Of a stretch of DNA of 64,000 bases, positions 1 through 64,000 are shown in pieces. Source of the stretch: Isurus oxyrinchus (taxonomy: Eukaryota). The stretch spans positions 1 through 64,000 of the forward strand of contig JANJGN010000323.1 of the NCBI GenBank assembly GCA_026770705.1, in the 5' to 3' direction. Numbering within the stretch: position 1 is the first letter of the stretch; the number at the start of each line of letters is the position of its first letter. The translations under genes were made by a program, and so were the position numbers. The notes beneath the pieces were generated by a model. The model had not been told where the DNA came from and ran no database searches. It saw only the letters and a list, made by a program, of their open reading frames with translations.

Positions 1-29
1 AAGTTGATCACTTCTCTGGAAAGGTTCAA

Positions 30-2262
30 ATGAATTGCACTGCAGACCTGTTGCATGGAAGTTCATGCCTGGCTTGTGTCAGGGTCCACTTCAAACAGGA
101 ACACTCTTAAAAGGAAGGCATTAAAATGCAAAGTGCTGGACTTTGATCAGCTGTAGTTCTATCAAAACAGTGGGAACTGCTCACCAAGCGGATAATCATC
201 AGCCATTCAAAACCCCCTGTGGAGGATGCAATACCCCCGTCTCTTGTTGATTTATATCTTGAAATGCATCAAATGTTTTGGAGATGCAAAGATAAAAAAT
301 GGGAATACTTGGACTATAACAATGAATGTAAAACATGTTGATCGAATTCCCTCTCAGGAATATACAGACAGAAGTTTAACAAATGGTTCTGCCAAGCAGT
401 TATAAGAAAAAGGAGGGGAAAAAGAAATATGGCAGTCATCTAAAAACCCTGCTAGAAAAGAACAGAAATGATTTTTCTTTCTCTCTCTCTCTCTCTCTGT
501 CCCTCTTTCGCTTTCTCTCTCTCTCTGTCTGAAGCTAACAGAATGTCTTCAAACACGTCCAAGTCTGAGCTAGATGAACTACAGGATTCTAGAGCTAACC
601 AACTAATTTAAAACAGCTTCAACATTCACAACCTACACCTCAAAGACAAGCAAACAATTTAATCATATCCTCTTTTAAATTTTTATTGCACTCTATAATT
701 ATGACCTCTGATATCTGTGTGTGTTTGTGAGTGTGTGTGTGTTTGTGTATGTGTGTGTGTATGTGTGCCTTCCTGTGTGAGCGTGTGTGTGTGTGTCTGT
801 GCCTGTCTGTGTGTATGCGTAGTGTGTCTTTGTACTTGTCTGTGTGAGCTTGTGTGTGTGTGCATGCGTTTGTCTGTGTGTGTGTGAGCCTGTCTGTGTG
901 TCTCTGTGTGTGTGCATTTGTGTATGACTATGCGTGTCTGTGTACCTGTCTGTGTGTGTGTGTGTGTGTGTGTGAGTGTGTGTGTGCGTGTGTGCGTTTG
1001 ATTGTGTATGCATGTGTGCCAGTGTGCATGAGTGTGTGTGTGTGTGTGTGTGTATATGGGTGTGTGAGTGTGTGTATGGGTGTGTGTGTGTGCCTGTGTG
1101 TGTGAGCGTGTGTACGTTTGTGTGTGTTTTGTCACAGTTTTATTACTTTTTCTCCAGTTAGGTAACTAGTAAAATTACTCTTTCTTTGACTCAACCAAAC
1201 GTGGTTTAATTGTTTTGGAAATTGCATTTGGGGGAAAATATATTTTAAACCCTTTTTTGTGACCAACCAGGGGGTTTGAATAGAAAGGGAGCCAGTTCAC
1301 TCCCCGTCAACCANNNNNNNNNNNNNNNNNNNNNNNNNNNNNNNNNNNNNNNNNNNNNNNNNNNNNNNNNNNNNNNNNNNNNNNNNNNNNNNNNNNNNNN
1401 NNNNNNNNNNNNNNNNNNNNNNNNNNNNNNNNNNNNNNNNNNNNNNNNNNNNNNNNNNNNNNTTCAGACATGTTGCATGAAACTTCTCACTGAGGTGTGT
1501 CAGTGTCCGCTTGAAACAGGGGCTCTCTTAAAAATGCAAAGCGCTGGACTCTGATCACTGTAGGTCTATCAAGCTAATGGGATCTGCTCACTATGCAGAT
1601 ATTCATCAAACATTCAACACCCCTTGTGAAGGATGAAATGCCTCCATCTCCTGTTGATTTGTATCTTGAAATGCATCAAATGTTTCAGAGATGCAAACAT
1701 CAAAAAATGGGATTACTTGGTCTGTAAAAATGAATGCAAGACATGCTGATCGAATTCCCTTTTGGGAATATACAGACAGGAATTTAACAATAGGTTCCGT
1801 CAAGCAGATATAAGAGAAAGTACGAGGAAAAAGAAAGATGGCAGTCACCCAAACACATTGCTGGAAAAGAGCAGAAATTCTCTCTCTCTCTTTCTGAAGC
1901 TAACAGAGCGTCTTTAACAAAGTGCAAATCTGAATCAAATCACCACCAGGATGCCACAGGAAACCAATTAACCTTGAACAGCTGCAACCTTCAACAATTT
2001 ATTTCTCAAAGACAAGCAAAGGTATTAATCATATATTCTTTTAAATTTATATTGGACTCTAACTTTTTAATTCTGTCGTGTGTCTGGGCATGTGTGTGTG
2101 TGTGTCTGCCTATGTGTGTGTGTGTGTGTGTCTGTCTGCGTGCCTGTCTGTGCGAATTTATGTGAGTGTATGTGTGTATGTCTGTCTGTGTCAGTGTGTG
2201 GGTGTGTCTGCCTGTGGAAGCGTGTGTCAGTGTGAACGTGTGTGAGTGTTTTTGTGTGTCTG
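30..2262. repeat. Two diverged tandem copies of a ~0.7-kb unit, each followed by a (TG)n tract
   Basis: ~45-720 aligns with ~1465-2075; TG tracts at 715-1130 and 2080-2262. Confidence 0.75.
1314..1462. other. Assembly gap (N run)
   Basis: Run of N. Confidence 1.
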
Positions 2263-2444
2263 NNNNNNNNNNNNNNNNNNNNNNNNNNNNNNNNNNNNNN
2301 NNNNNNNNNNNNNNNNNNNNNNNNNNNNNNNNNNNNNNNNNNNNNNNNNNNNNNNNNNNNNNNNNNNNNNNNNNNNNNNNNNNNNNNNNNNNNNNNNNNN
2401 NNNNNNNNNNNNNNNNNNNNNNNNNNNNNNNNNNNNNNNNNNNN
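2263..2444. other. Assembly gap (N run)
   Basis: Run of N. Confidence 1.
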
Positions 2445-2669
2445 TGTATTGTTGCATCTTTATTATTAACGTTATTTAAAAGTGGTGATCACACAAGCCT
2501 GGTTTCTAAGGAAATGAAACTGCCAACAATTTACAGTAAAGTGAAACGTACAGGAATAATCTATTTATTTTGAGCTGATGATATATAATTATACATGAGG
2601 CATGTTGTTAATTTCAAACATCATCTGAAATATGGCAGTTCCGACGGAGCAGCATTCCTTAGCGCTCAT

Positions 2670-3000
2670 CTTCTGACAGTGCAGCACTCACTCAGCACTG
2701 AGCCTCTGACAGTGCAGCACTCCCTCAGTACTGACCCTCTGACAGTGCAGCACTCCCTCAGTACTGACCCTCTGACAGTGCAGCGCTCCCTCACTACTGA
2801 CCCTCTGACAGTGCAGCACTCCCTCAGTACTAACCCTCTGGGAGTGCAGCACTCCCTCAGTGCAGACCCTCCAACAGTGCAGCACTCCCTCAGTACTGAC
2901 TGTATGGGAGTGCAGCACTCCCTCAGTGCAGACCCTCCAACAGTGCAGCACTCCCTCAGTGCAGACCCTCCAACAGTGCAGCACTCCCTCAGCACTCCCT
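2670..3000. repeat. 33-bp minisatellite CTGACCCTCTGACAGTGCAGCACTCCCTCAGTA (other arrays at ~4930, 15220, 17660, 31375, 39675, 53085)
   Basis: Visible tandem units; gives TDPLTVQHSLS pseudo-ORFs. Confidence 0.95.
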
Positions 3001-5579
3001 CACTGGTGAGTGTCCATCTGCGTTTTGAGCTGAAACCTTGAGATGGCCTCAAAACCCCAAACTTCCGTGTCGGAGACAGAAAGAAAGAGTGAGTGTGTGA
3101 GAGAGAGAGACAATGTGAGTGTGAGAGAGTGAGAGTGTGTATGTTTGAGAGAGAGAGAAGGATAAAGAGAAAGAGAAAATGTGTGTGAGAGAGCATGAGA
3201 GAGGTAGAGTGTGTGTGCATGAGAGAGGGAGGTAGCTTGTGTGTGTGAGAGAGAGAGTGTGTGTGAGAGAGCATGAGAGAGGTAGAGTGTGTGTGCATGA
3301 GAGAGGGAGGTAGCTTGTGTGTGTGTGAGAGAGAGTGTGTGTGAGAGAAAGAGAACGTCTGTGTGAGAGTGAGAGAGAGTTTATGTGTGAGAGAGAAAGG
3401 TAGAGAGAGAATGTGTGTGTGAGATAGTCTGTGTGCGAAAGAGAGAGTGTGTCTGTGAGAGAGTTTGTGTATGTGAGAGTGTGTGTGTGAGATCGTGTGT
3501 GTGTGTGCGTTTGAGAGAGGGAGTGTGCGAGAGAGAGGTGGTGTGCATGTTTGAGAGAGAAGAAGATTGTGCATTTGAGAGAGGGAGTGAGAGAGAACGT
3601 TTATGTGAGAGAGAGAGTTTGTATGTGTGTGTGTGCGTGTTTGGCTGTGTGTGTGTATGTGTGTATCTGAGTGCGTGCGTGTATGTGTGCCTGTATGTGT
3701 GTGTGTGAGTGCGTTCGAGAGTGTGTGCGAGGGTAGGTGTGAATGTGTGTGTGTGTGTATGTGTGTGTGTGCATTCTGACTGAGTCGAGTTCACAGTTTC
3801 ACACGTTGCTAGGGATCACTTTTCCGCCTCTCTGTCAGACTGTGTGTATCTGACAGCAGGTCAGGCAGAAATAGTCCAGAATGCGTTGTGGTTTTGTAGC
3901 ATTGAAACAACGACATGAACTAAATGAGTGCTGCACCAAATAAAGACATGGAGTGACCACACCAAAAAACCACGTGACATCCCCAGTTTCACATCTCCCT
4001 CAAACACAGAAAAACTGGGTTAACACTGACCCTCCTCCCAGAGCCAGTTCACCTCGTGTCCGATGCAGTCAGGAGAGTAAGATCATCTCTCCTCCGATCC
4101 TGCTAAACTGAACATTTCCAGAATTAGATCAGCTCCCTGAAGTGTCTCCAGTTAGACATTCATCTGACAGGATTGACTCTACAACCCTGGGGACTCATTC
4201 TCCTGTAAGTAAAACACTTGCTGCTCCTGTCAAATCTCTTCTGTACAGCATGGTCTCTGGATGTCCCAGAACACTTTACAGTTGAGTTCACCCTTTTTTC
4301 GAAGTGTGGTTACTGTTGTAATGTAGGAAACGCAGCAGCCAATTAGCGCACAGCAAGCTCCCACAAACAGCAATGTGATCACCTGTTTTTGGTGATGTTG
4401 GTTGAGGGATAAATACTGGTCCCAGGACACCGGGGAGATCTCCCCCCTGCTCTTCCTCCAAATAGTGGCTGTGGGATCTTTCACACCCGCCCGAGAGGGC
4501 AGACGGGGGACTCGATTTAGTGTCTAATATTGGACTAATCTCCAGGCGAGGTTGGCTAGATGGTTTATTGACAAGGTCCATTCACCCTGTAAAGAGTTTC
4601 TCTGGTTTGAAATACCCGATCAAACATCGAGTTCTGTGTCTAAACCTTGTGTTGAAAAGACACCTTTCCAGCTCTTCACCTGCCATTAGCTTGTTGAGTC
4701 TTCACACGCTCCGTCTGTCTGTGACCAACCCCTCTTAGCTCATCCTTTCCTTGTCATACATCGAGCTGTTCATCCTGACGGGTTCCATCCTTCCCAGTAA
4801 CACTCCATCTCCGACATCAAACTAACTCCCAACACGTTGATGAATTGTATGGATTCCAGCGTCAGTTGGTTCTGTCTGAGGCTGTTTCTCTGATCGGGGA
4901 CCGAGCTGTTCTGAATGGACATTGTGTTCAGTACTGATCCTCCGACAGTGCAGTACTCCCTCAGTACTTACCCTCTGACAGTGCAGCACGCCCTCAGTAC
5001 TGATCCTCTGACAGTGCAGCACTCCCTCACCACTCCCTCACTGGGGAGAATCTACCTGGGTTTTGAGCTGAAATCATGAGCAGGTCTTAAAACATTCTGT
5101 ATCAGAGAGAGAGAGAGATTGTCTGAGAGACAGAGAAAGACAGAGAGACTGTGTGAGAGAGAAAAAGAGATAGAGAGAGTGTGTGCATGTGTGAGGGAGA
5201 GTGTTTGTATATGAGGGAGAGAGGGTGCATGTGAGAATGTGTGAGAGAGAGTGTGTGGGAGAGAGAGTGTGTTTGTGACAGAGAGTGTGTGTGTGTGTGA
5301 GAGAGAGTGTGTGGGAGAGAGCGTGTGTTTGTGACAGAGAGTGTGTGTGTGTGCGAGGGAGAGAAAGAGGGAGACAGCAGAAGATCGAGATGAAGAGAAA
5401 TGTTAAATGTTTGTGAGAGAGAGAATGTGTGTGTCTGAGAGAGTGTGTGTGTGTGTGTGAGAGAGAGTGTGTGCTTGACAGAAAGGGAGATTGTGTTAGT
5501 TTTAGGGAAAGTGTGTGAGTGTGTGAGAGAGTGTTTGTGTCTGAGAGAGAGAGAGAGAATGTATTTGAGGGAGGGAGAC

Positions 5580-7692
5580 AGAGAGAATGTGTGTGTGAGA
5601 GAGAGAGAGATAGAGCAGAAGAGTGCGATAGAGAGAGATTGTGAGTGTTAGAGAGAGAAAGTGTGTGTGTGTGAGAGAGAGATAGAGCAGAGGAGTGTGA
5701 TAGAGAGAGATTGTGAGTGTTAGAGAGAGAATGCATGTGTGATAGAGAGAGAGAGAGAGCAGAGGAGTGTGAAAGAGAGAGATTGTGAGTGTTAGAGAGA
5801 GAATGTGTGTGTGTGAGAGCGAGAGAGAGAGCAGAGGAGTGTGATAGAGAGAGATTGTGAGTGTTAGAGAGAGAATGTGTGTGTGTGAGAGAGAGAGAGA
5901 GAGCAGAAGAGTGTGATAGAGAGAGATTGTGAGTGTTAGAGAGAGAAAGTGTGTGTGTGTGAGAGAGAGATAGAGCAGAGGAGTGTGATAGAGAGAGATT
6001 GTGAGTGTTAGAGAGAGAATGTGTGTGTGTGAGAGAGAGAGAGCAGAAGAGTGCGATAGAGAGAGATTGTGAGTGTTGGAGAGAGAATGTGTGTGTGTGT
6101 GTGAGAGAGATAGAGCAGAAGAGTGCGATAGAGAGAGATTGTGAGTGTTAGAGAGACAATATGTGTGTGTGAAAGAGAGAGAGAGAGAGCAGAAGAGTGC
6201 AACGGAGAGAGATTGTGAGTTTGAGAGAGAGAAGGTGTGTGCATGTGAGAAAGAGAGAGCAGAAGAGTGCGATAGAGAGAGATTGTGAGTGTTAGAGAGA
6301 GAATGTGTGTGTGTGAGAGAGAGAGAGAGAGCAGAAGAGTGCGATAGAGAGAGATTGTGAGTGTTAGAGAGAGAATGTGTGTGTGTGAGAGAGAGAGAGA
6401 GAGCAGAAGAGTGTGATAGAGAGAGACTGTGAATGTTAGAGAGAGAATGTGTGTGTGAGAGAGAGAGAGATAGAGCAGAAGAGAGTGATAGAGAGAGACT
6501 GAGTGTTAGAGAGAGAACGTGTGTGTGAGAGAGAGAGAGAGAGAGCAGAAGAGTGCGATAGAGAGAGATTGTGAGTGTTAGAGAGAGAATGTGTGTGTGA
6601 GAGAGAGAGAGAGAGAGCAGAAGAGAGCGATAGAGAGAGATTGTGAGTGTTAGAGAGAGAAAGTGTGTGTGTGTGAGAGAGAGATAGAGCAGAGGAGTGT
6701 GATAGAGAGAGATTGTGAGTGTTAGAGAGAGAATGTGTGTGCGATAGAGAGAGAGATAGAGCAGAAGAGTGCGATAGAGAGAGATTGTGAGTGTTAGAGA
6801 GAGAATGTGTGTCTGTGAGAGAGAGAGATAGAGCAGAAGAGTGCGATAGAGAGAGATTGTGTTTGTGAGAGAGAGAGATAGAGCAGAAGAGTGTGATAGA
6901 GAGAGATTGTGTTTGTGAGAGAGAGAGAATGTGTGTGTGTGAGAGAGAGAGAGATAGAGCAGAGGAGTGTGATAGAGAGAGATTGTGAGTGTTAGAGAGA
7001 GAATGTGTGTGTGTGAGAGAGAGAGAGAGCAGAAGAGAGCGATAGAGAGAGATTGTGTTTGTTTGAGAGAGAATGTGTGTGTGTGAGAGAGAGAGACAGA
7101 GCAGAAGAGTGTGATAGAGAGAGATTGTGAGTGTTAGAGAGAGGATGTGTGTGTTTGAGAGAGAGAGAGAGAGCAGAAGAGTGTGATAGAGAGAGATTGT
7201 GAGTGTTAGAGAGAGAAGGTGTGTGTGTGAGAGAGAGATAGAGCAGAAGAGTGTGATAGAGAGAGATTGTGAGTGTTAGAGAGAGAATGTGTGTGAGAGA
7301 GAGAGAGATAGAGCAGAAGAGTGTGATAGAGAGAGATTGTGAGTGTTAGAGAGAAGGTGTGTGTGTGAGAGAGAGATAGAGCAGAAGAGTGCGATAGAGA
7401 GAGATTGTGAGTGCTAGAGAGAGAATGTGTGCGTGTGAGAGAGAGAGATAGAGCAGAAGAGTGTGATAGAGAGAGATTGTGAGTGTTAGAGAGAAGGTGT
7501 GTGTGTGAGAGAGAGATAGAGCAGAAGAGTGTGATAGAGAGAGATTGTGAGTGTTAGAGAGAGATTGTGTGTGTGAGAGAGAGAGAGAGAGCAGAATAGT
7601 GTGATAGATAGAGATTGTGAGTGTTAGAGAGAGAATGTGTGTGTGTGAGAGAGAGAGATAGAGCAGAAGAGTGCGATAGATAGAGATTGTGA
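5580..7692. repeat. ~65-bp compound (GA)n/(GT)n minisatellite
   Basis: About 30 units of GAGCAGAAGAGTGTGATAGAGAGAGATTGTGAGTGTTAGAGAGAGAATG(TG)n(AG)n. Confidence 0.95.
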
Positions 7693-7961
7693 GGACTAAA
7701 CTCACTGAGAGAAAAAGCTGGACACCCAGCACAGGGAGTGAGGGAACAATGAATTTTTGCCGTGTTTGGTGAATCGGTTTGCGATGTCCCTTCTCAATCT
7801 CTCCTTCTTTGTCTTGACATTAGATAATTCCCTGGGGCTGTTTAATTCCCTGAAAGGTGCCATTTAAACACAAGTTGTTGTTGTTTGAGGAAGAAACACT
7901 GGGGACAATTTATGAAAAAGTCTCTGTCTTTATCATTTTCCATTTAGATGAGGAACTGAAG

Positions 7962-8007
7962 ATGGGAGAGGTCGGTCTGATATTGATCTTCATCAGCTTG
8001 CTGCAAG
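7962..8007 (+). pseudogene. Siglec-type leader exon MGEVGLILIFISLLQ(G) of a disrupted + strand gene
   Basis: Acceptor catttag| at 7947, ATG 7962, hydrophobic leader ending SLLQ-G like the - strand leaders, phase-1 donor CAAG|GTACAA. Confidence 0.75.
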
Positions 8008-8827
8008 GTACAAATTCATTACTGATCGGAACTCAGGGAATTGGATTCTTTCCTGGAGTGAGGAAGTGAACATTTAATTTTAGAGAACAGGGTTAGTGAT
8101 CACACAGAGAGTGAGTGATTAGCGAGTCAGAGAATATAGCAAAAGCAAAAGCCTCATACGGACTCGAAACACCAACTCTGTTTCTCTCTCCACAGATGCT
8201 GTCAGACCTGCTGAGTTTTTCCAGCATTTTCTGTTTGTGCATCAGAGAGCTTGTTTCAATAGGAATGACAGTGCATTTATATAGCACCTTTAATGCAGTA
8301 AAACATCCTTATTGCTTCACAGGATTCCCCCACAAGGGGTAACATCCCCTCAGCATCCACCCTGTCAAACCCCCCACCACCTCAGAATCTTATATGTTTC
8401 AATAAGATCACCTCTCATTCTTCTAAACTCCAATGGATACAGGGCCCAACCTGCTCAACATTTCCTCACAGGACAAACCCCCTTCATCCCAGGAATCAGC
8501 CCAGTGAACCTCCTCTGAACTGCGTCCAATGCAGAGTCTATCCCTCCCTAAGTAAGGAGACCAGAACTGTACACACTGCTCCTGATACAATCTCACCAAT
8601 GCCCTGTACAGTTGTAGCAAGACTCCCATCCTTTTATACTCCATCCCTTTGCAATAAAGTCCAACATTCCACTTGCCTTCCTCATTCCGTGGTGTTCCTG
8701 AATGCTGACTTTCTGTGATTCATGTACAAGGACACCCAGATCCCTCTGTACCGCATTCTGTAGACTCTCTCCATTGAAGTAATATTCTGCTTTTTGATGT
8801 CCAGTCCCCTCCCTTGTTGCCTTTCAG

Positions 8828-9115
8828 GAGTGACGTCAGAGGGATGGTCTATGAAGGCGCTGCCTCGGAGGGCCATCAGCAGCTCTTGTGTGGTTATTCC
8901 GTGTAGCTTTGACTTTCCTTCCCACTCTTACACAGCACTGCACGGAGCTTGGTATAAATATTGGTATAGATGGAAATATACCATCACATACACCAAAGAT
9001 CCCAATTATGGGGTGGCCACATTCGTGGGACGTGCTAAAATAATCGGCGACTTGGAAGGGAAGAATTGTTCGGTGAGGATTGACAGTCTCAGAGCTGAAG
9101 ACAGTGACGTGTATT
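8828..9115 (+). pseudogene. Truncated Siglec/MAG/CD22-type V-set exon (GVTSEGWSMKALPRRAISSSCVVIPCSFDFP...GAWYK...GRAKIIGDLEGKNCSVRIDSLRAEDSDVY)
   Basis: Phase-1 acceptor ctttcag|; Siglec hallmarks SCVxIPC, C-strand W, GDLxxxNCS and DSxxY. Homology stops at ~9115, where Gypsy gag-like sequence begins. No downstream C2/TM exons seen. Confidence 0.85.
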
Positions 9116-10480
9116 GCACCCAATTCTAAATCTTTTCACCAATTAGTCGACCTCATGAAGATGTGTTTTCAGCTGAAGCCGTGGGTAATAATGAAAAGGT
9201 TTAAGTTTAACTCCAGAGTAAGGGCCCAGGGAGAGTCCATCGCAACCTATACAGTGAAGTGGAAGCAGGTGACTGAGCACTGGGACCTCGGAGACACACT
9301 CAATGACATGTTGCGGGGCCGATTGGTTTGTGTCGTTCACCCCAACGCCATTCAGAGCCGTTTACTCGCAGAAGCCGACATCGATTTGAAGCGCACCATG
9401 GAAATAGCGCCAGGCATGGAAAGTGCTGGGAGAGACTGGCGGGATTTACAGGATGTACAACATGGCACCAGTCCTCAGCTGGGACAGGAACCAACCACCG
9501 GGCGTGAGGCTCAAACTGGAGTGAGAGAGAGAGAGAGAGAGACAGCCGCCAAGCGAGAGACAGTCTCTGCCGCTCCAGAAACTAAAAGGCTTCGTGGGAG
9601 TATTTCAGCAGCAACTCCGAAGTTGGCCTGTTCTCGATGTGGGGGGCATTGAGCACGTACTGGACACCTGCAGGTTCAAGGGGGCAGAATGCCATCACTG
9701 CCACAAGAAAGGGGCGGGTAATAAAGCAATGCAGGGTGAAATCGAGACAGCCCATCAGGCAGTGCACCAACATGATGGAAGTGAATAATATCACAGAGCC
9801 TGAAGCTGCTGATACCGATGTCTATTCCCTGTCCAATGTCACAGTGGTAAAAACTGAACCTATAACCATCACAACCCAAGTGAATGGGCAGCCACTAGTA
9901 ATGGGGCAGATACGGGAGCCTCAGACACAGTGGTGGAAGAGCCCACATTTAAACAGCTAAATGAAGGAACCCAGACGCTGAATTTAGAGCCAACAATGGA
10001 TCAGCTGAAGACACACACTGGAGAATCCATACAGGGAAAGGACCTCATCCCAGTACCTGTGTCCTACAGGCAGCAGACAGCCCAGCTTCCAGTGATCATA
10101 GCGACAGGTGAGGGCCCTAGTCTTCTGGGCCGAGACTGGTTCCAGAAAACCAAGCTCAGCTGCTCTGAAATGTTTCACTGGAGGAGTTGCTGAGTTGCTG
10201 GGGGAATATGAGAGTGTATCTCGGAATGAGTTTGAAGAATTGAAGCATCCTCACAGGCTGCAAGTGTCCCTCAGGTCAGAGTTGGTTCCACTGGAAAATC
10301 CTGAAGAGAAAGAAAGCGAATTCTGTGCCGCTCTGAGCAAACTGAAGAAACAGTTGGCAGGGAAGACCCAACCATGTCCAATGTTCCAGGAGGAAGGCAA
10401 GAGATACAAGGAAGAGACTGAAGAGCTGAAGATTCAGCTGAATGAAACCAAAGAGGCAGTTACAGTATCACAACAAGTTT
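9116..10480 (+). mobile_element. Decayed Gypsy/Ty3 LTR retrotransposon fragment (gag and protease)
   Basis: ORF pieces with gag-like RFKFNSRVRAQGESIATY...LNDMLRGRLVC, zinc-knuckle remnants (CSRCGGH, CHHCHKKG) and protease-like ITTQVNGQPLVM...GPSLLGRDW. Stops and frameshifts present. Confidence 0.8.
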
Positions 10481-11064
10481 ACAGAGCAGAAGGAGGCCAT
10501 TCAGCCCGTCGAGCCTGTTACACAGGAACCAGAAGAGGCCCATTCAGCCCCCTCGAGACTGTTACACAGGAACAGGAGGAGGCCATTCAGCCCCCTCAAG
10601 ACTGTTACACAGAAACAGGAGGAGGCCATTCTGCCACTTATGTCCGTTATACAGGAACAGGAGGAGGCCATTCAGCCCCTTGTAGGGTGTGGTGGTGTGT
10701 GTCAGCTTCACCTGCGACTTCTGAGCCGTCTGAATCACTCCCACTCCCTGGGTTCTAGACCTTGGACTTATTCGGGGCTTGTCACAAAGTGCAGCAGACA
10801 ACTGGTTTTGGTGCAAGACAAAAACTGAGTTTACTGAAGTCACAAATGAACTTCTAACATTAGGATGACACTGAGATTATACAGACTTACAAAGTACACT
10901 GAGTTAAGAATGGGGAACACACGGCATAACGAGGGAGAATCACGCTACTAATGCCCTTACCCTTGTCCCACCCCCAAACCCTAACTAAATTGCACTAGGA
11001 GAGGTCAGGGGTCATGCTCACCAACCCAGGGTTCCTTGACAGTTGGAAATTTTGAGAACCCTTC

Positions 11065-11690
11065 AAGAGATGGGGAGGGTTACAGGGGCTGGAGGAGGTT
11101 ACAGAGATAGGGAGGGTTGTAGGGGCTGGAGGAGGTTACAGAGATAAGGAGTGTTGTAGGGGCTGGAGGAGGTTACAGAGATAGGGAGGGTTGTAAGTGC
11201 TGGAAGCTGTTCCAGAGATAGGGAGGGTTGTAGGGGCTGGAGGAGGTTACAGGTATAGGGAGGGTTGTAGGGGCTGGAGGATGACACAGAGATAGGGCGA
11301 GTTGCAGGGGGTGGAGCAGGTTGTAGAGATAGGGAGGGTTGTAGGGACTGGAAGAGATTACAGAAATAGGGAGGGTTGTGGTGGTTGGAGGATGTTACAG
11401 AGATGGGCAGGATTGTCAAGGCTGGTGGAGGCTTGGGAGATTATTAGGGTTACAGTGGCTAGAGGAGGTGACATGTATAGGGGTGTTGTCGGGCTGGAGG
11501 TTGTTACAGGGATAGGGAGGATTGTATGGGCTTGTGAAGGAGGTTACAGATATAGGGAGGGTTGTGGGAGGTGGAGGAGGTTACAGAGATGGGGAGGATT
11601 GTAGGGGCAGGTGGAGGTTACAGAGATAGGGAGGGTTGTAGGGGCTGGAGGAAAGGGACAGAGAGAGGAGGTTACAGATATAGGGAGGGA
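11065..11690 (+). repeat. 37-bp G-rich minisatellite GGAGGAGGTTACAGAGATAGGGAGGGTTGTAGGGGCT
   Basis: Tandem units; a degenerate array also lies at 43160-43630. Confidence 0.92.
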
Positions 11691-13479
11691 GACAGTCAGA
11701 GAGAGAGCCTCCAGGAGATAGAGAGCGATAGAGAGATTGAGAGACAGACAGAGACTGAGAGAGGGGGAAGAGAGAAGGAGAGTGAGAGAGAGAGAGAGCG
11801 ATTGTGAAAGATGGTGGAAGGGAAGAGTGGGGAGGAGGGGGCCTGATGGTATTTTCGCTGGACCAGTAATCCAGAGACCCAGTGTAATGCTCCTGGGACC
11901 CTGGTTAGAATCTCACCACAGCAGTTGGTGGAATTTCAATTCAATAAAAACCTGGAATTAAAAGTCCGATGATGACCAGGAAACCATTGCTGATTCTTGT
12001 ATTTGGGTCACAAATGCCCTTTAGGGAGGGAAATCTGCTGTCCTTACCTGGTCTGGCCTACATGTGACTCCAGACCCACAGCAATGTGGTTCACTTTTAA
12101 AAAGTGGCCTCTGAACAAGGGCAATTAGGGTTGGGCAATAAATGCTGGCCTAGGCAGTGATGTCCACATCACATGAAAGAATGAAATAAAAGGACAGAGA
12201 GGGACAGACAGAGTCGAGAGACACCCAGAATGAAAAAAAACACAGTAAACACTGGAAAATAAACATTCTGGTCTGATCTGGTCTTGTATACCTTCAAATG
12301 GAACACCAGTAAAACAGGGAAATAAGAGTACTGGGCCAAACTGTTAGAGAGGGTCACATTTAGAGAGAGAGAGAGAGAGTGGGAAAGAGGGAGACACTGA
12401 AAGAGATAAGGACAAGGAAAGAAAGAGTGAGAGAGAGAGAGACAGACAGAGACACACAAAGAAGTAGAAAGAAAGTGATAGAGATGAAGCAGGAGAGAAT
12501 GAGGAGAAAGATAGATAGATAGAGAGAGAGGATGGTAGAGAAAGAGAACGAGAGGAAAAGAGACAAAGGCAGAATGTGATGGAACACTGAATCCTTGTCT
12601 ATGCATTTTGAAATCCAGCCCAGAACTATCATTGGAAGAGTCAGCGAGTGTCCAGTACAGGGGACCCAGCCCAACCTTCTCATCCTGACCTTCCCAGTGG
12701 GGCTGAAGAGGGCAGAGAGGAAACCTTCCTCTGTTATTCTGTTGTCGAATAAACACAACAATTCTGGAACTCTGCCCTTTCTATCTCACGGATTAGAATA
12801 TAAGGGGGCAGAGGTCATGCTTCAGTCTACATAAAGCCCTGGCTAGACCACACCTGGAGTCACTGTGAGACATTCTGGGCCCCACACCTTAGGAAGGATA
12901 TATTGACCTCGGAGGGAGAGCAGTGTCAGTTTACCAGAATGAGACCGGGACTCCAAGGGTTAAATCACAAGGAGAGATTAAACACAAACTCGGCTTGTAT
13001 TCCCTGGAAGTTAGAATGTTAAGCAGGAGATTTGATGAAAGTTCGCATGATAATAAGGGGAACAGATCGGGGGCGATAAAGAGAAACCATTTCCCCTGGT
13101 TGGGGGGAGTCTGGGACTCAGGGTCAGAGCCTAAAAAGGAATTAAATTAGGAAGTACAAAGGGTGGGAGAAATTTGGAACTCTCTTCCCCAAACAGGAAC
13201 TGATGCACGATCAAGTTGTTCATTTTAAACCTGTGAGACTGATAGATTTTAGTTATCCAAAGGTATTAAAGGAGATGGGACAAAGCCATATGGGGCTAGT
13301 TTGCAGATCAGCCATGATCTCATTGAATGGTGGAGCAGGCTCGAGGGGCCAAATGGCCTCCTCCTACCCTCATGTAATAGAAACTTACCTGTCAGAAGCC
13401 AGTTTATGTTGATGTGAGTCTGAGTCGATGACTGAACCCAGTTGGTAACTTGTTCCATACAAAGCAAGAACGTTCATGC

Positions 13480-13945
13480 CCTTCAATGTTCCTGGATAAA
13501 CCATGAACAAAGCTGGTGACAGACAGTCTCCACATGGTAAACAGTTAACCCCTAAACCTCAGCGTAAATCAGTTCCCCCTCGAGGCCCCTTGTCCAAAAT
13601 AAAAGCAACGCACACAATTTGTAAAATAGTAAGTGTAGCAATGAGAGGAGTAAGGGGTTAGGGGGCATGCGGTTCACCTGATTTGCCGACATAAGAACCA
13701 GCCCCTCTGTTTTTGCTATGTTGTGTTGCGTCAATATGAACACATATCTGCACAAGGTGAAGGGCGTTGCGGAGGGACTGATAGTTCTCGGTGCCAGACA
13801 GTCAATGTCCCAGTGACCTTACTGCTGGTCCCAGGCCAGTGGGACAGGGAACATCGACACTGCAATATCCAGAAATGGGTGTGATACCACACAGCAACCC
13901 GCCCCCGGCTGTCCCCTTCAAGTGTTTCAGGTATAAGAGCAGGAA
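13480..13945 (+). promoter_or_regulatory. Putative hepcidin proximal promoter
   Basis: TATAAGA 13932-13938; C/EBP-ATF-like TTGCGTCAAT 13726-13735; BMP-RE/SBE-like GGTGCCAGAC 13790-13799; STAT-like TTCCTGGAT 13489-13497 (1 mismatch). Motif calls made by eye. Confidence 0.5.
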
Positions 13946-14008
13946 GCTCCTCTAGTTACAAACCAAAGCATCAAAGCAGAGCCAGAAGATCAGAAGAGAC
14001 AGGCAGAG

Positions 14009-14101
14009 ATGGGAAGCTCCCAGATGAAATGGCGACTTGTCTTGTTCACTCTGACTTTGCTGCTCTCCCTGCAGCTGAGTCACTTCTTCTCCTTGTCGAG
14101 G
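14009..14101 (+). CDS. hamp: Hepcidin exon 1 (signal peptide): MGSSQMKWRLVLFTLTLLLSLQLSHFFSLSR
   Basis: ATG at 14009 (alternative in-frame ATG at 14024), hydrophobic signal core, phase-0 donor AGG|GTAAGC, TATA-like TATAAGA at 13932. Joins exons 2 and 3 in frame. Confidence 0.88.
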
Positions 14102-14304
14102 GTAAGCTAAGAGATGTCCCTCTGGGTGAGGTGTTTCTTGCACATGACTCTACGTCTACCACCCAGATAGACTGGTCTCTTCCGCAGTTTGATATTATTA
14201 TGTTCGTGCCTTTAATATTGTCGCCCTCTATGAATTTAACATCATTTCCTTCTGTCGTTTCCCCTGAAATTCTCATTCTTGTTTTCAATCCCTCCTCAGC
14301 CACT

Positions 14305-15160
14305 CCCTATCTCTGTAACCTCCACCAGGCCTTACAACCCTCCCTATCTCTGTAACCTCCTCCAGCCCCTACACCCCTCCCTATCTCTGTAACCTCCTCC
14401 AGCCGCTACAACCCTCCCTATATCTGTAACCTCCTCCAGCCCCTACAACAATCCCTATCTCTGTAACTTCCTCCAGCCCCTACAACTGTCCCTATCTCCG
14501 TAACCTCCTCCAGCCCCTACAACCCTCCCTATCTCTGTAACCTCCTCCAGCCCCTATAAACCTCCCTATCTCTGTAACCTCCTCCAGCCCCTACAACCCT
14601 ACCTATCTCTGTAACCTCCCCCAGGCCCCACAACCCTCATGATCACTGTAACCTCCTCTAGACCCTACAACCCTCCCTATCTCTGTAACCTGCTCCAGAC
14701 CCTACAACCCTCCCTATCTCTGTAACCTCCTCCAGGCCCTACAACCCTCCCTATCTCTGTAACCTCCTCCAGGCCCCACGACCCTCAGAATCACTGTAAC
14801 CTCCTCCAGCCCCTACAATGCTCATGAACTCTATAACGTCCTCTCCACACTATAACTCTCCCTATCTCTGTAACCTACTGTGGCCCCTACAACAGTATCT
14901 ATTTTGGTAACCTCCTCCAGCCTCTACAACCCTCCCTACCTCTGTAACCTCCTCCAGCCCCCACAACCCCCCCCATCTCTTTAACCTCCTACAGCCCCTA
15001 CTCACCTCCCTATCTCTGTAACCTCCTACAGCCCCTACAACCTTCCCTATCTCTGTCACCTCCTACAGCCTCTAGAACCCTCCCTATCTCTGTTACCTCC
15101 TACAGCCTCTACAACCCTCCCTATCTCTGTAACCTCCTCCAGCCGGAACAACCCTACCTA
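14305..15160 (-). repeat. Same 37-bp minisatellite in opposite orientation, in hepcidin intron 1
   Basis: About 23 units of CCCTATCTCTGTAACCTCCTCCAGCCCCTACAACCCT. Confidence 0.95.
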
Positions 15161-15908
15161 AATCTCTGGTCTGAGTCTCACTCCAGGGAATTCAGTCCCA
15201 TAACGTCGGTCAACACTCCGTGCTGAGGGAGTGCTGGACTGTCAGAGGGTCAGTAGTGTGGAAGTGTTGCACTATTGGAGGGACAGTACTGAGTGAGTGC
15301 TATACTGTCGGAGGTCAGTACTGAGGAAGTGCTGCATTGTTACAGGGTCAGTACTGTGGAAGTGTTGCACTGTCGGAGGGTCAGTACTGAGGTAGCGCTG
15401 CACTGACGGAGGGACAATACTGTGGGAGTGCAGCACTATCGAAGGGTTAGTACTGAGGGAGTGCTGCAGTGTCAAAGGGTTAGTACTGAGGGAGCACAAC
15501 AATGTTGAATGAGACATTAAACCGAGTCCCCCGTCTGCCCTCTCGGGCGGGTGTGAAAGATCCCACAGCCACTATTTGGAGGAAGAGCAGGGGGTGTTCT
15601 CCCCGGTGTCCTGGGACCAATATTTATCCCTCACCCAACATCACCAAAAACAGATGATCTAGGCCATGATCACATTGCTATTTGTGGGATCTTGCTGTGC
15701 ACAAATCAGCTGCCACATTTCCTACAGTGTGAGTGCACTTCAAAAACATCCTTCAGTGGCTGTGAAACGCTTTGGGATGTGGTGAAAGGCGTTAGAGAAA
15801 TGCAAGTCTGTCCTCCTCCCCCTCTCTCTCCTGTACCTCTCTCTCTCTCTCTCCCTCTCCCTCAATCCTCCTCTCACTTTCTCCCTGATAAATTCTTTCT
15901 TTTTGCAG

Positions 15909-15965
15909 GTTGACACTGCTTTAGGTTCTTCGACGATTGAGAAATCTGTGGATTCCCCGGACACG
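15909..15965 (+). CDS. hamp: Hepcidin exon 2 (pro-region): VDTALGSSTIEKSVDSPDT
   Basis: Strong polypyrimidine acceptor ttctttcttttttgcag|, 57 nt, phase 0/0, donor ACG|GTAGGT. Size and phase fit the short middle exon of vertebrate HAMP genes. Confidence 0.82.
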
Positions 15966-18356
15966 GTAGGTGGAAATTCATTCCTTATTTTAAGGTTTCT
16001 CCCTGCTCGTTTCTTCCACAGAAAGTTTTCTGATTTCAAGCTGATTTCAGTGGCAGTCTGTCTCGGTTATACTCAGGAGGCATGTTTGAAATCGAACCCC
16101 CCCTCAATTTTTTTGCAAAGCTGGGAAGAGGCAATTCCAAGGAAGTGAACATATCCCCACAGGAATTTTAAATGTAACCCACGCCGGGAATAGTGAGAGG
16201 GAGACTGATCCAGCCTGGGAGTGGGTTAAAGAGAGGCTGGGAGTCGAGAGTCGGAGAGAGGGATGGAATGGGGGAGGGAGGGATTGGAAGAGAGAGACAG
16301 AGAGTGGGACGGGGAGGGGTGAAAGGGAAAGAAAATAGGTGGGAGAGAGTGACAGAGGGAGAAATTAAAGAGATGCAGAGTGAGGGAAAGTGAAAAGGGA
16401 AGAGAGATTGTCCAAGAGAGAGAAATTAACAGGAAAGGGAGAGTTACAGAGTGAGCGAAAGTTACAAAAATAGTGTGAGAGAGAGGGAGAGATACAGAGT
16501 GGGAGAAGGAGACAGGGGAGAGAGAGGGAGAGAGACAGGAAAAGGGAGAGAGGAGAGAAAGATTGGGAGAGAGGGCAATTGAGCGGAAGAGTAGGAGAGA
16601 GAGAGACAGGGAGAGGAGGAGTGGAAGAGAGGAAGAGAGAGAGAGATATGGAGCAGGAGAACACCTCCTCCGGTCCCGATGTTCCTCCAAAATCTCTGAC
16701 ATTACTGCATCTCCCGGGTCCCCCTGATTCCCATCGCTCTACCATTGGTGGCCGTGCCTTCAGCTGCCTGGGGCCCTGAGCTCCGGAATACCCTCCCTTA
16801 ACCTCTCTGCCTCTCTCTCTCTCTCTCCTTTAAGACGCTCCTTAAAAACTGACATCTTTGACCAAGCTTTTGGTCACCTATCCCTAATATCTCCATATGT
16901 GACTCAGTGTTAGACTTCTCTCTGATTTACGCTCCGGTAATGTGGGCTGGGACATTTTGCAATGTCAGAGGCGCTGTGTAAATGCAAGTTGTGAGTGTTA
17001 TGTGGAAGGGAGACCCCAGGCGGCAGTCAGTGCCAGAGACTGGAGTCATTGTGTGCAGACCGTATCTAATCTCTCCGAATGCACAATCGGTTTGACTGTC
17101 AGCCAAAGCATTTTTGATATTTGATCCTTCTACCTGTTTATAACCAGGCCTACATCAAACACCGAGAGGCTGGTTAATCAACAGACACCTTAGAGGATCG
17201 AGTGAAAGACAAAGAGGACTTGCATTTCTCTATAAAAACAAAGAAAACTGCAGATGCTGGAAAGCCAAAACAAAAACAGAATTACCTGAAAAAACTCAGC
17301 AGGTCTGGCAGCATCGGCAGAGAAGAAAAGAGTTGACGTTTCGAGTCCTCAGAAGGGTCATGAGGACTCGAAACGTCAACTCTTGCATTTCTCTAGCGCC
17401 TTCCAACACATCAGGACGTCCCAAACTGTTTCGCAGACAATCAAGTGCTTTTTTTCTTTCATGTGAGGTCACTGATGTACTGTGGGAAAAGAATCAGCCA
17501 TTGGCGCACAGTAAGATCCCACAGACAGCAGCATGATAATGACCAGCGCGCTCCCAGTACTTGCACTGCAAGTGTCAGTTCAGGGTGTCTGCTCGATTCT
17601 CTGCAACTCTCAGCTCTGAGTTAAAAGGACCACCAGGCATAATTGAGAAATTACCGATTTGTCGGAGGGTCAGTACCAGCGGGGGGGCAGGAGAGTCGGA
17701 GGGTCAGTACTGAGGGGGCGCTGCATTGTCAGACAGTCAGTCTTGGAGTGCTGCATTGTCAGAAGGTCAGTACCGGCGGGGGACTGCACAGTCGGAGGGT
17801 CAGTACTGAGGGGGTGCTGCATTGTCAGACGGTCAGTACTGAGGGAGTGCTGCACAGTCGGAGGGTCAGTACTGAGGGGGTGCTGCACTGTTGAAGGCGC
17901 TGTCTTTCAGATGAGATGTTAAACTGAGACAACATCTGCCCTCTCAGATGGATGTAGAGGATTCCATGGCCACAATTTAAATGAAGTGCGTCAGGAGTTG
18001 GGGGTATGTGTGGAGGGGGTGGTGGGGGGTGGATGGGATGCAGTTATGTCTGCTTTCCTGGGGCAAACATTTATCCCTCAACCGACATTGGTAAAAAACT
18101 GAAAATCGGGGCCATTATCACATTTCTGTTTGTGGGATCTTGCTGTGCGTGAATTGCCTGCTGCGTTTCCTACATTACAGCGGTGAGCTCACTTCAGAAA
18201 AAGTCCTTCCTTCAGCTGTGGAACACTTTGGGCCATCCCGAGGAGGGGAAAGGCGCTATAGAAATGCGCCATCCTCCTTCCAATGACGCGCCTGATTGAA
18301 ATGATGCCTTCTTTCTTTCCGGAATGTTCTCACCTATTGTCCTCCTGCTTTTCCAG

Positions 18357-18473
18357 GGCTCCTTGCTGCAGCGCCAGAAGAGAATGGACAGACAGCAGCT
18401 CTGCAGATTCTGCTGTAACTGCTGTAATTGGAGAGGACCAAATGAGACTTGTGGTCTCTGCTGTAGATATTAG
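18357..18473 (+). CDS. hamp: Hepcidin exon 3: GSLLQRQKR|MDRQQLCRFCCNCCNWRGPNETCGLCCRY*
   Basis: Acceptor cctgcttttccag|, furin site RQKR, then the 8-Cys hepcidin pattern C-x2-CC-x-CC-xn-C-G-x-CC and TAG at 18471-18473. AATAAA at 19313. Confidence 0.96.
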   Translation, partial: GSLLQRQKRMDRQQLCRFCCNCCNWRGPNETCGLCCRY

Positions 18474-18932
18474 ACCCTGGCCTCATTCACGCAAGGTCAT
18501 CCTGCACCATGCCACAGCCTCTCCCCTCCTTATCTACTGCTTAGCAATCTATTTCACACAGGCCCTGTTCATTAATTCCAACTGAAACTTTACCTGCGTT
18601 TTACAGCAGGGAAAGGAGCCATTCGGCCCATCTGTTCCATGCTGGAGTTTCTGCTCCACACGAGTCTCCGCCCACCCCTTCTCCATCTCACCCCATCACC
18701 ATATCCTTCTATTCATTTCTCCCTCATGTGTTTATCCAGCTTCCCCTTAAATACATCGACACTATTCACCTCACGTGACTGTGTTTGTGTCTGTCTTTAT
18801 GAGCGTGTGTGTGTGTGTGTGTGTGTGACTGTCAATATGTGTGTGTCAATGTGAATGTGTGTGATTGTGTCAGCGTGTGTGTGTGTATGTGTGACTGTTA
18901 GTGCGTGTCAATGTGAATGTGTGTGATTGTGT

Positions 18933-18963
<31 letters not shown>

Positions 18964-20949
18964 ACTGTGTCAGTGTGTGTCAATGTGAATGAGTGAGTGT
19001 GTCAGTGTGTCTGTGTGGGTGTGTGTGACTGTGTCAGTGTGTGTCAATGTGAATGAGTGAGTGTGTCAGTGTGTCTGTGTGGGTGTGGGTGTGTGAGTGT
19101 GCAAGTGAATGTGTGAGGAATCTTATGACTAAGTCATTTGAATGGATGTTACTGGGGTTAATGATAGTTAAAATTCAGAGTGATGTAAAGCGGGCTCCTG
19201 ATTTTGCTGCTTTATGCTCCCGGGCACAGATTGACCCCGACAATGTGTTCATGATTCACCATCATCTTGTCGGGACTTTAATTGTAAAGATTATGATTTG
19301 TGAAAAAAAATGAATAAACAACTTGTGTCTTCACAAAGTGTCTGGCTTGGTATTTCAGGCTACTTGTCTCTCCCTCACCCTCCCCCCCCACCATGCCCCC
19401 CACACCAGGGAACAATTGTCCCCCCTTCCTCTGAAGTTCTGGGTAAAGATCAGCTTTGTTCAATGCAAGCTGTTCCGACATCGAGAACGTTGTTACAAAT
19501 ATCACACAAAGGGCACACGCCATGATAGCCCACTTTCAACAGATTTTACCAGTTGACCAGGTTGAAAACCTTTTCATAAACCACAACGTAGGTGTTCAAT
19601 TCTTGCTGCTGTTTGCTTAATGTTCTCATAACTGCTATAACCTCTCTAGTTCCACTACATAACAACACCAACATAAATAAACAGAAGCAGGAGTAGGCCT
19701 TTTGGCCCCCCAAGCCTGCTTGTCCATTCAATTTGAACCTGGCTCCTGCTGAAAGTTATTTAAGTTGAAGCGATAAAGCCATCAGGTGCAGGGATTAAAA
19801 TGTAAGCAAAGGAAAAATAATACTTAGACATGAGATTTAAAATCAGTTTCTGTGAAGAATCATACTGAGGCCATTGCACTGGATTCCTTCTTTCCAGAGT
19901 GAAGGGTTTAAAACTAGGAGTCACATTCAGCAGCTGCGTTGTCTTCTCTAGTTGACTATTTGGAGGTTGCCTGTAGATGTGAATCAGCAGGTCAGCAGCT
20001 TTGGGGAGTGATTGAAGGTCCCTTTTATTTACAGGATCTGCCACAGGATGTGCAGGAATATTCCTGCTGAATTCTCCATCCTTGCATTCATGAAGGGTTT
20101 GAAACTGGAAGTCATATTCAGCAGCTGCAATGGCCTCTGTAGCCAACTGTCTGGAGGTTGCCTGTACAGGTGGACTCGGCATGTCAACAGGGCGGGGGGG
20201 TGCACGGGTAGTAAAGGTTCCTTTACTTTAAAGGCTCTGCCAGTGCAACACTTGATGATCCTGGGTCAAAATCATGTATCACCCTCCCCAACAGCACTGT
20301 GGATGTGCCCTATGGAGGTTCCTTGGCTTCGACAAGCAGCCTACCAGCTCTGCTCTCAATTCCTCTTCACACTTGCTTCCTTCCTCCTCTGGTCTTTACT
20401 TTGTTATAGTGTTAGTGTCCGCTCTGCCTTTTTTGTTGCTTTCCCAATTCTTCCCACCAACTCTCTCTGGCTTGATCCTGCTCTGTGCTCATCTCATTGG
20501 TTTGGGTTTCTATACGTTCATTGACCTGGTGTAATCTGAAACTGGTGCAATCAGGTAGGGGTGGGGGGGTTGGCGCTGGCCGTGGGTGGTGATACACGGC
20601 TACCTTTTTACCAAAATTCTTTCACGGGATGTGGACAGCGTTTGTTACCTGTTCCTGACTGAGCCCTGGAGAAGGGGGTGCTGAGCTGCCTTTTCGAAGT
20701 GCTGCAGTTCACCTGGTTTGACTGGTCTGTGGCGGGTTTTGATATAACTCAGTGGCTTGCTCGGCCATTTCAGGGGCCAGTTAAGAGTCAACCACATTGC
20801 TGTGGGTCAGGAGTCACACGTAGGCCAGAATGGGTAAGGACGGCAGGTTTCCTTCCCCAAAGGGCATTAGTGACCCAGATGGGTTTTTGTAACAATTGGC
20901 CTTAGTTTCATGGTCACCATTACTGAGACTAGCTTCGCATTCCAGATGT

Positions 20950-22920
20950 CACATCCAGTCGTGGACAATTAAACAACTCACTGGAGGAGGAGTCTCCACA
21001 AATATCCCCATCCTCAATGATGGAGGAGCCCAGCACACCAGTGCAAAAGACAAGACTGAAGCATGCGCAACAATCTTCAGCCAGAAGTGCTGAGTGGGTG
21101 ATCCATCTCGGCCTCCTCCTGAGGTCCCCAGCATCAGAGATGCCAATCTTTAGCCAATTCGATTAATTCCACGTGATATCAAGGAAGGGCTGAAGGCACT
21201 GGATATTGCAAAGGCTCCAGGCCCTGACAATATTCTGGCAATAGTACTGAAGACTTGTGCTCCAGAACTTGCTGCGCCCCTAGCCAAGCTTTTCTGGAAT
21301 TTTCTAGTACAGCTGCAACACTGGCAACTACCCGGCTATGGGGTACGTCCTGTACACAAAAAGCAGGACAAATCCAACCCAGCCAAATGCCCAGCAGTCT
21401 ATTCTTGATCATTACTAAAGTGATGGAAGGGGTCATCAACAGCGCTTGCAAGCAGCACCTGCTTAGCAAGATACTGCTCACTGACGCTCAGTTTGTGTTC
21501 CACCAGGATCATTCAGCTCCTGGCCTCATTACAGCCTTGGTTCAAACATGCACAAATGAGCTGAACTCCAGAGGTGAGGTGAGAGTGACTGCCCTTGACA
21601 TCAAGGCAGCATTTGACTGAGTGTGGCAAAACAAGGAGCCCGAGCAAAACTGGAGTCAATGGGAATCGGGGGAAAACTCTCCGCTGCTTGGAGTCATACC
21701 CAGCACAAAGGACGATGGTTGTGATTATTGGGGGTCAATCATCTCAGTTCCAGGACATCACTGCAGGAGTTACTCAGGGTAGTGTCCTAGGCTCAAACAT
21801 CTTCAACTGCTTCATCAATGACCTTCCTTCCATCATAACGTCAGAAGTGGGGATGTTTGCTGATGTTTGCACAATGTTCAGCATCATTCATGGCTCCTCA
21901 GATACTGAAGCAAGTTATGTCCAAATGCAGCAAGACCTGGACAACATCCAGGCTTGGGCTGACAGGTGACAAGTAACATTCATGCCACACAAGTGCCAGG
22001 CAATGACCAGCTCCAACAAGAGAGAATCTAACTGAAGGCGCAGAAAATTTGGATTTATTTTAAAGAGCCAGCCAGGACCAGCAGCTAGGGTGACAAAGCG
22101 TACACAGACAATCACATCCTTACGTGAAAGCTAAAAACCTGTACAAAGGGCTCAGCTGGAAATTTGCAATGAGGAAATGGGAGACACACACACAAGGACA
22201 CAGGGTGACTCAATCAAGAATTGGGGAAGGTTATTTCACACCGTCCGATGGCCTTGAACCACATCCAGTCAGCCTCCGGAAACCTTTTGTATCGAACAAA
22301 CATAGATTCTTTGCTGTCTCAAAAGGACAATAGCCAGTCTCTGCCCTGTAATTACTGTACAAGAACACAATTATCAGCCCACCGGAGGGTCATTGTGCTG
22401 TGGCCTTTGTCTAACTAATACCATTACCTTGTAACTGAGAGTAAAAAATATATAAACTGTGCTCATTTGAACCTCGGTGGAGAAGCGCCTGGACTGCCCA
22501 GCGTTTGCTCCCCACATGCCTAATAAAGGAACCACTTGAATATTGCATCTGGAGTCCGAGTGTTGACATTTTGTACCAGAATATCCCACAGACCATTCAT
22601 AACCATCGCCCCTTGGCATTCAATGGCATTACCATCACTGAATCCCCCAATATCAACATCCTGGGAGTTACCATTGAGCAGAAACTGAACTGGACCAGCC
22701 ATATAAACACTGTGGCTGCAAGAGCAGGTCAGAGGCTGGGAACCCTGCAGACAGTAACTCACCTCCTGACTCCCCAAATCCTGTCCACCATCTACAACGC
22801 ACAAGTCAGGAGTGTGATGGAATACTCTCCACATGCCTGGATGAGTGCAGCTCCAACAACACTCAAGAAGCTTGACACCATCCAGGACAAAGCAGCCCGA
22901 TTTATTGGCTCCCCTTCCAC
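20950..22920 (+). mobile_element. CR1-clade LINE ORF2 (RT) fragment, interrupted by the solo LTR
   Basis: ALDIKAAFD, GVTQGSVLG..FNCFINDLP, MFAD, ILGVTIEQKLNWTSHI motifs, with frameshifts. Confidence 0.9.
22033..22599. mobile_element. Solo-LTR-like insertion (567 bp) inside a CR1 LINE
   Basis: TGAA...TTCA termini, flanked by a 4-bp direct repeat TAAC (22029-22032 and 22600-22603). It splits otherwise contiguous CR1 RT sequence. Confidence 0.75.
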
Positions 22921-24414
22921 AGAGCTAGATAGATTCTTGATTAACAAGGGGGTGAAAGGTCATTGGGGGTAGGCAGGAATGTGAGGTTGAGGTGACAATC
23001 AGATCAGCCATGATCTTACTGAATGGCGGAGCAGGTTCGAGGGACTGAGTGACCTACTCCTGATCCTAACTCAGATATCCATATGTTCTCAAAGGCAAAT
23101 GGGGATGGGCAACAAATACTGGCCTAGTCAGCGACACCAACATCCCTGAAATGAATAAGAAAAAAATGTATCAATCAATTAAATTTATTGATTAATCGAA
23201 TCTAAATTCCTCCAGCTGCCGTGGTGGGATTTGAACCCGTACCTCCAAAGCATTCACCTGGGCCTCTGGATCACTGGCCTAGTGCCATTCCCATTGTGCG
23301 ACTGTCTGCTATCATCATGGCTCTTTCACATCGATGTGGAAGTCCTGATAACAGAAGCATTGGACGAGGTACAGAAAGGTGTCAGATCAGGAGCTCCATT
23401 GCTCAATATGAACGGATAATAAAGATAAATGAACATAAACCTTCCAGTCGCTAATTAGGGAGTCACTGTGGAGCCCATGAGTCCCTCGCAGCGCTATTGC
23501 AACCTTCTGGATCCCCAGTAGGGGACTCGGGGTGCAGCTGTGTCTTCCTCATCATTTGGAAAAGCCGGAATTGTTCGGGTGCCCCTTCAAACAGGCCAAA
23601 GATGCAGTGGGTGATGTCTCCCACAGGCCCTGGGAGACCTCCCCTGCCAATTTGTTTTGTAGCTTATTCTTCAACTGCGACATTGGATCAGCTTGAAAAA
23701 GGGTGAGGCTGAGGCAATACCACCAGGTAAGCGTCTATCCCCTCCCACTTCACCCCCCCCACCCCCGTAACCATCACAGTCCCTCCCATCGTGCTGGAGG
23801 AGCATAATGTGCACATTCCCCTCCTTCCAATCAGTCTCCTCCCTTCCTCTCTAATCCTTGATCTTATTGTGTTCGGGGTTGACATCCCAGTCCTCCTCCC
23901 TAGACTGTCTGATGTTGACATCCCAATGCCCCATGTAGACCTGACCTCTCTCCAACTAGAGGCCCATTGTACTGTGACTTACAGAGACCACCGGCCCCCC
24001 TCGATTCCCACCCCCACCCCTACTCTCTATATTACCTGCTCCCCACTGACCGGCTGCAGATGCCTCCCCTGACTGGGATTGTGCCACCTGCGGCCTAGTA
24101 TCAAGCCACCCACCCCCAGGACCGACGTGTGTGAGGGACTGACCACGTCCTGCACACCATGCTGGGCACCACCAACCCAGGACTGCCAGGCTCTCCCCAC
24201 CACACTGGACTGGGCCTAGAATAGGCATGCCAAGCACAGCTCTCTAAATCGTGGCGCAGATCCACAGCACTCGCAATGTTTTGTGGCCCGAATCCTTGCT
24301 GAGGAACTGCCCAGGACTAAAATCAAAACAACTGCAGATGCTGGAAATCCAAAACAGAAACAGAAACAGAAATACCTGGAAAAACTCAGCAGGTCTGGCA
24401 GCATCGGCAGAGAA

Positions 24415-24925
24415 GTACTGAGGTAGTGCGGCACTGTCGGAGGTTCAGTACTGAGGGAGTGCTGCACTGTCGGAGGGTCTGAACTGAGGGAGTGCTGCAC
24501 TGTCGGAGGCTCTGAACTGAGGGAGAGCTGCACTGTCGGAGGGTTTGAACTGAGGGAGTGCTGCACTGTCGGAGGGTCTGAACTGAAGGAGTGCTGCACT
24601 GTCGGAGGCCTGAACTGAGGGAGTGCTGCACTGTCGGAGGGTCTGAAATGAGGGAGGGCTGCACTGTCGGAGGGTCTGAACTGAGAGAGTGCTGCACTGT
24701 CGGAGGTTCTGAACTGAGGGAGTGCTGCACTGTCTGAGGGTTTGAACTGAGGGAGTGCTGCAAAGTCGGAGGGTCTGAACTGAGGGAGTGCTGCACTGTC
24801 GGAGGGTTTGAACTGAGGGAGTGCTGCATTGTCGGAGGGTCTGATCTGAGGGAGTGCTGCACTGTAGGAGGGTCTGAACTGAGGGAGTGCAGCACTGTTG
24901 GAGGGTCAGTACTGAGGGAGTGCTC
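24415..24925. repeat. 33-bp minisatellite array, GAACTG variant
   Basis: About 15 units of GAACTGAGGGAGTGCTGCACTGTCGGAGGGTCT. Confidence 0.95.
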
Positions 24926-25619
24926 CGCTGTCTAAAGAACATTGTACAAATTGCACAAAATTGTATCTGATGCCTGTGTCTCATGCTAACATGAAGTTCA
25001 TGCACACAACAGGAATATTTCTCGCTGTTTCTCGACAGCAAGACAGCTTTGATATCACACCAGCCACTGGCAAGTGTGTGCAGCTACAATGTGACATGTT
25101 TACATTGGAAATTTCTATTATAAAGATGGACAGAGGAATTCATCTGATTGGAAAACATGACAATATGAAGTAATGTCTTTGAGCCAAGTATTTTGCAGCA
25201 AAACAAGAATTTTAATCTTTAAATATCTACAGAACAGCCTGAGCATTTTAATCACTTGTGTTAATCAATGTAATTTTATTCATAACCCAAATGCTTCTTA
25301 CAATCTATTGCAGCATGAAAAAGGTGCAGCATTCAGAAAGCACATTCCAATCAGAGAACAGAGTTTAGCAATGTCACATTTCTGTTCATTCCTATTCGAC
25401 CATGTTGGCTGCACACAGCCAGACAATGCCGTGGTTATGATGTGTCCACACAGCAGGACTGGGGAGCACCAGGTATAAGGAAAAGTTTCAGCTTGCTGAG
25501 GAGAAGAAGGAGAATCTCTCGTTCCAGGTTTCTCTCCGTACATTAAGAAGCAGGCATGCCGATGTTTCATTGCACTCTGTCTGCTGATGGGAGTCCGCTT
25601 GGAAATTGCTGTTTGTGCT

Positions 25620-26235
25620 GATGGAAAGAATAAGCTTTTCATAAATCGAGGGATTGAGTACAAACACAGGGAGGTTATGCTGAACATTTATAAAGCTCTG
25701 TTTAGGTGACAACTAGAGTATTGTGTCCAGTTCTGGTCTCCTCACTTTGGGAAGGAAGTGAGGGTCCTTGAGAGGGTGGGGAGGAGATTGAGCAGAATGG
25801 GTCCAGGGATGAGGGATTTTAGCTACAAGGTTGGGTTGGAGAAGCTGGGGTTGTTCTCCTTGGAGCAAAGGAGATTGAGGGGGGATCTGATCGAGGTGTA
25901 CAAGATGATGATGGGTTTAGATAAGGCAGACAAAGAGAAGCTGTTGCCATTAGCTGATGGGACAAGGACTGGGGGACACAGATTGAAGGTTTTGGGCAGA
26001 GGGGGGATGTGAGGAGTAACTTTTTTACACAGCGAGTGGTAATGAGCTGGAACTCGCTGCCTACGAGGATGGTGGAAGCGGAGACAAATGATTTCAAAAG
26101 GAAATTGGTTGGACACTTGAGGGGAAATAAACTTGCAGGGATACGGGGATAGAGCGGGGGAAATGGGACTGACTGTATTGCTCTACAGAGAGACAGCATG
26201 GACTCAATGGGCTGAATGGGCTCCCACTGTGCTGG
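25620..26235 (+). mobile_element. CR1 LINE 3' fragment (similar pieces at 8330-8800(-), 12770-13370, 26880-27250, 36570-36840(-), 41750-42540, 57180-57820, 62700-63100(-))
   Basis: LEYCVQFWSP and LGLFSLEQRRLRGDLIEVYK motifs, followed by the conserved CR1 3' tail. Confidence 0.85.
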
Positions 26236-26355
26236 AATGCCTCTCTGATACGAAGGTGATTCTAACCAGGACACTGACCAGTTTCATTACAACTTAACCC
26301 AACATCACACGTTATTTGTCCGCACTGACTGACCAGATTGTTGCTGTACAAAGCT

Positions 26356-26495
26356 TCAAACAGTCTGTCGACTTGCTTTCACTGTTTGTCTCTCCCAGAC
26401 ACAGACTCCAGCGATAGTGATAACCACAGCCACAAGGAATATCACAGCTCGTATTCCCAGGATCAGGATCACGTGCAGAATCTCTCCTCCACTGT
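26356..26495 (-). CDS. Gene A transmembrane/short-tail exon: (H)SGGEILHVILILGIRAVIFLVAVVITIAGVCVWERQTVKASRQTV*
   Basis: Acceptor tttctttctgtgtgttctctag|, phase 1 matching the upstream Ig exons. Long hydrophobic segment with an embedded Arg, 12-aa tail without Tyr, TGA at 26356-26358. Confidence 0.85.
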
Positions 26496-28173
26496 CTAGA
26501 GAACACACAGAAAGAAATCATCACTGACTCTCCGCTTTCAATCTCTCACTCTGGCTGAACAATCAAGCTTCATATCACTGCAACATTTGCTGTAATATTG
26601 ACCCATCCACTGGGATTCAATGTGGAATGAATGTTTTCATTGTAAACACTCTAAGAGTGGACAATCGGAACTTTCCCCTTAGCGTGGAACATTGGTGAGA
26701 ATGGATCATTGTGCTGTTGGACTCCCTGTCCAATGTTTCTCCCAATCGTTGTGTACAGGATTGTGCTGTAGAAAATTCTGGAAACGTTTAGTGCAGGGTG
26801 GAAATCCATCTCGGACGCGTGTACGAATCGGGCAGGATCGAGATGGACTCCCCCACGGACTTACAGGCCTCACTTAATAAACAGTTCCAATCTTTACCCA
26901 GAGAGAGGGGAGAATGTGGAACTCGCTCCCACAGGGAGTGGTTGAGGTGAACAGTATCAATGTACTTAAGGGGCAGGAGGCTCGGTAACCAGAGGGACAC
27001 AGATTGACGAACCGAAGGGGGAGATGAGGAGAATTTGTTTTGACAGAGCGAGTTGTTGTGATCTGGAAGGTGCTGCCTGAAAGGGCGGTGGAAGCAGATT
27101 CAATAGGAACTTTCAAAAGGGAAATTGGATAAATACTTAAAGGAGGAAGATGGTGGCAAATTGGAATGGTGGTTAGTGGATCTGATTGGATAGAACATTG
27201 AAAGACCTGGCACAGGCACAATGGACTGAATGGCCTCCTCCTGTGCTGTATCATTCTCCGTTTCCATGATCTCTCCCCCAGTCAGTAATGACTCCAGATC
27301 CCTCTTGAAGGCGACAGAGAATCAGCAACCACCACACCCACTGACAGCACATTCCCGAGGATCACTACTCTTTGGGAAAAGATGAACTCCCCAACATCCA
27401 GCCTATTCCTGCTTCCCAGAGAGTGTCAACCCTTCAGGGAGGCACTGAGGAAGTTTTCAATAAAATGACATCAAATCTACCGTTTGAGAAATAATTGAAT
27501 TCCAATGAACTCACAGCTTGTGGAGCAAACTGGGAAGTGGAGTTGCTTGAAAAGCTGGGAAACACAAGGATTAAGTGCTACAATGCCACCACTGGTAGGA
27601 GACTGTAACTACAGCGTGATGTTTACATAGGCAATTCCCATTATGAACAAGGACATTGGACATCATGTGAAATATGGGCACTGGAAAGGTGAGAACATGA
27701 TGTAAGCTTTTCACCAACAGGAATTCTCCTCCTAAACCTCTCCACCTCTCGCTTACTCTCAAATACACAAAGAAAATCACACAAATCAGATAAGGAGGAT
27801 TTGGGACCGGTGATTGTTCGAAGGGTGAGCTTTCAGGAAGCTTCTTAAAGGGAGAGAGAGAGTTGGAGAGGCAGAGAGTATCTGTGAGTGTCTCTATGCA
27901 TCTGACTGTCTGTAATAGACTTTGTAATTTCCATATTCTTGCATAAATATGAATGGGAACACAAATCCCAGAATTCAGGCCAACTCTCCAGGGCAGTACT
28001 GAGGGAGGTCAGGTAGCCCACAGGGGAGTGTGTGTTAGTGTGTTTGTGTGTGAGTGTGTCTTTCTGTGTGGTCATATATGTGTGTCTGCATGTGTCTACT
28101 TAGATGTGTATGTTTGAGGGTGTTTGTGTCGTGTTCGAATCTGCGAGAGATGTTGAAGTCTGTGTACACTCAC

Positions 28174-28326
28174 GTTCCACAGTGATGGTTATGAATCCCT
28201 CCACTGCTCCATGTTCATTCTCTGCCACACACTGATAGTCTCCAGTGTCCCTGGATGTAATGTGAGGAATCACTAACCACAGCTCATTGTTGGAAGTTGT
28301 TCTGTTCATTGGGACATTAAGATGTC
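28174..28326 (-). pseudogene. Gene A second C2-set exon, 3' half only (...HLNVPMNRTTSNNELWLVIPHITSRDTGDYQCVAENEHGAVEGFITITVE)
   Basis: Near-identical to 39265-39417 with intact donor C|GTGAGT. The 5' ~120 nt, including the acceptor and first Cys, is replaced by unrelated sequence (28327-~28505). Confidence 0.88.
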
Positions 28327-28648
28327 AGGGCAGGAATCAAGAAGCCCGTTCACAGGATTACCAACAGAAAGTGAACAACAATTTATACTTAATGGGAAGA
28401 GAGTGCTGATTGGTTGGCAAGTGGTCTCTGATAGGTGGAGGTGTTGCCATGGAGAATGGTGTGTGCGAGATATAAAGTTTAGACAGCTTGTCTCTTCATT
28501 CAGCAATAATCAAATAAAGATCAATTAACTTCTATCGACTTTGAAGCACTTAGAGAGGCCTTAGAATGTGGATACTGAGAACGGGCTGCACTGTCAGAGG
28601 GTCAGCGCTGAGGGAGTGCTGATGTAGAATGAAAGTGTATGTAATTAC

Positions 28649-28945
28649 CTTGCACAGTTAGTACGAGGGTCCGCTCCGATGAAACAGATGGATATCTCAC
28701 TCTGCAGCTGAGAGTGTGTCCGTGGTGTTTGAGTGATGGAATCAGGGTCACAACACAAGTATAGGTCAGAGTGACACCATGCTGAGTTACAGTGTATGAG
28801 ACTGATCCAGGGACGTCAGTGGGAGTGTCCCAGGTTAAGACAGGTGCTGCTGTTCCATTGCATGTTGTGTTGAAGGTGCAGCTTACATCCATACGCTTTC
28901 CTGCAATAATTTCAGCAGGGAATATCGTGGGTTTATCTGTGAAAT
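28649..28945 (-). CDS. Gene A first C2-set exon (DFTDKPTIFPAEIIAGKRMDVSCTFNTTCNGTAAPVLTW...LSCRVRYPSVSSERTLVLTVQ)
   Basis: 297 nt, phase 1/1, open frame, acceptor ctgtctgttag|, donor G|GTAATT. Siglec domain-2 pattern with the BC-loop Cys. Confidence 0.85.
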
Positions 28946-29804
28946 CTAACAGACAGAGAATGGATCCTTTTAGAGAAATATAATGTGAAGCATCAGTTCA
29001 AATAGAAATCACAGTCCCACAAGAGAAAGCACTTTTACAAGGATGATATCAGAACTGAGAGGTTACAATGATCAGGAAAGATTTTCTTGCTCTTTGGCAG
29101 TAGTGTTTCTGTCTCTCAGCTTAATACACGTTCACTCCGAGACATGTGAATTGAGAACACTGGATGAGAGAAGAGGATCAGACCAGAGATTGGAGTTAAA
29201 AGCAGAATACTGCGGATGCTGGAAATCTGAAACCAAAACAAAAATTGCTGGAAAGACTCAGCAGGTCTGACAGTATCAGTGGAGAGGAAGACAGGGTTAA
29301 CGTTTCGAGTCCGTATGACTCTTCATCAGACCAGAGGTTTGAGTTCACTGGCTTCTCATTTCCTCAGTGATCTGGGTGATTTATCACCTTGTGGTTTGTT
29401 GGATCTTGCTGTGCACAAACTGCCTGCTGTGTTTAACATCTTTGACTACAATTCAGGCATAATTTCATTGGCTGTGAAGGGATTTGGATCCTCCTGAGGT
29501 GGTAAATTGCGCTGCAGAAATGCACATCTTTCTTTTATCGATACGTCAGACTTTTAAACAGGACAGGAGAGATTGATGGGAATGGATAACCTGATAATAC
29601 AGTTAATGCTTTTCATCATTGATATTAAAGTGAGTATTAGAGGTTGCTTTAGGACTGAACTGGAAGCGATCACCAGGTTATTGAGAATCAGACAGTGTGT
29701 TATAATAAGCTGTGTTTTGTGTTAATATGTAAACGTCACAGTAAGTGTTATTTCCCATTGAGTGTTGGATGTGAATTGTTGAGTAATTATAACGCAGCAC
29801 TTAC

Positions 29805-29836
29805 CAGAACCGTGAAGCCGGGTTACAGGGTAATAT
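29805..29836 (-). pseudogene. Gene A V-set exon remnant (last ~30 nt and donor only)
   Basis: Matches the 3' end of the V exons at 41326, 44867 and 58552, joined directly to upstream-intron sequence (aaatatcaatatttaactctggat). About 340 nt including the acceptor is missing. Confidence 0.85.
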
Positions 29837-30526
29837 AAATATCAATATTTAACTCTGGATGGTTTGTCAATCCACTAGACTCGATATCCACCCCCTCCAT
29901 CACTGGGGCACAGTGGCTGCTGTGTGGACCATCTACAGGACACACAAGGAACTCCCCAAGGTTTCACAATGGATGGAAGAGAATCCTGGACACAGGAGTG
30001 GACAAGTTCATTCTACATTGGCTCATGGTCCTCAGGACTCTGTTTACTGAAGCCAGTCTTCCACCCAACACAGTGTCTACAAGATACACAGGGAAACTGT
30101 GTAAACATCTCATCTCTCTACACCGACTGGTTTGGCTTCGGTTTAACTTTCAGTTATTTTACTACCTTATTGTGGTTGCTATGGTGAAACTGTGCAGGAT
30201 GTGTGAGGGCTGGACTCTCTGTCTATTCTGACTGCAGCTGTGATGTGGTCGTGGTGATTCTCAGTAAAATGAAACCCTCTGATCTCCTCCATCGCCGAGG
30301 TTTAGGGAGTGAATTCCAGAGCTCAGGCCCCAGGCAGCTGAAGGCACGGCCGCCACTATTGGAGTGATGGGAATCGGGGGATGGTCAAGAGGCCGGAATT
30401 GGAGTAACACAGAGATCTGGGAAGCTGTTTGGTTGAGTTGCAGGACGTTACAGAGATAAAGAGATAAGAATGATCTTTTACAAAAACTGTTAAACATAAA
30501 TCTGTCCATACTGACGATGATATTAC

Positions 30527-30566
30527 CTTGGAGAAGTGACAGGAGGAAGTAAGATTTCCCGATCAT
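30527..30566 (-). CDS. Leader exon copy A1, MIGKSYFLLSLLQ
   Basis: acaATG, 13 codons plus 1 nt, donor G|GTAAT, acceptor at 30606. One of five near-identical copies. Confidence 0.8.
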
Positions 30567-31016
30567 TGTCCACTCCCAGATAGTCCATCCACTTCTCACT
30601 CTCAAGCTGTGAAATAGAAAGGAGTTAATGAGACTTCACCTATTGTCCGACAGCTTTCAAGAGATCAGAACAGCTTTTAGACAATATCTTCACAGAAGAA
30701 TTTGATTCTCTGTGGGATGATAGGTGCTCTGCAGAGAGTTACAAGGCTTTAAGAAAGAAAATCAATGAAGGATTTGCATTTCTATAGCACCTTTCACCTC
30801 CTCAGGATGCCCCAAAGCTCATGTCTCTGCACTTCCCTCATCCCTTGAGCTAGAAAGATGTTCTGTACAACAGACCTGAGACTCACATCCAGATGTCAAT
30901 AACCAGTAGAAATCTTTCAAAGGCATCAATCATTGGAATCTGTCTTTATAAAGTCACAACATCAACAAAGGACGGTGTTGGTCGTGGAAGTGAATTCCAA
31001 TCGTTCCGTTACTTAC

Positions 31017-31101
31017 CCAGGACCTGTCCGACTGCTCGCCTGGGGAGGAACTGCCCACACGCTCTGCTTGGGCTGAATGACCTCTTCCTGTGCTGCCCCC
31101 T
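31017..31101 (-). other. 85-nt exon module upstream of leader (putative 5'UTR exon), copy A1
   Basis: Donor TGG|GTAAGT; lies ~410 nt upstream of the leader exon; PU.1/ETS-like AAAATGAGGAAGT at 31144. Confidence 0.65.
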
Positions 31102-31744
31102 CTGTGTATTTAGTGAGAAAGGGTTGATGTGTCTCTGTGAGACAAAATGAGGAAGTTGGATCAAAGTGACAGAGCAGCTCATGTTTTGAGATGTTGGTGA
31201 ACTTTGTGTCCTGACCCTGTGGTGATATTTCTGCTCACAGGTGGACAGTCATTGACCAGGAGTTTCTCCTGTGGGTCAGTGGGTTTCACAGCCAAATTCA
31301 GGGGGTCAGAATGTTGTGGGATTCAAGACCCGATTCAAGGGACGTCTGCCCCACAGAGTAGACTGAAACTCCCCAGTGTCAGTACTGAGCAAGTGCTGCA
31401 CTGTCGGATGGTCATTACTGAGCGAGTGTTGCACTATTGTAAGGTCAGTACTGAGGGAGATCTCCACTGTTTCAGGGTCAGTACTGAGGGAGTGCTGCAC
31501 TGTCAGAGGGACATTAATCAGGGAGTGCTGCAATGTTGGAGGATCAGTACTGAGGGAGTGCTGCACTGTTGGAGGGTCAGTATTAAGGTGCTGATTTACA
31601 AGACAGGACAATGGATTAGGAGCCGTCAGAACTCCCCCCATTATCACAGTCATGAATCACTAATTAGCCTAACATTCCTGTCTGCTCTTCAACACAGCTG
31701 ATTGGCTAATCTGATTCACTATCATTGGTGCACTTTGTATGTTC

Positions 31745-31865
31745 ATTGTCTAAGGAATCTCTTTGGATCCTCATTGTCTAAGGAATCTCTTTGGATCCTC
31801 ATGTCTAAGGAATCTTTTTGGATCCTCATTGTCCAAGGAATCTCTTTGGATCCTCATTGTCTAAG
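31745..31865. repeat. 28-bp tandem repeat ATTGTCTAAGGAATCTCTTTGGATCCTC (also 53450-53545, 60680-60765)
   Basis: 3-4 units per site; copy number differs between paralogous blocks. Confidence 0.9.
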
Positions 31866-32651
31866 GGATTATTTCTGATCCAAACCCCATATTGTTGTAT
31901 TGTTGATTCCGATGCAGCATTGTAGACTGACTTGTCCCCAAGCTCAGCACTGACCCTACTCCAGCAGACACTGTGAAACACACTAACAAAGCGCCTCTAG
32001 CCTGAGCTCTGCATGTGTCGAGAGAAAGACAAATATACAAACTGAATATTGACACCTTTACACACGGACAGCTTTACCTTCCTTCTCTCTTTCAGTTATC
32101 TTGCTCCCTTATTGAAGTATCTAGCAAGGTGAGAATGGACAGGAAGTGTGACACTGAACAGCCTGTCTATTCTAGGAGCTGCTGTGTTGTCTTCATGGGA
32201 AATTCTGACTAAAATCAGCAAAAGACACAAATTTCATTCCTTTGCTATCGGCGTCCAAGCATCAGGATAGACTTCATCCCCCAGTATTTATCACTGTTTC
32301 TCAACTCAACACCTCACACCCTCTGCCACTCGCTGACCTGCACTGGCTCCCAGTCCAGCAGAGCCTCGAGTTTAAGACGCTCATCCTCAATTTCCATTCC
32401 CTCCATTCCTCTTCTCCAATCACTTTCTCCTCCAACCATGCAAACCTCAAAGTCCTCTGCTCTCCTCCAATTCTGCTGTCAGACAGGGGGTCAGTGTATA
32501 TCAGTGAGCACAGGGGTGATGGGTGAATGGGACTTGGTGTGAGATTGTACACTGGCTCACTGCTGAATCTGTTCCCAATCACAGCTCAATAAGAATTATG
32601 TTTTACAAAGATGATTAGCCATAAATCTGTCCGAGCTGACAATGATATTAC

Positions 32652-32691
32652 CTTGGAGAAGTGACAGGAGGAAGTAAGATTTCCTGATCAT
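32652..32691 (-). CDS. Leader exon copy A2, MIRKSYFLLSLLQ
   Basis: Same structure as A1 with a phase-1 donor. Its 85-nt upstream exon is at 33135-33219 and its ETS site at 33262. Confidence 0.7.
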
Positions 32692-33974
32692 TGTCCACTC
32701 CCAGGTATTTCATTGGTTCTCAAGCTGTGAAAGAGAAATGAGTTAATGAGACCTCACCTCTTGCCTGACAGCTCTCGAGAGATCAGAACTGCTTTTAGAC
32801 AATGTCTTCGCAGACTAATTTCATTCTCTGTGGGATGATAGGTGCTCTGCAGAGAGTTACAAGGCTTTAAGACAGTAAAACAATGAAGGACTTGCATTTC
32901 TATATCGCCTTTCCCCTGCTCAGGACACCCCAAAGCTCTTGTCCCTGCTCTTCCCTCATCCCTTGAGCTAGAAAGATGTTCTGTACAACAGACTTGAGTC
33001 TCACACCCAGATCTCAATAACCAGTAGAAATCTTTCAAAGGCATCAATCATTGTAATCTGTCTTTATAAAGTCACAACGTCAACAAAGGACGGTGTTGGT
33101 GGTGGAAGTGAATTCCAATCGTTCCGTTACTTACCCAGGACCTGTCCGACTGCTCGCCTGGGGAGGAACTGCCCACACGCTCTGCTTGGGCTGAATGACC
33201 TCTTCCTGTGCTGCTCCCTCTGTGTGTTTAATTAGAAAGGGTTGATGTGTCACTGTGAGACAAAATGAGGAAGTGGTTAGTACCAAGTTAGGAAGCATCT
33301 CTTTGCCTCGCACAGTTAGAAAACTGTTAACCCTTTGCGTGCCAAGAATGTGGCTGAAGGGCCATCGACTGTTCACATGCAACAAGCTCGAGGGGGTTGA
33401 ACGGGCCTTCTCCTGTTCCTGTGTAAGAGGCTTGTGTGGCTGAATGGGCCTCCTCCTGTTCCTGTAAAACTGCCTCGAGGGACTGAATGAACCTCCTCCT
33501 CCGCTTCTTGTGTAACATGCTTGAGGGGCTGTTTGGGCCCCATCATGTTCTTATATAAGATGCTCGTGTGGCTGAATGAGACTTCTCCTGTTCCTATGTA
33601 ACTGACTTGAGGGGCTTAATGGACCTCCTCCTGTTCCTGTTCATCAAGCTCATGGGGCTGAAATGACGTCCTTACGTTCTGGTGTAAGAGGCTCGAAGGT
33701 CTGAATGGGCCTCCTCCTGTTGCTGTGTAACAGGCTCGAGGGGCTGAATGGGCCTCCTCCTGTTCCTGTGTAACAGGCTCGAGGGGCTGAATCGGCTTCC
33801 TCCTGTTCCTGTGTAACAGGCTTGAGGGGCTGAATGGCCTCCTCCTTTTCCTGTATAACAGGCTCATGGGGCTGAATGGCCTCCTCCTTTTCCTGTGTAA
33901 CAGGCTCGAGGGGGCTGAATGGCCTCCTCCTGTTCCTGTGTAACAGTGTCGAGGGGCTGAATGTCCTCCTCTCA

Positions 33975-34195
33975 TTAAAAATAAATACTGCAGATGTTAT
34001 AAATCTTCAATAAAAACAGAAAATGCTGCCTTACCTCAGCAGGTCTGGCAGCAGCTGTGGAGAGAGAAACAGAATTTTTGCTTATAGACTCTGAAGAAGG
34101 GTCATACGGACTCGAAATGTTAATTCCGTTTATCTCTCCACAGATGCTGCCAGACCTACTCAGTTTCTCCAGCATTTTCTGTTTTTATTTCAGGT
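33975..34195. mobile_element. Short interspersed repeat (AAATGCTGGAAAAACTCAGCAGGTCTG family), as inverted halves; also at ~8150, 17230, 24320, 29200, 55870, 57030
   Basis: Recurrent motif seen at least seven times in both orientations. Confidence 0.7.
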
Positions 34196-35308
34196 GCTCT
34201 CTTGTTCCTGTGTAGCAGGTTCGAGGGGGCTGAATGGCCTCCTCCTGTTCCTATTCAATGGGTAGTCAAAGTATGCGTCTGATTTGGGACCTCAAACCCA
34301 ATTCTGTCCTCAGGACATTGACAGATGGGGAGACCAGTTACAGGTTAAGGCCGGAGGATTATTTATTTTCCCAATCTTTTATCCAAGAATGTCATCAAAC
34401 ACAGAGCAGAACCAGGATCAAGGATGTTGGTCTCTGTGATCTGTAACACATCGCACAGTCCACCCATCCACTCAGCCTTCAGAATGGATGCTAATTGTAC
34501 TCTCCAAGTGTGAAAGACTAAAATGGTGGTTTATTGCAGCTCTATTTCATTCTGTTATCAAAGCTGTCTCATCCATCTATGACATATTGAAGAAGGTAAA
34601 CCTGCAACCAATTTTTCACATCATAATTTCCAATGTTCATTGGCAACATCAATGTAAACATGTCACGCTGAAATGATGTCCTCCCACCAGTAGTGGCACT
34701 GTAGCACATCTGTTATCCTCTGAGCTGCAGAGAATTTCTCAAATCTCCAAACAAATTGTTTCCATGTTTCTGGGATTGCTGTTAGTTTTGCTGTTTAACG
34801 ATGAAGTGTAAAATCCAAATATATATCTGAAAATACATTTGATTACAAAATGCTGAGTAAATTTTGCCAATCTCCTCTGCTCCAATTATCCACTGATCCT
34901 GCATTTCCTGAAGTCTACACTGGCTGATGAATATTCTGTAAACACTGACAGACAGGAAGGTGAATAACAGAATGAAAATTAACTCATAATCACGGACACG
35001 GGATTGAATTTGTCCGTTCTGTCCTGGTACATCATCGAATGATATCTAAAGACATTTACAATCAGAATGGAGAGAAGGATGTTTCCAACAGTGAGGGACA
35101 ATTCTGAAGGATGATGTTCAAATTGAAACCCACAGACAATCATCATGGATAGATCATTCCGAAGAAATTCCATCAGATTGTAACAAGAGGTTTAAATCTA
35201 TTTCCTGGGAGTGAGTTCCTGTGGATATTAGGAAGGTAATTTGGAGTTTTGAATGATTCTCCCGTTCTGTATTCTCCCCACACTGTGTGTGTCTCATTCT
35301 TGCTCAGT

Positions 35309-35425
35309 TTATAAATTCCCATAAACAGAATCCTTGGCAAAATCACAGTTTGCGTAAAGATCATCATCTGTATCAGGATTGACTCCGCGGATAGATTTCA
35401 TTTCCAGATCCTTCTCATCTTTCTT
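35309..35425 (-). CDS. Gene B terminal cytoplasmic exon KKDEKDLEMKSIRGVNPDTDDDLYANCDFAKDSVYGNL*
   Basis: Acceptor tttctattacag|, phase 0, two Tyr motifs (DLYANC; SVYGNL fits ITIM consensus S/I/V/L-x-Y-x-x-I/V/L), TAA at 35309-35311. Minus-strand AATAAA at 34530-34535 and 34362-34367. Confidence 0.85.
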   Translation of the reverse strand, partial: KKDEKDLEMKSIRGVNPDTDDDLYANCDFAKDSVYGNL

Positions 35426-35519
35426 CTGTAATAGAAACAGAAATGATCAGAGTGACAATCAGAGTGATCAGTGTTTAGTATTATTGATCCAAATCGAAAA
35501 TTCCACCCACAATAGATAC

Positions 35520-36260
35520 ATTAATTATTGATACTGAACAGGGTTTGATTATTGATTCTGAACAGGGTTTGATTATTGATTCTGAACGCGGTTTGAATAT
35601 TGATTCTGAACGCGGTTTGATTATTGATTCTGAATGGGGTTTGATTATTGATACTGAACCGGGTTTGTTTATTGATAATGAAGGGGGTTTGATTATTGAT
35701 ACTGAACGGGGTTTAATTATTGATTCTGAACAGGGTTTGATTATTGATACTGAAAGGGGTTTGATTATTGATTCTGAACGGGGTTTGATTATTGATACTG
35801 AATGGGGTTTGATTATTGATTCTGAATGGGGTTTGATTATTGATACTGAACGGGGTTTGATTATTGATACTGAATGGGGTTTGATTATTGATTCTGAACA
35901 GGGTTTGATTATTGATTCTGAATGGGGTTTGATTATTGATTCTGAATGGGGTTTGATTATTGATACTGAACGGGGTGTGAATACTGATTCTGAACGGGGT
36001 TTGATTATTGATACTGAATGGGGTTTGATTATTGATATTGAATGGGTTTTGATTATTGATTCTGAATGGGGTTTGATTATTGATTCTGAACGGGGTTTGA
36101 TTATTGATTCTGAACGGGGTTTGATTATTGATTCTGAATGGGGTTTGATTATTGATACTGAACGGGGTATGATTATTGATTATGAATGGGGTTTGATTAT
36201 TGATACTGAATGGGATTTGATTATTGATTCTGAACGGGGTTTGATTATTGATTCTGAACG
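35520..36260. repeat. 24-bp minisatellite GGGGTTTGATTATTGAT(T/A)CTGAA(C/T) in the last intron of gene B
   Basis: About 31 tandem units. Confidence 0.97.
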
Positions 36261-36394
36261 GTGTTGGGTGTGAGTTTGGTTGGGTTTGGGAGTGACTGTA
36301 TAAAAAATTGCAGATACAGGACTGGAGCAGCCATATCAATAACCAGGCTACTGGAGCAGCTGAGAGGCTGGGGATCCTGTGGTGTGTGACTCAC

Positions 36395-36499
36395 CTGATT
36401 CCTCAAAGCCCAACCACGCTCACAGTTTTCATAAACAGGACTTCGATGTTCATCAACACGATGGGTCGATTTGATTCCTGCTTTCCCCTTGCCTCTCTT
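36395..36499 (-). CDS. Gene B cytoplasmic exon KRGKGKAGIKSTHRVDEHRSPVYENCERGWALRNQ
   Basis: Acceptor ctctattacag|aaga, nearly identical to that of the terminal exon; YENC motif. The phase-0 donor CAG|GTGAGT lies within a CR1 fragment, so the 3' boundary is less certain. Confidence 0.65.
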
Positions 36500-37010
36500 C
36501 TGTAATAGAGATGGAAATGGACAGAGTGACAATCAACATGATGTGTATTCGGTGTTGGGTTTGATTATTGGGGAGAGAGTTCCAGATTTCCACTCCCCTT
36601 TGTGTGAAGAAGTGCTTCCTGACATCACCCCTGAATGGCCTGGCTCCAATCTGAAGTTCCAGCCCCCTTGTTCTGGACTCCACCCGACCTCCACCACCCA
36701 CCCCCACCCGAGGGAATAGCTTCTCTCTATCGACCCTATCGAGTGTTTAATCAGTTTGAACCCCTCAGTTAGATCCCTCCTTAATCTTCTAGACCCGAGG
36801 GAATATAATCGTAGACTGTGTGTAACCTGTCTGCACAATTTAACCAGAAAGATGTTCTGTACAACAGACTTGAGCCTCACACCCAGATCTCAATAATCAG
36901 TAGAAATCTTTCAAAGGCATCAATCATTGGAATCTGTCTTTATAAAGTCACAACCTCAACAAAGGACGGTGTTGGTGGTGGAAGTGAATTCCAATCATTC
37001 TGTTACTTAC

Positions 37011-37095
37011 CCAGGACCTGTCCGACTGCTCGCCTGGGGAGGAACTGCCCACACGCTCTGCTTGGGCTGAATGACCTCTTCCTGTGCTGATCCCT
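37011..37095 (-). CDS. Candidate gene B cytoplasmic exon (K)GISTGRGHSAQAERVGSSSPGEQSDRSW; sixth copy of the 85-nt module
   Basis: Acceptor aaatacacag|, donor TGG|GTAAGT. Phase 2->0 and open, which bridges the TM exon (ends phase 2) to the next exon (phase 0). Confidence 0.55.
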
Positions 37096-37903
37096 CTGTG
37101 TATTTAATGAGAAAGGGTTGATGTGTCACTGTGAGTCAAATCAGGAATTGGGGAACAATTGTGAAAACACTTTCATTGAAATGTAGGGCCTTAGTGTTGT
37201 GTTGTAAGCAAACAGTTAACCCTTTGTGTCCTGACTCTGTGACGTGATTCCTGTGTAAAGCTGAGCAGTCGTTGAGCGAGTTTCAATTCACTGCTCACTC
37301 CAGGTGTTGAGGTGGATCTTCTGAAGGAGCAGATGTTGCTCAGCACTCCTTAAAAATGTGAGATACTGAACAACGTGTAAGAGGACGAGAGAGAGAATGA
37401 GAAGCAGAGCATTAGTGGAGATAGGAGAGAGAGTGAATGAGAGAGAGAATTAGAAGGAGAGCATTAGTGGAGATTGGAGAGAGAGGGAATGAGAGAGATA
37501 ATGAGAAGGAGAGCATTAGTGGAGATAAGAGAGGGAGTGAATGAGAGAGAGAATGAGAAGGCGTGCATTAGTGGCGATAAGAGAGAGTGAATGAATCATG
37601 GAAAATGGAAAGAGATTGCATTCACTAACAAAAGGAAGGTTTTTATTTGTATAGCAGCATTCACAAACTCAGGAGGTCAGAAGCTATTTTATGGTCCGGG
37701 TCAACACTGCCAGTTACAGGACTGAGTTGTGAAACAGTGAGTGTTGGATGAGATGTTAAACACTAGGTGAACATCAAAACTCTTCAGGGACTGCGAAGGG
37801 TTTTGGATTGTGAAAGGTGCTATAGAAATGCAAGTTCTTTCTATAAGGAGAGAAGTTTGAAGAAAACATTTTCAAAAACAACCAATTAAACCTTCACACT
37901 TAC

Positions 37904-38000
37904 TTTCTCACACACTTGAAGATGAAGAATCCACTCAGTCCAACACTCAAACAGATTCCAGCTCCAAGCAATCCTGCTTTCCATTCATTGGAATCTCGCC
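37904..38000 (-). CDS. Gene B transmembrane exon (R)RDSNEWKAGLLGAGICLSVGLSGFFIFKCVR(K)
   Basis: Acceptor gattttacag| (phase 1), ~20-aa uncharged hydrophobic stretch followed by K-C-V-R-K, donor AA|GTAAGT (phase 2). Confidence 0.85.
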
Positions 38001-38189
38001 CTGTAAAATCAGCCAATGAATGACTCCGGTACAGTTTGAGAATGGTTCCCTATGTACATATAGTAATTCTGAACTTGTGAAGTGATATTGTCTATGCATG
38101 AAAGGTCTATACAAATAACATTTATCTATGTAATATTTATTGATAATATCCATGTACATGCAGGTTTCTATAAGGAGGATTCACATATA

Positions 38190-39230
38190 ACAGAGGTGCC
38201 AAGCTGCTGAGGTGACACACAGGACTACATACACACCAAACAGCGGAAACAACATGCTATAGACAGAGCAAAGCGATCCCACAACCAACGGGTCAGATCT
38301 AAGCTCTGCAGTCCTGCCACATCCAGTCATGAATGGTGATGGACAATAAAGATCTAACAGGAGGAGGATGTTCCACAAATATCCCCATCCTTAATGATGG
38401 GGGAGCTCAGCACATCAGTGCAAACGACAAGGCTGAAGCATTGGCAACCATGTTCAGCCAGAAGTGCTGAGTGGATGATCCATCTCGGCCTCTTCCAGAG
38501 GGTCCCAGCATCACAGATGTCAGCTTTCAGACAATTCGATTGACTCCACGTGACATCAGGAATCAGCTGATGATACTGGATACAGCAAAGGCTATTGGCC
38601 CTGGCAACAACCCAGCAACAGGAAATAATGTGGCTACAAGAGCGGGTAAGAGGCTGGGAACTCTGCAGTGAGTAATTCAACTCCTGACCCCCCAAAGCCT
38701 GTCCACCATCGGACAAGGCACAAGTCAGGAGTGTGATGGAATAATCTCCACTTGGCTGGATGAGTGCAGCTCCAACAACACTCAAGAAGCTCGACACCAT
38801 CCAGGAGCAGCTTGTTTGATCGACAGCCAATCCACCAGCATAAACATTCATACCCTCCACCACTGGCACACAATGGCAGCAGTGTGCACCATGTACAAGA
38901 TGCGCTGCAGCAACTCACCAAGGCTCCTTCGACAGCACCTTCCAAACCCTTAACCTCTTCCACCAAGACAGTTCCAAGTCAGTGAGGTGTGTGACTTGGA
39001 GGCGAACTTGAGGTGGTGGTCTGCCCTGGGACTTGGAACTATATCGGCCGTTCCTTCACCGTCGCTGGGTCAAAATCCTGGAACTCCCTCCCTAACAGCA
39101 CTGTGGGTGTACCTACACCACATGGACTGCAGTGGTTAAAGAAGGCAGCTCACCACCACCTTCTCAAGGGGCAGTTACAGATGGGCAATAATTTCTGGCC
39201 TTGTCAACAATACTCACATCCCATGAGCTA
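38190..39230 (+). mobile_element. CR1-clade LINE fragment with internal deletion
   Basis: Homologous to 20950-21240 and 22710-22890. Confidence 0.8.
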
Positions 39231-39264
39231 ATAATAAGAGAACGTTCAATTCTGTGTAACTCAC

Positions 39265-39546
39265 GTTCCACAGTGATGTTTATGAATCCCTCCACTGCTC
39301 CATGTTCATTCTCTGCCACACACTGATAGTCTCCAGTGTCCCTGGATGTAACGTGAGGAATCACCAACCACAGCTCATTGTTGGAACTTGTTCTGTTCAT
39401 TGGGACATTAAGATGTCGCCACGTCAGGTTAGAAGCTGGGAAGCTCTCGACAGAGCAGATTATCACTGCAGAATTCCCCTCAATTATATTGATCGATGAA
39501 GCGTTAATCATATCAAGAAAATTAATTGAGAGATTCTGTGGTGCAT
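39265..39546 (-). CDS. Gene B second C2/I-set Ig exon (DAPQNLSINF...IEGNSAVIICSVESFPASNLTW...RDTGDYQCVAENEHGAVEGFINITVE)
   Basis: 282 nt, phase 1/1, canonical C...W...DxGxYxC, acceptor tttgtttatag|, donor C|GTGAGT. Confidence 0.93.
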
Positions 39547-40290
39547 CTATAAACAAATAAACATCAATTAAGTTACACTGACTGTGAAGCACTTTGAAAG
39601 ACACTTAGAATGTGAAAGGTATGATCTCAATGTAGGTTCTTTTTCACAAAGCCCGTAATCCAGGCAGAGACTTCAGTTCAGTACTGAGGGAGTGCTGCAC
39701 TGTCAGAGGGTCAGTACTGAGGGAGTGTTGCACTGTCAGTGGGTCAGTCCTGAGGGAGTGCTGCACTGTCAGAGAGTCAGTACTGAGGGAGCACTGCACC
39801 GTCAGAGGTTCAGTGCTGAGGGAGTGCGGCACTGTCAGAGGGTCATTACTGAGGGAGTGCTGTACTGTTGGTGGGTAAGTACTGAGGGAGTGCTGCACTG
39901 TCAGAGAGTCAGTACTGAGGGAGTGCTGTACTGTCAGAGGTTCAGTACATAGGGACAGCTGCACTGTCTGATGGTCAGTCCAGAGGGGGTGCTGCACTGT
40001 TGGAGGGTCAGAACTCGGGGGGTGCTGCAGTGTGGGAGGGCCAGTACTGAGGGAGCACTGCACTGTTGAAGAGTCAGTACTGAGGGAGTGCTGCACTATC
40101 GAAGGTTCAGAACTGAGGGAGTGCTGCAGTGTTGGAGATTCAGTATTTAGGGACTGCTGCAGTGTCAGAGGCGAATTTGTATCAGTTAAAGACTATTGAT
40201 TTGTTGCTAAACACAATGCAGTTGTGGGATCTTGCAGTGTACTATGTAGAGCTTTCTAGCTAATGTAGATGGAAGGGTGTCCGTTCTTAC

Positions 40291-40587
40291 CTTGCACAGT
40301 TAGTACGAGGGTCCGCTCCGATGAAACAGATGGATATCTCACTCTGCAGCTGAGAGTGTGTCCGTGGTGTTTGAGTGATGGGATCAGGGTCAGAACAGAA
40401 GTATAGGTCAGAGTGACACCATGCTGAGTTACAGTGTTTGAGACTGATCCAGGTACGTCAGTGGGAGTGTCCCAGGTTAAGACAGGTGCTGCTGTTCCAT
40501 TGCACGTTGTGTTGAAGGTGCAGCTTACATCCACACGCTTTCCTGCAATAATTTCAGCAGGGAATATCGTGGGTTTATCTGTGAAAT
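40291..40587 (-). CDS. Gene B first C2-set Ig exon (DFTDKPTIFP...DVSCTFNTTCNGTAAPVLTW...LSCRVRYPSVSSERTLVLTVQ)
   Basis: 297 nt, phase 1/1, open frame, Siglec domain-2 signature including the BC-loop Cys. Confidence 0.93.
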
Positions 40588-41325
40588 CTAACAGACAGAG
40601 AATGGATCCTTTTAGACAAATATAACGTGAAGCATCAGTTCAAATAGAAACCACAGTCCCACAAGAGAAAGCACTTTTACAAGGATGATATCAGAACTGA
40701 GAGGTTACAATGATCAGGAGAGCATTTCCTGCTTTGACACTTTGGTGTTTCTGTCTCGCAGCTTAACACACGTTCACTCCGAGACACTTGAACTGATAAT
40801 AGTGGGTGAGGGTGGAGGAGCAGACCAGAGTTTGGAGTGCACTACCCCATCATTCACTCAGCAATCTGGGCCATTTATTACTTTGCAATTTGTGGGAGCT
40901 TGCTGTGCGCAAATTGGCTGCTGTGTTTCTCACATTACAACAGTAACTACAATTCAGGAATCAGCTCATTGGCTGTGAAGTGATTTGGTACGTTCTGAGG
41001 TGGTGAAAGGTGCTATAGAAATGTGAATCTTTCTTCTGTCGATATGTCAGGCTTCGAGACATTAGAGATTAGGATTAGAGAGATCGATGGGAGTGGATAA
41101 CCTGATAACATTGATGGACACAGTCAATATATTTAATCATTGATATTAAAGTGAGTATTAGAGGTTGCTTTAGGACTGAACTGGAAGCTATCACCAGGAT
41201 ATCGAGAATCAGACAGTGTGTTATAATAAGCTGTGTTTTGTGTTAATATGTAAACATCATAGTTTGTGTTATTTCCCATTGAGTGTTGAATGTGAAATGT
41301 TGAGTAATTATAACACAGCACTTAC

Positions 41326-41691
41326 CAGAAACATGAAGCTGGGTTACAGGGTAATAGTTATAGCTCGGAGCATTGTCAAATTCTATTCTGAAAAAATAAG
41401 GTCCTGCATCTTCCCGTCTGATGTTGTTTATAATCAGAGAACAGTCGCCATCTTTCAGGTCTCCAGACAGCCGGGTCCGATGGTGGAACTGTGGTAACTC
41501 GTGACTGTGATCCTTGGAGTGAAAGGCTATAGACAATGTTCTCCGTTCCTCATTATTAAACCAGACTCCAACTCGTGGTTGGTTTTCCAGACACGATGGA
41601 TAACTGTAATGACATGGAATCTGTACACAGGAATCTTCCTGCGCTGTCACCTCTCGTGGAGTGTCACCTTTCCACTCTTGTGACAGTCCAA
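41326..41691 (-). CDS. Gene B membrane-proximal Siglec V-set exon (Vb) with essential Arg (DAGPYFFRIE)
   Basis: 366 nt, phase 1/1; SCVQIPC, W, GDLKDGDCSL; no F-strand Cys; F-R-x-E motif typical of sialic-acid-binding V-sets. Confidence 0.93.
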
Positions 41692-43659
41692 CTGTGGAGA
41701 GAAATCTCAATATTTATCTCTGGATGTTTTGTGGATCCACTGAACCCGATATTTACAGATGAGACAGAATTTGGAGGATGGTTAATACTGAGGAGAATGG
41801 CAACAAATTATTTTGGCAGGATGAATAGAAAAACAGAATATTATTTAAATGGAGAGAGGCTGCAGAATGCAGTACAGAGGGATCTGGGTGTCCTGGTACA
41901 TGAATCACAGAAAGTCAGCATTCAGGAACACCACGGAATGAGGAAGGCAAGTGGAATGTTGGCCTTTATTGCAAAGGGATGGAGTATAAAAGGAGGGAAG
42001 TCTTGCAACAGCTGCACAGGGCGTTGGTGAGAATGTAACAGGATCATTGTGTACAGGCAGTTCAGAGAAGCTTCACTGGGCTGATTCCTGGGATTAAAGG
42101 GTTTGTCCTGTGAGGAAATGTTGAGCAGGTTGGGCCTGTATCCATTGGAGTTTAGAAGAATGAGGGGTGACCTTATTGAAACATATCCGATTCCGAGGGG
42201 GCTTGACAGGGTGGATGCTGGGAGGATGTTTCCCCCTCGTGGGGGAATCTAGAACCAGGGAGCACAGTTTCGGAATGAGGACTCTCCCATTTAAGACTGA
42301 GATGAGGAGGAATTTCCTCTCTCAGAGGGGCGCTAGCCTGTGGAATTCTCTTCCCCAGAGAGCAGTGGAGGCTGGGCCATTGAATAGACTCAAGGCTGAG
42401 TGAGGCAGGTTTTTGATCGACAAGGGAGTCAAGGGTTTGGGGGACAGGCAGGAAAATGGAGTTAAGGACACCACCAGATCAGTGAGAGCAGGCTCGAGGG
42501 GCCGAATGGCCTGCTCCTGTCCCTATTTCTTATGTTCCTACATTCTTACCTTCTTAAAATATTAAAGCTGCAGAATAAACATGCAAGTGAATGACCCGCT
42601 CGACCCACCTTCCATCTGGGGGTCCCATGGGGAGGACCCTTCCTGAGCCAGATCCACCAGCCAACATGGTCTGGATCCGAGCACTGGAGACACGGTGGGG
42701 AGTGACTAACAGGCTCCTTGTGACAGGCCCCATCTGTCCAATGGCTGGCTTTCAGCTGCCATGGCCAGAGTGGTCCTTGCTAAAACCGGCTCAGGACAGG
42801 CCAGGACCCCTGTGCAAACCCCCTCCAGCACGGCAGCCTCTGTACAAACCCCTCATGTGCTTGTGGATAGACACAAACAAGGCTGCACATTACCGAGGAG
42901 AATCCCCTCTACGGACTAAGGGGCTGACTCATCACCTTAAACTCAGCAAATGAGGAGGCTCTCGCTCGGTATCAGGGCTTGGCATTGGCTCAATAAAAAT
43001 AATCAAATTACATTTTGGTCAGAAATCTAAGGATGTTGTACATTCCCTCAAAAATAAGACTCAAGGCTGAAGGCACAACTGCCGATGTTGGAGTTTTGGG
43101 ATCGGGGGATGGTCAAGAGGCTTGGATTGGAGGAGCGCAGAGACCTCATATGGTTGGAGTGACTGGAGGAGGTTACAGAGATAGGAAGTGTTGTACGGTC
43201 TGAAAAAGTTAAGAGAGATTGGGAGAGTGTAGGGTCTGGAGGAGATTACAGAGACAGTGAGGGTTGTAGTGATTGGAGGAGTTACAGAGATAGGGAGGGT
43301 TGTAGCCGCTGGAAAAGTTAAGAGAGATTGGGAGAGTGTAGGGTCTGGAGGAGTTTGCAGAGGTCGGGAGGGTTGTAGTGACTGGGGCAGGTTACAGGGG
43401 CAGGGAAAGTTGTCGGGACTGGAGCAGGCTACAGAGATACGGAAGCTTTTAGGGGCAGGAGGAAGTTACAGAAATAGGGAGGTTTGTAGTGGCTGGAGGA
43501 GGTTGCAGAGATTGGTAGGTTTGTTTTGGCAGGATGAATTTACAGCTATAGGGAAGTGGTAGAGAATTGAAGAGGTTACAGAGAATGGGATGATTGTAGG
43601 TACTGGAGGAGGACAAGGAGATTACAGAGATAGTGAGGAAACAAAGATGAAAATTTGGA

Positions 43660-44610
43660 CATTGAGACTTTGCTTGACCAGGAGCCAGTCTCGGTCATCG
43701 AGCAGAGCGGGTGATAAGGGAACGGGACTTGGTGTGAGTAAGGACGTGGTCAGCAGTTTTGGATGGCCTCAAGTTTACGGAGTGTAGAGCGTGTGTTGGA
43801 ACAGTCGAGTCTGGAGGTAATGAAGGTGTGGATGAGGGTTTCAGCAGCAGATGAGCTGAGACAGGGTGATGTCGTGCGATGTTACGGAGGTGGAAATAGA
43901 CGGTGTTAGTGAGGGCGCAGATATGAGGCCGGAAGCTCATCTCAGGATCAAATGGGACAACAAAGCTGTGAACAGATTGGCTTCAATCTCAGAGAGCTGT
44001 CAGGGAGAGGAATGGAGTTGGTAGCGAGGGAACAGAGTTTGGAGCGGGGAATGAAGACAATGGCTTCAGTCTTTCCAATATTTAATTGGAGGGAATTTCT
44101 GCCCATCCAGTACTGGATGTCGGATAAGCAGCCTGAAAATAAGCAGCAGTGGAGGAGTCGAGAGAGGTGGTGGTGAGGTAGAGCTGGGCATCCTCAGTGG
44201 ACAGGTGAAAACTAACACTGTTCAGATGATGCTGCAAAGCCATTGCAAGTGATTCTCTGGCTACGATGAGATGGATAAGAATGGAGCCAGGGGAGAGCAG
44301 TCCCACCCAGCTGGACGACAGTGGAGAGGTGTTGGAGGAGGATGGTGTGGTCGAGCGTGTCAAAGGCTGCAGACAGATCGAGAAGGACGAGGAGGGAAAG
44401 TTGACCTTTGTCACAGTCACACAGGATGCCATTTGTGACCTTGATAAGAGCTGTTTCAGCACAGTGGCTGGGGTGGGAACCTGATTGGAGGGATTCAAAC
44501 ATGGAGATCCGGGAAAGATGGGAACGGATTCGGGAGATGGAAACACGTTCAAGGACTTTGGAGGGGAACGAGAGGCTGGAGATGGGACGGGGGTTTACAC
44601 GGACAGTGTG
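43660..44610 (-). mobile_element. L2-clade LINE RT fragment
   Basis: RPISSLSFPSKVLER...ETALIKVTNGIL..D.GQLSLLVLLDLSAAFDTLDHTILL. Confidence 0.85.
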
Positions 44611-44866
44611 AGGGGTGAAAGGTGTAGTGGGGAGGAGATACTTCACTCAGGGGGGAGGTGTCATCACCCCTCAGCTCGGTTTACATTACAGCTATGATGT
44701 GGATTCAATCACACACAATAAGCTCATGGATCTGGGAGCAGAAATAGACAAATCATTAAAAATAGTGACGCTGGTTAACACGGCCAAAAAACAAGCAAAT
44801 CAAACACTATTATTTCCCATTGAGTGTTGGATGTGAATTGGTGAGTAATTATAACACAGCACTTAC

Positions 44867-45244
44867 CAGAAACGTGAAGCTGGGTTACAGGGGAAACGTT
44901 ATGGCTCGGACGATTGCCAAATTTTATCGTGAAAAAATAAGGTCCTGCATCTTCCCGTCTGATGTTGTTTATAATCAGGGAACAGTCGCCATCTTTCAGG
45001 TCTCCAGACAGCCGGGTCCGATGGCGGAACCGTGGTAACTCGTGACTGTGTCCCTTGGAGTGAAAGGCTATAGACCATTTAGACCATTTGTTCCGTATGT
45101 ACCTTCTCATTTTCCAGATTCCGACATGTGGTTTCTTTACCAAATCTGATGGATAACTGTAATGACATGGAATCTGTACACACAAACCTTCCTGCGCTGT
45201 CACCTCTCGTGGAGTATCACCTTTCCACTCTTGTGACAATCCAA
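44867..45244 (-). CDS. Gene B distal Siglec V-set exon (Va) lacking the essential Arg (DAGPYFFTIK)
   Basis: 378 nt, phase 1/1, intact splice sites and frame; Arg->Thr; basic C-C' loop KMRRYIRNKWSKWS. Confidence 0.88.
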
Positions 45245-47349
45245 CTGGGGAGAGAAATATCAATATTTAACTCTGGATGTTTTGTTGATCCACTAGACTC
45301 GATATCCACCCCCTCCATCACTCGGGCACAGTGGCTGCAGTGTGGACCATCTACAGGACACACAATGAACTCCACAAGATATCACACCAGATGGAAGAGA
45401 ATCCTGGACACAAAAGCGGAAAAGTTCATTCTACATTGGTTCATGGTCCTCAGGGACCCTGTTTGTGCAGAAGCCTGTTCTCCAACAGAACTGAAGTTGG
45501 GGAAAATGCATTTGGAATTCCATTGTCCGGGGCATTGGGTTAACTTGCTGATTTTGTTTTAAATCTAACATCTATTTTTGGTCTGTTGCCTTAAAGGGAC
45601 TGTAACTGGGAGTCAGGTTAATTAGGAATTTTAGGAGTTATGATAGCAGTCTTGTAGTTACGTATGTGCTTGAAATCCTTTATTTTGATGACAAATATGT
45701 TAATTTATTGTTTTAAATCTCTAAAGGTATTGGTGGAGTTATTGCTTCTGGATTAAGTGCACACATTTCATAATAAATACAAATTGCAAAATCATTATGA
45801 TAGTGTGACCACCTTTCTCTCAGGGACTTGGTCTGCCTAGCACACATCACCTGCCAAGTGATAACACTGTTGTAATATGCCTTTCAGGGACAGCAGCATG
45901 ACATCACTCGAGAGGAAGTGTGTCATGTGATTTTTAGGAACTGGTGTTCGCTTAAGTAAGTTCTATGTGTATTTGTGTGCGTTAGGCAAAAGGTCTATCT
46001 TTAAGTTCAAGTTTAGTTTGTATTTCTGTATTTGGGTGTTGAGAAAAGGGGGAACTTGAGTTAAAAAGAAGCCAGCATTCCATTGAGGTTTTATGACTGT
46101 CGAAGGGAAGTCAAAACAAATACAAGGTGTAAGAAACTGTGCTGTTGCCTAGCAACAGTGATCCAGGGGGAAGGACCCACAGAGACCGAGAAAAACAGAA
46201 AAGTACTTTCAGTTCTGTTGAAAGGAGTTGCCAGGAGAAGCAGCAAAGGAGCGGGACAGATAGTCAGTCCCAAAGTAAAGAAGAAGCCAAAACTATAGAG
46301 TTTGACAGGAGAAAGGGCCCAAGAAGACGTTCTAGTCAAATCTGGAAAAGGCCCTGTTAAGTGAAGTTAAGAGTGAGGAGCAGAAGAAGGCTTCAAGCAT
46401 AAAGGGAGAAAGCAGCAGGACACAGACCTAAAGCAAAATAGGCTTGTGAGAAGCCAGAAGATCCTAGGAGACACCACAGGTTGGTGACTCATTACTACGG
46501 CCATGTGAAGCCATGGTGTTCCATTGACACGGCTGAGCATTGGAGAGACAGGGAGTGGAAGGAAGGCTGAATGCACGTGGCGATCCAGGGGACAGGAACA
46601 TGGGAAGGAGAGTTTGAAATAGTGAAAGTGGTCCCGTGTGGAAGGTGTCTGAGTGAAAGTGTCATGATGGAGAAGATTCCAAAGTGAGTTCTTGCAGAGT
46701 GGAGATTGGAAACTCTCATATGAAAGAAGCTTTTCAGTGAGACTGGTTGGCTCACAGTGTAACAAGCGTCTGGGGACAGATGAGACATAGAAGTTGTTTC
46801 AAGTGGGCTCTGCCACTTGCTTTCAGAATGTTGTGTCCCTGACCACAGGTCGTCTATTGGTTTACACGGACTGTGTACTTAGTGTGAACATGAGAATATA
46901 AGATAGTTATCGTAATTTGTGTTCTACTTATGTATCTGTAAAGGTATAGGTCTGGGTGAAGGAGTAATGTCATATAGTTAGTCTTTCCTAGTTTAATAAA
47001 TGTTTTATTCTTTTGTTAGACGTTCATCAGATGACTCCTGTGACTCTGTTCAGTAGCCGCACTCCACATTCCTAAATAAAAAATAAAAGTTAGGACCTAT
47101 CAAGCTGAGTTCCACCCTGGGATCTGACTTGCCCAGTAGTAACATCAGCTGGGATGGTAACACCATCCAGTCCAAGTTTCACTTTGGCCTGTGAGCAGAA
47201 CACAGCTCACACAGTTTGGCTGCAGGTGTCTCCCAGCTTTCTATCCTTGTATATCTGTTCTCATGTCCCTGTTCTAAATAACTGAACCCACAATGTATTT
47301 ACCCAATTCCATATCAGTGGCTGGTGCCTTTATATCATTATAAAAACAT

Positions 47350-50300
47350 AACATGGTGATCAGTGGTGGCCAAACATTCTGGCAGCAAGATTCAGTACAG
47401 GTATGACGTGGTGAACAGCCTGAGATCGAGCTACATGACATGAGACGACCCTCGACGCTTTGGTCAGACCACAACAGAGACACAGCATCAGAGAGGGTTG
47501 AAATCGCAGTGTACTGACTGCTCAGGAAACCTTTGAAGACACAGTGACGGGAAAGAGCTCAAGTAAAGAGCTGGGGAGCAGACGGATCCCTCGTGGTGAG
47601 ATTACAGCACACGGCCTGTAGGTCAGTGAGTGGGACAGTGTGTATCGCCAGGACCAGCAGCGGGTTAGCTCAGTCAGGGAAGGCGAGTGACCAGGGTGTG
47701 GGCTGGATCGATAGTGAGCGAGGGAGAGTCAAACACACAAAAACCATTATAAAAATCAGCCCAGAGAAGTTAGTGATTATAACGGGCGGCTTCGAGATTG
47801 CTGAACAGCAAATTGAATTAAAAACAAAGACTCCATTACTCCGTGGTGTGTTCCTGCCACAACCCGTCTTCGTGGGCGGAGCTTCGGAAAAGCGCACGAA
47901 AGGGGCTAAAGCGACACTCATCCCAGGTCCTGTAGGAGAAGGAAGGTCAAAGGAATATTGTCAGAATGTCCACGAAATTCCCCAGTTTGAACTGGGATGT
48001 AGCTGACCGACTATCTGAATTCAGAATGTTTAAACAGCGTACTGAGCTCTGGTTTCCTGATTCAGGTGTGACTGAACCAGACGAGCAAGCCATAAAAATT
48101 CACCTCGTGATTGGGAATGAAGGTCTACACAGGCTGAACACGTCAGGATTAACAGCAGAAGAGTGAAAGGATTCCCAATAGATATGGACGATATTAGAAG
48201 ACAGGTTCAGAATCAGGTGAAACTCCATATTCATCAACTAGAGTTTATGTCATTTCATCAGCCTACACGATCCATAGACCACTTCATCAGCCGATGTAGA
48301 GAAAAGGGTACGCACTGTGGTTTCAAACACAGAGACTGCAGACAGAGTTGTTGAGTTGGTGATCGCATCCACTCCCATGGATGCCTTCCAGAAAGCTCTG
48401 CTAGATAACACCAAAACCTATAGCATTGAAGAGCTACTCAAGGATGGACATAAATACGAAGGGATCCTCACAGGTCAACGAAGATTACAGGTCCTCTGTA
48501 CAACATCAATTGTTGACACACTCACTAGAACATCCAAACCTAGTGAGATGTGTGGAAGGTGTGGCCTTCTGCAGGCACCAAGGAAATGCCCAGCTTTCCA
48601 TGAATCCTGCAAGGCTTGTGGCAGAAAGGGCCATTGACAGCGGCAGGGCACTAGAGCAAAGGCTGATGCAGCTACAAAGAGCCGTGCGCTGATCCAAAAT
48701 AACCCTACACAGTGGGGAAACTTCAAGCAATAAGAATGACCATCCGCTATCCCATCAGGAACATATACATGTGGTGACTGGCAAACCAGGAAATGGCGAT
48801 GATGTGCACGATGAGACGAGGAGCGGTGATCAATATTCCACCTCTCACACATATCCTGACGTGGCTTGCCAATAAATTGTGGATTGTTGTCCTTAATGAT
48901 CTCTCTGAGCACATCAAATGAACTGAAAATGTCCCATAGGGGTGGGATTTTCTGGCCGCACCCACTGCCAGGATTGTCCGGACCAGCCGAAAGCCATTGG
49001 ATTTATATTTGTCCCAATCTCCCAAGGCAGGTCCTACCATGACCAGGCCAGAAAACCCCAGCCTGGAGTTTGTGCAGCACTTGTGCTCAACGTATTGTGC
49101 AATTGTTGAACAATTTCACACCTTTTACACCATCAATCTCATGGAGAACAGATGCTGTCATATCACCTGCACTATTGACCAAGATTCCAATTATCTGCCC
49201 TGAGAAAGTTGCTACCTCCCCTTTATTGGCCAAGATTGACACAGGGGCAAGTGCCAACATTCCCCTCCCCCAGCCCACCCCAGCAAATTTTCAAAGACAT
49301 GTATCCAAGGATATGGAAGTCCATGGGGAAACCTACTGCTGTGTACAACACTTCACCAACTCCATGTGCAGAATCCATAGTCCTGGAGTGCAAGTACAAT
49401 CAATCCTCCTGGGTGTCACAGATGTTCTACATTGTGGAGACTAAACGCTGAGCAATTACAATCTACCGGCATGCGGTGACCTCACACTAGTGACTATCCA
49501 TGGAATCTGTCAGACCTCACATGGGTCAACCTCAGAAAATACCCCATCACCTCAGTTCATGCCATAACATTGAAATATGCAGAAAGTTTCAACAGTATTG
49601 GCAGTTTCAAGGTAGCTGCAACATTACACCTGCAGGAGAATGCAAGTCTGTCAATTGATCCAGTACATTTAGCACAACAGAAATGACAGCAGCTACAAGA
49701 GGGAACAGTGTAAAATTCTACAGGAACTGTGGAAATATCATTGAAGGGTGGCCTGATTCAATTTGACCTGATCGGCATAAGCGAGGCATCTCCCAGGGAA
49801 CTATTTTTAAAGGCAGGCAGGGCATCATACCGGAACATTTGTGATCCTATATTCTTCAACAACTTCATCCCTCACACATGGACACAGATCAGACAAGGAG
49901 ACTCACAAGAGATACAGTCACTGGCCGGGTATGAACAATTAGCTTGAAGTCATTTGTAGGGAAGTACAAGGCTTGTCAAGAGGCTTGTCAAAGAACCACT
50001 GATTCCACAGGAAATTCCTGCCCATTCTTAGTCCAAAATCTGAATCCTTTCATGTCCATGTCACTGACTTCATCGTCATTGTTGACAGCTTTACCAGATA
50101 TCCCGTTATTCAAAAATAGCACAATACACCAAGCACAACTTCTGCACACACTCGAAGCACTATTTTCAGTTTCTTTGGTGAACCTAGGGACATGATTACA
50201 GATAATCTGGAATATCAATCACACTACTTCTTCTCCTCATTACCCCAGATCTAACAGCCTAGCTGAATGAATGATTCACACAGTGAAATCCCTAATTCTC

Positions 50301-51230
50301 AAATGTAGACAGGCCAAGCAAGATCCACACATTGCAATGTTACATCTGAGATCAACACCTACAACTGCAACTTTGTTAAATTCATTCATGGGATGTGGGA
50401 GTCACTGGCCAGGCCAGGATTTATTACCCATCCCTAATGTAAGAGTCAACCACATTGACGTGGAGTCTGGAGTCACATGTCTGCCAGATAATTTTGTTCC
50501 CTAAAGGGCACTGGTGAGCCAGGTGGGATTTCTAACAATGGTTTTGTGGTCATCACTAGACTTTGAATTTCATATTTTTATTAAATTCAAATTCCATCAT
50601 CTATTATGGCCGGATTTGAACCCATATTCTCAGGACATTACCCTGGGTCTCTGAATTACTCGTCCAGCAACAATACCACTACACCATCACCTCACCTTAT
50701 TCCATCACTGACAGAGATCATGTTTGGTGTGCCAGTAGTAACCAATTTCGCTACTCTTACCCATTCTACTCTCTCAGAAACCAGAGGGCAGCTTTTAAAA
50801 CTACAAGAGAAGATAAGGAATGTTCATGATAAAAATGGAGGTGCAGAGTTGCCAAGTTTACAGTTGGGACAAGTTCACATCCAGGATCCCACAGAAGGTT
50901 CATGACCACCAGCCGAGGTGACAAGGAATTGTTCAGAACCAAGGGCCTATGGAGTCAAACACACAAGGGCACAGCGGTGAGGTGGAACCGAGGATAACTC
51001 AGATCCATTCCCGCTCCTATTCCATCGAGGAGCAGATCCCACGTGAAATCAGGATCACCATCCAAGGGTGACAATCCCACAGATCACGGTGAGCAGTTAA
51101 AGACACCTCCAGACAAGGTAACCAGCACAAGATCTGGGTGTACCAGAAGGTTAAATCCACACTTGAGAGACTCAAATATTCAACAGTTCCGTACACTTAT
51201 GTAATTGTCAATAAATATGAACATGATATG
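47350..51230 (+). mobile_element. Decayed, internally deleted Gypsy-type retrotransposon in gene B intron 1
   Basis: gag-like (FRMFKQRTELWF...AIKIHLVIGNEGL; CGRCG...CPAFHESCKACGRKGH), protease LAKIDTGASAN, integrase-like TTSSPHYPRSNSLAE..IHTVKSLILK. Many stops; boundaries approximate. Confidence 0.8.
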
Positions 51231-52223
51231 AGAAACCGCTTGTTCCCTGCCCTTCTGAAAGATCCATTCCTGCAGCAGGAGCCTGAAGAGTTACTGATAA
51301 GAGATTTAATTTATCGGATTGTAGAATGATCCGGAACTGAAGGAAGCCATTTGGCCCATCGAGCCTGTGCTGGGCCTTTGAAAGATCTGTCCAATAAGTC
51401 CCACTCTAACCTCTGCTCTCTCCTCCACAGCCCTGCAAAATGTCCCCTTCAAGTATTTATCCAGTTCCCCTTCTGAAAGTTCCTGTTGAATCTGCTTCCA
51501 CCGCCCTTTCAGGCAGTGAGTCAATGGTCTCTCTCTGAGCTGCAAAGTGATAAGTTTCAATGAAATATAAACTCTGCAGCAGATCAGAAACAATCATGAT
51601 AACTCAGAATATTTGACAGTTTTACATACAGACAGCTTTGCCTCCCTTCTCTCTATCAGTTATCTTGCTATCTTATCGAATTTTCTAGCATGGTGAGAAG
51701 GGACAGGAAGTGTGACGCTGAACTGCCTGTCTAATCTAAGAGCTTCTGTGTTGTCTTCATGGGAAATTCTGATGAAAATCAGCAAGAGAGAAACATTTCA
51801 GGGCATTGATATCAGAGTGCTTGCATCAGGATAGACTTTATCCCCCAGTTTTTATCCCTGCTTCTCTATTCAGCCGATCGCTCCCCTGTCACTCGCTGAC
51901 CTGCACTGGCTCCCAGTCCAGCAATAACTCAATTTTCAAAATCTCTTCATTGATTCCTTATCCCTCCATCCTCCCTCTCCACTCCCTATCACTGTCACCT
52001 CCTCCAGCCCTGAAACCCTTTGAGGTCTCTGCTGTCCTGCAGTTCTGCTGTCAGACAGGGAGTCAGTGTATATCAGTGAGCACAGGGGTGATGGGTGAAT
52101 GGGACTTGGTGTGAGTTTGTACACTGGCTCACTGCTGAATCGGTTCCCTATCAGAGCTCAGTAAGAATGTTCTTTTACAAAGACTATTCACCATAAGTCT
52201 GTCCAAGCTGACGATGTTATTAC

Positions 52224-52263
52224 CTTGGAGAAGTGACAGGAGGAAGTAAGATTTCCCGACCAT
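52224..52263 (-). CDS. Leader exon copy B1, MVGKSYFLLSLLQ (nearest leader to gene B V exons)
   Basis: acaATG, phase-1 donor. 85-nt upstream exon at 52714-52798, ETS site at 52841. Confidence 0.82.
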
Positions 52264-54330
52264 TGTCCACTCCCAGATATTCCTTTAGCTTCTGACTCTT
52301 AAACTGTGAAAGAGAAAGGAGTTAATGAATCCTCACCTCCTGTCCGACAGCTCTCGAGAGATCAGAACTGCTTTTAGACAATGTCTTCAAAGACTAATTT
52401 GGTTCTCTGTGGGATGATAGGTGCTCTGCAGAGAGTTAAAAAGCTTTAAAAAAATAAATCAATGAAGGACTTGCATTTCTATAGCACCTTTCACCACCTC
52501 AGGATGTCCCAAAGCTCATGTCCCTGCTCTTCCCTCATCCTTTGAGCTAGAAAGATGTTCTGTACAACAGACCTGAGCCTCACACCCTGAACTCAATAAT
52601 CAATAGAAATCTTTCGAAGGCATCAATCATTGGAATCTGTCTTTATAAAGTCACATCATCAACAAAGGACGGTGTTGGTGGTGGAAGTGAATTCCAATCG
52701 TTCCGTTACTTACCCAGTACCTGTCCGACTGCTCGCCTGGGGAGGAACTGCCCACACGCTCTGCTTGAGCTGAATGACCTCTTCCTGTGCTGCTCCCTCT
52801 GTGTGTTTAATGAGAAAGGGTGGATGTGTCACTTTGAGACAAAATGAGGAAGTTGGATCAAAGTGACAGAGCAGCTCATGTTTTGAGATGTTGGTGAACT
52901 GTTAACCCTTTGTGTCCTGACCCTGTGGTGATATTTTTGCTCACAGGTGGACAGTCATTGACCAGGAATTTCTCCTGTGGGTCAGTGGGTTTCACAGCCA
53001 AATTCAGGGGGTCAGAACGTTGTGGGGTTCAAGACCCCATTCAGGGGACGTCTGCCCCACAGTGTAGACTGAAACTCCCCAGTGTCGGTACTGAGCAATT
53101 GCTGCACTGTCGGATGGTCATTACTGAGCGCGTGTTGCACTATTGTAAGGTCAGTACTGAGGGAGATCTCCACTGTTTGAGGGTCAGTACTGAGGGAGTG
53201 CTGCACTGTCAGAGGGACATTAATCAGGGAGTGCTGCAATGTTGGAGGATCAGTACTGAGGGAGTGCTGCACTGTTGGAGGGTCAGTATTAAGGTGCTGA
53301 TTTACAAGACAGGACAATGGATTAGGAGCCGTCACAACTCCCCCCATTATCACTGTCATGAATCACTAATTAGCCTAACATTCCTGTCTGCTCTTCAACA
53401 CGGCTGATTGGCTAATCTGATTCAATCTGATTGGTGCACTTTGTATGTTCATTGTCTAAGGAATCTCTTTGGATCCTCATTGTCTAAGGAATCTCTTTGA
53501 ATCCTCATTGTTTAAGGAATCTCTTTGGATCCTCATTGTCTAAGGGATTATTTCTGATCCAAACCCCATATTGTTGTATTGTTGATTCCGATGCAGCATT
53601 GTAGACTGACTTGTCCCCAAACTCAGCACTGACCCTACTCCAGCAGACACTGTGAAACACACTAACAAAGTGCCTCTAGCCTGAGCTCTGCATGTGTCGA
53701 GAGAAAGACAAATATGCAAACTGAATATTGACACCTTTACACACGGACAGCTTTACCTTCCTTCTCTCTTTCAGTTATCTTGCTCCCTTATTGAAGTATC
53801 TAGCAAGGTGAGAATGGACAGGAAGTGTGACACTGAACAGCCTGTCTATTCTAGGAGCTGCTGTGTTGTCTTCATGGGAAATTCTGACTAAAATCAGCAA
53901 AAGACACAAATTTCATTCCTTTGCTATCGGAGTCCAAGCATCAGGATAGACTTCATCCCCCAGTATTTATCACTGTTTCTCAACTCAACACCTCACACCC
54001 TCCGCCACTCGCTGACCTGCACTGGCTCCCAGTCCAGCAGAGCCTCGAGTTTAAGACTCTCATCCTCAATTTCCATTCCCTCCATTCCTCTTCTCCAATC
54101 ACTTTCTCCTCCAACCATGCAAACCTCAAAGTCCTCTGCTCTCCTCCAATTCTGCTGTCAGACAGGGAGTCAGTGTATATCAGTGAGCACAGGGGTGATG
54201 GGTGAATGGGACTTGGTGTGAGATTGTACACTGGCTCACTGCTGAATCTGTTCCCAATCACAGCTCAATAAGAATTATGTTTTACAAAGATGATTAGCCA
54301 TAAATCTGTCCGAGCTGACAATGATATTAC

Positions 54331-54370
54331 CTTGGAGAAGTGACAGGAGGAAGTAAGATTTCCTGATCAT
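54331..54370 (-). CDS. Leader exon copy B2, MIRKSYFLLSLLQ
   Basis: Duplicate of A2. 85-nt upstream exon at 54814-54898, ETS site at 54941. Confidence 0.7.
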
Positions 54371-55049
54371 TGTCCACTCCCAGGTATTTCATTGGTTCTC
54401 AAGCTGTGAAAGAGAAAGGAGTTAACGAGACCTCACCTCTTGTCCGACACCTCTCGAGAGATCAGAACTGCTTTTAGACAATGTCTTCACAGACTAATTT
54501 CATTCTCTGTGGGATGATAGTTGCTCTGCAGTGAGTTACAAGGCTTTAAGAAAGTAAAACAATGAAGGACTTGCATTTCTATATCGCCTTTCACCTGCTC
54601 AGGACACCCCAAAGCTCATGTCCCTGCTCTTCCCTCATCCCTTGAGCTAGAAAGATGTTCTGTACAACAGACTTGAGCCTCACACCCAGATCTCAATAAT
54701 CAGTAGAAATCTTTCAAAGGCATCAATCATTGGAATCTGTCTTTATAAAGTCACAACATCAACAAAGGACGGTGTTGGTGGTGGAAGTGAATTCCAATCG
54801 TTCCGTTACTTACCCAGGACCTGTCCGACTGCTCGCCTGGGGAGGAACTGCCCACACGCTCTGCTTGGGCTGAATGACCTCTTCCTGTGCTGCTCCCTCT
54901 GTGTGTTTAATTAGAAAGGGTTGATGTGTCACTGTGAGACAAAATGAGGAAGTGGTTAGTACCAAGTTAGAAAGCATCTCTTTGCCTCGCACAGTTAGAA
55001 AACTGTTAACCCTTTGCGTGCCAAGAATGTGGCTGAAGGGCCATCGACT

Positions 55050-55865
55050 GTTCACATGCTTTAAGCTCGAGGTGGTTGAACGGGCCTCCTCCTGTTCCTG
55101 TGTAACAGGCTTGAGGGGCTGAATGGACCTCCTCCTGTTCCTGTGTAACAGCCTCGAGGGACTGAATGAACCTCCTCCTCCGCTTCTTGTGTAAGAGGCT
55201 TGAGGGGCTGTTTGGGCCCCCTCATGTTCTTATATAAGATGCTCGTGTGGCTGAATGAGACTTCTCCTGTTCCTATGTAACTGACTTGAGGGGCTTAATG
55301 GACCTCCTCCTGTTCCTGTTCATCAAGCTCATGGGGCTGAAATGACCTCATTCCGTTCTGGTGTTAGAGGCTTGAAGGTCTGAATGGGCCTCCTCCTGTT
55401 GCTGTGTAACAGGCTCGAGGGGCTGAATGGGCCTCCTCCTGTTCCTGTGTAACAGGCTCGAGGGGCTGAGTGGGCCTCCTCCTGTTGCTGTGTAACAGGC
55501 TCGAGGGGCTGAATGGCCTCCTATTGTTCCTGTGTAACAGGCTCGAGGGGCTGAATGGGCCTCCTCCTGTTGCTGTGTAACAGGCTCGAGGGGCTGAATG
55601 GGCCTCCTCCTGTTGCTGTGTAACAGGCTCGAGGTGCTGAATGGGCTTCCTCCTGTTCCTGTGTAACAGGCTCGAGGGGCTGAATGGGCCTCCTCCTGTT
55701 GCTGTGTAACAGGCTCGAGGGGCTGAATGGGCCTCCTCCTGTTGCTGTGTAACAGGCTCGAGGTGCTGAATGGGCTTCCTCCTGTTCCTGTTTAACAGGC
55801 TTGAGGGGCTGAATGGCCTCCTCCTTTTCCTGTATAACAGTCTCATGGGGCTGAATGGCCTCCTC
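55050..55865. repeat. ~43-bp minisatellite GGCTCGAGGGGCTGAATGGGCCTCCTCCTGTTCCTGTGTAACA (also 33370-33970; inverted at 10490-10680)
   Basis: Tandem units resembling the CR1 3'-tail motif seen at 13340 and 42490. Confidence 0.92.
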
Positions 55866-56808
55866 TCATTAAAAATAAATACTGCAAATGTTGTAAATCT
55901 TCAATAAAAATGAAAAATGCTGCCTTAACTCAGCAGGTCTGGCAGCAGCTGTGGAGAGAGAAACAGAGTTTTTGCTTATAGACTCTGAAGAAGGGTCATA
56001 CGGACTCGAAATGTTAATTCTGTTTATCTCTCCTCAGATGCTGCCAGACCTACTCAGTTTCTCCAGCATTTTCTGTTTTTATTTCAGGTGCTCTCTTGTT
56101 CCTGTGTAGCAGGTTCGAGGGGGCTGAATGGCCTCCTCCTGTTCCTATTCAATGGGCAGTCAAAGTATGCATCTGATTTTGGACCTCAAACCCAATTCTG
56201 TCCTCAGGACATTGACAGAAGGAGAGACCAGTTACAGATCAATGCAGGAGGATTATTTATTTTCCCAATCTTTTATCCAAGAATGTCATCAAACATAGAG
56301 CAGAACCAGGATCAAGGATGTTGGTCTCTGTAATCTGTAACACATCGCACAGTCCACCCATCCACTCAGCCTTCAGGATGGATGCTCATTGTACTCTCAA
56401 AGTGTGAAAGACTAAAATGGTGGTTTATTGCAGCTATATCTCATTCTGTTATCAAAGATGTCTCATCCATCCATGACATATTGAAGAAGATAAACCTGCA
56501 ACCAATTTTTCACATCATAATTTCCTATGTTCATTGGCAACATCAATGTAAACATGTCACGCTGAAATGATGTCCTCCCACCAGTGGTGGCACTGTAGCA
56601 CATCTGTTATCCTCTGAGCTGCAGAGAATTTCTCAAATCTCCAAACAAATTGTTTCCCTGTTTCCCAGATTGCTGTTAGTTTTGCTGTTTAACGATGAAG
56701 TGTAAAATCCAAATATATATCTGAAAATACATTTGATTACAAAATGCTGAGTAAATTTTGCCAATCTCCTCTGCTCCAATTATCCACCGATCCTGCATTT
56801 CCTGAAGT

Positions 56809-56894
56809 CTACACTGGCTGATGAATATTCTGTAAACCTTCCTGAGCTGTCACCTCTCGTGGAGTGTCACCTTTCCACTCTTGTGAGGGTTCAG
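56809..56894 (-). CDS. Gene C fused terminal exon (A)EPSQEWKGDTPREVTAQEGLQNIHQPV*: start of a Vb exon joined to a 3'UTR copy
   Basis: Acceptor ctctccccag|. The first ~19 codons match V exons, then at ~56837 the sequence switches to the 3'UTR seen at 34940 and below. TAG at 56809-56811; AATAAA (minus) at 56424-56429. Confidence 0.7.
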
Positions 56895-58551
56895 CTGGGG
56901 AGAGAAATCTCAATATTTATCTCTGGATGGTTTGTGGATCCACTGAACCCGATATTTACAGATGAGGCTGAATTGGGGGGATGGTCAATACTGAGGAGGA
57001 CTGCAACAAATTACAGGATGATATACATTCTGATGAAGAATCATACGGACTCGAAACGTTAACTCTGTCTTCCTCTCCACAGATACTGTCAGACCTGCTG
57101 AGATTTTTCCTGCAATTTTTGTTTTAGTTACAGATTTCCAACAGCTGCAGAATTTTGCTTTTACATTACAGAAATATATTAATAAACTTGCAGAATGGGC
57201 AGGTCATTGACAAATGAGTTTCTATGTTAATAAATGTGAGGCATTACATTTTGTTCAGGAAAATGAGGAGCTTGTATCTTACCTCGAAAATAAGAATCTA
57301 ATTGGGGTAGAGGAACAACGTGATCTGGGCCGGAAATACAGGAATCAGTAAATGTGGGGACACAGGTTAACAAGGGAATTAAACATACAAACTAAACACT
57401 CGAGATTATTTCTCCAGGGATTGAATTGAAAAGTAGAGAAGTGATGTGAAACTTGTCCTGAACCTGGTCTGTCTGCACCTGGAGTCACGTGTGCAGTTCT
57501 GGTCCCCATATTGTAAAAAGGATGTGGAGACACTGGAGAGGGTGGTAAAAAGCTTCACAAGGATGATCTCAGCAATGTGAGGCTTTACCTATCAGGAGAG
57601 GATGTACAGGCTGGGACTCTGTTCTCTTGAACAGAGAAGGTTGAGGGGTGACCTCATTTGACCTTTGAACTAATTAAAGGTTTTGATCGAGTAGACATGG
57701 AGAGAGTGTTTCCACTCCTCACAATGAACAAAACCAGAGGCTGACAATATAACATCCTCACTAATAAATCCAATGGGGAATTCAGGAGAAACTTCTTTAC
57801 CCAGAGAGTGGGGAGAATGTGTACTTCAAGAATCACTTCATTGGCTGTGAATCAGTTTAGGATCGTCCTGAGGTGGTGAAAGGTGCTATGGAAATGTGAG
57901 ACTTGCTTTTGTATTTTGAAAGCAGGTTTCCAAGATTGAGATGGGAACTGAGAGGTTACAACAATCAGCAGCAACTTTCCTATTTTCAAACTTGGTGGGG
58001 AATGTGTCACTGAGCTGAATACACTTTCACTCCCAGACCCTTGAATTGCCAACACCGGGGTGTGGGTGATGGAGCAGCCCACAGCTCATGGAACCCTGGC
58101 TCATCATTCTCTCAGAGATCTGGGTCACTGATCCCATTGCTCTCTGTGGGATCTTCCTGTGCACAAACTCACTGCCACGTTAGACAGTGACTATACTTCA
58201 AGAATTTCTTCATTGTCTGTGAAGTGATTTGGTACGTGGTGAAAGGTGCTATAGAAATGCAAGTCTTTACTTTGTCGATTTGCCAGACTTTTAAATAGGG
58301 ATTAGAGAGTTCTATGGGAGTGGATAACCTGATAACATTGATGGACACAGTCAACACATTTAACCATTGATATTAAAGTGAGTATTAGACGTTGCTTTAG
58401 GACTGAATTGGAAGCTATCACCAGGTTATTGAGATCAGACAGTGTGTTATAATAAGCTGTGATTTGTGTTAATATGTAAAGGTCACAGTTTGTGTTATTT
58501 CCCACTGAGTGTTGAATGTGAATTGTTGAGTAATTGTAACACAGCACTTAC

Positions 58552-58920
58552 CAGAAACGTGAAGCTGGGTTACAGGGTAATAGTTATAGCGCGGACCATT
58601 GTCAAATTCTATTCTGAAAAAATAAGGTCCTGCATCTTCCCGTCTGATGTTTTTTATAATCAGGGAACAGTCGTCATCTTTCAGGTCTCCAGACAGCCGG
58701 GTCCGATGGTGGAACCGTGGTAACTCGTGACTGTGATCCTTGGAGTGAAAGGCAATGGGAGCCCAGGGAATCTGTTTCTCATTATTAAACCAGACTCCAC
58801 CTCGTGGTTGGCTTTCCAAATGTGCTGGATAACTGTAATGACATGGAATCTGTACACACGAACCTTCCTGCGCTGTCACCTCTCGTGGAGTGTCACCTTT
58901 CCACTCTTGTGACAGTCCAA
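58552..58920 (-). CDS. Gene C Siglec V-set exon with essential Arg (DAGPYFFRIE)
   Basis: 369 nt, phase 1/1, intact frame and splice sites, same Siglec hallmarks as 41326-41691. Confidence 0.92.
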
Positions 58921-61900
58921 CTGGGGAGAGAAATATCAATATTTAACTCTGGATGTTTTTTCGATCCATAATTCTTGATATCCACTCCCTCCATCACTGG
59001 GGCACAGTGGCTGCAGTTTGGACCATCTACAGGACACACAAGTAACTCCCCAAGGTTTCACAATGGATCGATGAGAGTCCTGGACACAGGAGTGGACAAG
59101 TTCATTCTACCTTGGCTCATGGTCCTCAGGACTCTATTTAGTTTTTTCAAATTATTCATTCATGGGATTTATTACCCATCCCATGTCCATCAGAGGCATT
59201 TAATAGTCAACCACATTGCGGTGGGATTGGAGTGATATGTAGGCCACACTGGGTAAGGGTGGCAGATTTCCTTCCCTGAAGGTGATCAGTGAACCAGGCT
59301 TTTTAATCCCATTCATCTGCCATGATGGAATTCACACCCAGGGCCCCAGAGCATCACCCTGGGCCTCTGGAATACTAGCCCAGTGACAATACCTCTCTGC
59401 TACCGCTTCCCCTTAGTGAAGCCAGTCTTCCACCCAACACAGTGTCTACAAGACGCACTATTTGAGATCCATTCAATGCTGATTTACAAGACAGGACAAT
59501 GGATTAGGAGCCCTCAGAACTCCCCCCATTATCACCGTCATGAATCACTAATTAGCCTAACATTCCTGTCTGCTCTTCAACACAGCTGATTGAATCAGAT
59601 TAGCCAATCTGATTGGTGTTCATTCCCTCTTCAACTTTTAAGGAATCACCAATCACTCGGCCTCTAGTTATTCCCCTGCCCACAAGAGGGAACATTCTCT
59701 GTCTACCCAGTCAACCAAAACATTTAAAATCCATGGAATTTTGTAGCTTTATTCTCTTCGCAAGTGTCTTAACTCTCAAACCTCGTCTACTTGAAACAAA
59801 ATATTATTGGTTCCTCACTATAAATTTTCAAAAAAATTGGGTGTCTGTTCCTCCATCAGCAACTCTTCAGAATCCTGCTGAAGTCACGGATATTTCAGAA
59901 GGACAGGGAACAAGAGGTTCCTGGTATCAGCGTTTTGTGTGGGGCCCAGTTCAGTTTGAACAAATAAACAACACCATCTTTGAAAGTCATGAACCCACCA
60001 CAGCGGCACCTCCGACACATGCAGAGCTCAGGCGAGAGGCGCTTTGTTAGTGTGTTTCACAGTGTCTGCTGGAGTAGGGTCAGTGCTGAGAGGGTCTGCT
60101 CAAGGATCATAACAACCTGCACTTGCACCTTCCAAGTAATAAGATTTTGTAAATGTATTCATTCATGGGATGTGGGCGTCGCTGCCAAGGCCAGCATTTG
60201 CTGCCCATCTCTAATGTCCCGTGACATAATCTCTGTAGCAGAGTAGAGACAATCATGATCACTCAGGATATTTGACATCTATCCACATGAACAGCTTTGC
60301 CTTCCTTCTCTCTTTCAGTTATCTTACTCCCTTATTGAAGTTTCTAGCATGGTGAGAACTGGATGGTTTGCTCGGACATTTCAGAGGAACCACGTTGCTA
60401 TGAGTCTGGAGTCACATGTAGGCCAGACCAGATATAGACGGCAGATTTCCTTCCCTAAAGGCCATTAGTGAACCAGATGGGTGTGTATGACAATCGATGA
60501 TAGTTTCATGGTCTCCATTACTGAGACTAACTCCCATTAGTGTAAACAGAGTGAACAGTTTTCCATTGATCCCACCTTTCCCGTTCTCTCCGGTATTTTA
60601 CACACTATTGCTCGATAATTTGATTCTGCCAAGGACCCCTTGGAAAATTATGGACACCAATTAGACAACCGATGGAATAAGGAATCTCGTTGGATCCTCA
60701 TTGTCTGAGGAATCTCTATGCATTCTCATTGTCTAAGGAATCTCTTTGGATCCTCATTGTCAAAGGGATTATTTCTGATCCAAACCCCATATTGTTGTAT
60801 TGTTGATTCCGATGCAGCATTGTAGACTGACTTGTCCCCAAGCTCAGCACTGACCCTACTCCAGCTGACACTGTGAAACACACTAACAAAGTGCCTCTAG
60901 CCTGAGCTCTGCATGAGTCGGAGGTGCCGCTGTGGTGGGTTCATGACTTTCAAAGATGGTGTTGTCATTTTTTTTGTTCCAACTGAACTGGGCCCCACAT
61001 GAAGTGTTGATACCAAAAACCTTGTGTTCCCTGTCCTTCTGAAACATCTGTGATTCAGCAGGATTCTGAAGATTTGCTGATAAGGGTCTTAAATTGTCTG
61101 ATTGTTGATTGATACAACACAGGAGGAGCTCATGTGACCCATCGTGCATGTGCTGATTCTTTCCCAATTCCTCTCCAACACCTTTCGCACATTCCTGCAA
61201 ATTTCCCTTCAAGTATTTATCCAGTTCCCCTTCTGAAAGTTCCTGTTGAATCTGCTTCCACCGCTCTTTCAGGCAGTGAGGCAATGGTCTCTCTCTGAGC
61301 TGCAAAGTGCCCAGATTCCGTGAAATTTAAACTATGCAGCAGATCAGAGACACTCATGATAACTAAGAATATTTGACACCTTTACACACGGACAGCTTTG
61401 CCTCCCTTCTCTCTTTCAGTTATCTTGCTCCCTTATTGAAGTATCTAGCATGGTGAGAATGGACAGGAAGTGTGACACTGAACAGCCTGTCTATTCTAGG
61501 AGCTGCTGTGTTGTCTTCATGGGCAATTTTGAATAAAGGCAGCAAAGGATACAAATTTCAGGCCATTGCTATCGGAGACCTAACATTAGGATAGACTTCA
61601 TCCCCCAGTTTTTATCCCTGCTTCTCGACTCAACCCATCACTCCCCATCGCTCACTGACCAACGTCCGATAGCACCTGGATTTTAAGATTCTGCTCTCGC
61701 TGCTACAACCCTGCCTATCCCTGTAAACTCCTCCAGCCCCTACAACTCTCCAAGACCTCTGGTCTCCTCCAATTCTGCTGTCAGACAGGGAGTCAGTGTA
61801 TATCAGTGAGCACAGGGGTGATGGGTGAATGGGACTTGGTGTGAGTTTGTACACTGGCTCACTGCTGAATCAGTTCCCTATCAGAGCTCAATAAGAATGA

Positions 61901-61953
61901 TCTTTTACAAAGACTATTAACCATAAATCTGTCTGAGCTGACAATGGTATTAC

Positions 61954-61993
61954 CTTGGAGAAGTGACAGGAGGAAGTAAGATTTCCCGATCAT
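61954..61993 (-). CDS. Leader exon copy C, MIGKSYFLLSLLQ
   Basis: acaATG, phase-1 donor G|GTAATA. 85-nt upstream exon at 62444-62528. Confidence 0.82.
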
Positions 61994-62570
61994 TGTCCAC
62001 TCCCAGATATTTCCTCAGCTTCTAACTCTGAAGTTCTGAAAGAGAAAGGAGTTAATGAGACCTCACCTCTTGTCCGAATGCTCTTGAGAGATCAGAACTG
62101 CTTTTAGACAATATCTTCACAGACAAATTTGATTCTCTGTGGGATGATAGGTGCTCTGCAGAGAGTTACAAGGCTTTAAGAAAGAAAAACACTGAAGGAC
62201 TTGCATTTCTATAGCACCTTTCACCACCTCAGGACACCCCAAAGCTCATGTCCCTGCTCTTCTCTCATCCCTTGAGCTAGAAAGATGTTCTGTACAACAG
62301 ACTTGAGCCTCACACCCAGATCTCAATAATCAGTAGAAATCTTTCAAAGGCATCAATCATTGGAATCTGTCTTTATAAAGTCACAACATCAACAAAGGAG
62401 GGTGTTGGTGGTGGAAGTGAATTCCAATCATTCCGTTACTTACCCAGGACCTGTCCGACTGCTCGCCTGGGGATGAACTGCCCACACGCTCTGCTTGGGC
62501 TGAATGACCTCTTCCTGTGCTGATCCATCTGTGTATTTAATTAGAAAGGATTGATGTGTCTCTGTGAGAC

Positions 62571-62583
62571 AAAATGAGGAAGT
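62571..62583. promoter_or_regulatory. PU.1/ETS-type site AAAATGAGGAAGT (also at 31144, 33262, 52841, 54941)
   Basis: Purine-rich GAGGAAGT core at the same position, ~43 nt upstream of each 85-nt exon that precedes a leader. Altered to AAATCAGGAATT in the intronic copy at ~37138. Confidence 0.55.
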
Positions 62584-64000
62584 TGGAACAAAGTGAGTGA
62601 ACAGCACTTTGCTGTGCACTGTCAGTAAACCCTGTGTCTGTATAAGAATATAAGAACAGAACAAGTAGGATCAGCTGGACACCCTGACATTTTCACTCCT
62701 TATATTCCATCCACTCATTTTTTTATCCACTCACTGAAACTATTTATCTCCCTCTGCAGCCTCTTTGTGTCCTCCTCACAACTTGCTTTCCTGCCCAGCT
62801 TATATATTTCCTACCTATCTTCACCATATAGTCAGAAAATCTGCCGACAGTACAGTCAGTCCCTTCATCCAAGTCACTAATGTAGATTGTGAATAGTTGA
62901 GGCCTCAGCACTGATCCCTGTGGCTCTCCACTAGTTACAGTTTACCAAGCTGAAAATCACCCATTTATCCTGGCTCTCTGTTTCCTGTCAGTTAGCCAGT
63001 CCTCTATCCATATTAATATATCCCCCCCAACACCATCCAATTTCACCCTGTGCAGTATCCTTTGATGTGGCTCCTTATCGAATGCCTTTTGGAAATCCAA
63101 TGTCACGAAGAGATATTTGTGTGTAAAATGTGCTTGGAAATTATTAATAAAATAGAATTCTAGTGGTGGTCCATGTATAGGTGTGTGTCTGGGTGTGTCT
63201 TAATTGGATTAAAGCCAACTGGTCTGTGTGTTTTGATGTTTAATAGTTTTGAGATGTTAATTGGGTGAATTGTGAGGAGAACAGTAAATTGTTCATTTGC
63301 AATTGTTGAATAAACCATTCCAGACTGGGGGTAAAATCTTGCACCTAGTTAGAAGGAGCCAAAAGATGTGTTTTTTCTTGAACTTACTAATGAAATTGGT
63401 GCTATGAAAGGGGGTTTTATTGTTCGAAGAGGTGGAGTTCAGAAGACCGAGTGATACAATGGAAAATTTACATTCAAAGGGAAAGCTAGCTATATAAAGG
63501 AAGGAGTTTGTGTGTGTGAGGCAGGAGCATTTCAGACCTAACCAGCCTGTAGCCTCCAACCAACTTGCAAAGGAACCTCATTCGGAATTCGTAATGTCAA
63601 ATGTGCTTTGCCTGGTGTTTATATTATGTGAATGGTTCATTGTTGCCTTAGTAGAGATTTACGTGGGGGTGATTAATTGGGGGATTTGTTAAAAAGTTAT
63701 TATAGTAGTTATTTGTAGCCAATGTGTATGTGTTAAATTAATAAATGGTTTATTTAATTTTATATAAAAAACCCTCAATCCTCGGTCGTCTTATTCCTAC
63801 TGAATTCAAAGTCTTCATCTCGAAATTACAAACAGCAAAATTGCGTTACGACAGTTGTTTCAATTTTCCCTCTGGGATTTGAACAACTCAGCCTTTACCC
63901 TTGGCTGTGTCATAGTCCCTAATACACCACATCTACAGGTTCCCCTTTATCCAATCCACTTGTTACATCCTCGAGGAAATCTAATTATTTTTTCAAACAT

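Follow-up and report, generated by a model that had tools for sequence, protein, structure and literature searches.

A transcribed shark hepcidin gene with a divergent N-terminus, predicted to be a hamp2-like paralogue

Introduction

Hepcidin biology has so far been built on mammals and teleosts, and in a literature search no study of the types of hepcidin in cartilaginous fish was found. The nurse-shark plasma proteome includes hepcidin (PMC9207270), and, according to a review, the hepcidin-binding cysteine of ferroportin first appears in cartilaginous fish (PMC8235187). In human hepcidin, the bioactive epitope comprises residues 1–9, above all His3, Phe4, Ile6, and Phe9 (PMC7915682). In sea bass, ferroportin is regulated by Hamp1 and not by Hamp2, for which antimicrobial activity has been shown (PMC5665920).

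The present analysis concerns a stretch of 64,000 nucleotides from Isurus oxyrinchus (contig JANJGN010000323.1, hereafter called the window), in which the plus strand at 18384–18473 encodes a hepcidin-type peptide with an unusual N-terminus. The locus raises the question of whether this peptide belongs to an intact and expressed gene and, if it does, whether its product would still act as the iron hormone or would serve another purpose.

A predicted mature hepcidin of 29 residues

The interval 18384–18470 on the plus strand encodes a predicted mature hepcidin-type peptide of 29 residues, MDRQQLCRFCCNCCNWRGPNETCGLCCRY, as judged from its translation, from Pfam, and from the alignment with hepcidins of Heptranchias perlo, and a stop codon follows at 18471–18473. 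Its eight Cys residues, at positions 7, 10, 11, 13, 14, 23, 26, and 27, fit the hepcidin pattern C-x2-CC-x-CC-xn-C-x2-CC, which occurs at one place only in the six frames of the window, and translation of the reverse strand of the peptide region gave nothing comparable. Upstream of the peptide and in frame with it lie the sequence GSLLQRQKR and the splice acceptor ttttccag. The match to the Pfam family Hepcidin (PF06446) scored 31.5–31.8 bits, where the gathering score is 27, with an E-value of about 2e-7, and since this score lies above the gathering cut-off, a chance Cys-rich ORF is ruled out.

The spacer between Cys5 and Cys6 has eight residues, NWRGPNET, as compared with the four residues HRSK in human hepcidin, for which the sequence and the disulfide map are given in PMC7915682. 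In the PF06446 alignment, 33 peptide residues are placed on 29 profile positions, and the loop is thus an insertion relative to the profile. A first-pass annotation, made from the letters of the window, had described a 29-mer that keeps all eight Cys and has this longer spacer; the translation and the Pfam match bear out the former, and the counts given for the spacer are right. It had also pointed out that the ORF track misses the peptide, which is true but trivial, because the exon-3 ORF has 49 aa, falls below the usual 60-aa cut, and is listed once the minimum is lowered to 20 aa.

The computed net charge of the mature peptide is +2 with a pI of 8.2, which is only mildly cationic for an antimicrobial peptide and counts somewhat against a defence role. 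The computed mass is 3477.1 Da in the reduced form and about 3469 Da with four disulfides. AlphaFold2 applied to exon 3 with a 3-row alignment returned an all-helix model with a mean pLDDT of 55, too low to bear on the disulfide-locked beta-hairpin fold of the family, and the best ESM Atlas score, 0.76, was to a plant hypothetical cluster and is uninformative. The sole match in a PDB sequence search was bass hepcidin (1S6W), and this match was weak (E 0.32).

The peptide is encoded by the last exon of an intact three-exon gene

The stretch 18384–18473 belongs to the last exon of an intact hepcidin gene of three exons and 88 codons on the plus strand. The coding part of exon 1 (14009–14101, 31 codons) specifies MGSSQMKWRLVLFTLTLLLSLQLSHFFSLSR, a signal-peptide-like start, and ends at a phase-0 donor that is followed by gtaagc. 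Exon 2 (15909–15965) adds 19 codons of the pro-region, VDTALGSSTIEKSVDSPDT, with phase 0 at both ends and contig joints on either side, and the coding part of exon 3 (18357–18473) adds 38 codons, so that all exon borders are in phase 0 and 31 + 19 + 38 codons give 88. Exon 3 starts with the end of the pro-region, GSLLQRQKR (18357–18383), which is aligned with GSLLLREKR in H. perlo and ends in the furin-type site RQKR (18372–18383) directly before the mature peptide. The three-part layout of hepcidins, with a signal peptide, a pro-region, and RQKR before the mature peptide in exon 3, is therefore present. A tblastn search with the H. perlo hepcidins also matched 14009–14113, with 46% identity and an E-value of about 1e-3.

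Intron 1 (14102–15908) and intron 2 (15966–18356) are both of the GT..AG type and are defined by contig joints. Intron 1 contains a 37-nt tandem array and a SINE-like repeat, and intron 2 contains SINE-like repeats and a rarely used cassette exon. The gene at 14009–18473 is the sole hepcidin copy in the 64-kb window, in which no second one was found; runs of N at 1314–1462 and 2263–2444 are sequence gaps in the window.

At the 5' side, a motif scan located a TATA-like box, TATAAG, at 13932–13937 on the plus strand. The earliest transcribed bases observed lie about 30 nt downstream of it, in a contig from the public run X4 that begins at about 13963–13965 and extends to the exon-1 donor. In the 1 kb upstream (13000–14010), neither GGCGCC (BMP-responsive) nor TTCNNNGAA (STAT) nor CACGTG (E-box) was found, which is a weak hint on the iron response. 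At the 3' side, a 289-nt contig of X4 is identical to 18437–18725 with zero mismatches, and the 3' untranslated region, which begins at 18474, thus reaches at least 18725. Downstream of the stop codon there is no AATAAA before 19313, and AATACA occurs at 18750.

The gene is transcribed and spliced as predicted

A run search with exon 3 identified the runs X1–X4 of organism A, which hold 74–91% of the sampled words, and the runs X5 and X6 of organism B, which hold 35% of them. For the comparison with contigs of public runs, 5,101 bases of the window were used, and the run type was guessed as RNA. The joint 14101>15909, in which intron 1 is skipped exactly, was found in 10 contigs of X1 and one contig of X4, and the exact skip of intron 2 (15966–18356) was found in nine contigs of X1 and one of X4. 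Contigs without both introns at the predicted GT..AG borders represent spliced RNA, and the shark hepcidin gene at 14009–18473 is transcribed and spliced as predicted. The first-pass annotation would have been undone by a gene that is not transcribed, and the contigs carrying both joints settle this point in its favour.

In X1, the summed k-mer depth was 1.3e5–1.6e5 in exons 1 and 2 and 5e5–8e5 in exon 3, as compared with about 700 in unique intron bins, and the window's own letters at 18386–18391 carry a depth of about 7e5; because the family has several copies and the depths are sums over its contigs, such high values are not assignable to the window copy alone. The many contigs at each joint indicate that there are several variant transcripts. 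The deepest contig across the junction of exons 2 and 3 in X1 has T for C at 15964, which turns the final exon-2 codon from Thr into Met, and is deeper than the exact junction. This T variant is probably another copy or an allele, and its greater depth indicates that the expression of the family comes only partly from the window copy.

A cassette exon of 155 nt (17148–17302, plus strand), which sits in a repeat within intron 2, is rarely used; its joints, 15965>17148 and 17302>18357, were seen in one X1 contig each. When read on from exon 2, it reaches a stop after nine codons, and its inclusion would thus give a minor isoform without the mature peptide.

A transcript with a canonical N-terminus in the same run

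A single contig of X1 agrees with the window as far as 18386, the end of the ATG after RQKR, and then continues with 38 differing letters. The 30 letters shown of this diverging end read in frame S-H-L-S-I-C-M-Y-C-C. The resulting N-terminus, M-SHLSICMYCC, has His3, Leu4, Ile6, and Tyr9, which is the canonical pattern, and is close to the N-terminus of sea bass Hamp1, QSHLSLCRWCC (PMC5665920). The window and the SHLSIC transcripts differ at 13 of the 30 nt that follow the common ATG, whereas the upstream part fits at 90% or more. The gene behind the SHLSIC transcript is absent from the 64-kb window. This contig, a single contig end in one run, is probably derived from an iron-hormone paralogue of the same species that is encoded elsewhere, and the 30-nt transcript end suggests that a hepcidin whose N-terminus is of the usual kind exists in this species as well.

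Heptranchias perlo has a canonical and a non-canonical hepcidin

In an exhaustive HMMER search with exon 3 among 1.84e9 protein representatives, two proteins were recovered with E-values of about 5e-4, both of them hepcidin-1 of the sevengill shark H. perlo (protein isoforms X1 and X2). Protein isoform X1 is joined in its 90% cluster by a "hepcidin-like" protein from the same 15.7-Mb contig; the names of the latter (XP_067831447.1) and of hepcidin-1 (XP_067831448.1) come from the automatic NCBI annotation. A word-indexed protein search with the exon-3 ORF, in versions of 49 aa and 57 aa, gave no candidates, a result that for a word index is no proof of absence, and the same kind of search with H. 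perlo hepcidin-1 returned its own two isoforms only.

The H. perlo hepcidins are 88-aa precursors that divide in the same way as the exons of the window gene (31+19+38), and they share with it an initial MxSSQMK and the GSLL..R.KR that precedes the cleavage point, the pro-region ending in GSLLLREKR in both of them. The mature parts, WTHVPICLYCCGCCNKKGARITCGFCCKL in hepcidin-1 and WTDEPHCRFCCGCCNKKDARITCGICCKW in hepcidin-like, also have 29 residues, the same Cys spacing, and an eight-residue loop N...T, and are aligned with the window copy without a gap. Over exon 3, the identity is 51–53%, whereas just 4–5 of the 21 non-Cys mature residues are common. The N-termini differ, with MDRQQL in the window copy, WTHVPI in hepcidin-1, and WTDEPH in hepcidin-like. 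Hepcidin-like, as the window copy, is without His3 and without a hydrophobic residue 4 and has C-R-F-C-C, and H. perlo accordingly has a canonical copy, WTHVPICLYCC, beside a non-canonical one, WTDEPHCRFCC.

The first-pass annotation had regarded the extended loop as an oddity of the window peptide. This part of its reading does not hold, since both annotated H. perlo hepcidins carry the eight-residue loop in a gapless alignment, and the loop is the shark norm rather than a peculiarity of the window copy. The long loop was also considered as a mark of function loss and was rejected as such: the canonical H. perlo hepcidin-1 has an identical eight-residue loop, which is thus no sign of a lost hormone function.

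Between the two H. perlo paralogues, 1 of 59 positions is changed in the prepro part, as against 8 of 29 in the mature part (Fisher p = 4.6e-4). The two transcripts of the window species show the same contrast of a prepro part that is alike and a sharply diverged mature part. Other host-defence peptide families likewise combine a hypervariable mature part with signal and pro parts that are conserved. Positive selection has been reported on teleost hepcidins (PMC3325200). In addition, C-R-F-C-C is found in both non-canonical shark copies and C-(L/M)-Y-C-C in both canonical ones, a pattern at two sites that hints at an old split into canonical and non-canonical copies with later homogenised pro-regions.

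The reading frame is retained in organism B

Low-depth contigs of organism B (X5/X6) cover exon 3 at about 97% identity. Relative to the window, they have one additional base at 18386 and one base fewer at 18391, five bases apart, with the frame restored, and their first mature residues are M-R-Q-Q instead of M-D-R-Q. The compensating +1/−1 pair speaks for selection on the frame, and the translated contigs show that the N-terminal arm varies between close species.

Half of the ferroportin epitope is replaced

The mature N-terminus, MDRQQL, has Arg3 and Gln4 in place of His3 and Phe4, and the absence of His3 and of an aromatic residue 4, as noted in the first-pass annotation, is thus confirmed as a true divergence of the N-terminus. 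The iron-regulatory-type epitope (His3, Phe4, Ile6, Phe9) is not present as such in the window peptide: Leu6 and Phe9, that is, two of the four patch residues, remain, and Cys7 is kept.

Compared with human hepcidin-25 (HAMP), the window gene has the same Pfam family, Cys pattern, and three-part precursor with a furin site, and Ile6 (as Leu6), Cys7, and Phe9 are kept in the peptide. In contrast, His3 is changed to Arg, Phe4 to Gln, Pro5 to Gln, and Ile8 to Arg, the loop has eight residues instead of four, the X-X-His motif present in the human peptide is missing, and a sequon is found in the window peptide. With an N-terminus of M-D-R and not a single His in the mature peptide, the window copy is without the amino-terminal X-X-His (ATCUN) metal-binding motif of hepcidin that is described in PMC4850187 and PMC7232333.

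A loss of ferroportin activity in the window copy would be expected from these replacements, and weak residual binding may persist through Leu6, Phe9, Cys7, and the scaffold, all of which are kept. Since the epitope is half lost and the animal apparently also expresses a canonical paralogue, it is simplest to suppose that the window copy is not the iron hormone. The first-pass annotation had named, as part of what would speak against it, that this N-terminus is the usual single-copy chondrichthyan form, which is not so, as canonical N-termini are encoded by the X1 contig and in H. perlo.

A sequon in the loop

The hairpin loop of the window peptide contains the sequon N-E-T (18441–18449, plus strand, by translation). 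The H. perlo copies, in which the aligned residues are R-I-T, have no sequon; its Thr is common to them, and the Asn is new in the window copy. In bass hepcidin (1S6W), P-N-M-S is aligned with P-N-E-T of the window peptide. When the non-Cys residues were shuffled with the Cys fixed, a sequon arose in 8% of the shuffles. The first-pass annotation was thus right that the sequon is there; as evidence, it is weakened by this rate and by the N-M-S of the bass peptide.

It is possible, though doubtful, that N-E-T is used, in which case the product would be an N-glycosylated hepcidin and a glycan at the tip of its hairpin would alter its properties. The site is an N-X-T in which X is not Pro, it would be exposed in the loop of a secreted precursor, and the conserved Thr with a newly arisen Asn is consistent with its use. 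Against this stand the chance rate and the position of the site, which lies between disulfide-bonded Cys in a small precursor that ends nine residues further on. Oligosaccharyltransferase often skips sites placed in this way. Bass hepcidin, with N-M-S at the aligned place, has moreover reportedly been purified in unglycosylated form. If the site were used, an N-glycan on the enlarged loop would make this the first glycosylated hepcidin.

The gene lies among Siglec-type exons

A V-set exon of the Siglec type is found at 8794–9129 on the plus strand, with scores below the Pfam cut-offs. On the minus strand, V-set and Ig_CD22 exons above the Pfam cut-offs are found at 41246–41710, 44778–45263, and 58472–58939, and further Ig exons at 39167–39604 and 28605–28892. 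The three V exons on the minus strand closely resemble one another as copies (EWKGDTPREVTAQE...YFFRIEF). Siglec-type exons thus flank the hepcidin gene on both sides. In the human genome, the order is USF2-HAMP-MAG-CD22, with HAMP beside MAG and CD22, and in view of the Siglec exons here the locus looks syntenic.

Discussion

Teleost Hamp2 (bass hepcidin, PDB 1S6W; sea bass Hamp2, HSSPGGCRFCCNCCPNMSGCGVCCRF) is similar to the window peptide in that a QSHLS-type N-terminus is missing, the CRFCCNCC core is identical, and both end in CCR-aromatic and have P-N-x-S/T in the loop; teleost Hamp2 occurs together with a Hamp1-type copy, as the window copy apparently does. The loop, however, has eight residues in the window peptide and five in teleost Hamp2, and the N-terminal arm of the window peptide is of full length, with six residues before Cys1, unlike that of teleost Hamp2. 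Since the nearest relatives are shark hepcidins, the likeness to teleost Hamp2 is probably parallel. Descent from acanthopterygian hamp2 does not agree with the searches, in which the significant relatives were from sharks only and 1S6W reached an E of 0.32 with a gap at the loop.

The account that we favour, with reasonable though not high confidence, is that the window gene is a hamp2-like non-iron-regulatory paralogue with a predicted secreted defence role, and that the canonical copy is the iron hormone. In this account, the window gene would be one paralogue of a hepcidin family situated among CD22/MAG-type Siglec genes, and within the family the signal and pro parts would stay alike while the mature part diverges sharply. 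The 88-residue precursor, consisting of the signal peptide, the pro-region, and RQKR, would be cleaved at the furin site to release a 29-residue hairpin peptide with eight Cys. The window copy would have lost His3, Phe4, and the X-X-His motif and retained Leu6, Cys7, and Phe9. The iron-hormone role would most likely rest with the canonical M-SHLSIC copy, and the window copy would most likely be a secreted host-defence peptide, as teleost hamp2 is.

The window peptide might instead still be an iron hormone, either redundant with the canonical copy or the partner of a co-evolved or second ferroportin. The retention of Leu6, Cys7, and Phe9, of every disulfide partner of the four bonds, and of the CC-basic-aromatic motif at the C-terminus agrees with this, as does the very high expression, which is expected of hepcidin, and a second ferroportin gene exists in some cartilaginous fish (PMC8235187). 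That second ferroportin, however, is without the equivalent of Cys326 that is needed for hepcidin binding (PMC8235187), and in the four-residue patch described in PMC7915682 His3 and Phe4 are replaced by Arg and Gln. Sea bass Hamp2, which also has no such motif, does not regulate ferroportin (PMC5665920). The SHLSIC transcript and the canonical H. perlo copy make co-evolution unneeded, and, between the two readings offered in the first-pass annotation, they favour the non-iron-regulatory paralogue over the co-evolved hepcidin-ferroportin pair. On balance, we consider an iron-hormone role of the window peptide unlikely. It is less probable still that the gene is a young surplus copy that drifts without function and is transcribed only by virtue of a strong promoter, which it would have received as part of an amplified hepcidin-Siglec segment. 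The minor out-of-frame cassette isoform would fit such a copy, but the frame is open, none of the eight Cys is missing, and neither the furin site nor any of the four splice sites is damaged. Organism B, moreover, keeps the frame by two compensating length changes, and the differences between paralogues cluster in the mature peptide, unlike the even spread of neutral decay.

A more far-reaching version of the favoured reading, in which sharks would have arrived at two types of hepcidin separately from teleosts, with the divergent type amplified together with the Siglec genes, supplying the dominant transcript, using its loop N-glycan, and acting on a target other than ferroportin, is in our view quite improbable as a whole. 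The hamp2-like paralogue that we favour is a modest extension of a known theme and no new kind of system, and similar shark proteins are already public under automatic names. What is new here is the common shark loop, the canonical/non-canonical pair of H. perlo with its contrast between prepro and mature parts, and the SHLSIC transcript end. Taken with the SHLSIC transcript and the pair of H. perlo, the window locus suggests that the split into a hormone type and a divergent type also exists in sharks, and the timing of this separation of roles becomes testable in the oldest jawed-vertebrate lineage.

Repeats in and around the gene

The tandem array of intron 1 (14303–15160) consists of 23 copies of a 37-nt unit with 83% matches, and a similar unit recurs at about 11100–11600 on the other strand, as judged from ORF translations. 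The SINE-like elements of the two introns lie at 15223–15495 and 17659–17891 and contain 33-nt internal repeats (GGTCAGTACTGAGGGAGTGCTGCAC...); copies are numerous across the window and draw thousands of contigs in all four runs. Within intron 2, the segment 17244–17384 is a near-perfect inverted repeat (…GAGTTGACGTTTCGAGTCCTCA / TGAGGACTCGAAACGTCAACTC…) with very high contig depth in all runs, and from its letters it looks like a small hairpin-forming mobile element. The contigs of organism B (X5/X6) have a 22-nt insertion at 18308, just before the acceptor region of exon 3. Downstream of the gene, at 21255–22972, ORFs resemble reverse-transcriptase fragments and may derive from a LINE-type retroelement.

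Follow-up and report, generated by a model that had tools for sequence, protein, structure and literature searches.

The locus described here raises the question of whether three neighboring Siglec-type (sialic-acid-sensing) receptor genes on the minus strand form a working set, as the initial annotation of the window (the whole stretch of 64,000 nucleotides that was analyzed) had proposed, with an inhibitory gene B, an activating partner A and a soluble decoy C built on the same exons. Such brake/accelerator pairing is valid at the level of the shark family. In the window it applies only in part and does not amount to a working trio, because A lacks its V exon and C is truncated. The stretch is likely a piece of a large, tandemly expanded Siglec-like cluster of a shark genome, in which one structurally intact gene (B, the middle one) lies between two damaged paralogues.

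The Siglec-like character of the genes was borne out by domain and structure matches. The three full minus-strand V exons matched Pfam V-set and Ig_CD22, and the C2 exons matched C2-set_2 and Ig_3/I-set (Table 1). The top solved structures for the V exons were Siglec-5, Siglec-8, and CD33 (E about 1e-14), and also Siglec-10, MAG, and sialoadhesin, with the cysteines and the YFFR arginine aligned; for V41 the scores were 4e-14 (Siglec-5), 1e-12 (Siglec-8), and 3e-12 (CD33), and its CVQIPC, DCSL, and YFFR lined up with Siglec-5 residues. C2-1 matched domain 2 of the MAG and CD33 structures. The earlier placement in a cartilaginous fish also stood, as proteins of the great white and basking sharks match the exons at 93-97% identity; the source is probably a lamniform-type shark. 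On the other hand, the description of three genes with near-identical leader, V, and C2 exons was too broad: five near-identical leaders occur, but the three full V exons are 72-86% identical at the protein level, and two of them (V45 and V41) most likely both belong to gene B, an assignment based on multi-V relatives. The V exon of A is a remnant and C has no C2 exons; C2-1 shows 97.6% DNA identity between A and B.

Table 1. Features of the Siglec-like cluster in the window, in minus-strand reading order.
Feature	Position	Strand	Basis or remark
85-nt exon, unit 1, 5'UTR-type copy upstream of gene C leader	62444..62528	-	AG...GT borders
Leader coding part of gene C, MIGKSYFLLSLLQ, phase 1 donor	61954..61993	-	One of five near-identical leaders, ATG...CAAG/GT
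V58, V-set exon of gene C, YFFRIE arginine intact	58552..58920	-	Pfam V-set 3e-11, Ig_CD22 4e-9; splice sites read
Truncated second V exon of gene C	56809..56894	-	Read directly: 20 V codons, junction 56837/56836, stop 56811-56809
Block duplicate copy 1: 3'UTR-like sequence, tandem repeat, two units of 85-nt exon + leader	52162..56837	-	Self-BLAST, exon copies located
85-nt exons of copy 1	54898-54814, 52798-52714	-	
Leaders of copy 1	54370-54331, 52263-52224	-	
V45, outer V of gene B	44867..45244	-	Pfam V-set 9e-12, splice sites read, multi-V relatives listed
V41, inner V of gene B	41326..41691	-	YFFRIE intact, Siglec structure matches, splice sites read
C2-1 of gene B	40291..40587	-	Pfam C2-set_2 5e-8; diagnostic letters present in RNA contigs
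C2-2 of gene B	39265..39546	-	Pfam Ig_3 2e-12, I-set 3e-10
Uncharged transmembrane exon of gene B, WKAGLLGAGICLSVGLSGFFIFKCVRK	37904..38000	-	Read directly
85-nt cytoplasmic exon of gene B, phase 2 in, phase 0 out	37011..37095	-	Read directly
Cytoplasmic exon of gene B with PVYENC	36395..36499	-	Read directly
Last coding exon of gene B, YANC...SVYGNL, DLYANCDFAKDSVYGNL-stop	35309..35425	-	Read directly
Block duplicate copy 2: gene B 3' flank, tandem repeat, two units of 85-nt exon + leader	30464..34943	-	Self-BLAST, exon copies located
85-nt exons of copy 2	33219-33135, 31101-31017	-	
Leaders of copy 2	32691-32652, 30566-30527	-	Second leader is that of gene A
Remnant of gene A V exon, last ~31 nt + donor	29805..29835	-	Junction read directly
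C2-1 of gene A	28649..28945	-	Pfam C2-set_2; borders match RNA joints at 28945 and 28649
3' half of C2-2 relic in gene A, 5' half missing	28172..28324	-	tblastn covers residues 64-123 of B exon only
Arginine transmembrane exon + 12-residue tail, SGGEILHVILILGIRAVIFLVAVVITIAGVCVW ERQTVKASRQTV-stop	26356..26495	-	Read directly; C2-1 GT..AG joint in RNA

Gene B spans 54.9-35.3 kb; besides two V and two C2 exons it has an uncharged membrane exon, and its three tail exons carry YENC, YANC, and SVYGNL. Two units of 85-nt exon and leader are followed by V45, V41, C2-1, and C2-2; the membrane exon comes next, and then the 85-nt, YENC, and YANC...SVYGNL exons. Splice sites and phases were read off the sequence, and all phases are compatible. 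The neutral transmembrane segment and tyrosine-motif tail annotated earlier were thus recovered exon by exon, down to the stop. The two units lie in block copy 1, which is probably the 5' end of gene B and is 90-97% identical to block copy 2 by self-BLAST; the 85-nt exon of unit 1, which precedes the gene C leader, is 98% identical to the coding 85-nt exon of B. The YFFR arginine is replaced in V45 (YFFTIKF), and V41 would bind sialylated ligands through its F-strand arginine. Models from the basking and great white sharks match C2-1 at 96% and C2-2 at 94-96% identity. The great white protein P0259 (automatic prediction "MAG-like X4") shares this chain from the membrane exon through the 85-nt and YENC exons to the last one, 77-97% identical to gene B (97% for the membrane exon against residues 420-451, 86% for the YENC exon against 480-514, and 92% for the last exon against 514-552). 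In P0259, P0194, and P0014 the equivalent of the 85-nt exon likewise comes after the membrane exon. A plus-strand V exon of the window, at 8.8-9.1 kb, is the counterpart of the P0259 N-terminus, and this model is therefore not collinear with gene B. RNA-like runs contained 33-39% of the sampled words of 35300-41700, and RNA contigs with the diagnostic letters of B included a V to C2-1 joint. A loose end of an RNA contig at an 85-nt exon donor began with a near-identical YENC exon start. A leader to V splice appeared as a loose end in RNA-like contigs, of ambiguous source copy, and runs X1 and X2 contained a joint from a leader donor to the 85-nt exon of the next unit. Since RNA contigs were mapped onto gene A, full transcripts of B and C are predicted from homology and cross-mapped contigs.

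Once phosphorylated, the three YxN tyrosines of gene B would recruit SH2 proteins, with the terminal SVYGNL fitting the ITIM consensus (SHP-1/2) and the YxN sites fitting Grb2, as in CD22. The tail lacks the ITIM plus ITSM of CD33-type Siglecs and, because only the last tyrosine fits the ITIM consensus, the earlier label "inhibitory" should be read as putative. With a single motif of the ITIM consensus, and with 11 residues from Y to Y, as in an ITAM, the tail would be compatible with either direction of signaling. It is possible, although unlikely, that B is not inhibitory and that its YxN tail, with ITAM spacing and Grb2-type sites, gives an activating or dual signal. Its C-terminal module (Y-x-N-C, seven residues, and Y-x-N-[LIV] at the C-terminus) is kept in 26 relatives at a fixed spacing of 6-7 residues and is shared by a goby protein and by CD22-like proteins of ray, sawfish, and turtle. 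Furthermore, position -2 of the last motif, the only one that fits the ITIM consensus, is A or P in some relatives. However, position +3 of the first motif is C, W, or F, whereas an ITAM needs L or I, and the terminal S-V-Y-G-N-L of gene B does match the ITIM consensus. The YENV/Grb2 site of CD22, moreover, participates in inhibitory signaling. A dampening or modulatory effect of gene B is likely.

Gene A would be of the activating type, its plan being a leader, V, C2-1, a membrane exon in which an arginine is buried, and a 12-residue tail; relatives of the arginine-anchored type would depend for signaling on an adaptor chain that is acidic and carries an ITAM. The membrane exon reads as annotated, with the arginine in ILILGIRAVIF..., then 12 residues (ERQTVKASRQTV) and a stop, and matches P0223/4 of the great white at 93% and P0006 of Scyliorhinus torazame at 78% identity. 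The role of a working activating lectin paired with B did not survive, because the V exon is lost in this assembly. The intron "...aaatattgatattt" adjoins "atattaccctgtaacccggcttcacggttctg", followed directly by the donor gt, and homology to the V41 and V58 exons stops at 29835 (BLAST). This deletion of about 335 bp took the acceptor and nearly the whole exon, so that this copy is unable to bind ligand and is probably a pseudogene. The C2-1 exon of A differs from that of B by 7 nt (four amino-acid changes vs. three silent), and orthologues equal B. Splicing between two of the exon types was seen: a GT..AG joint from C2-1 to the arginine exon (28649>26495) was found in RNA-like runs X1, X2, and X5 and not in DNA-like X19, although its C2-1 side of 23-28 letters fits gene A, B, or a paralogue elsewhere alike. 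The joint bypasses the C2-2 relic, which P0260, P0223/4, and P0261, the shark models with an arginine anchor, lack as well. The private letters of A at 28751, 28756, and 28892 were in no RNA contig, and the letters diagnostic of A or B in these contigs were all B-type, which gives no sign of expression for this copy of A.

Gene C stops after one V domain, as annotated: its open frame consists of a leader, one V domain, and a 28-residue tail. V58 is 93.5% identical to the V domain of P0223, a great white arginine-anchored Siglec model. Codon 20 of the second V exon is fused to 3'UTR-like sequence; the sequence from 56836 downward matches that from 34943 downward, about 366 nt past the stop of gene B, and AATAAA signals follow at 56429, 56261, and 56083. 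Gene C would thus formerly have been longer, and an internal deletion would have fused the second V exon with the 3'UTR region of the same gene, with the polyadenylation signals kept. The earlier view of C as a decoy gives way to that of an apparent deletion product, whose presumed transcript may encode a secreted protein unless the gene is simply dead.

The working trio, in which A shares the ligand-binding domain of B and C is a secreted decoy, is accordingly quite improbable. In its favor, the membrane and tail exons fit its description, RNA-like runs contain the joint of C2-1 with the arginine exon, C retains an open frame, an intact arginine, and polyA signals, and such pairs are present in other sharks. 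However, the window holds no usable V exon for A, whose private letters are missing from the RNA contigs; one deletion accounts for the shape of C, for which expression is only presumed, and the tail of B is not the canonical ITIM plus ITSM. Collapse or mis-joining of a highly repetitive cluster could also have produced the lesions of A and C while the real genes are intact. The 4.5-kb blocks are alike enough for this, and contigs of DNA-like X19 go from the upstream intron of A to a V-exon start that is intact. There must thus be an allele, orthologue, or close paralogue free of the deletion, and the deletion in A could be haplotype-specific or an assembly fault. However, these contigs may be paralogue-derived, since the introns upstream of V exons are ~95% alike. 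Both junctions are clean and have no N gaps nearby, block copy 1 sits within unique flanks, and the private substitutions in C2-1 of A fit a decaying copy, so that such an artefact is very doubtful. Most improbable is a three-V gene B with V58 as an upstream alternative V exon and the intervening leader copies as alternative first exons, for although three-V proteins with a B-type tail exist (e.g., basking shark P0163) and leader-to-next-unit splicing and read-through models occur in the cluster, an intact acceptor at 56894, then a stop and three AATAAA separate V58 from gene B, and two full leader units lie upstream of V45.

The paired-receptor reading, judged from predicted proteins, holds at the level of the shark family, and only in part for the window, where A has no V exon. 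The family comprised 249 representative proteins at E<=1e-10 with three ending types, and in 20 or more species of sharks and rays automatic annotation gave them Siglec or CD33-like names. Conservation of the arginine membrane cassette extends over three shark orders. Within a species, the outer domains of arginine-anchored and tyrosine-tailed predicted proteins share 94% identity in the great white, 89% in Chiloscyllium, 87% in S. canicula, and 84% in S. torazame, vs. 51-84% for arginine-anchored proteins between species. On an outer-domain tree of 41 proteins, the tail types are interleaved, changing 12 times vs. a minimum of 2. Great white P0260 ("CD33-like") and P0223/P0224 ("Siglec-12") and S. 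canicula P0261 ("Siglec-14 X2"), all automatic predictions, combine one or two V domains with C2-1 and the arginine exon, as would be expected of A, and are 92-93% identical to its exons, but they have the V exon that A lacks. No paper on a paired Siglec system in sharks was found in the literature.

Human Siglec-5/Siglec-14 and Siglec-11/Siglec-16 resemble the shark pairs as neighboring genes whose outer domains are near-identical, one member with a tyrosine-motif tail and its partner with a basic membrane residue and a very short tail. As in sharks, the outer domains stay alike within a species, which is documented for Siglec-5/14 (PMC4042635). The primate pairs are recent, so that the shark pairing arose independently. 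Unlike in human pairs, the shark arginine cassette is one conserved exon common to shark orders, there are three ending types, often with several V domains in a row, and the arginine-anchored copy in the window has no V exon. CD33-related Siglecs (CD33, Siglec-5, -7, -8, and -10) share with the window the best V-exon structure matches, the cysteines and YFFR arginine, and the V plus C2 layout. This link is one of similarity, and MAG and sialoadhesin score nearly as high; fish genomes are described as being without CD33-related Siglecs (PMC7226832). Gene B differs from them in its three YxN sites, and paralogues in other sharks end in LLYANINF...TEYAQIRF. The latter ending resembles the ITIM plus ITIM-like tail of CD33-type Siglecs. 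The V exons match Pfam Ig_CD22, the YxN tyrosines (YENC, YANC, YGNL) recall the YENV Grb2 site of CD22 (Siglec-2), and turtle and sawfish "CD22-like" proteins end, like gene B, with similar ...VYxN[VL] motifs. However, the match to the solved V domain of CD22 is far weaker (E 6e-4) than those to CD33-type Siglecs, and CD22 has seven Ig domains vs. four in B, which is without its several canonical ITIMs. The human SIGLEC14-null and SIGLEC16P alleles, in which a small lesion disables the activating partner and leaves the tyrosine-tailed neighbor intact, parallel the window, where a putative deletion disables the activating-type A and B is intact.

The window contained one intact tyrosine-tailed gene (gene B, the middle gene of the cluster, at 54.9-35.3 kb), one arginine-anchored gene that has lost its V exon (gene A), and one V-only gene that was truncated by a deletion (gene C). 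Exons were located by tblastn with long open reading frames and by direct reading of the DNA, and every relevant Siglec-like exon lay on the minus strand (table below). A 4.5-kb block at 56837-52162 was duplicated at 34943-30464 with 90-97% identity, and tandem arrays were found inside the two copies (55065-55865 and 33349-33971). The only runs of N, at 1.3 kb and at 2.3 kb, were distant from the Siglec exons. All six copies of an 85-nt exon had AG...GT borders and were open in the coding frame of gene B; one of these is a cytoplasmic coding exon inside gene B, and the other five preceded the leader exons, one per leader, at a distance of approximately 450-530 nt. The basking shark models P0194 and P0233 run through such 85-nt/leader units out of frame.

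Siglec-like exons and exon remnants identified in the window
Feature	Number	Coordinates	Strand	Remarks
Leader exons	5	ATGs at 61993, 54370, 52263, 32691, 30566	minus	near-identical; M(I/V)(G/R)KSYFLLSLLQ; end CAAG/GT, phase 1
Complete V exons	3	V58, 58920-58552; V45, 45244-44867; V41, 41691-41326	minus	
V remnants	2	56894-56837; 29835-29805	minus	
C2-1 exons	2	40587-40291; 28945-28649	minus	
C2-2 exons	2	39546-39265; 28324-28172	minus	first complete, second a half exon
Membrane exons	2	38000-37904; 26495-26356	minus	unrelated to each other
85-nt exon	6	62528-62444, 54898-54814, 52798-52714, 37095-37011, 33219-33135, 31101-31017	minus	96-98% identical

Judged by their domains, cysteines, and arginine, these exons would fit the Siglec family (I-type sialic-acid lectins), and the Siglec-like ectodomain that was proposed in the initial annotation is borne out by the Pfam matches to V-set, Ig_CD22, and C2-set_2 and by the Siglec structures at the top of the scores. 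Exons were compared one at a time. V58 (the V exon of gene C), V45, and V41 (the outer and inner V exons of gene B) gave Pfam V-set (about 1e-11) and Ig_CD22 matches, C2-1 matched C2-set_2, and C2-2 matched Ig_3 and I-set; the V-set then C2-set layout that is expected of the Siglec family was thus present in Pfam as well as in solved-structure matches. The solved structures that best matched V41 were Siglec-5 (4e-14), Siglec-8, CD33, Siglec-10, MAG, sialoadhesin, and Siglec-7, with far weaker scores for Siglec-15 and CD22, and C2-1 aligned with domain 2 of MAG and CD33. The alignment of V41 to Siglec-5 (CVQIPC/CVLVPC, DCSL/NCSL, and YFFRIE/YFFRVE) indicated that V41 and V58 have both the Siglec cysteines and the arginine for sialic acid. 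The cysteines typical of Siglecs, in CVxxPC of strand B, in CSL of strand E, and as an extra Cys in domain 2, appeared to have counterparts here, with three cysteines in C2-1. The F-strand arginine, which contacts the sialic-acid carboxylate in Siglecs, was kept in V58 and V41 (YFFRIE); V45 carried Thr in its place (YFFTIK).

Direct reading of gene B revealed splice sites and phases that were consistent throughout: the V and C2 exons run from phase 1 to phase 1, the 97-nt membrane exon is entered in phase 1 and left in phase 2, the 85-nt exon is entered in phase 2 and left in phase 0, the YENC exon has 105 nt, and the last exon has 38 codons and a stop. The same chain of membrane, 85-nt, YENC, and last exons was found in the great white shark prediction P0259 ("MAG-like X4"), at 97, 77, 86, and 92% identity, respectively, and three RNA-like runs (X1-X3) contained 33-39% of the words sampled from 35300-41700. 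Multi-V relatives suggest that V45 and V41 most likely belong to one gene; the intron between them harbored a reverse-transcriptase fragment (44212-44646, minus strand; Pfam RVT_1, 3e-8). The approximately 7 kb between the last leader unit and V45 (45300-52100) contained plus-strand open reading frames, and because those at 47.6-50.9 kb had no Pfam match, this stretch probably represents a long first intron into which repeats were inserted. A tandem-repeat array with a periodicity of 24 nt occupied 35521-36265 in the last intron of gene B, and related arrays were found in the intron between C2-1 and C2-2 (39676-40171) and at 24414-24933 and 2639-3005.

The membrane helix of gene B carried no charge, and its tail contained three tyrosines, each in a YxN context (YENC, YANC, and SVYGNL). 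Only S-V-Y-G-N-L matched the ITIM consensus, the motif through which an inhibitory member would recruit SHP-1/2. The distance from the second tyrosine to the third, 11 residues, equals the ITAM spacing, but the first of these two has Cys at +3. Gene B had been regarded as inhibitory, and with three YxN motifs, a single ITIM-consensus motif, and an ITAM spacing spoiled by that Cys, this role is plausible: the neutral membrane segment and the tyrosine tail were observed, whereas the CD33-type pair of an ITIM and a membrane-distal ITIM-like (ITSM-type) motif was not in the gene B tail. Tails of the type LLYANINF...TEYAQIRF were present in paralogues of other sharks, and none was found in the window.

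The membrane exon of gene A was read directly as SGGEILHVILILGIRAVIFLVAVVITIAGVCVW-ERQTVKASRQTV-stop, with a basic residue in the helix ILILGIRAVIFLVAVVITIAGVCVW and a tail of 12 residues without tyrosine, so the arginine and the short tail that had been described for this gene were both found. In a paired-receptor scheme, such a member would act through an ITAM adaptor of the DAP12 or FcR-gamma type. This exon was 93% identical to those of the great white shark proteins P0223 and P0224 ("Siglec-12"), and its helix was that of P0260 ("CD33-like"). In these three predictions, C2-1 and the arginine exon follow one or two V domains; since they have no C2-2, the half C2-2 exon of gene A is a long-standing relic, not a recent lesion. 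The lesion that matters most lies in the V exon: the intron "...ccagagttaaatattgatattt" abuts "atattaccctgtaacccggcttcacggttctg" and the donor gtaag, and the acceptor and approximately 335 nt of exon are missing. A tblastn hit that extended the V remnant to 29886 was rejected, because the extra stretch is translated intron, and approximately 31 nt of the exon are left. The C2-1 exons of genes A and B differed at 7 of 297 nt (97.6% identical), with four amino-acid changes, one of which abolishes an N-x-T sequon in gene A and another of which introduces a cysteine; gene B agreed with the orthologues. The frame through leader, C2-1, and membrane exon of gene A is still open and lacks the lectin domain.

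Contigs from the RNA-like runs X1 and X2 (organism A) and X5 (organism B) and from the DNA-like run X19, which had no splice joints, were matched to the gene A region (26300-32299). A GT..AG joint that links the C2-1 donor with the arginine-exon acceptor (28649>26495) was found in X1, X2, and X5 and was absent from X19, which indicates that the arginine exon follows a C2-1 exon in mature RNA. The contigs that carry this joint have only 23-28 letters on the C2-1 side, where genes A and B are identical, and the joint may therefore come from either gene or from a paralogue elsewhere. A second joint, which links a V donor with the C2-1 acceptor (29805>28945), was found in X2 and X5 with gene B letters at all sites that distinguish the two genes; the gene in which V is thus spliced to C2-1 is gene B or one resembling it, and not gene A. 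Loose ends of contigs led from a leader donor to a V-exon start, from a leader donor to the 85-nt exon of the next unit, and from an 85-nt exon donor to the start of a YENC-type exon. X19 contigs that match the intron upstream of the gene A remnant run into an intact V-exon start, ...ctctccctag followed by GTGGACTGTCACAAGAATGG, that matches none of the V exons of the window; an undeleted allele, an orthologue, or a close paralogue could account for it. From the 29805>28945 joints and the X19 loose end at 29837, gene A had been considered to have an intact, expressed allele, and this reading was dropped because of the gene B letters (5/5 in record 20 and 2/2 in record 30): the letters private to gene A (C at 28751 and 28756 and T at 28892) occurred in no RNA contig, all of which were of the B type. 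It was also weakened by the similarity of approximately 95% among paralogues in the introns upstream of V exons.

In gene C, the first acceptor after the V58 donor is at 56894 (tctctccccag followed by CTGAACCC...) and starts an internal-type V exon (AEPSQEWKGDTPREVTAQEG). This second V exon runs for 20 codons and then passes into sequence whose counterpart in the other block copy lies approximately 366 nt past the gene B stop; the frame closes eight codons after the junction (TAG, 56811-56809). Beyond the stop are AATAAA signals at 56429, 56261, and 56083, and their counterparts are present after gene B. This shape is explained by a single internal deletion that reaches from the second V exon into the gene's own 3'UTR. 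The predicted product would consist of the leader, V58, and 28 residues. When the open frame of V58 with its intron read-through was used as a protein query, only nine annotated shark and ray proteins were returned, none of which came from the window or was transcript-derived, and P0005 as a query gave no match that was flagged as the window's own annotated product. The putative soluble decoy that was assigned to gene C keeps an open frame that ends after one V domain, together with polyadenylation signals; it is predicted from the sequence, and its shape is that of a deletion product.

A search with V41 against 1.84 billion representative proteins (E<=1e-10) yielded 249 proteins, many with 2-4 V domains, and the top matches were automatic shark and ray predictions named Siglec-5/6/8/10/12/13/14, CD33-like, MAG-like, and CD22-like. 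The window exons shared 93-97% identity with proteins of the great white and basking sharks, which indicates that the window comes from a lamniform-type shark. Three endings were found in this shark family. The first has an uncharged helix and a long tail that ends in LLYANINF...TEYAQIRF. The second has the helix GLLGAGICLSVGLSGFFIF and a tail with D-x-Y-x-N-C, seven residues, and [SA][VI]Y-x-N-[LIV] at the C-terminus. The third has ILILGIRAVIF... and approximately 12 residues past the helix, and this arginine exon was conserved across shark orders. Endings similar to the second (Y-x-N-x, 6-7 residues, and [VI]Y-x-N-[VILM] at the C-terminus or close to it) were observed outside sharks in P0026, P0036, P0016, P0081, and P0122, from rays, from a sawfish and a turtle ("CD22-like"), and from a goby; therefore, this tail module may be older than sharks.

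The last V domain and C2-1 (about 225 residues) were compared between arginine-anchored and tyrosine-tailed proteins of the same species, and were 94% identical in the great white shark (P0224 and P0179), 89% in Chiloscyllium punctatum (P0021 and P0187), 87% in S. canicula (P0261, "Siglec-14 X2", and P0227), and 84% in S. torazame (P0006 and P0154), whereas arginine-anchored proteins were only 51-84% identical between species. In a tree of 41 outer domains, proteins grouped by lineage; tail type required 12 changes against a minimum of 2, a number as low as which was reached in none of 200 shuffles, and the arginine-anchored proteins needed at least 3-4 changes. Such a pattern is expected of paired receptors, with outer domains exchanged or re-duplicated or signalling cassettes shuffled. 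The initial annotation had read the three genes as paralogs with an inhibitory, an activating, and a soluble member on one ectodomain family. Its observations were confirmed in part, and the paired-receptor interpretation agrees with the shark family (84-94% within species) and only partly with the window, where gene A has no V exon and near-identical ligand-binding domains in the neighboring genes A and B were not found.

According to a published survey, the Siglecs of fish are limited to Siglec-1, CD22, MAG, and Siglec-15, and inhibitory, CD33-related Siglecs are missing from fish genomes (PMC7226832). A literature search found no paper on shark Siglecs. FcR-gamma was not found in shark data (PMC4016189, 2014). 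The shark family has CD33-like V domains, and its nearly identical outer domains are combined with tails that bear tyrosine motifs and with a conserved membrane cassette that bears an arginine. These two kinds of tail argue for Siglec-type brake and accelerator pairs in cartilaginous fish, with an origin that would be independent of the primate pairs; the latter are recent, whereas the shark pairs would represent a separate and old lineage. This lineage would offer a second, old system for asking what makes such pairs arise and what makes the loss of their activating partner so frequent. The window supplies two examples of turnover: an activating copy that has lost its V exon and a V-only gene made by deletion. 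The main phenomenon is already visible in the automatic annotation of shark proteins.

In primate Siglec pairs, loss of the activating partner and decoy formation are known. A joint reading of the window, which we consider unlikely, would treat the lesions as biology rather than decay. On this view, a single deletion that spared the 3'UTR of gene C would have turned this gene into a decoy with a single V domain that is expressed and secreted; other individuals would have an intact activating receptor where the window has a null allele, gene A; and the conserved gene B ending (Y-x-N-C, seven residues, and Y-x-N-[LIV]) would be a third Siglec signalling module besides ITIM/ITSM tails and arginine-anchored forms. 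If this were true, sharks would independently show the same loss of activating partners and formation of decoys as primates.

On the plus strand, a leader-like exon (7962-8018) and a V-set exon (8821-9114) were 89-92% identical to the N-terminus of P0259, with VYYFYVD in place of YFFR. Because the C-terminal half of P0259 corresponds to gene B on the minus strand, the P0259 model is not collinear with the window. A 2.6-kb tandem array with a strong GC skew (0.77) was located at 5095-7693.

Follow-up and report, generated by a model that had tools for sequence, protein, structure and literature searches.

Does a receptor gene that has lost nearly everything between its first V-set domain and its 3′UTR still yield a useful secreted protein, or is it a pseudogene in the making? 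This question is raised by gene C, one of four Siglec-like genes (A, B, C and D) in the window, the whole stretch of 64,000 nucleotides of Isurus oxyrinchus DNA analysed here, which originates from a shark Siglec-like cluster (the closest proteins are lamniform). An earlier note had proposed that gene C is no dead pseudogene but encodes a soluble, possibly disulfide-dimeric, sialic-acid lectin or decoy. The reading preferred here, to which we give about an even chance, is that gene C is a real, young and neutral truncated paralog.

A deletion that joins a V exon to a 3′UTR

In three of the four genes the break lies within a V exon. Gene A has lost almost all of its V exon, with the break at ~29835, and the V exon of gene D, on the plus strand, ends within its F strand at ~9127; two V-less cassettes are present besides the broken A, C and D. 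The order of the intact gene B is leader-V45 (no Arg)-V41-C2-Ig-TM-cyto1-cyto2-tail, the C2-type exons being assigned by Pfam. An apparently frameshifted tail in gene B was dropped once its cyto1 exon had been located. The duplicate of the gene B 3′ block (Table 1) contains both a V-less U-plus-leader cassette (U 54931, ATG 54370) and gene B's own cassette (U 52831, ATG 52263), and the duplicate 3′ blocks differ by 1.5–3.6% near the junction.

Table 1. Positions of gene C features and of the related gene B sequences.
Feature	Position	Strand	Remarks
PU.1/Ets-like motif (putative)	62572..62583	(-)	just upstream of exon U; overlaps pyrimidine tract
5′UTR exon U	62444..62561	(-)	internal acceptor at 62528
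Gene-C-specific uORF	62022..62528	(-)	ATG 62528; 32 codons across U/leader splice; TAG 62024-62022
Gene C leader exon	61954..62035	(-)	main ATG 61993; 13 codons + 1 nt; donor after 61954
Gene C V1 exon	58552..58920	(-)	Siglec-type V-set domain
Second-V-exon stub, AEPSQ type	56838..56894	(-)	intact acceptor at 56894
Deletion junction	56834..56837	(-)	3-4 nt microhomology
Former 3′UTR translated as QNIHQPV + TAG	56809..56833	(-)	TAG 56811-56809
Gene C 3′UTR	56256..56808	(-)	AATAAA at 56429-56424 and 56261-56256
Duplicate of gene B 3′ block 30465-34943	52162..56837	(-)	sequence match
Gene B	34530..52831	(-)	sole intact paralog, 588 aa; template for comparison

From 56837 downward the sequence aligns over 972 columns, with 3.6% substitutions and without indels, to the gene B 3′UTR at 34943 and below. 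On the upstream side of 56837 the match is to V exons. The two matches confirm the proposed fusion of a V exon start to a 3′UTR at a short microhomology. The letters common at the break are GTT when compared with V1 and GTTT with V45, with none against V41; because matches of at least 3 nt and at least 4 nt have chance probabilities of 0.05 and 0.016, the microhomology is no more than suggestive. Measured against gene B, 6692 bp are missing, and the break enters the UTR 366 nt from its start. The proposed removal of the C2, TM and tail exons stands, but its extent has to be corrected: most of the second V exon has gone as well, along with both C2-type exons, the TM exon and three cytoplasmic exons.

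The 29 nt that follow the break (56837-56809) are identical to gene B 34943-34915 and so are unchanged UTR; a break at a random UTR position would lead to a stop within nine codons in 31% of cases. The resulting QNIHQPV tail was found in none of 106 homologues, the tail being checked in fetched proteins only. The stub itself is too short for a protein search, and protein clusters can hide short members. Its 5′ flank differs by 8.4% from that of V41. The AEPSQ start was considered as post-deletion decay and rejected; it is an old second-V variant, present in V domains preceded by another V in Cetorhinus, Scyliorhinus and Rhincodon.

The predicted product and its unpaired cysteine

When joined by coordinates, the leader, V1 and stub give 495 nt, that is 164 aa and a stop, which reproduces the product first proposed, with its frame running to QNIHQPV in the last exon and AATAAA retained at 380 or 548 nt from the main stop. 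It comprises leader, V domain and a 28-aa tail and lacks a TM segment; the C2-set domains, type I TM and signalling tail of gene B are absent by deletion. Leader and V1 show no stop, frameshift or splice loss, and the lesions are the one large deletion, a private upstream ATG and G96D. None of the splice sites is damaged, nor are the two poly(A) signals or the promoter-like motif, and below the junction no donor-like site exceeds 6.0 on a rough consensus matrix (7.4–12.3 for seven correctly placed used donors). Judged from these signals, the remains of gene C can still splice leader to V1 to stub and polyadenylate.

The V1 domain matches the Pfam V-set (1.5e-11) and Ig_CD22 (2.8e-9) profiles, both above cut-off, and Siglec-5 at 1.9e-16. 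Its structure model (pLDDT 84) finds the V domains of sialoadhesin, CD33 and MAG as top Foldseek matches (TM ~0.8). Arg116 (58615-58613) is the essential F-strand Arg, within a YFFR that aligns with Siglec-5 and -7, as does Tyr125; Cys40 and Cys98 lie at the places aligned, at the sequence level, with the intra-sheet B–E disulfide. Fold, profiles and Arg116 thus agree on an intact Siglec-type V domain, as had been claimed. At highly conserved columns V1 deviates only once (G96D), whereas the median for 29 close V domains is three. A Carcharodon V domain shares 93% identity with V1, and the leader is identical in shark models. Pairwise dN/dS values (0.067/0.115 against V41, 0.151/0.105 against V45) reflect mostly pre-deletion history and were given no weight. 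In a tree with many open forks, built on 38 rows taken from the window and 25 chosen proteins, V1 falls close to V domains that bear the Cys. Titles of structure entries describe isolated Siglec V domains solved with sialosides bound, which suggests that a V-only product could bind.

In addition to the Cys pair, the product carries Cys35 (codon 58858-58856), which was correctly described as unpaired: the disulfide from the V domain to the next Ig domain has no counterpart in gene C. On paper, gene B would form interdomain pairs Cys35-Cys173 and Cys161-Cys290. Of 43 V domains preceded by another V, 35 have an extra BC-loop Cys, as against one of 73 N-terminal V domains, a distribution that points to V–V disulfides in tandem-V shark Siglec-like proteins. 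The extra Cys of the downstream V domain seems to accept the interdomain disulfide, and the partner that Cys35 has lost was probably this BC-loop Cys, in the second V domain now deleted, rather than a C2 Cys. This V–V arrangement was not found in print in search listings of the open-access literature; it is directly testable, and may matter more than gene C itself. A V1 homodimer prediction scored 0.03 and is uninformative on dimerisation. Any gene C protein would be a V-only Siglec domain with a signal peptide and a free Cys35.

At the 5′ end, an identical 12-mer, which we take to be PU.1/Ets-like, precedes five of five U-plus-leader cassettes and is a possible promoter element. Exon U duplicates gene B's first coding exon for the cytoplasmic part (cyto1, 37095-37011), the region being 95.5% identical over 314 nt to 36846-37158. 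This upstream exon and its ATG were missed by the earlier note. The ATG at 62528 is present in one of six copies of exon U/cyto1, the other five having AGG, and the uORF stop lies 28 nt before the main ATG and 68 nt upstream of the leader/V1 junction. Excerpts of PMC9661723 state both that a stop in the last exon escapes NMD (the EJC rule) and that uORF stops can trigger it. The predicted NMD escape thus holds for the main stop, with the caveat of the C-specific uORF, which could suppress translation or trigger NMD. Other leaders also have upstream ATG variants, one of them read in run X17, so that the upstream ATG is not proof of decay.

A neutral copy or a working gene

Read contigs were compared from runs X2 and X1 (organism A) and X17 and X8 (organism B), four of the 24 runs listed; the best run contained 0.45 of the sampled words, and the source animal's own reads are probably not among the runs. 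U-to-leader joints, the leader-to-V joint (61954/58920, in family contigs) and V-to-second-V splicing by the family were all seen in X2 and X17, and X2 also has a leader joined by splicing to an exon of the U/cyto1 type. At 56837 the loose ends listed belong to intact UTR of the gene B type. Among the matches listed none bridges 56837 and none contains a 58552/56894 joint, which carries no weight either way. The reads of these two other organisms show family splicing and settle nothing about the gene C junction.

In the preferred model, a gene-B-like copy in a fast birth-and-death shark cluster has lost ~6.7 kb relative to gene B, from codon 20 of the second V exon into the 3′UTR, presumably through repair or template switching at the microhomology. 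The event would be young and the copy would drift neutrally with little or no useful product, the uORF, and ER quality control acting on the free thiol, perhaps damping its output further. This is favoured because three of the four Siglec-like genes are V-broken and two cassettes are V-less, because the tail is unchanged UTR of a kind that stops early at 31% of random positions, because an intact frame is expected neutrally at the block distances of 1.5–3.6%, and because the upstream ATG is C-specific and the tail is found in no homologue. Under six assumed rate settings, the probability that a neutral copy still has its ORF, splice sites, Arg and Cys pair is 0.10–0.78. Counted against it are a V1 without decay, the intact splice sites, poly(A) signals and promoter-like motif, the possible binding by a V-only product, and an upstream ATG that is no proof of decay. 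The claim of a working lectin or decoy is accordingly not upheld: the tail is unchanged UTR, the intactness is expected under neutrality and two siblings are V-broken.

A rather unlikely alternative is that gene C is expressed as a secreted V-only sialic-acid lectin, a decoy or competitor for gene-B-type receptors with its own truncated gene, which would leave the ER as a cysteinylated monomer or as a Cys35-linked dimer with avidity, comparable to LILRA3 among the LILRs. The signal peptide, Siglec fold, Arg116 and Tyr125, the undecayed V1, the main stop in the last exon at its short distance from AATAAA and the family's U-leader-V and V-to-second-V splicing are consistent with this, and soluble Siglec-14 (PMC8615218) and LILRA3 (PMC3533184) are precedents. 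However, tail and intactness are those expected of UTR and of neutrality, the uORF is C-specific and sibling genes are similarly broken; moreover, an excerpt of PMC10122656 reports that loss of the interdomain disulfide abolishes one Siglec-6 binding mode. More doubtful still is the bolder proposal that one deletion produced a dedicated shark gene for a secreted single-V lectin dimerising via the Cys freed from a V–V disulfide, so completing an inhibitory, activating and soluble set in a cluster with stacked disulfide-linked V domains.

It is improbable that read-through lets gene B start alternatively from the gene C promoter, leader and V1, with V1 spliced onto V45 or V41 in a membrane receptor whose distal V carries the Arg. 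Both hybrids stay open as far as the TM exon (609 and 483 codons), V45 lacks the Arg and seven other conserved residues, V1 joined to V41 would give Cys35 a partner in Cys173, and the X2 leader spliced into a U/cyto1-type exon and a Cetorhinus model (P0042, a model only) spanning one gene's tail and then the next U-leader-V are in keeping with it; but such a transcript would have to run 13–17 kb past a good acceptor (56894) and two AATAAA signals, and to leave out four cassette exons. Finally, an assembly error at the junction is very improbable, even in a multi-copy tandem cluster with two N gaps in the window (1314-1462 and 2263-2444), since near the break the V start and the UTR share at most 6–7 nt exactly, less than a repeat-collapse join would need, gene B is matched imperfectly on either side (with 15 mismatches over the 176 nt upstream and a first UTR mismatch 50 nt downstream) and the nearest N is 54 kb away.

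Comparison with known receptors

If expressed and selected, gene C would represent the birth, in a cartilaginous fish, of a soluble Siglec that consists of V only and has a gene of its own, and would show that soluble decoys arise in this cluster by simple deletion; if not, it is another casualty of birth-and-death evolution. A term look-up in PMC10877568, PMC13358205 and PMC8455134 returned nothing on shark or V-only Siglecs.

Gene C shares with MAG and the CD33-related Siglecs (Siglec-5, -7, CD33, sialoadhesin) the V-set fold, F-strand Arg, B–E Cys pair and spare interdomain Cys, and V plus C2 of a shark relative (P0015) align with CD33, both C2 Cys included. It differs from them in lacking C2, TM and tail, as do many shark relatives in having two to seven tandem V domains. 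NCBI models of Siglec-like proteins from Carcharodon, Cetorhinus, Scyliorhinus, Mustelus and Rhincodon include three short leader-plus-V forms (139–178 aa), which may be incomplete predictions and, unlike gene C, have no QNIHQPV tail. Soluble Siglec-14 (PMC8615218) is likewise a TM-less Siglec that could dampen membrane receptors, but it arises by mRNA splicing of an intact gene, whereas gene C is a genomic deletion that leaves V only. LILRA3 (PMC3533184) is a gene-encoded soluble member of a paired-receptor cluster, and in the present cluster the TM exon of gene A bears an Arg while gene B has tyrosine motifs. LILRA3 has shown ligands, whereas the product of gene C is a predicted one. The SIGLEC17 pseudogene and the KIR2DS4 deletion allele are also deletion-damaged receptor copies that may still be transcribed; unlike in these, the truncation of gene C leaves one whole V domain in frame.

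Structure of gene C and its deletion junction

The truncated Siglec-like copy, gene C, was described in the earlier note as a leader and a V exon (V1) followed by the start of a second V exon (the stub), and joining the exons by coordinates on the minus strand reproduced this structure. The join is in-frame and gives 164 codons, with Cys residues at 35, 40 and 98, followed by TAG.

Coordinates of gene C and of related features in the window
Feature	Position	Strand	Remark
Leader exon (gene C)	ATG 61993; GT donor after 61954	minus	
V1 exon	58920-58552	minus	369 nt
Second acceptor	56894	minus	
Stub	56894-56838	minus	start of V exon
Stop of 164-codon frame	56811-56809	minus	TAG
Exon U (5'UTR exon) copies	62444-62561, 54814-54931, 52714-52831, 33135-33252, 31017-31134	minus	near-identical to 37011-37095
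V45 (gene B, distal V)	44867-45244	minus	
V41 (gene B, proximal V)	41326-41691	minus	
Gene A	26358-31134	minus	
Gene D	7962-9130	plus	

From 56837 downward, gene C corresponds to 3'UTR and 3' flanking sequence of the intact neighbouring paralogue, gene B, from 34943 downward (972 aligned columns with 35 substitutions and without indels). Relative to gene B, 6692 bp are deleted, and the break falls 366 nt behind the gene B stop. The letters common to both sides of the break are GTT when V1 is used for comparison and GTTT when V45 is used; random joins reach a microhomology of 3 nt or more in 5% of cases and of 4 nt or more in 1.6%. Gene C may have arisen when a duplicated copy underwent microhomology-guided repair or template switching; its transcript would splice leader, V1 and stub, and the product would be a secreted V-only domain with a free thiol.

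The V1 domain and its cysteines

Judged from sequence and model, V1 is a Siglec-type V-set domain. It matches the Pfam V-set and Ig_CD22 families, its best PDB sequence matches are Siglec-5, -7, -8, CD33 and MAG, with YFFR aligned, and the AlphaFold model (pLDDT 84) returned sialoadhesin, CD33 and MAG as top Foldseek matches. Two homologue searches gave 3 and 102 proteins, the named ones all from sharks, rays and skates, with the closest in Carcharodon (93%) and Cetorhinus (90%). A lamniform shark is accordingly the most likely source of the window. Gene C is a Siglec-family gene by descent, with a predicted product that lacks the C2, TM and interdomain-disulphide features.

The ten extracellular Cys residues of gene B would pair only as 40-101, 166-223, 284-342, 391-436, 35-173 and 161-290. 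In V41, the B-strand Cys is followed 7 residues later by Cys173; in C2, Cys290 comes 6 residues after the B-strand Cys and aligns with the second Cys of the CD33 C2 domain. The 106 fetched proteins, isoforms included, contain 128 V motifs. An extra BC-loop Cys is present in 35 of the 43 V domains located behind another V, in 2 of 12 others and in 1 of 73 N-terminal domains, the last being a 5'-partial model. This residue is likely to form a V-V interdomain disulphide in tandem-V shark Siglec-like proteins. Its carriers include V41 and V domains in the fetched proteins P0005-P0039.

The AEPSQ start of the stub and its 5' flank bear the marks of a V that follows another V. Since a second V typically has the extra Cys, the partner lost by gene C Cys35 was probably a V domain Cys and not a C2 Cys. 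In Siglec-8 the interdomain Cys is presumably Cys42. A V-only construct of Siglec-8 was prepared with the change C42S (PMC9875244). A disulphide from V to C2 is a standard feature of Siglecs, and when it is lost Siglec-6 is deprived of one binding mode (PMC10122656).

Transcription, splicing and decay

Contigs from 4 of 24 sequencing runs were compared, representing two organisms a few percent different from the window. Runs X2 (organism A) and X17 (organism B) contain GT-AG joints that link leader to V (61954/58920) and exon U to leader, and the latter splice is present also in Cetorhinus models. A loose end in X2 at 56895 equals the 3' end of a V exon, which indicates V spliced to a second-V acceptor. 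The Siglec-like family is therefore transcribed with gene C-type exon order, in contigs of 93% likeness that are possibly any paralogue's. A 1203-nt X2 contig spans the gene C V1-stub intron with 28 differences; the X2 and X17 contigs carry no information on gene C's own junction.

Read-through of the V1 donor (58472-58551, minus strand) would give a frame of 163 aa that contains two additional Cys residues. The same open intron start lies behind V41 and V45, so that intron retention could yield soluble V forms from intact genes too.

The proposed escape from NMD holds for the main stop, which lies in the final exon, with AATAAA 380 or 548 nt further on; below the junction, no donor-like site scores as high as used donors with a rough matrix. 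PMC9661723 gives the exon-junction rule, by which a stop in the last exon escapes NMD, and states that translated uORFs can trigger it. However, an ATG at 62528 is peculiar to gene C among the six copies of exon U or cyto1 (the first cytoplasmic coding exon of gene B). It opens a uORF of 32 codons, which terminates 28 nt short of the main ATG and 68 nt ahead of the leader/V1 junction. As leaky scanning may bypass this uORF, and as uATGs occur in other leaders (one of them in X17), it is a caveat to the claim and not a refutation.

Gene C among its neighbours

Four Siglec-like genes (A-D) lie in the window. Gene B is intact (588 aa): leader-V45-V41-C2-Ig-TM is followed by three cytoplasmic exons that carry tyrosine motifs. 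V41 has the essential Arg; V45 has lost it, together with seven further conserved residues. Gene A retains a leader, one C2 with an extra Cys, an Arg-bearing TM exon and a short tail; its V exon is almost entirely gone, and of a second C2-type exon only half remains. The leader-C2-TM frame of gene A, open for about 158 aa, would on paper encode a V-less activating-type receptor. Gene D, of a different Siglec-like subtype, consists of a leader and a V exon that is cut short by a stop in the F strand; in 9.2-26.3 kb no additional exon, C2 or TM included, was found. Given the state of genes A, C and D, three of the four are broken inside the V exon.

Two more cassettes of exon U plus leader stand without a following V, and a decayed, weak V-exon remnant lies at 15696-15812 on the plus strand (tblastn E 0.01-0.05). 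Each minus-strand leader is preceded by an exon U, itself an almost identical duplicate of cyto1. The window has N gaps at 1314-1462 and 2263-2444, among simple repeats, and a number of long arrays of tandem repeats, for example at 5100-7700, 35524-36261 and 55065-55865.

That gene C is a neutral truncated paralogue has about an even chance of being correct: the data fit a young neutral and a young useful gene alike, and the surrounding wreckage favours the neutral one. A functional secreted lectin or decoy is less probable. V1 deviates at a single column of high conservation (G96D), against a median of 3 such changes in 29 close V domains, and the gene C signals are all intact; however, the 29 nt after the break are identical to the gene B UTR, and 31% of random UTR positions reach a stop within 9 codons. 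Moreover, duplicated 3' blocks near the junction diverge by 1.5-3.6% (one more distant block by 7.5%), the probability that a neutral copy of such age still has its frame, splice sites, Arg and Cys pair is 0.10-0.78 in simulations with assumed rates, and the QNIHQPV tail occurs in none of the 106 fetched homologues. That read-through supplies gene B with V1 as an alternative distal domain is less probable still; both hybrid frames are open, and the distal V of gene B lacks the Arg. An assembly artefact is very improbable, a mis-join being unlikely because the longest exact match between the two sides of the break is 6-7 letters, neither side is identical to gene B and no gap lies closer than 54 kb.

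Judged by title and abstract start, none of the open-access papers listed dealt with this shark Siglec-like cluster. Soluble and truncated copies in immune receptor clusters are already known as a kind. If gene C works at all, it would work like splice-derived soluble Siglec-14 (PMC8615218) or LILRA3, a gene-encoded soluble member of a paired cluster (PMC3533184).
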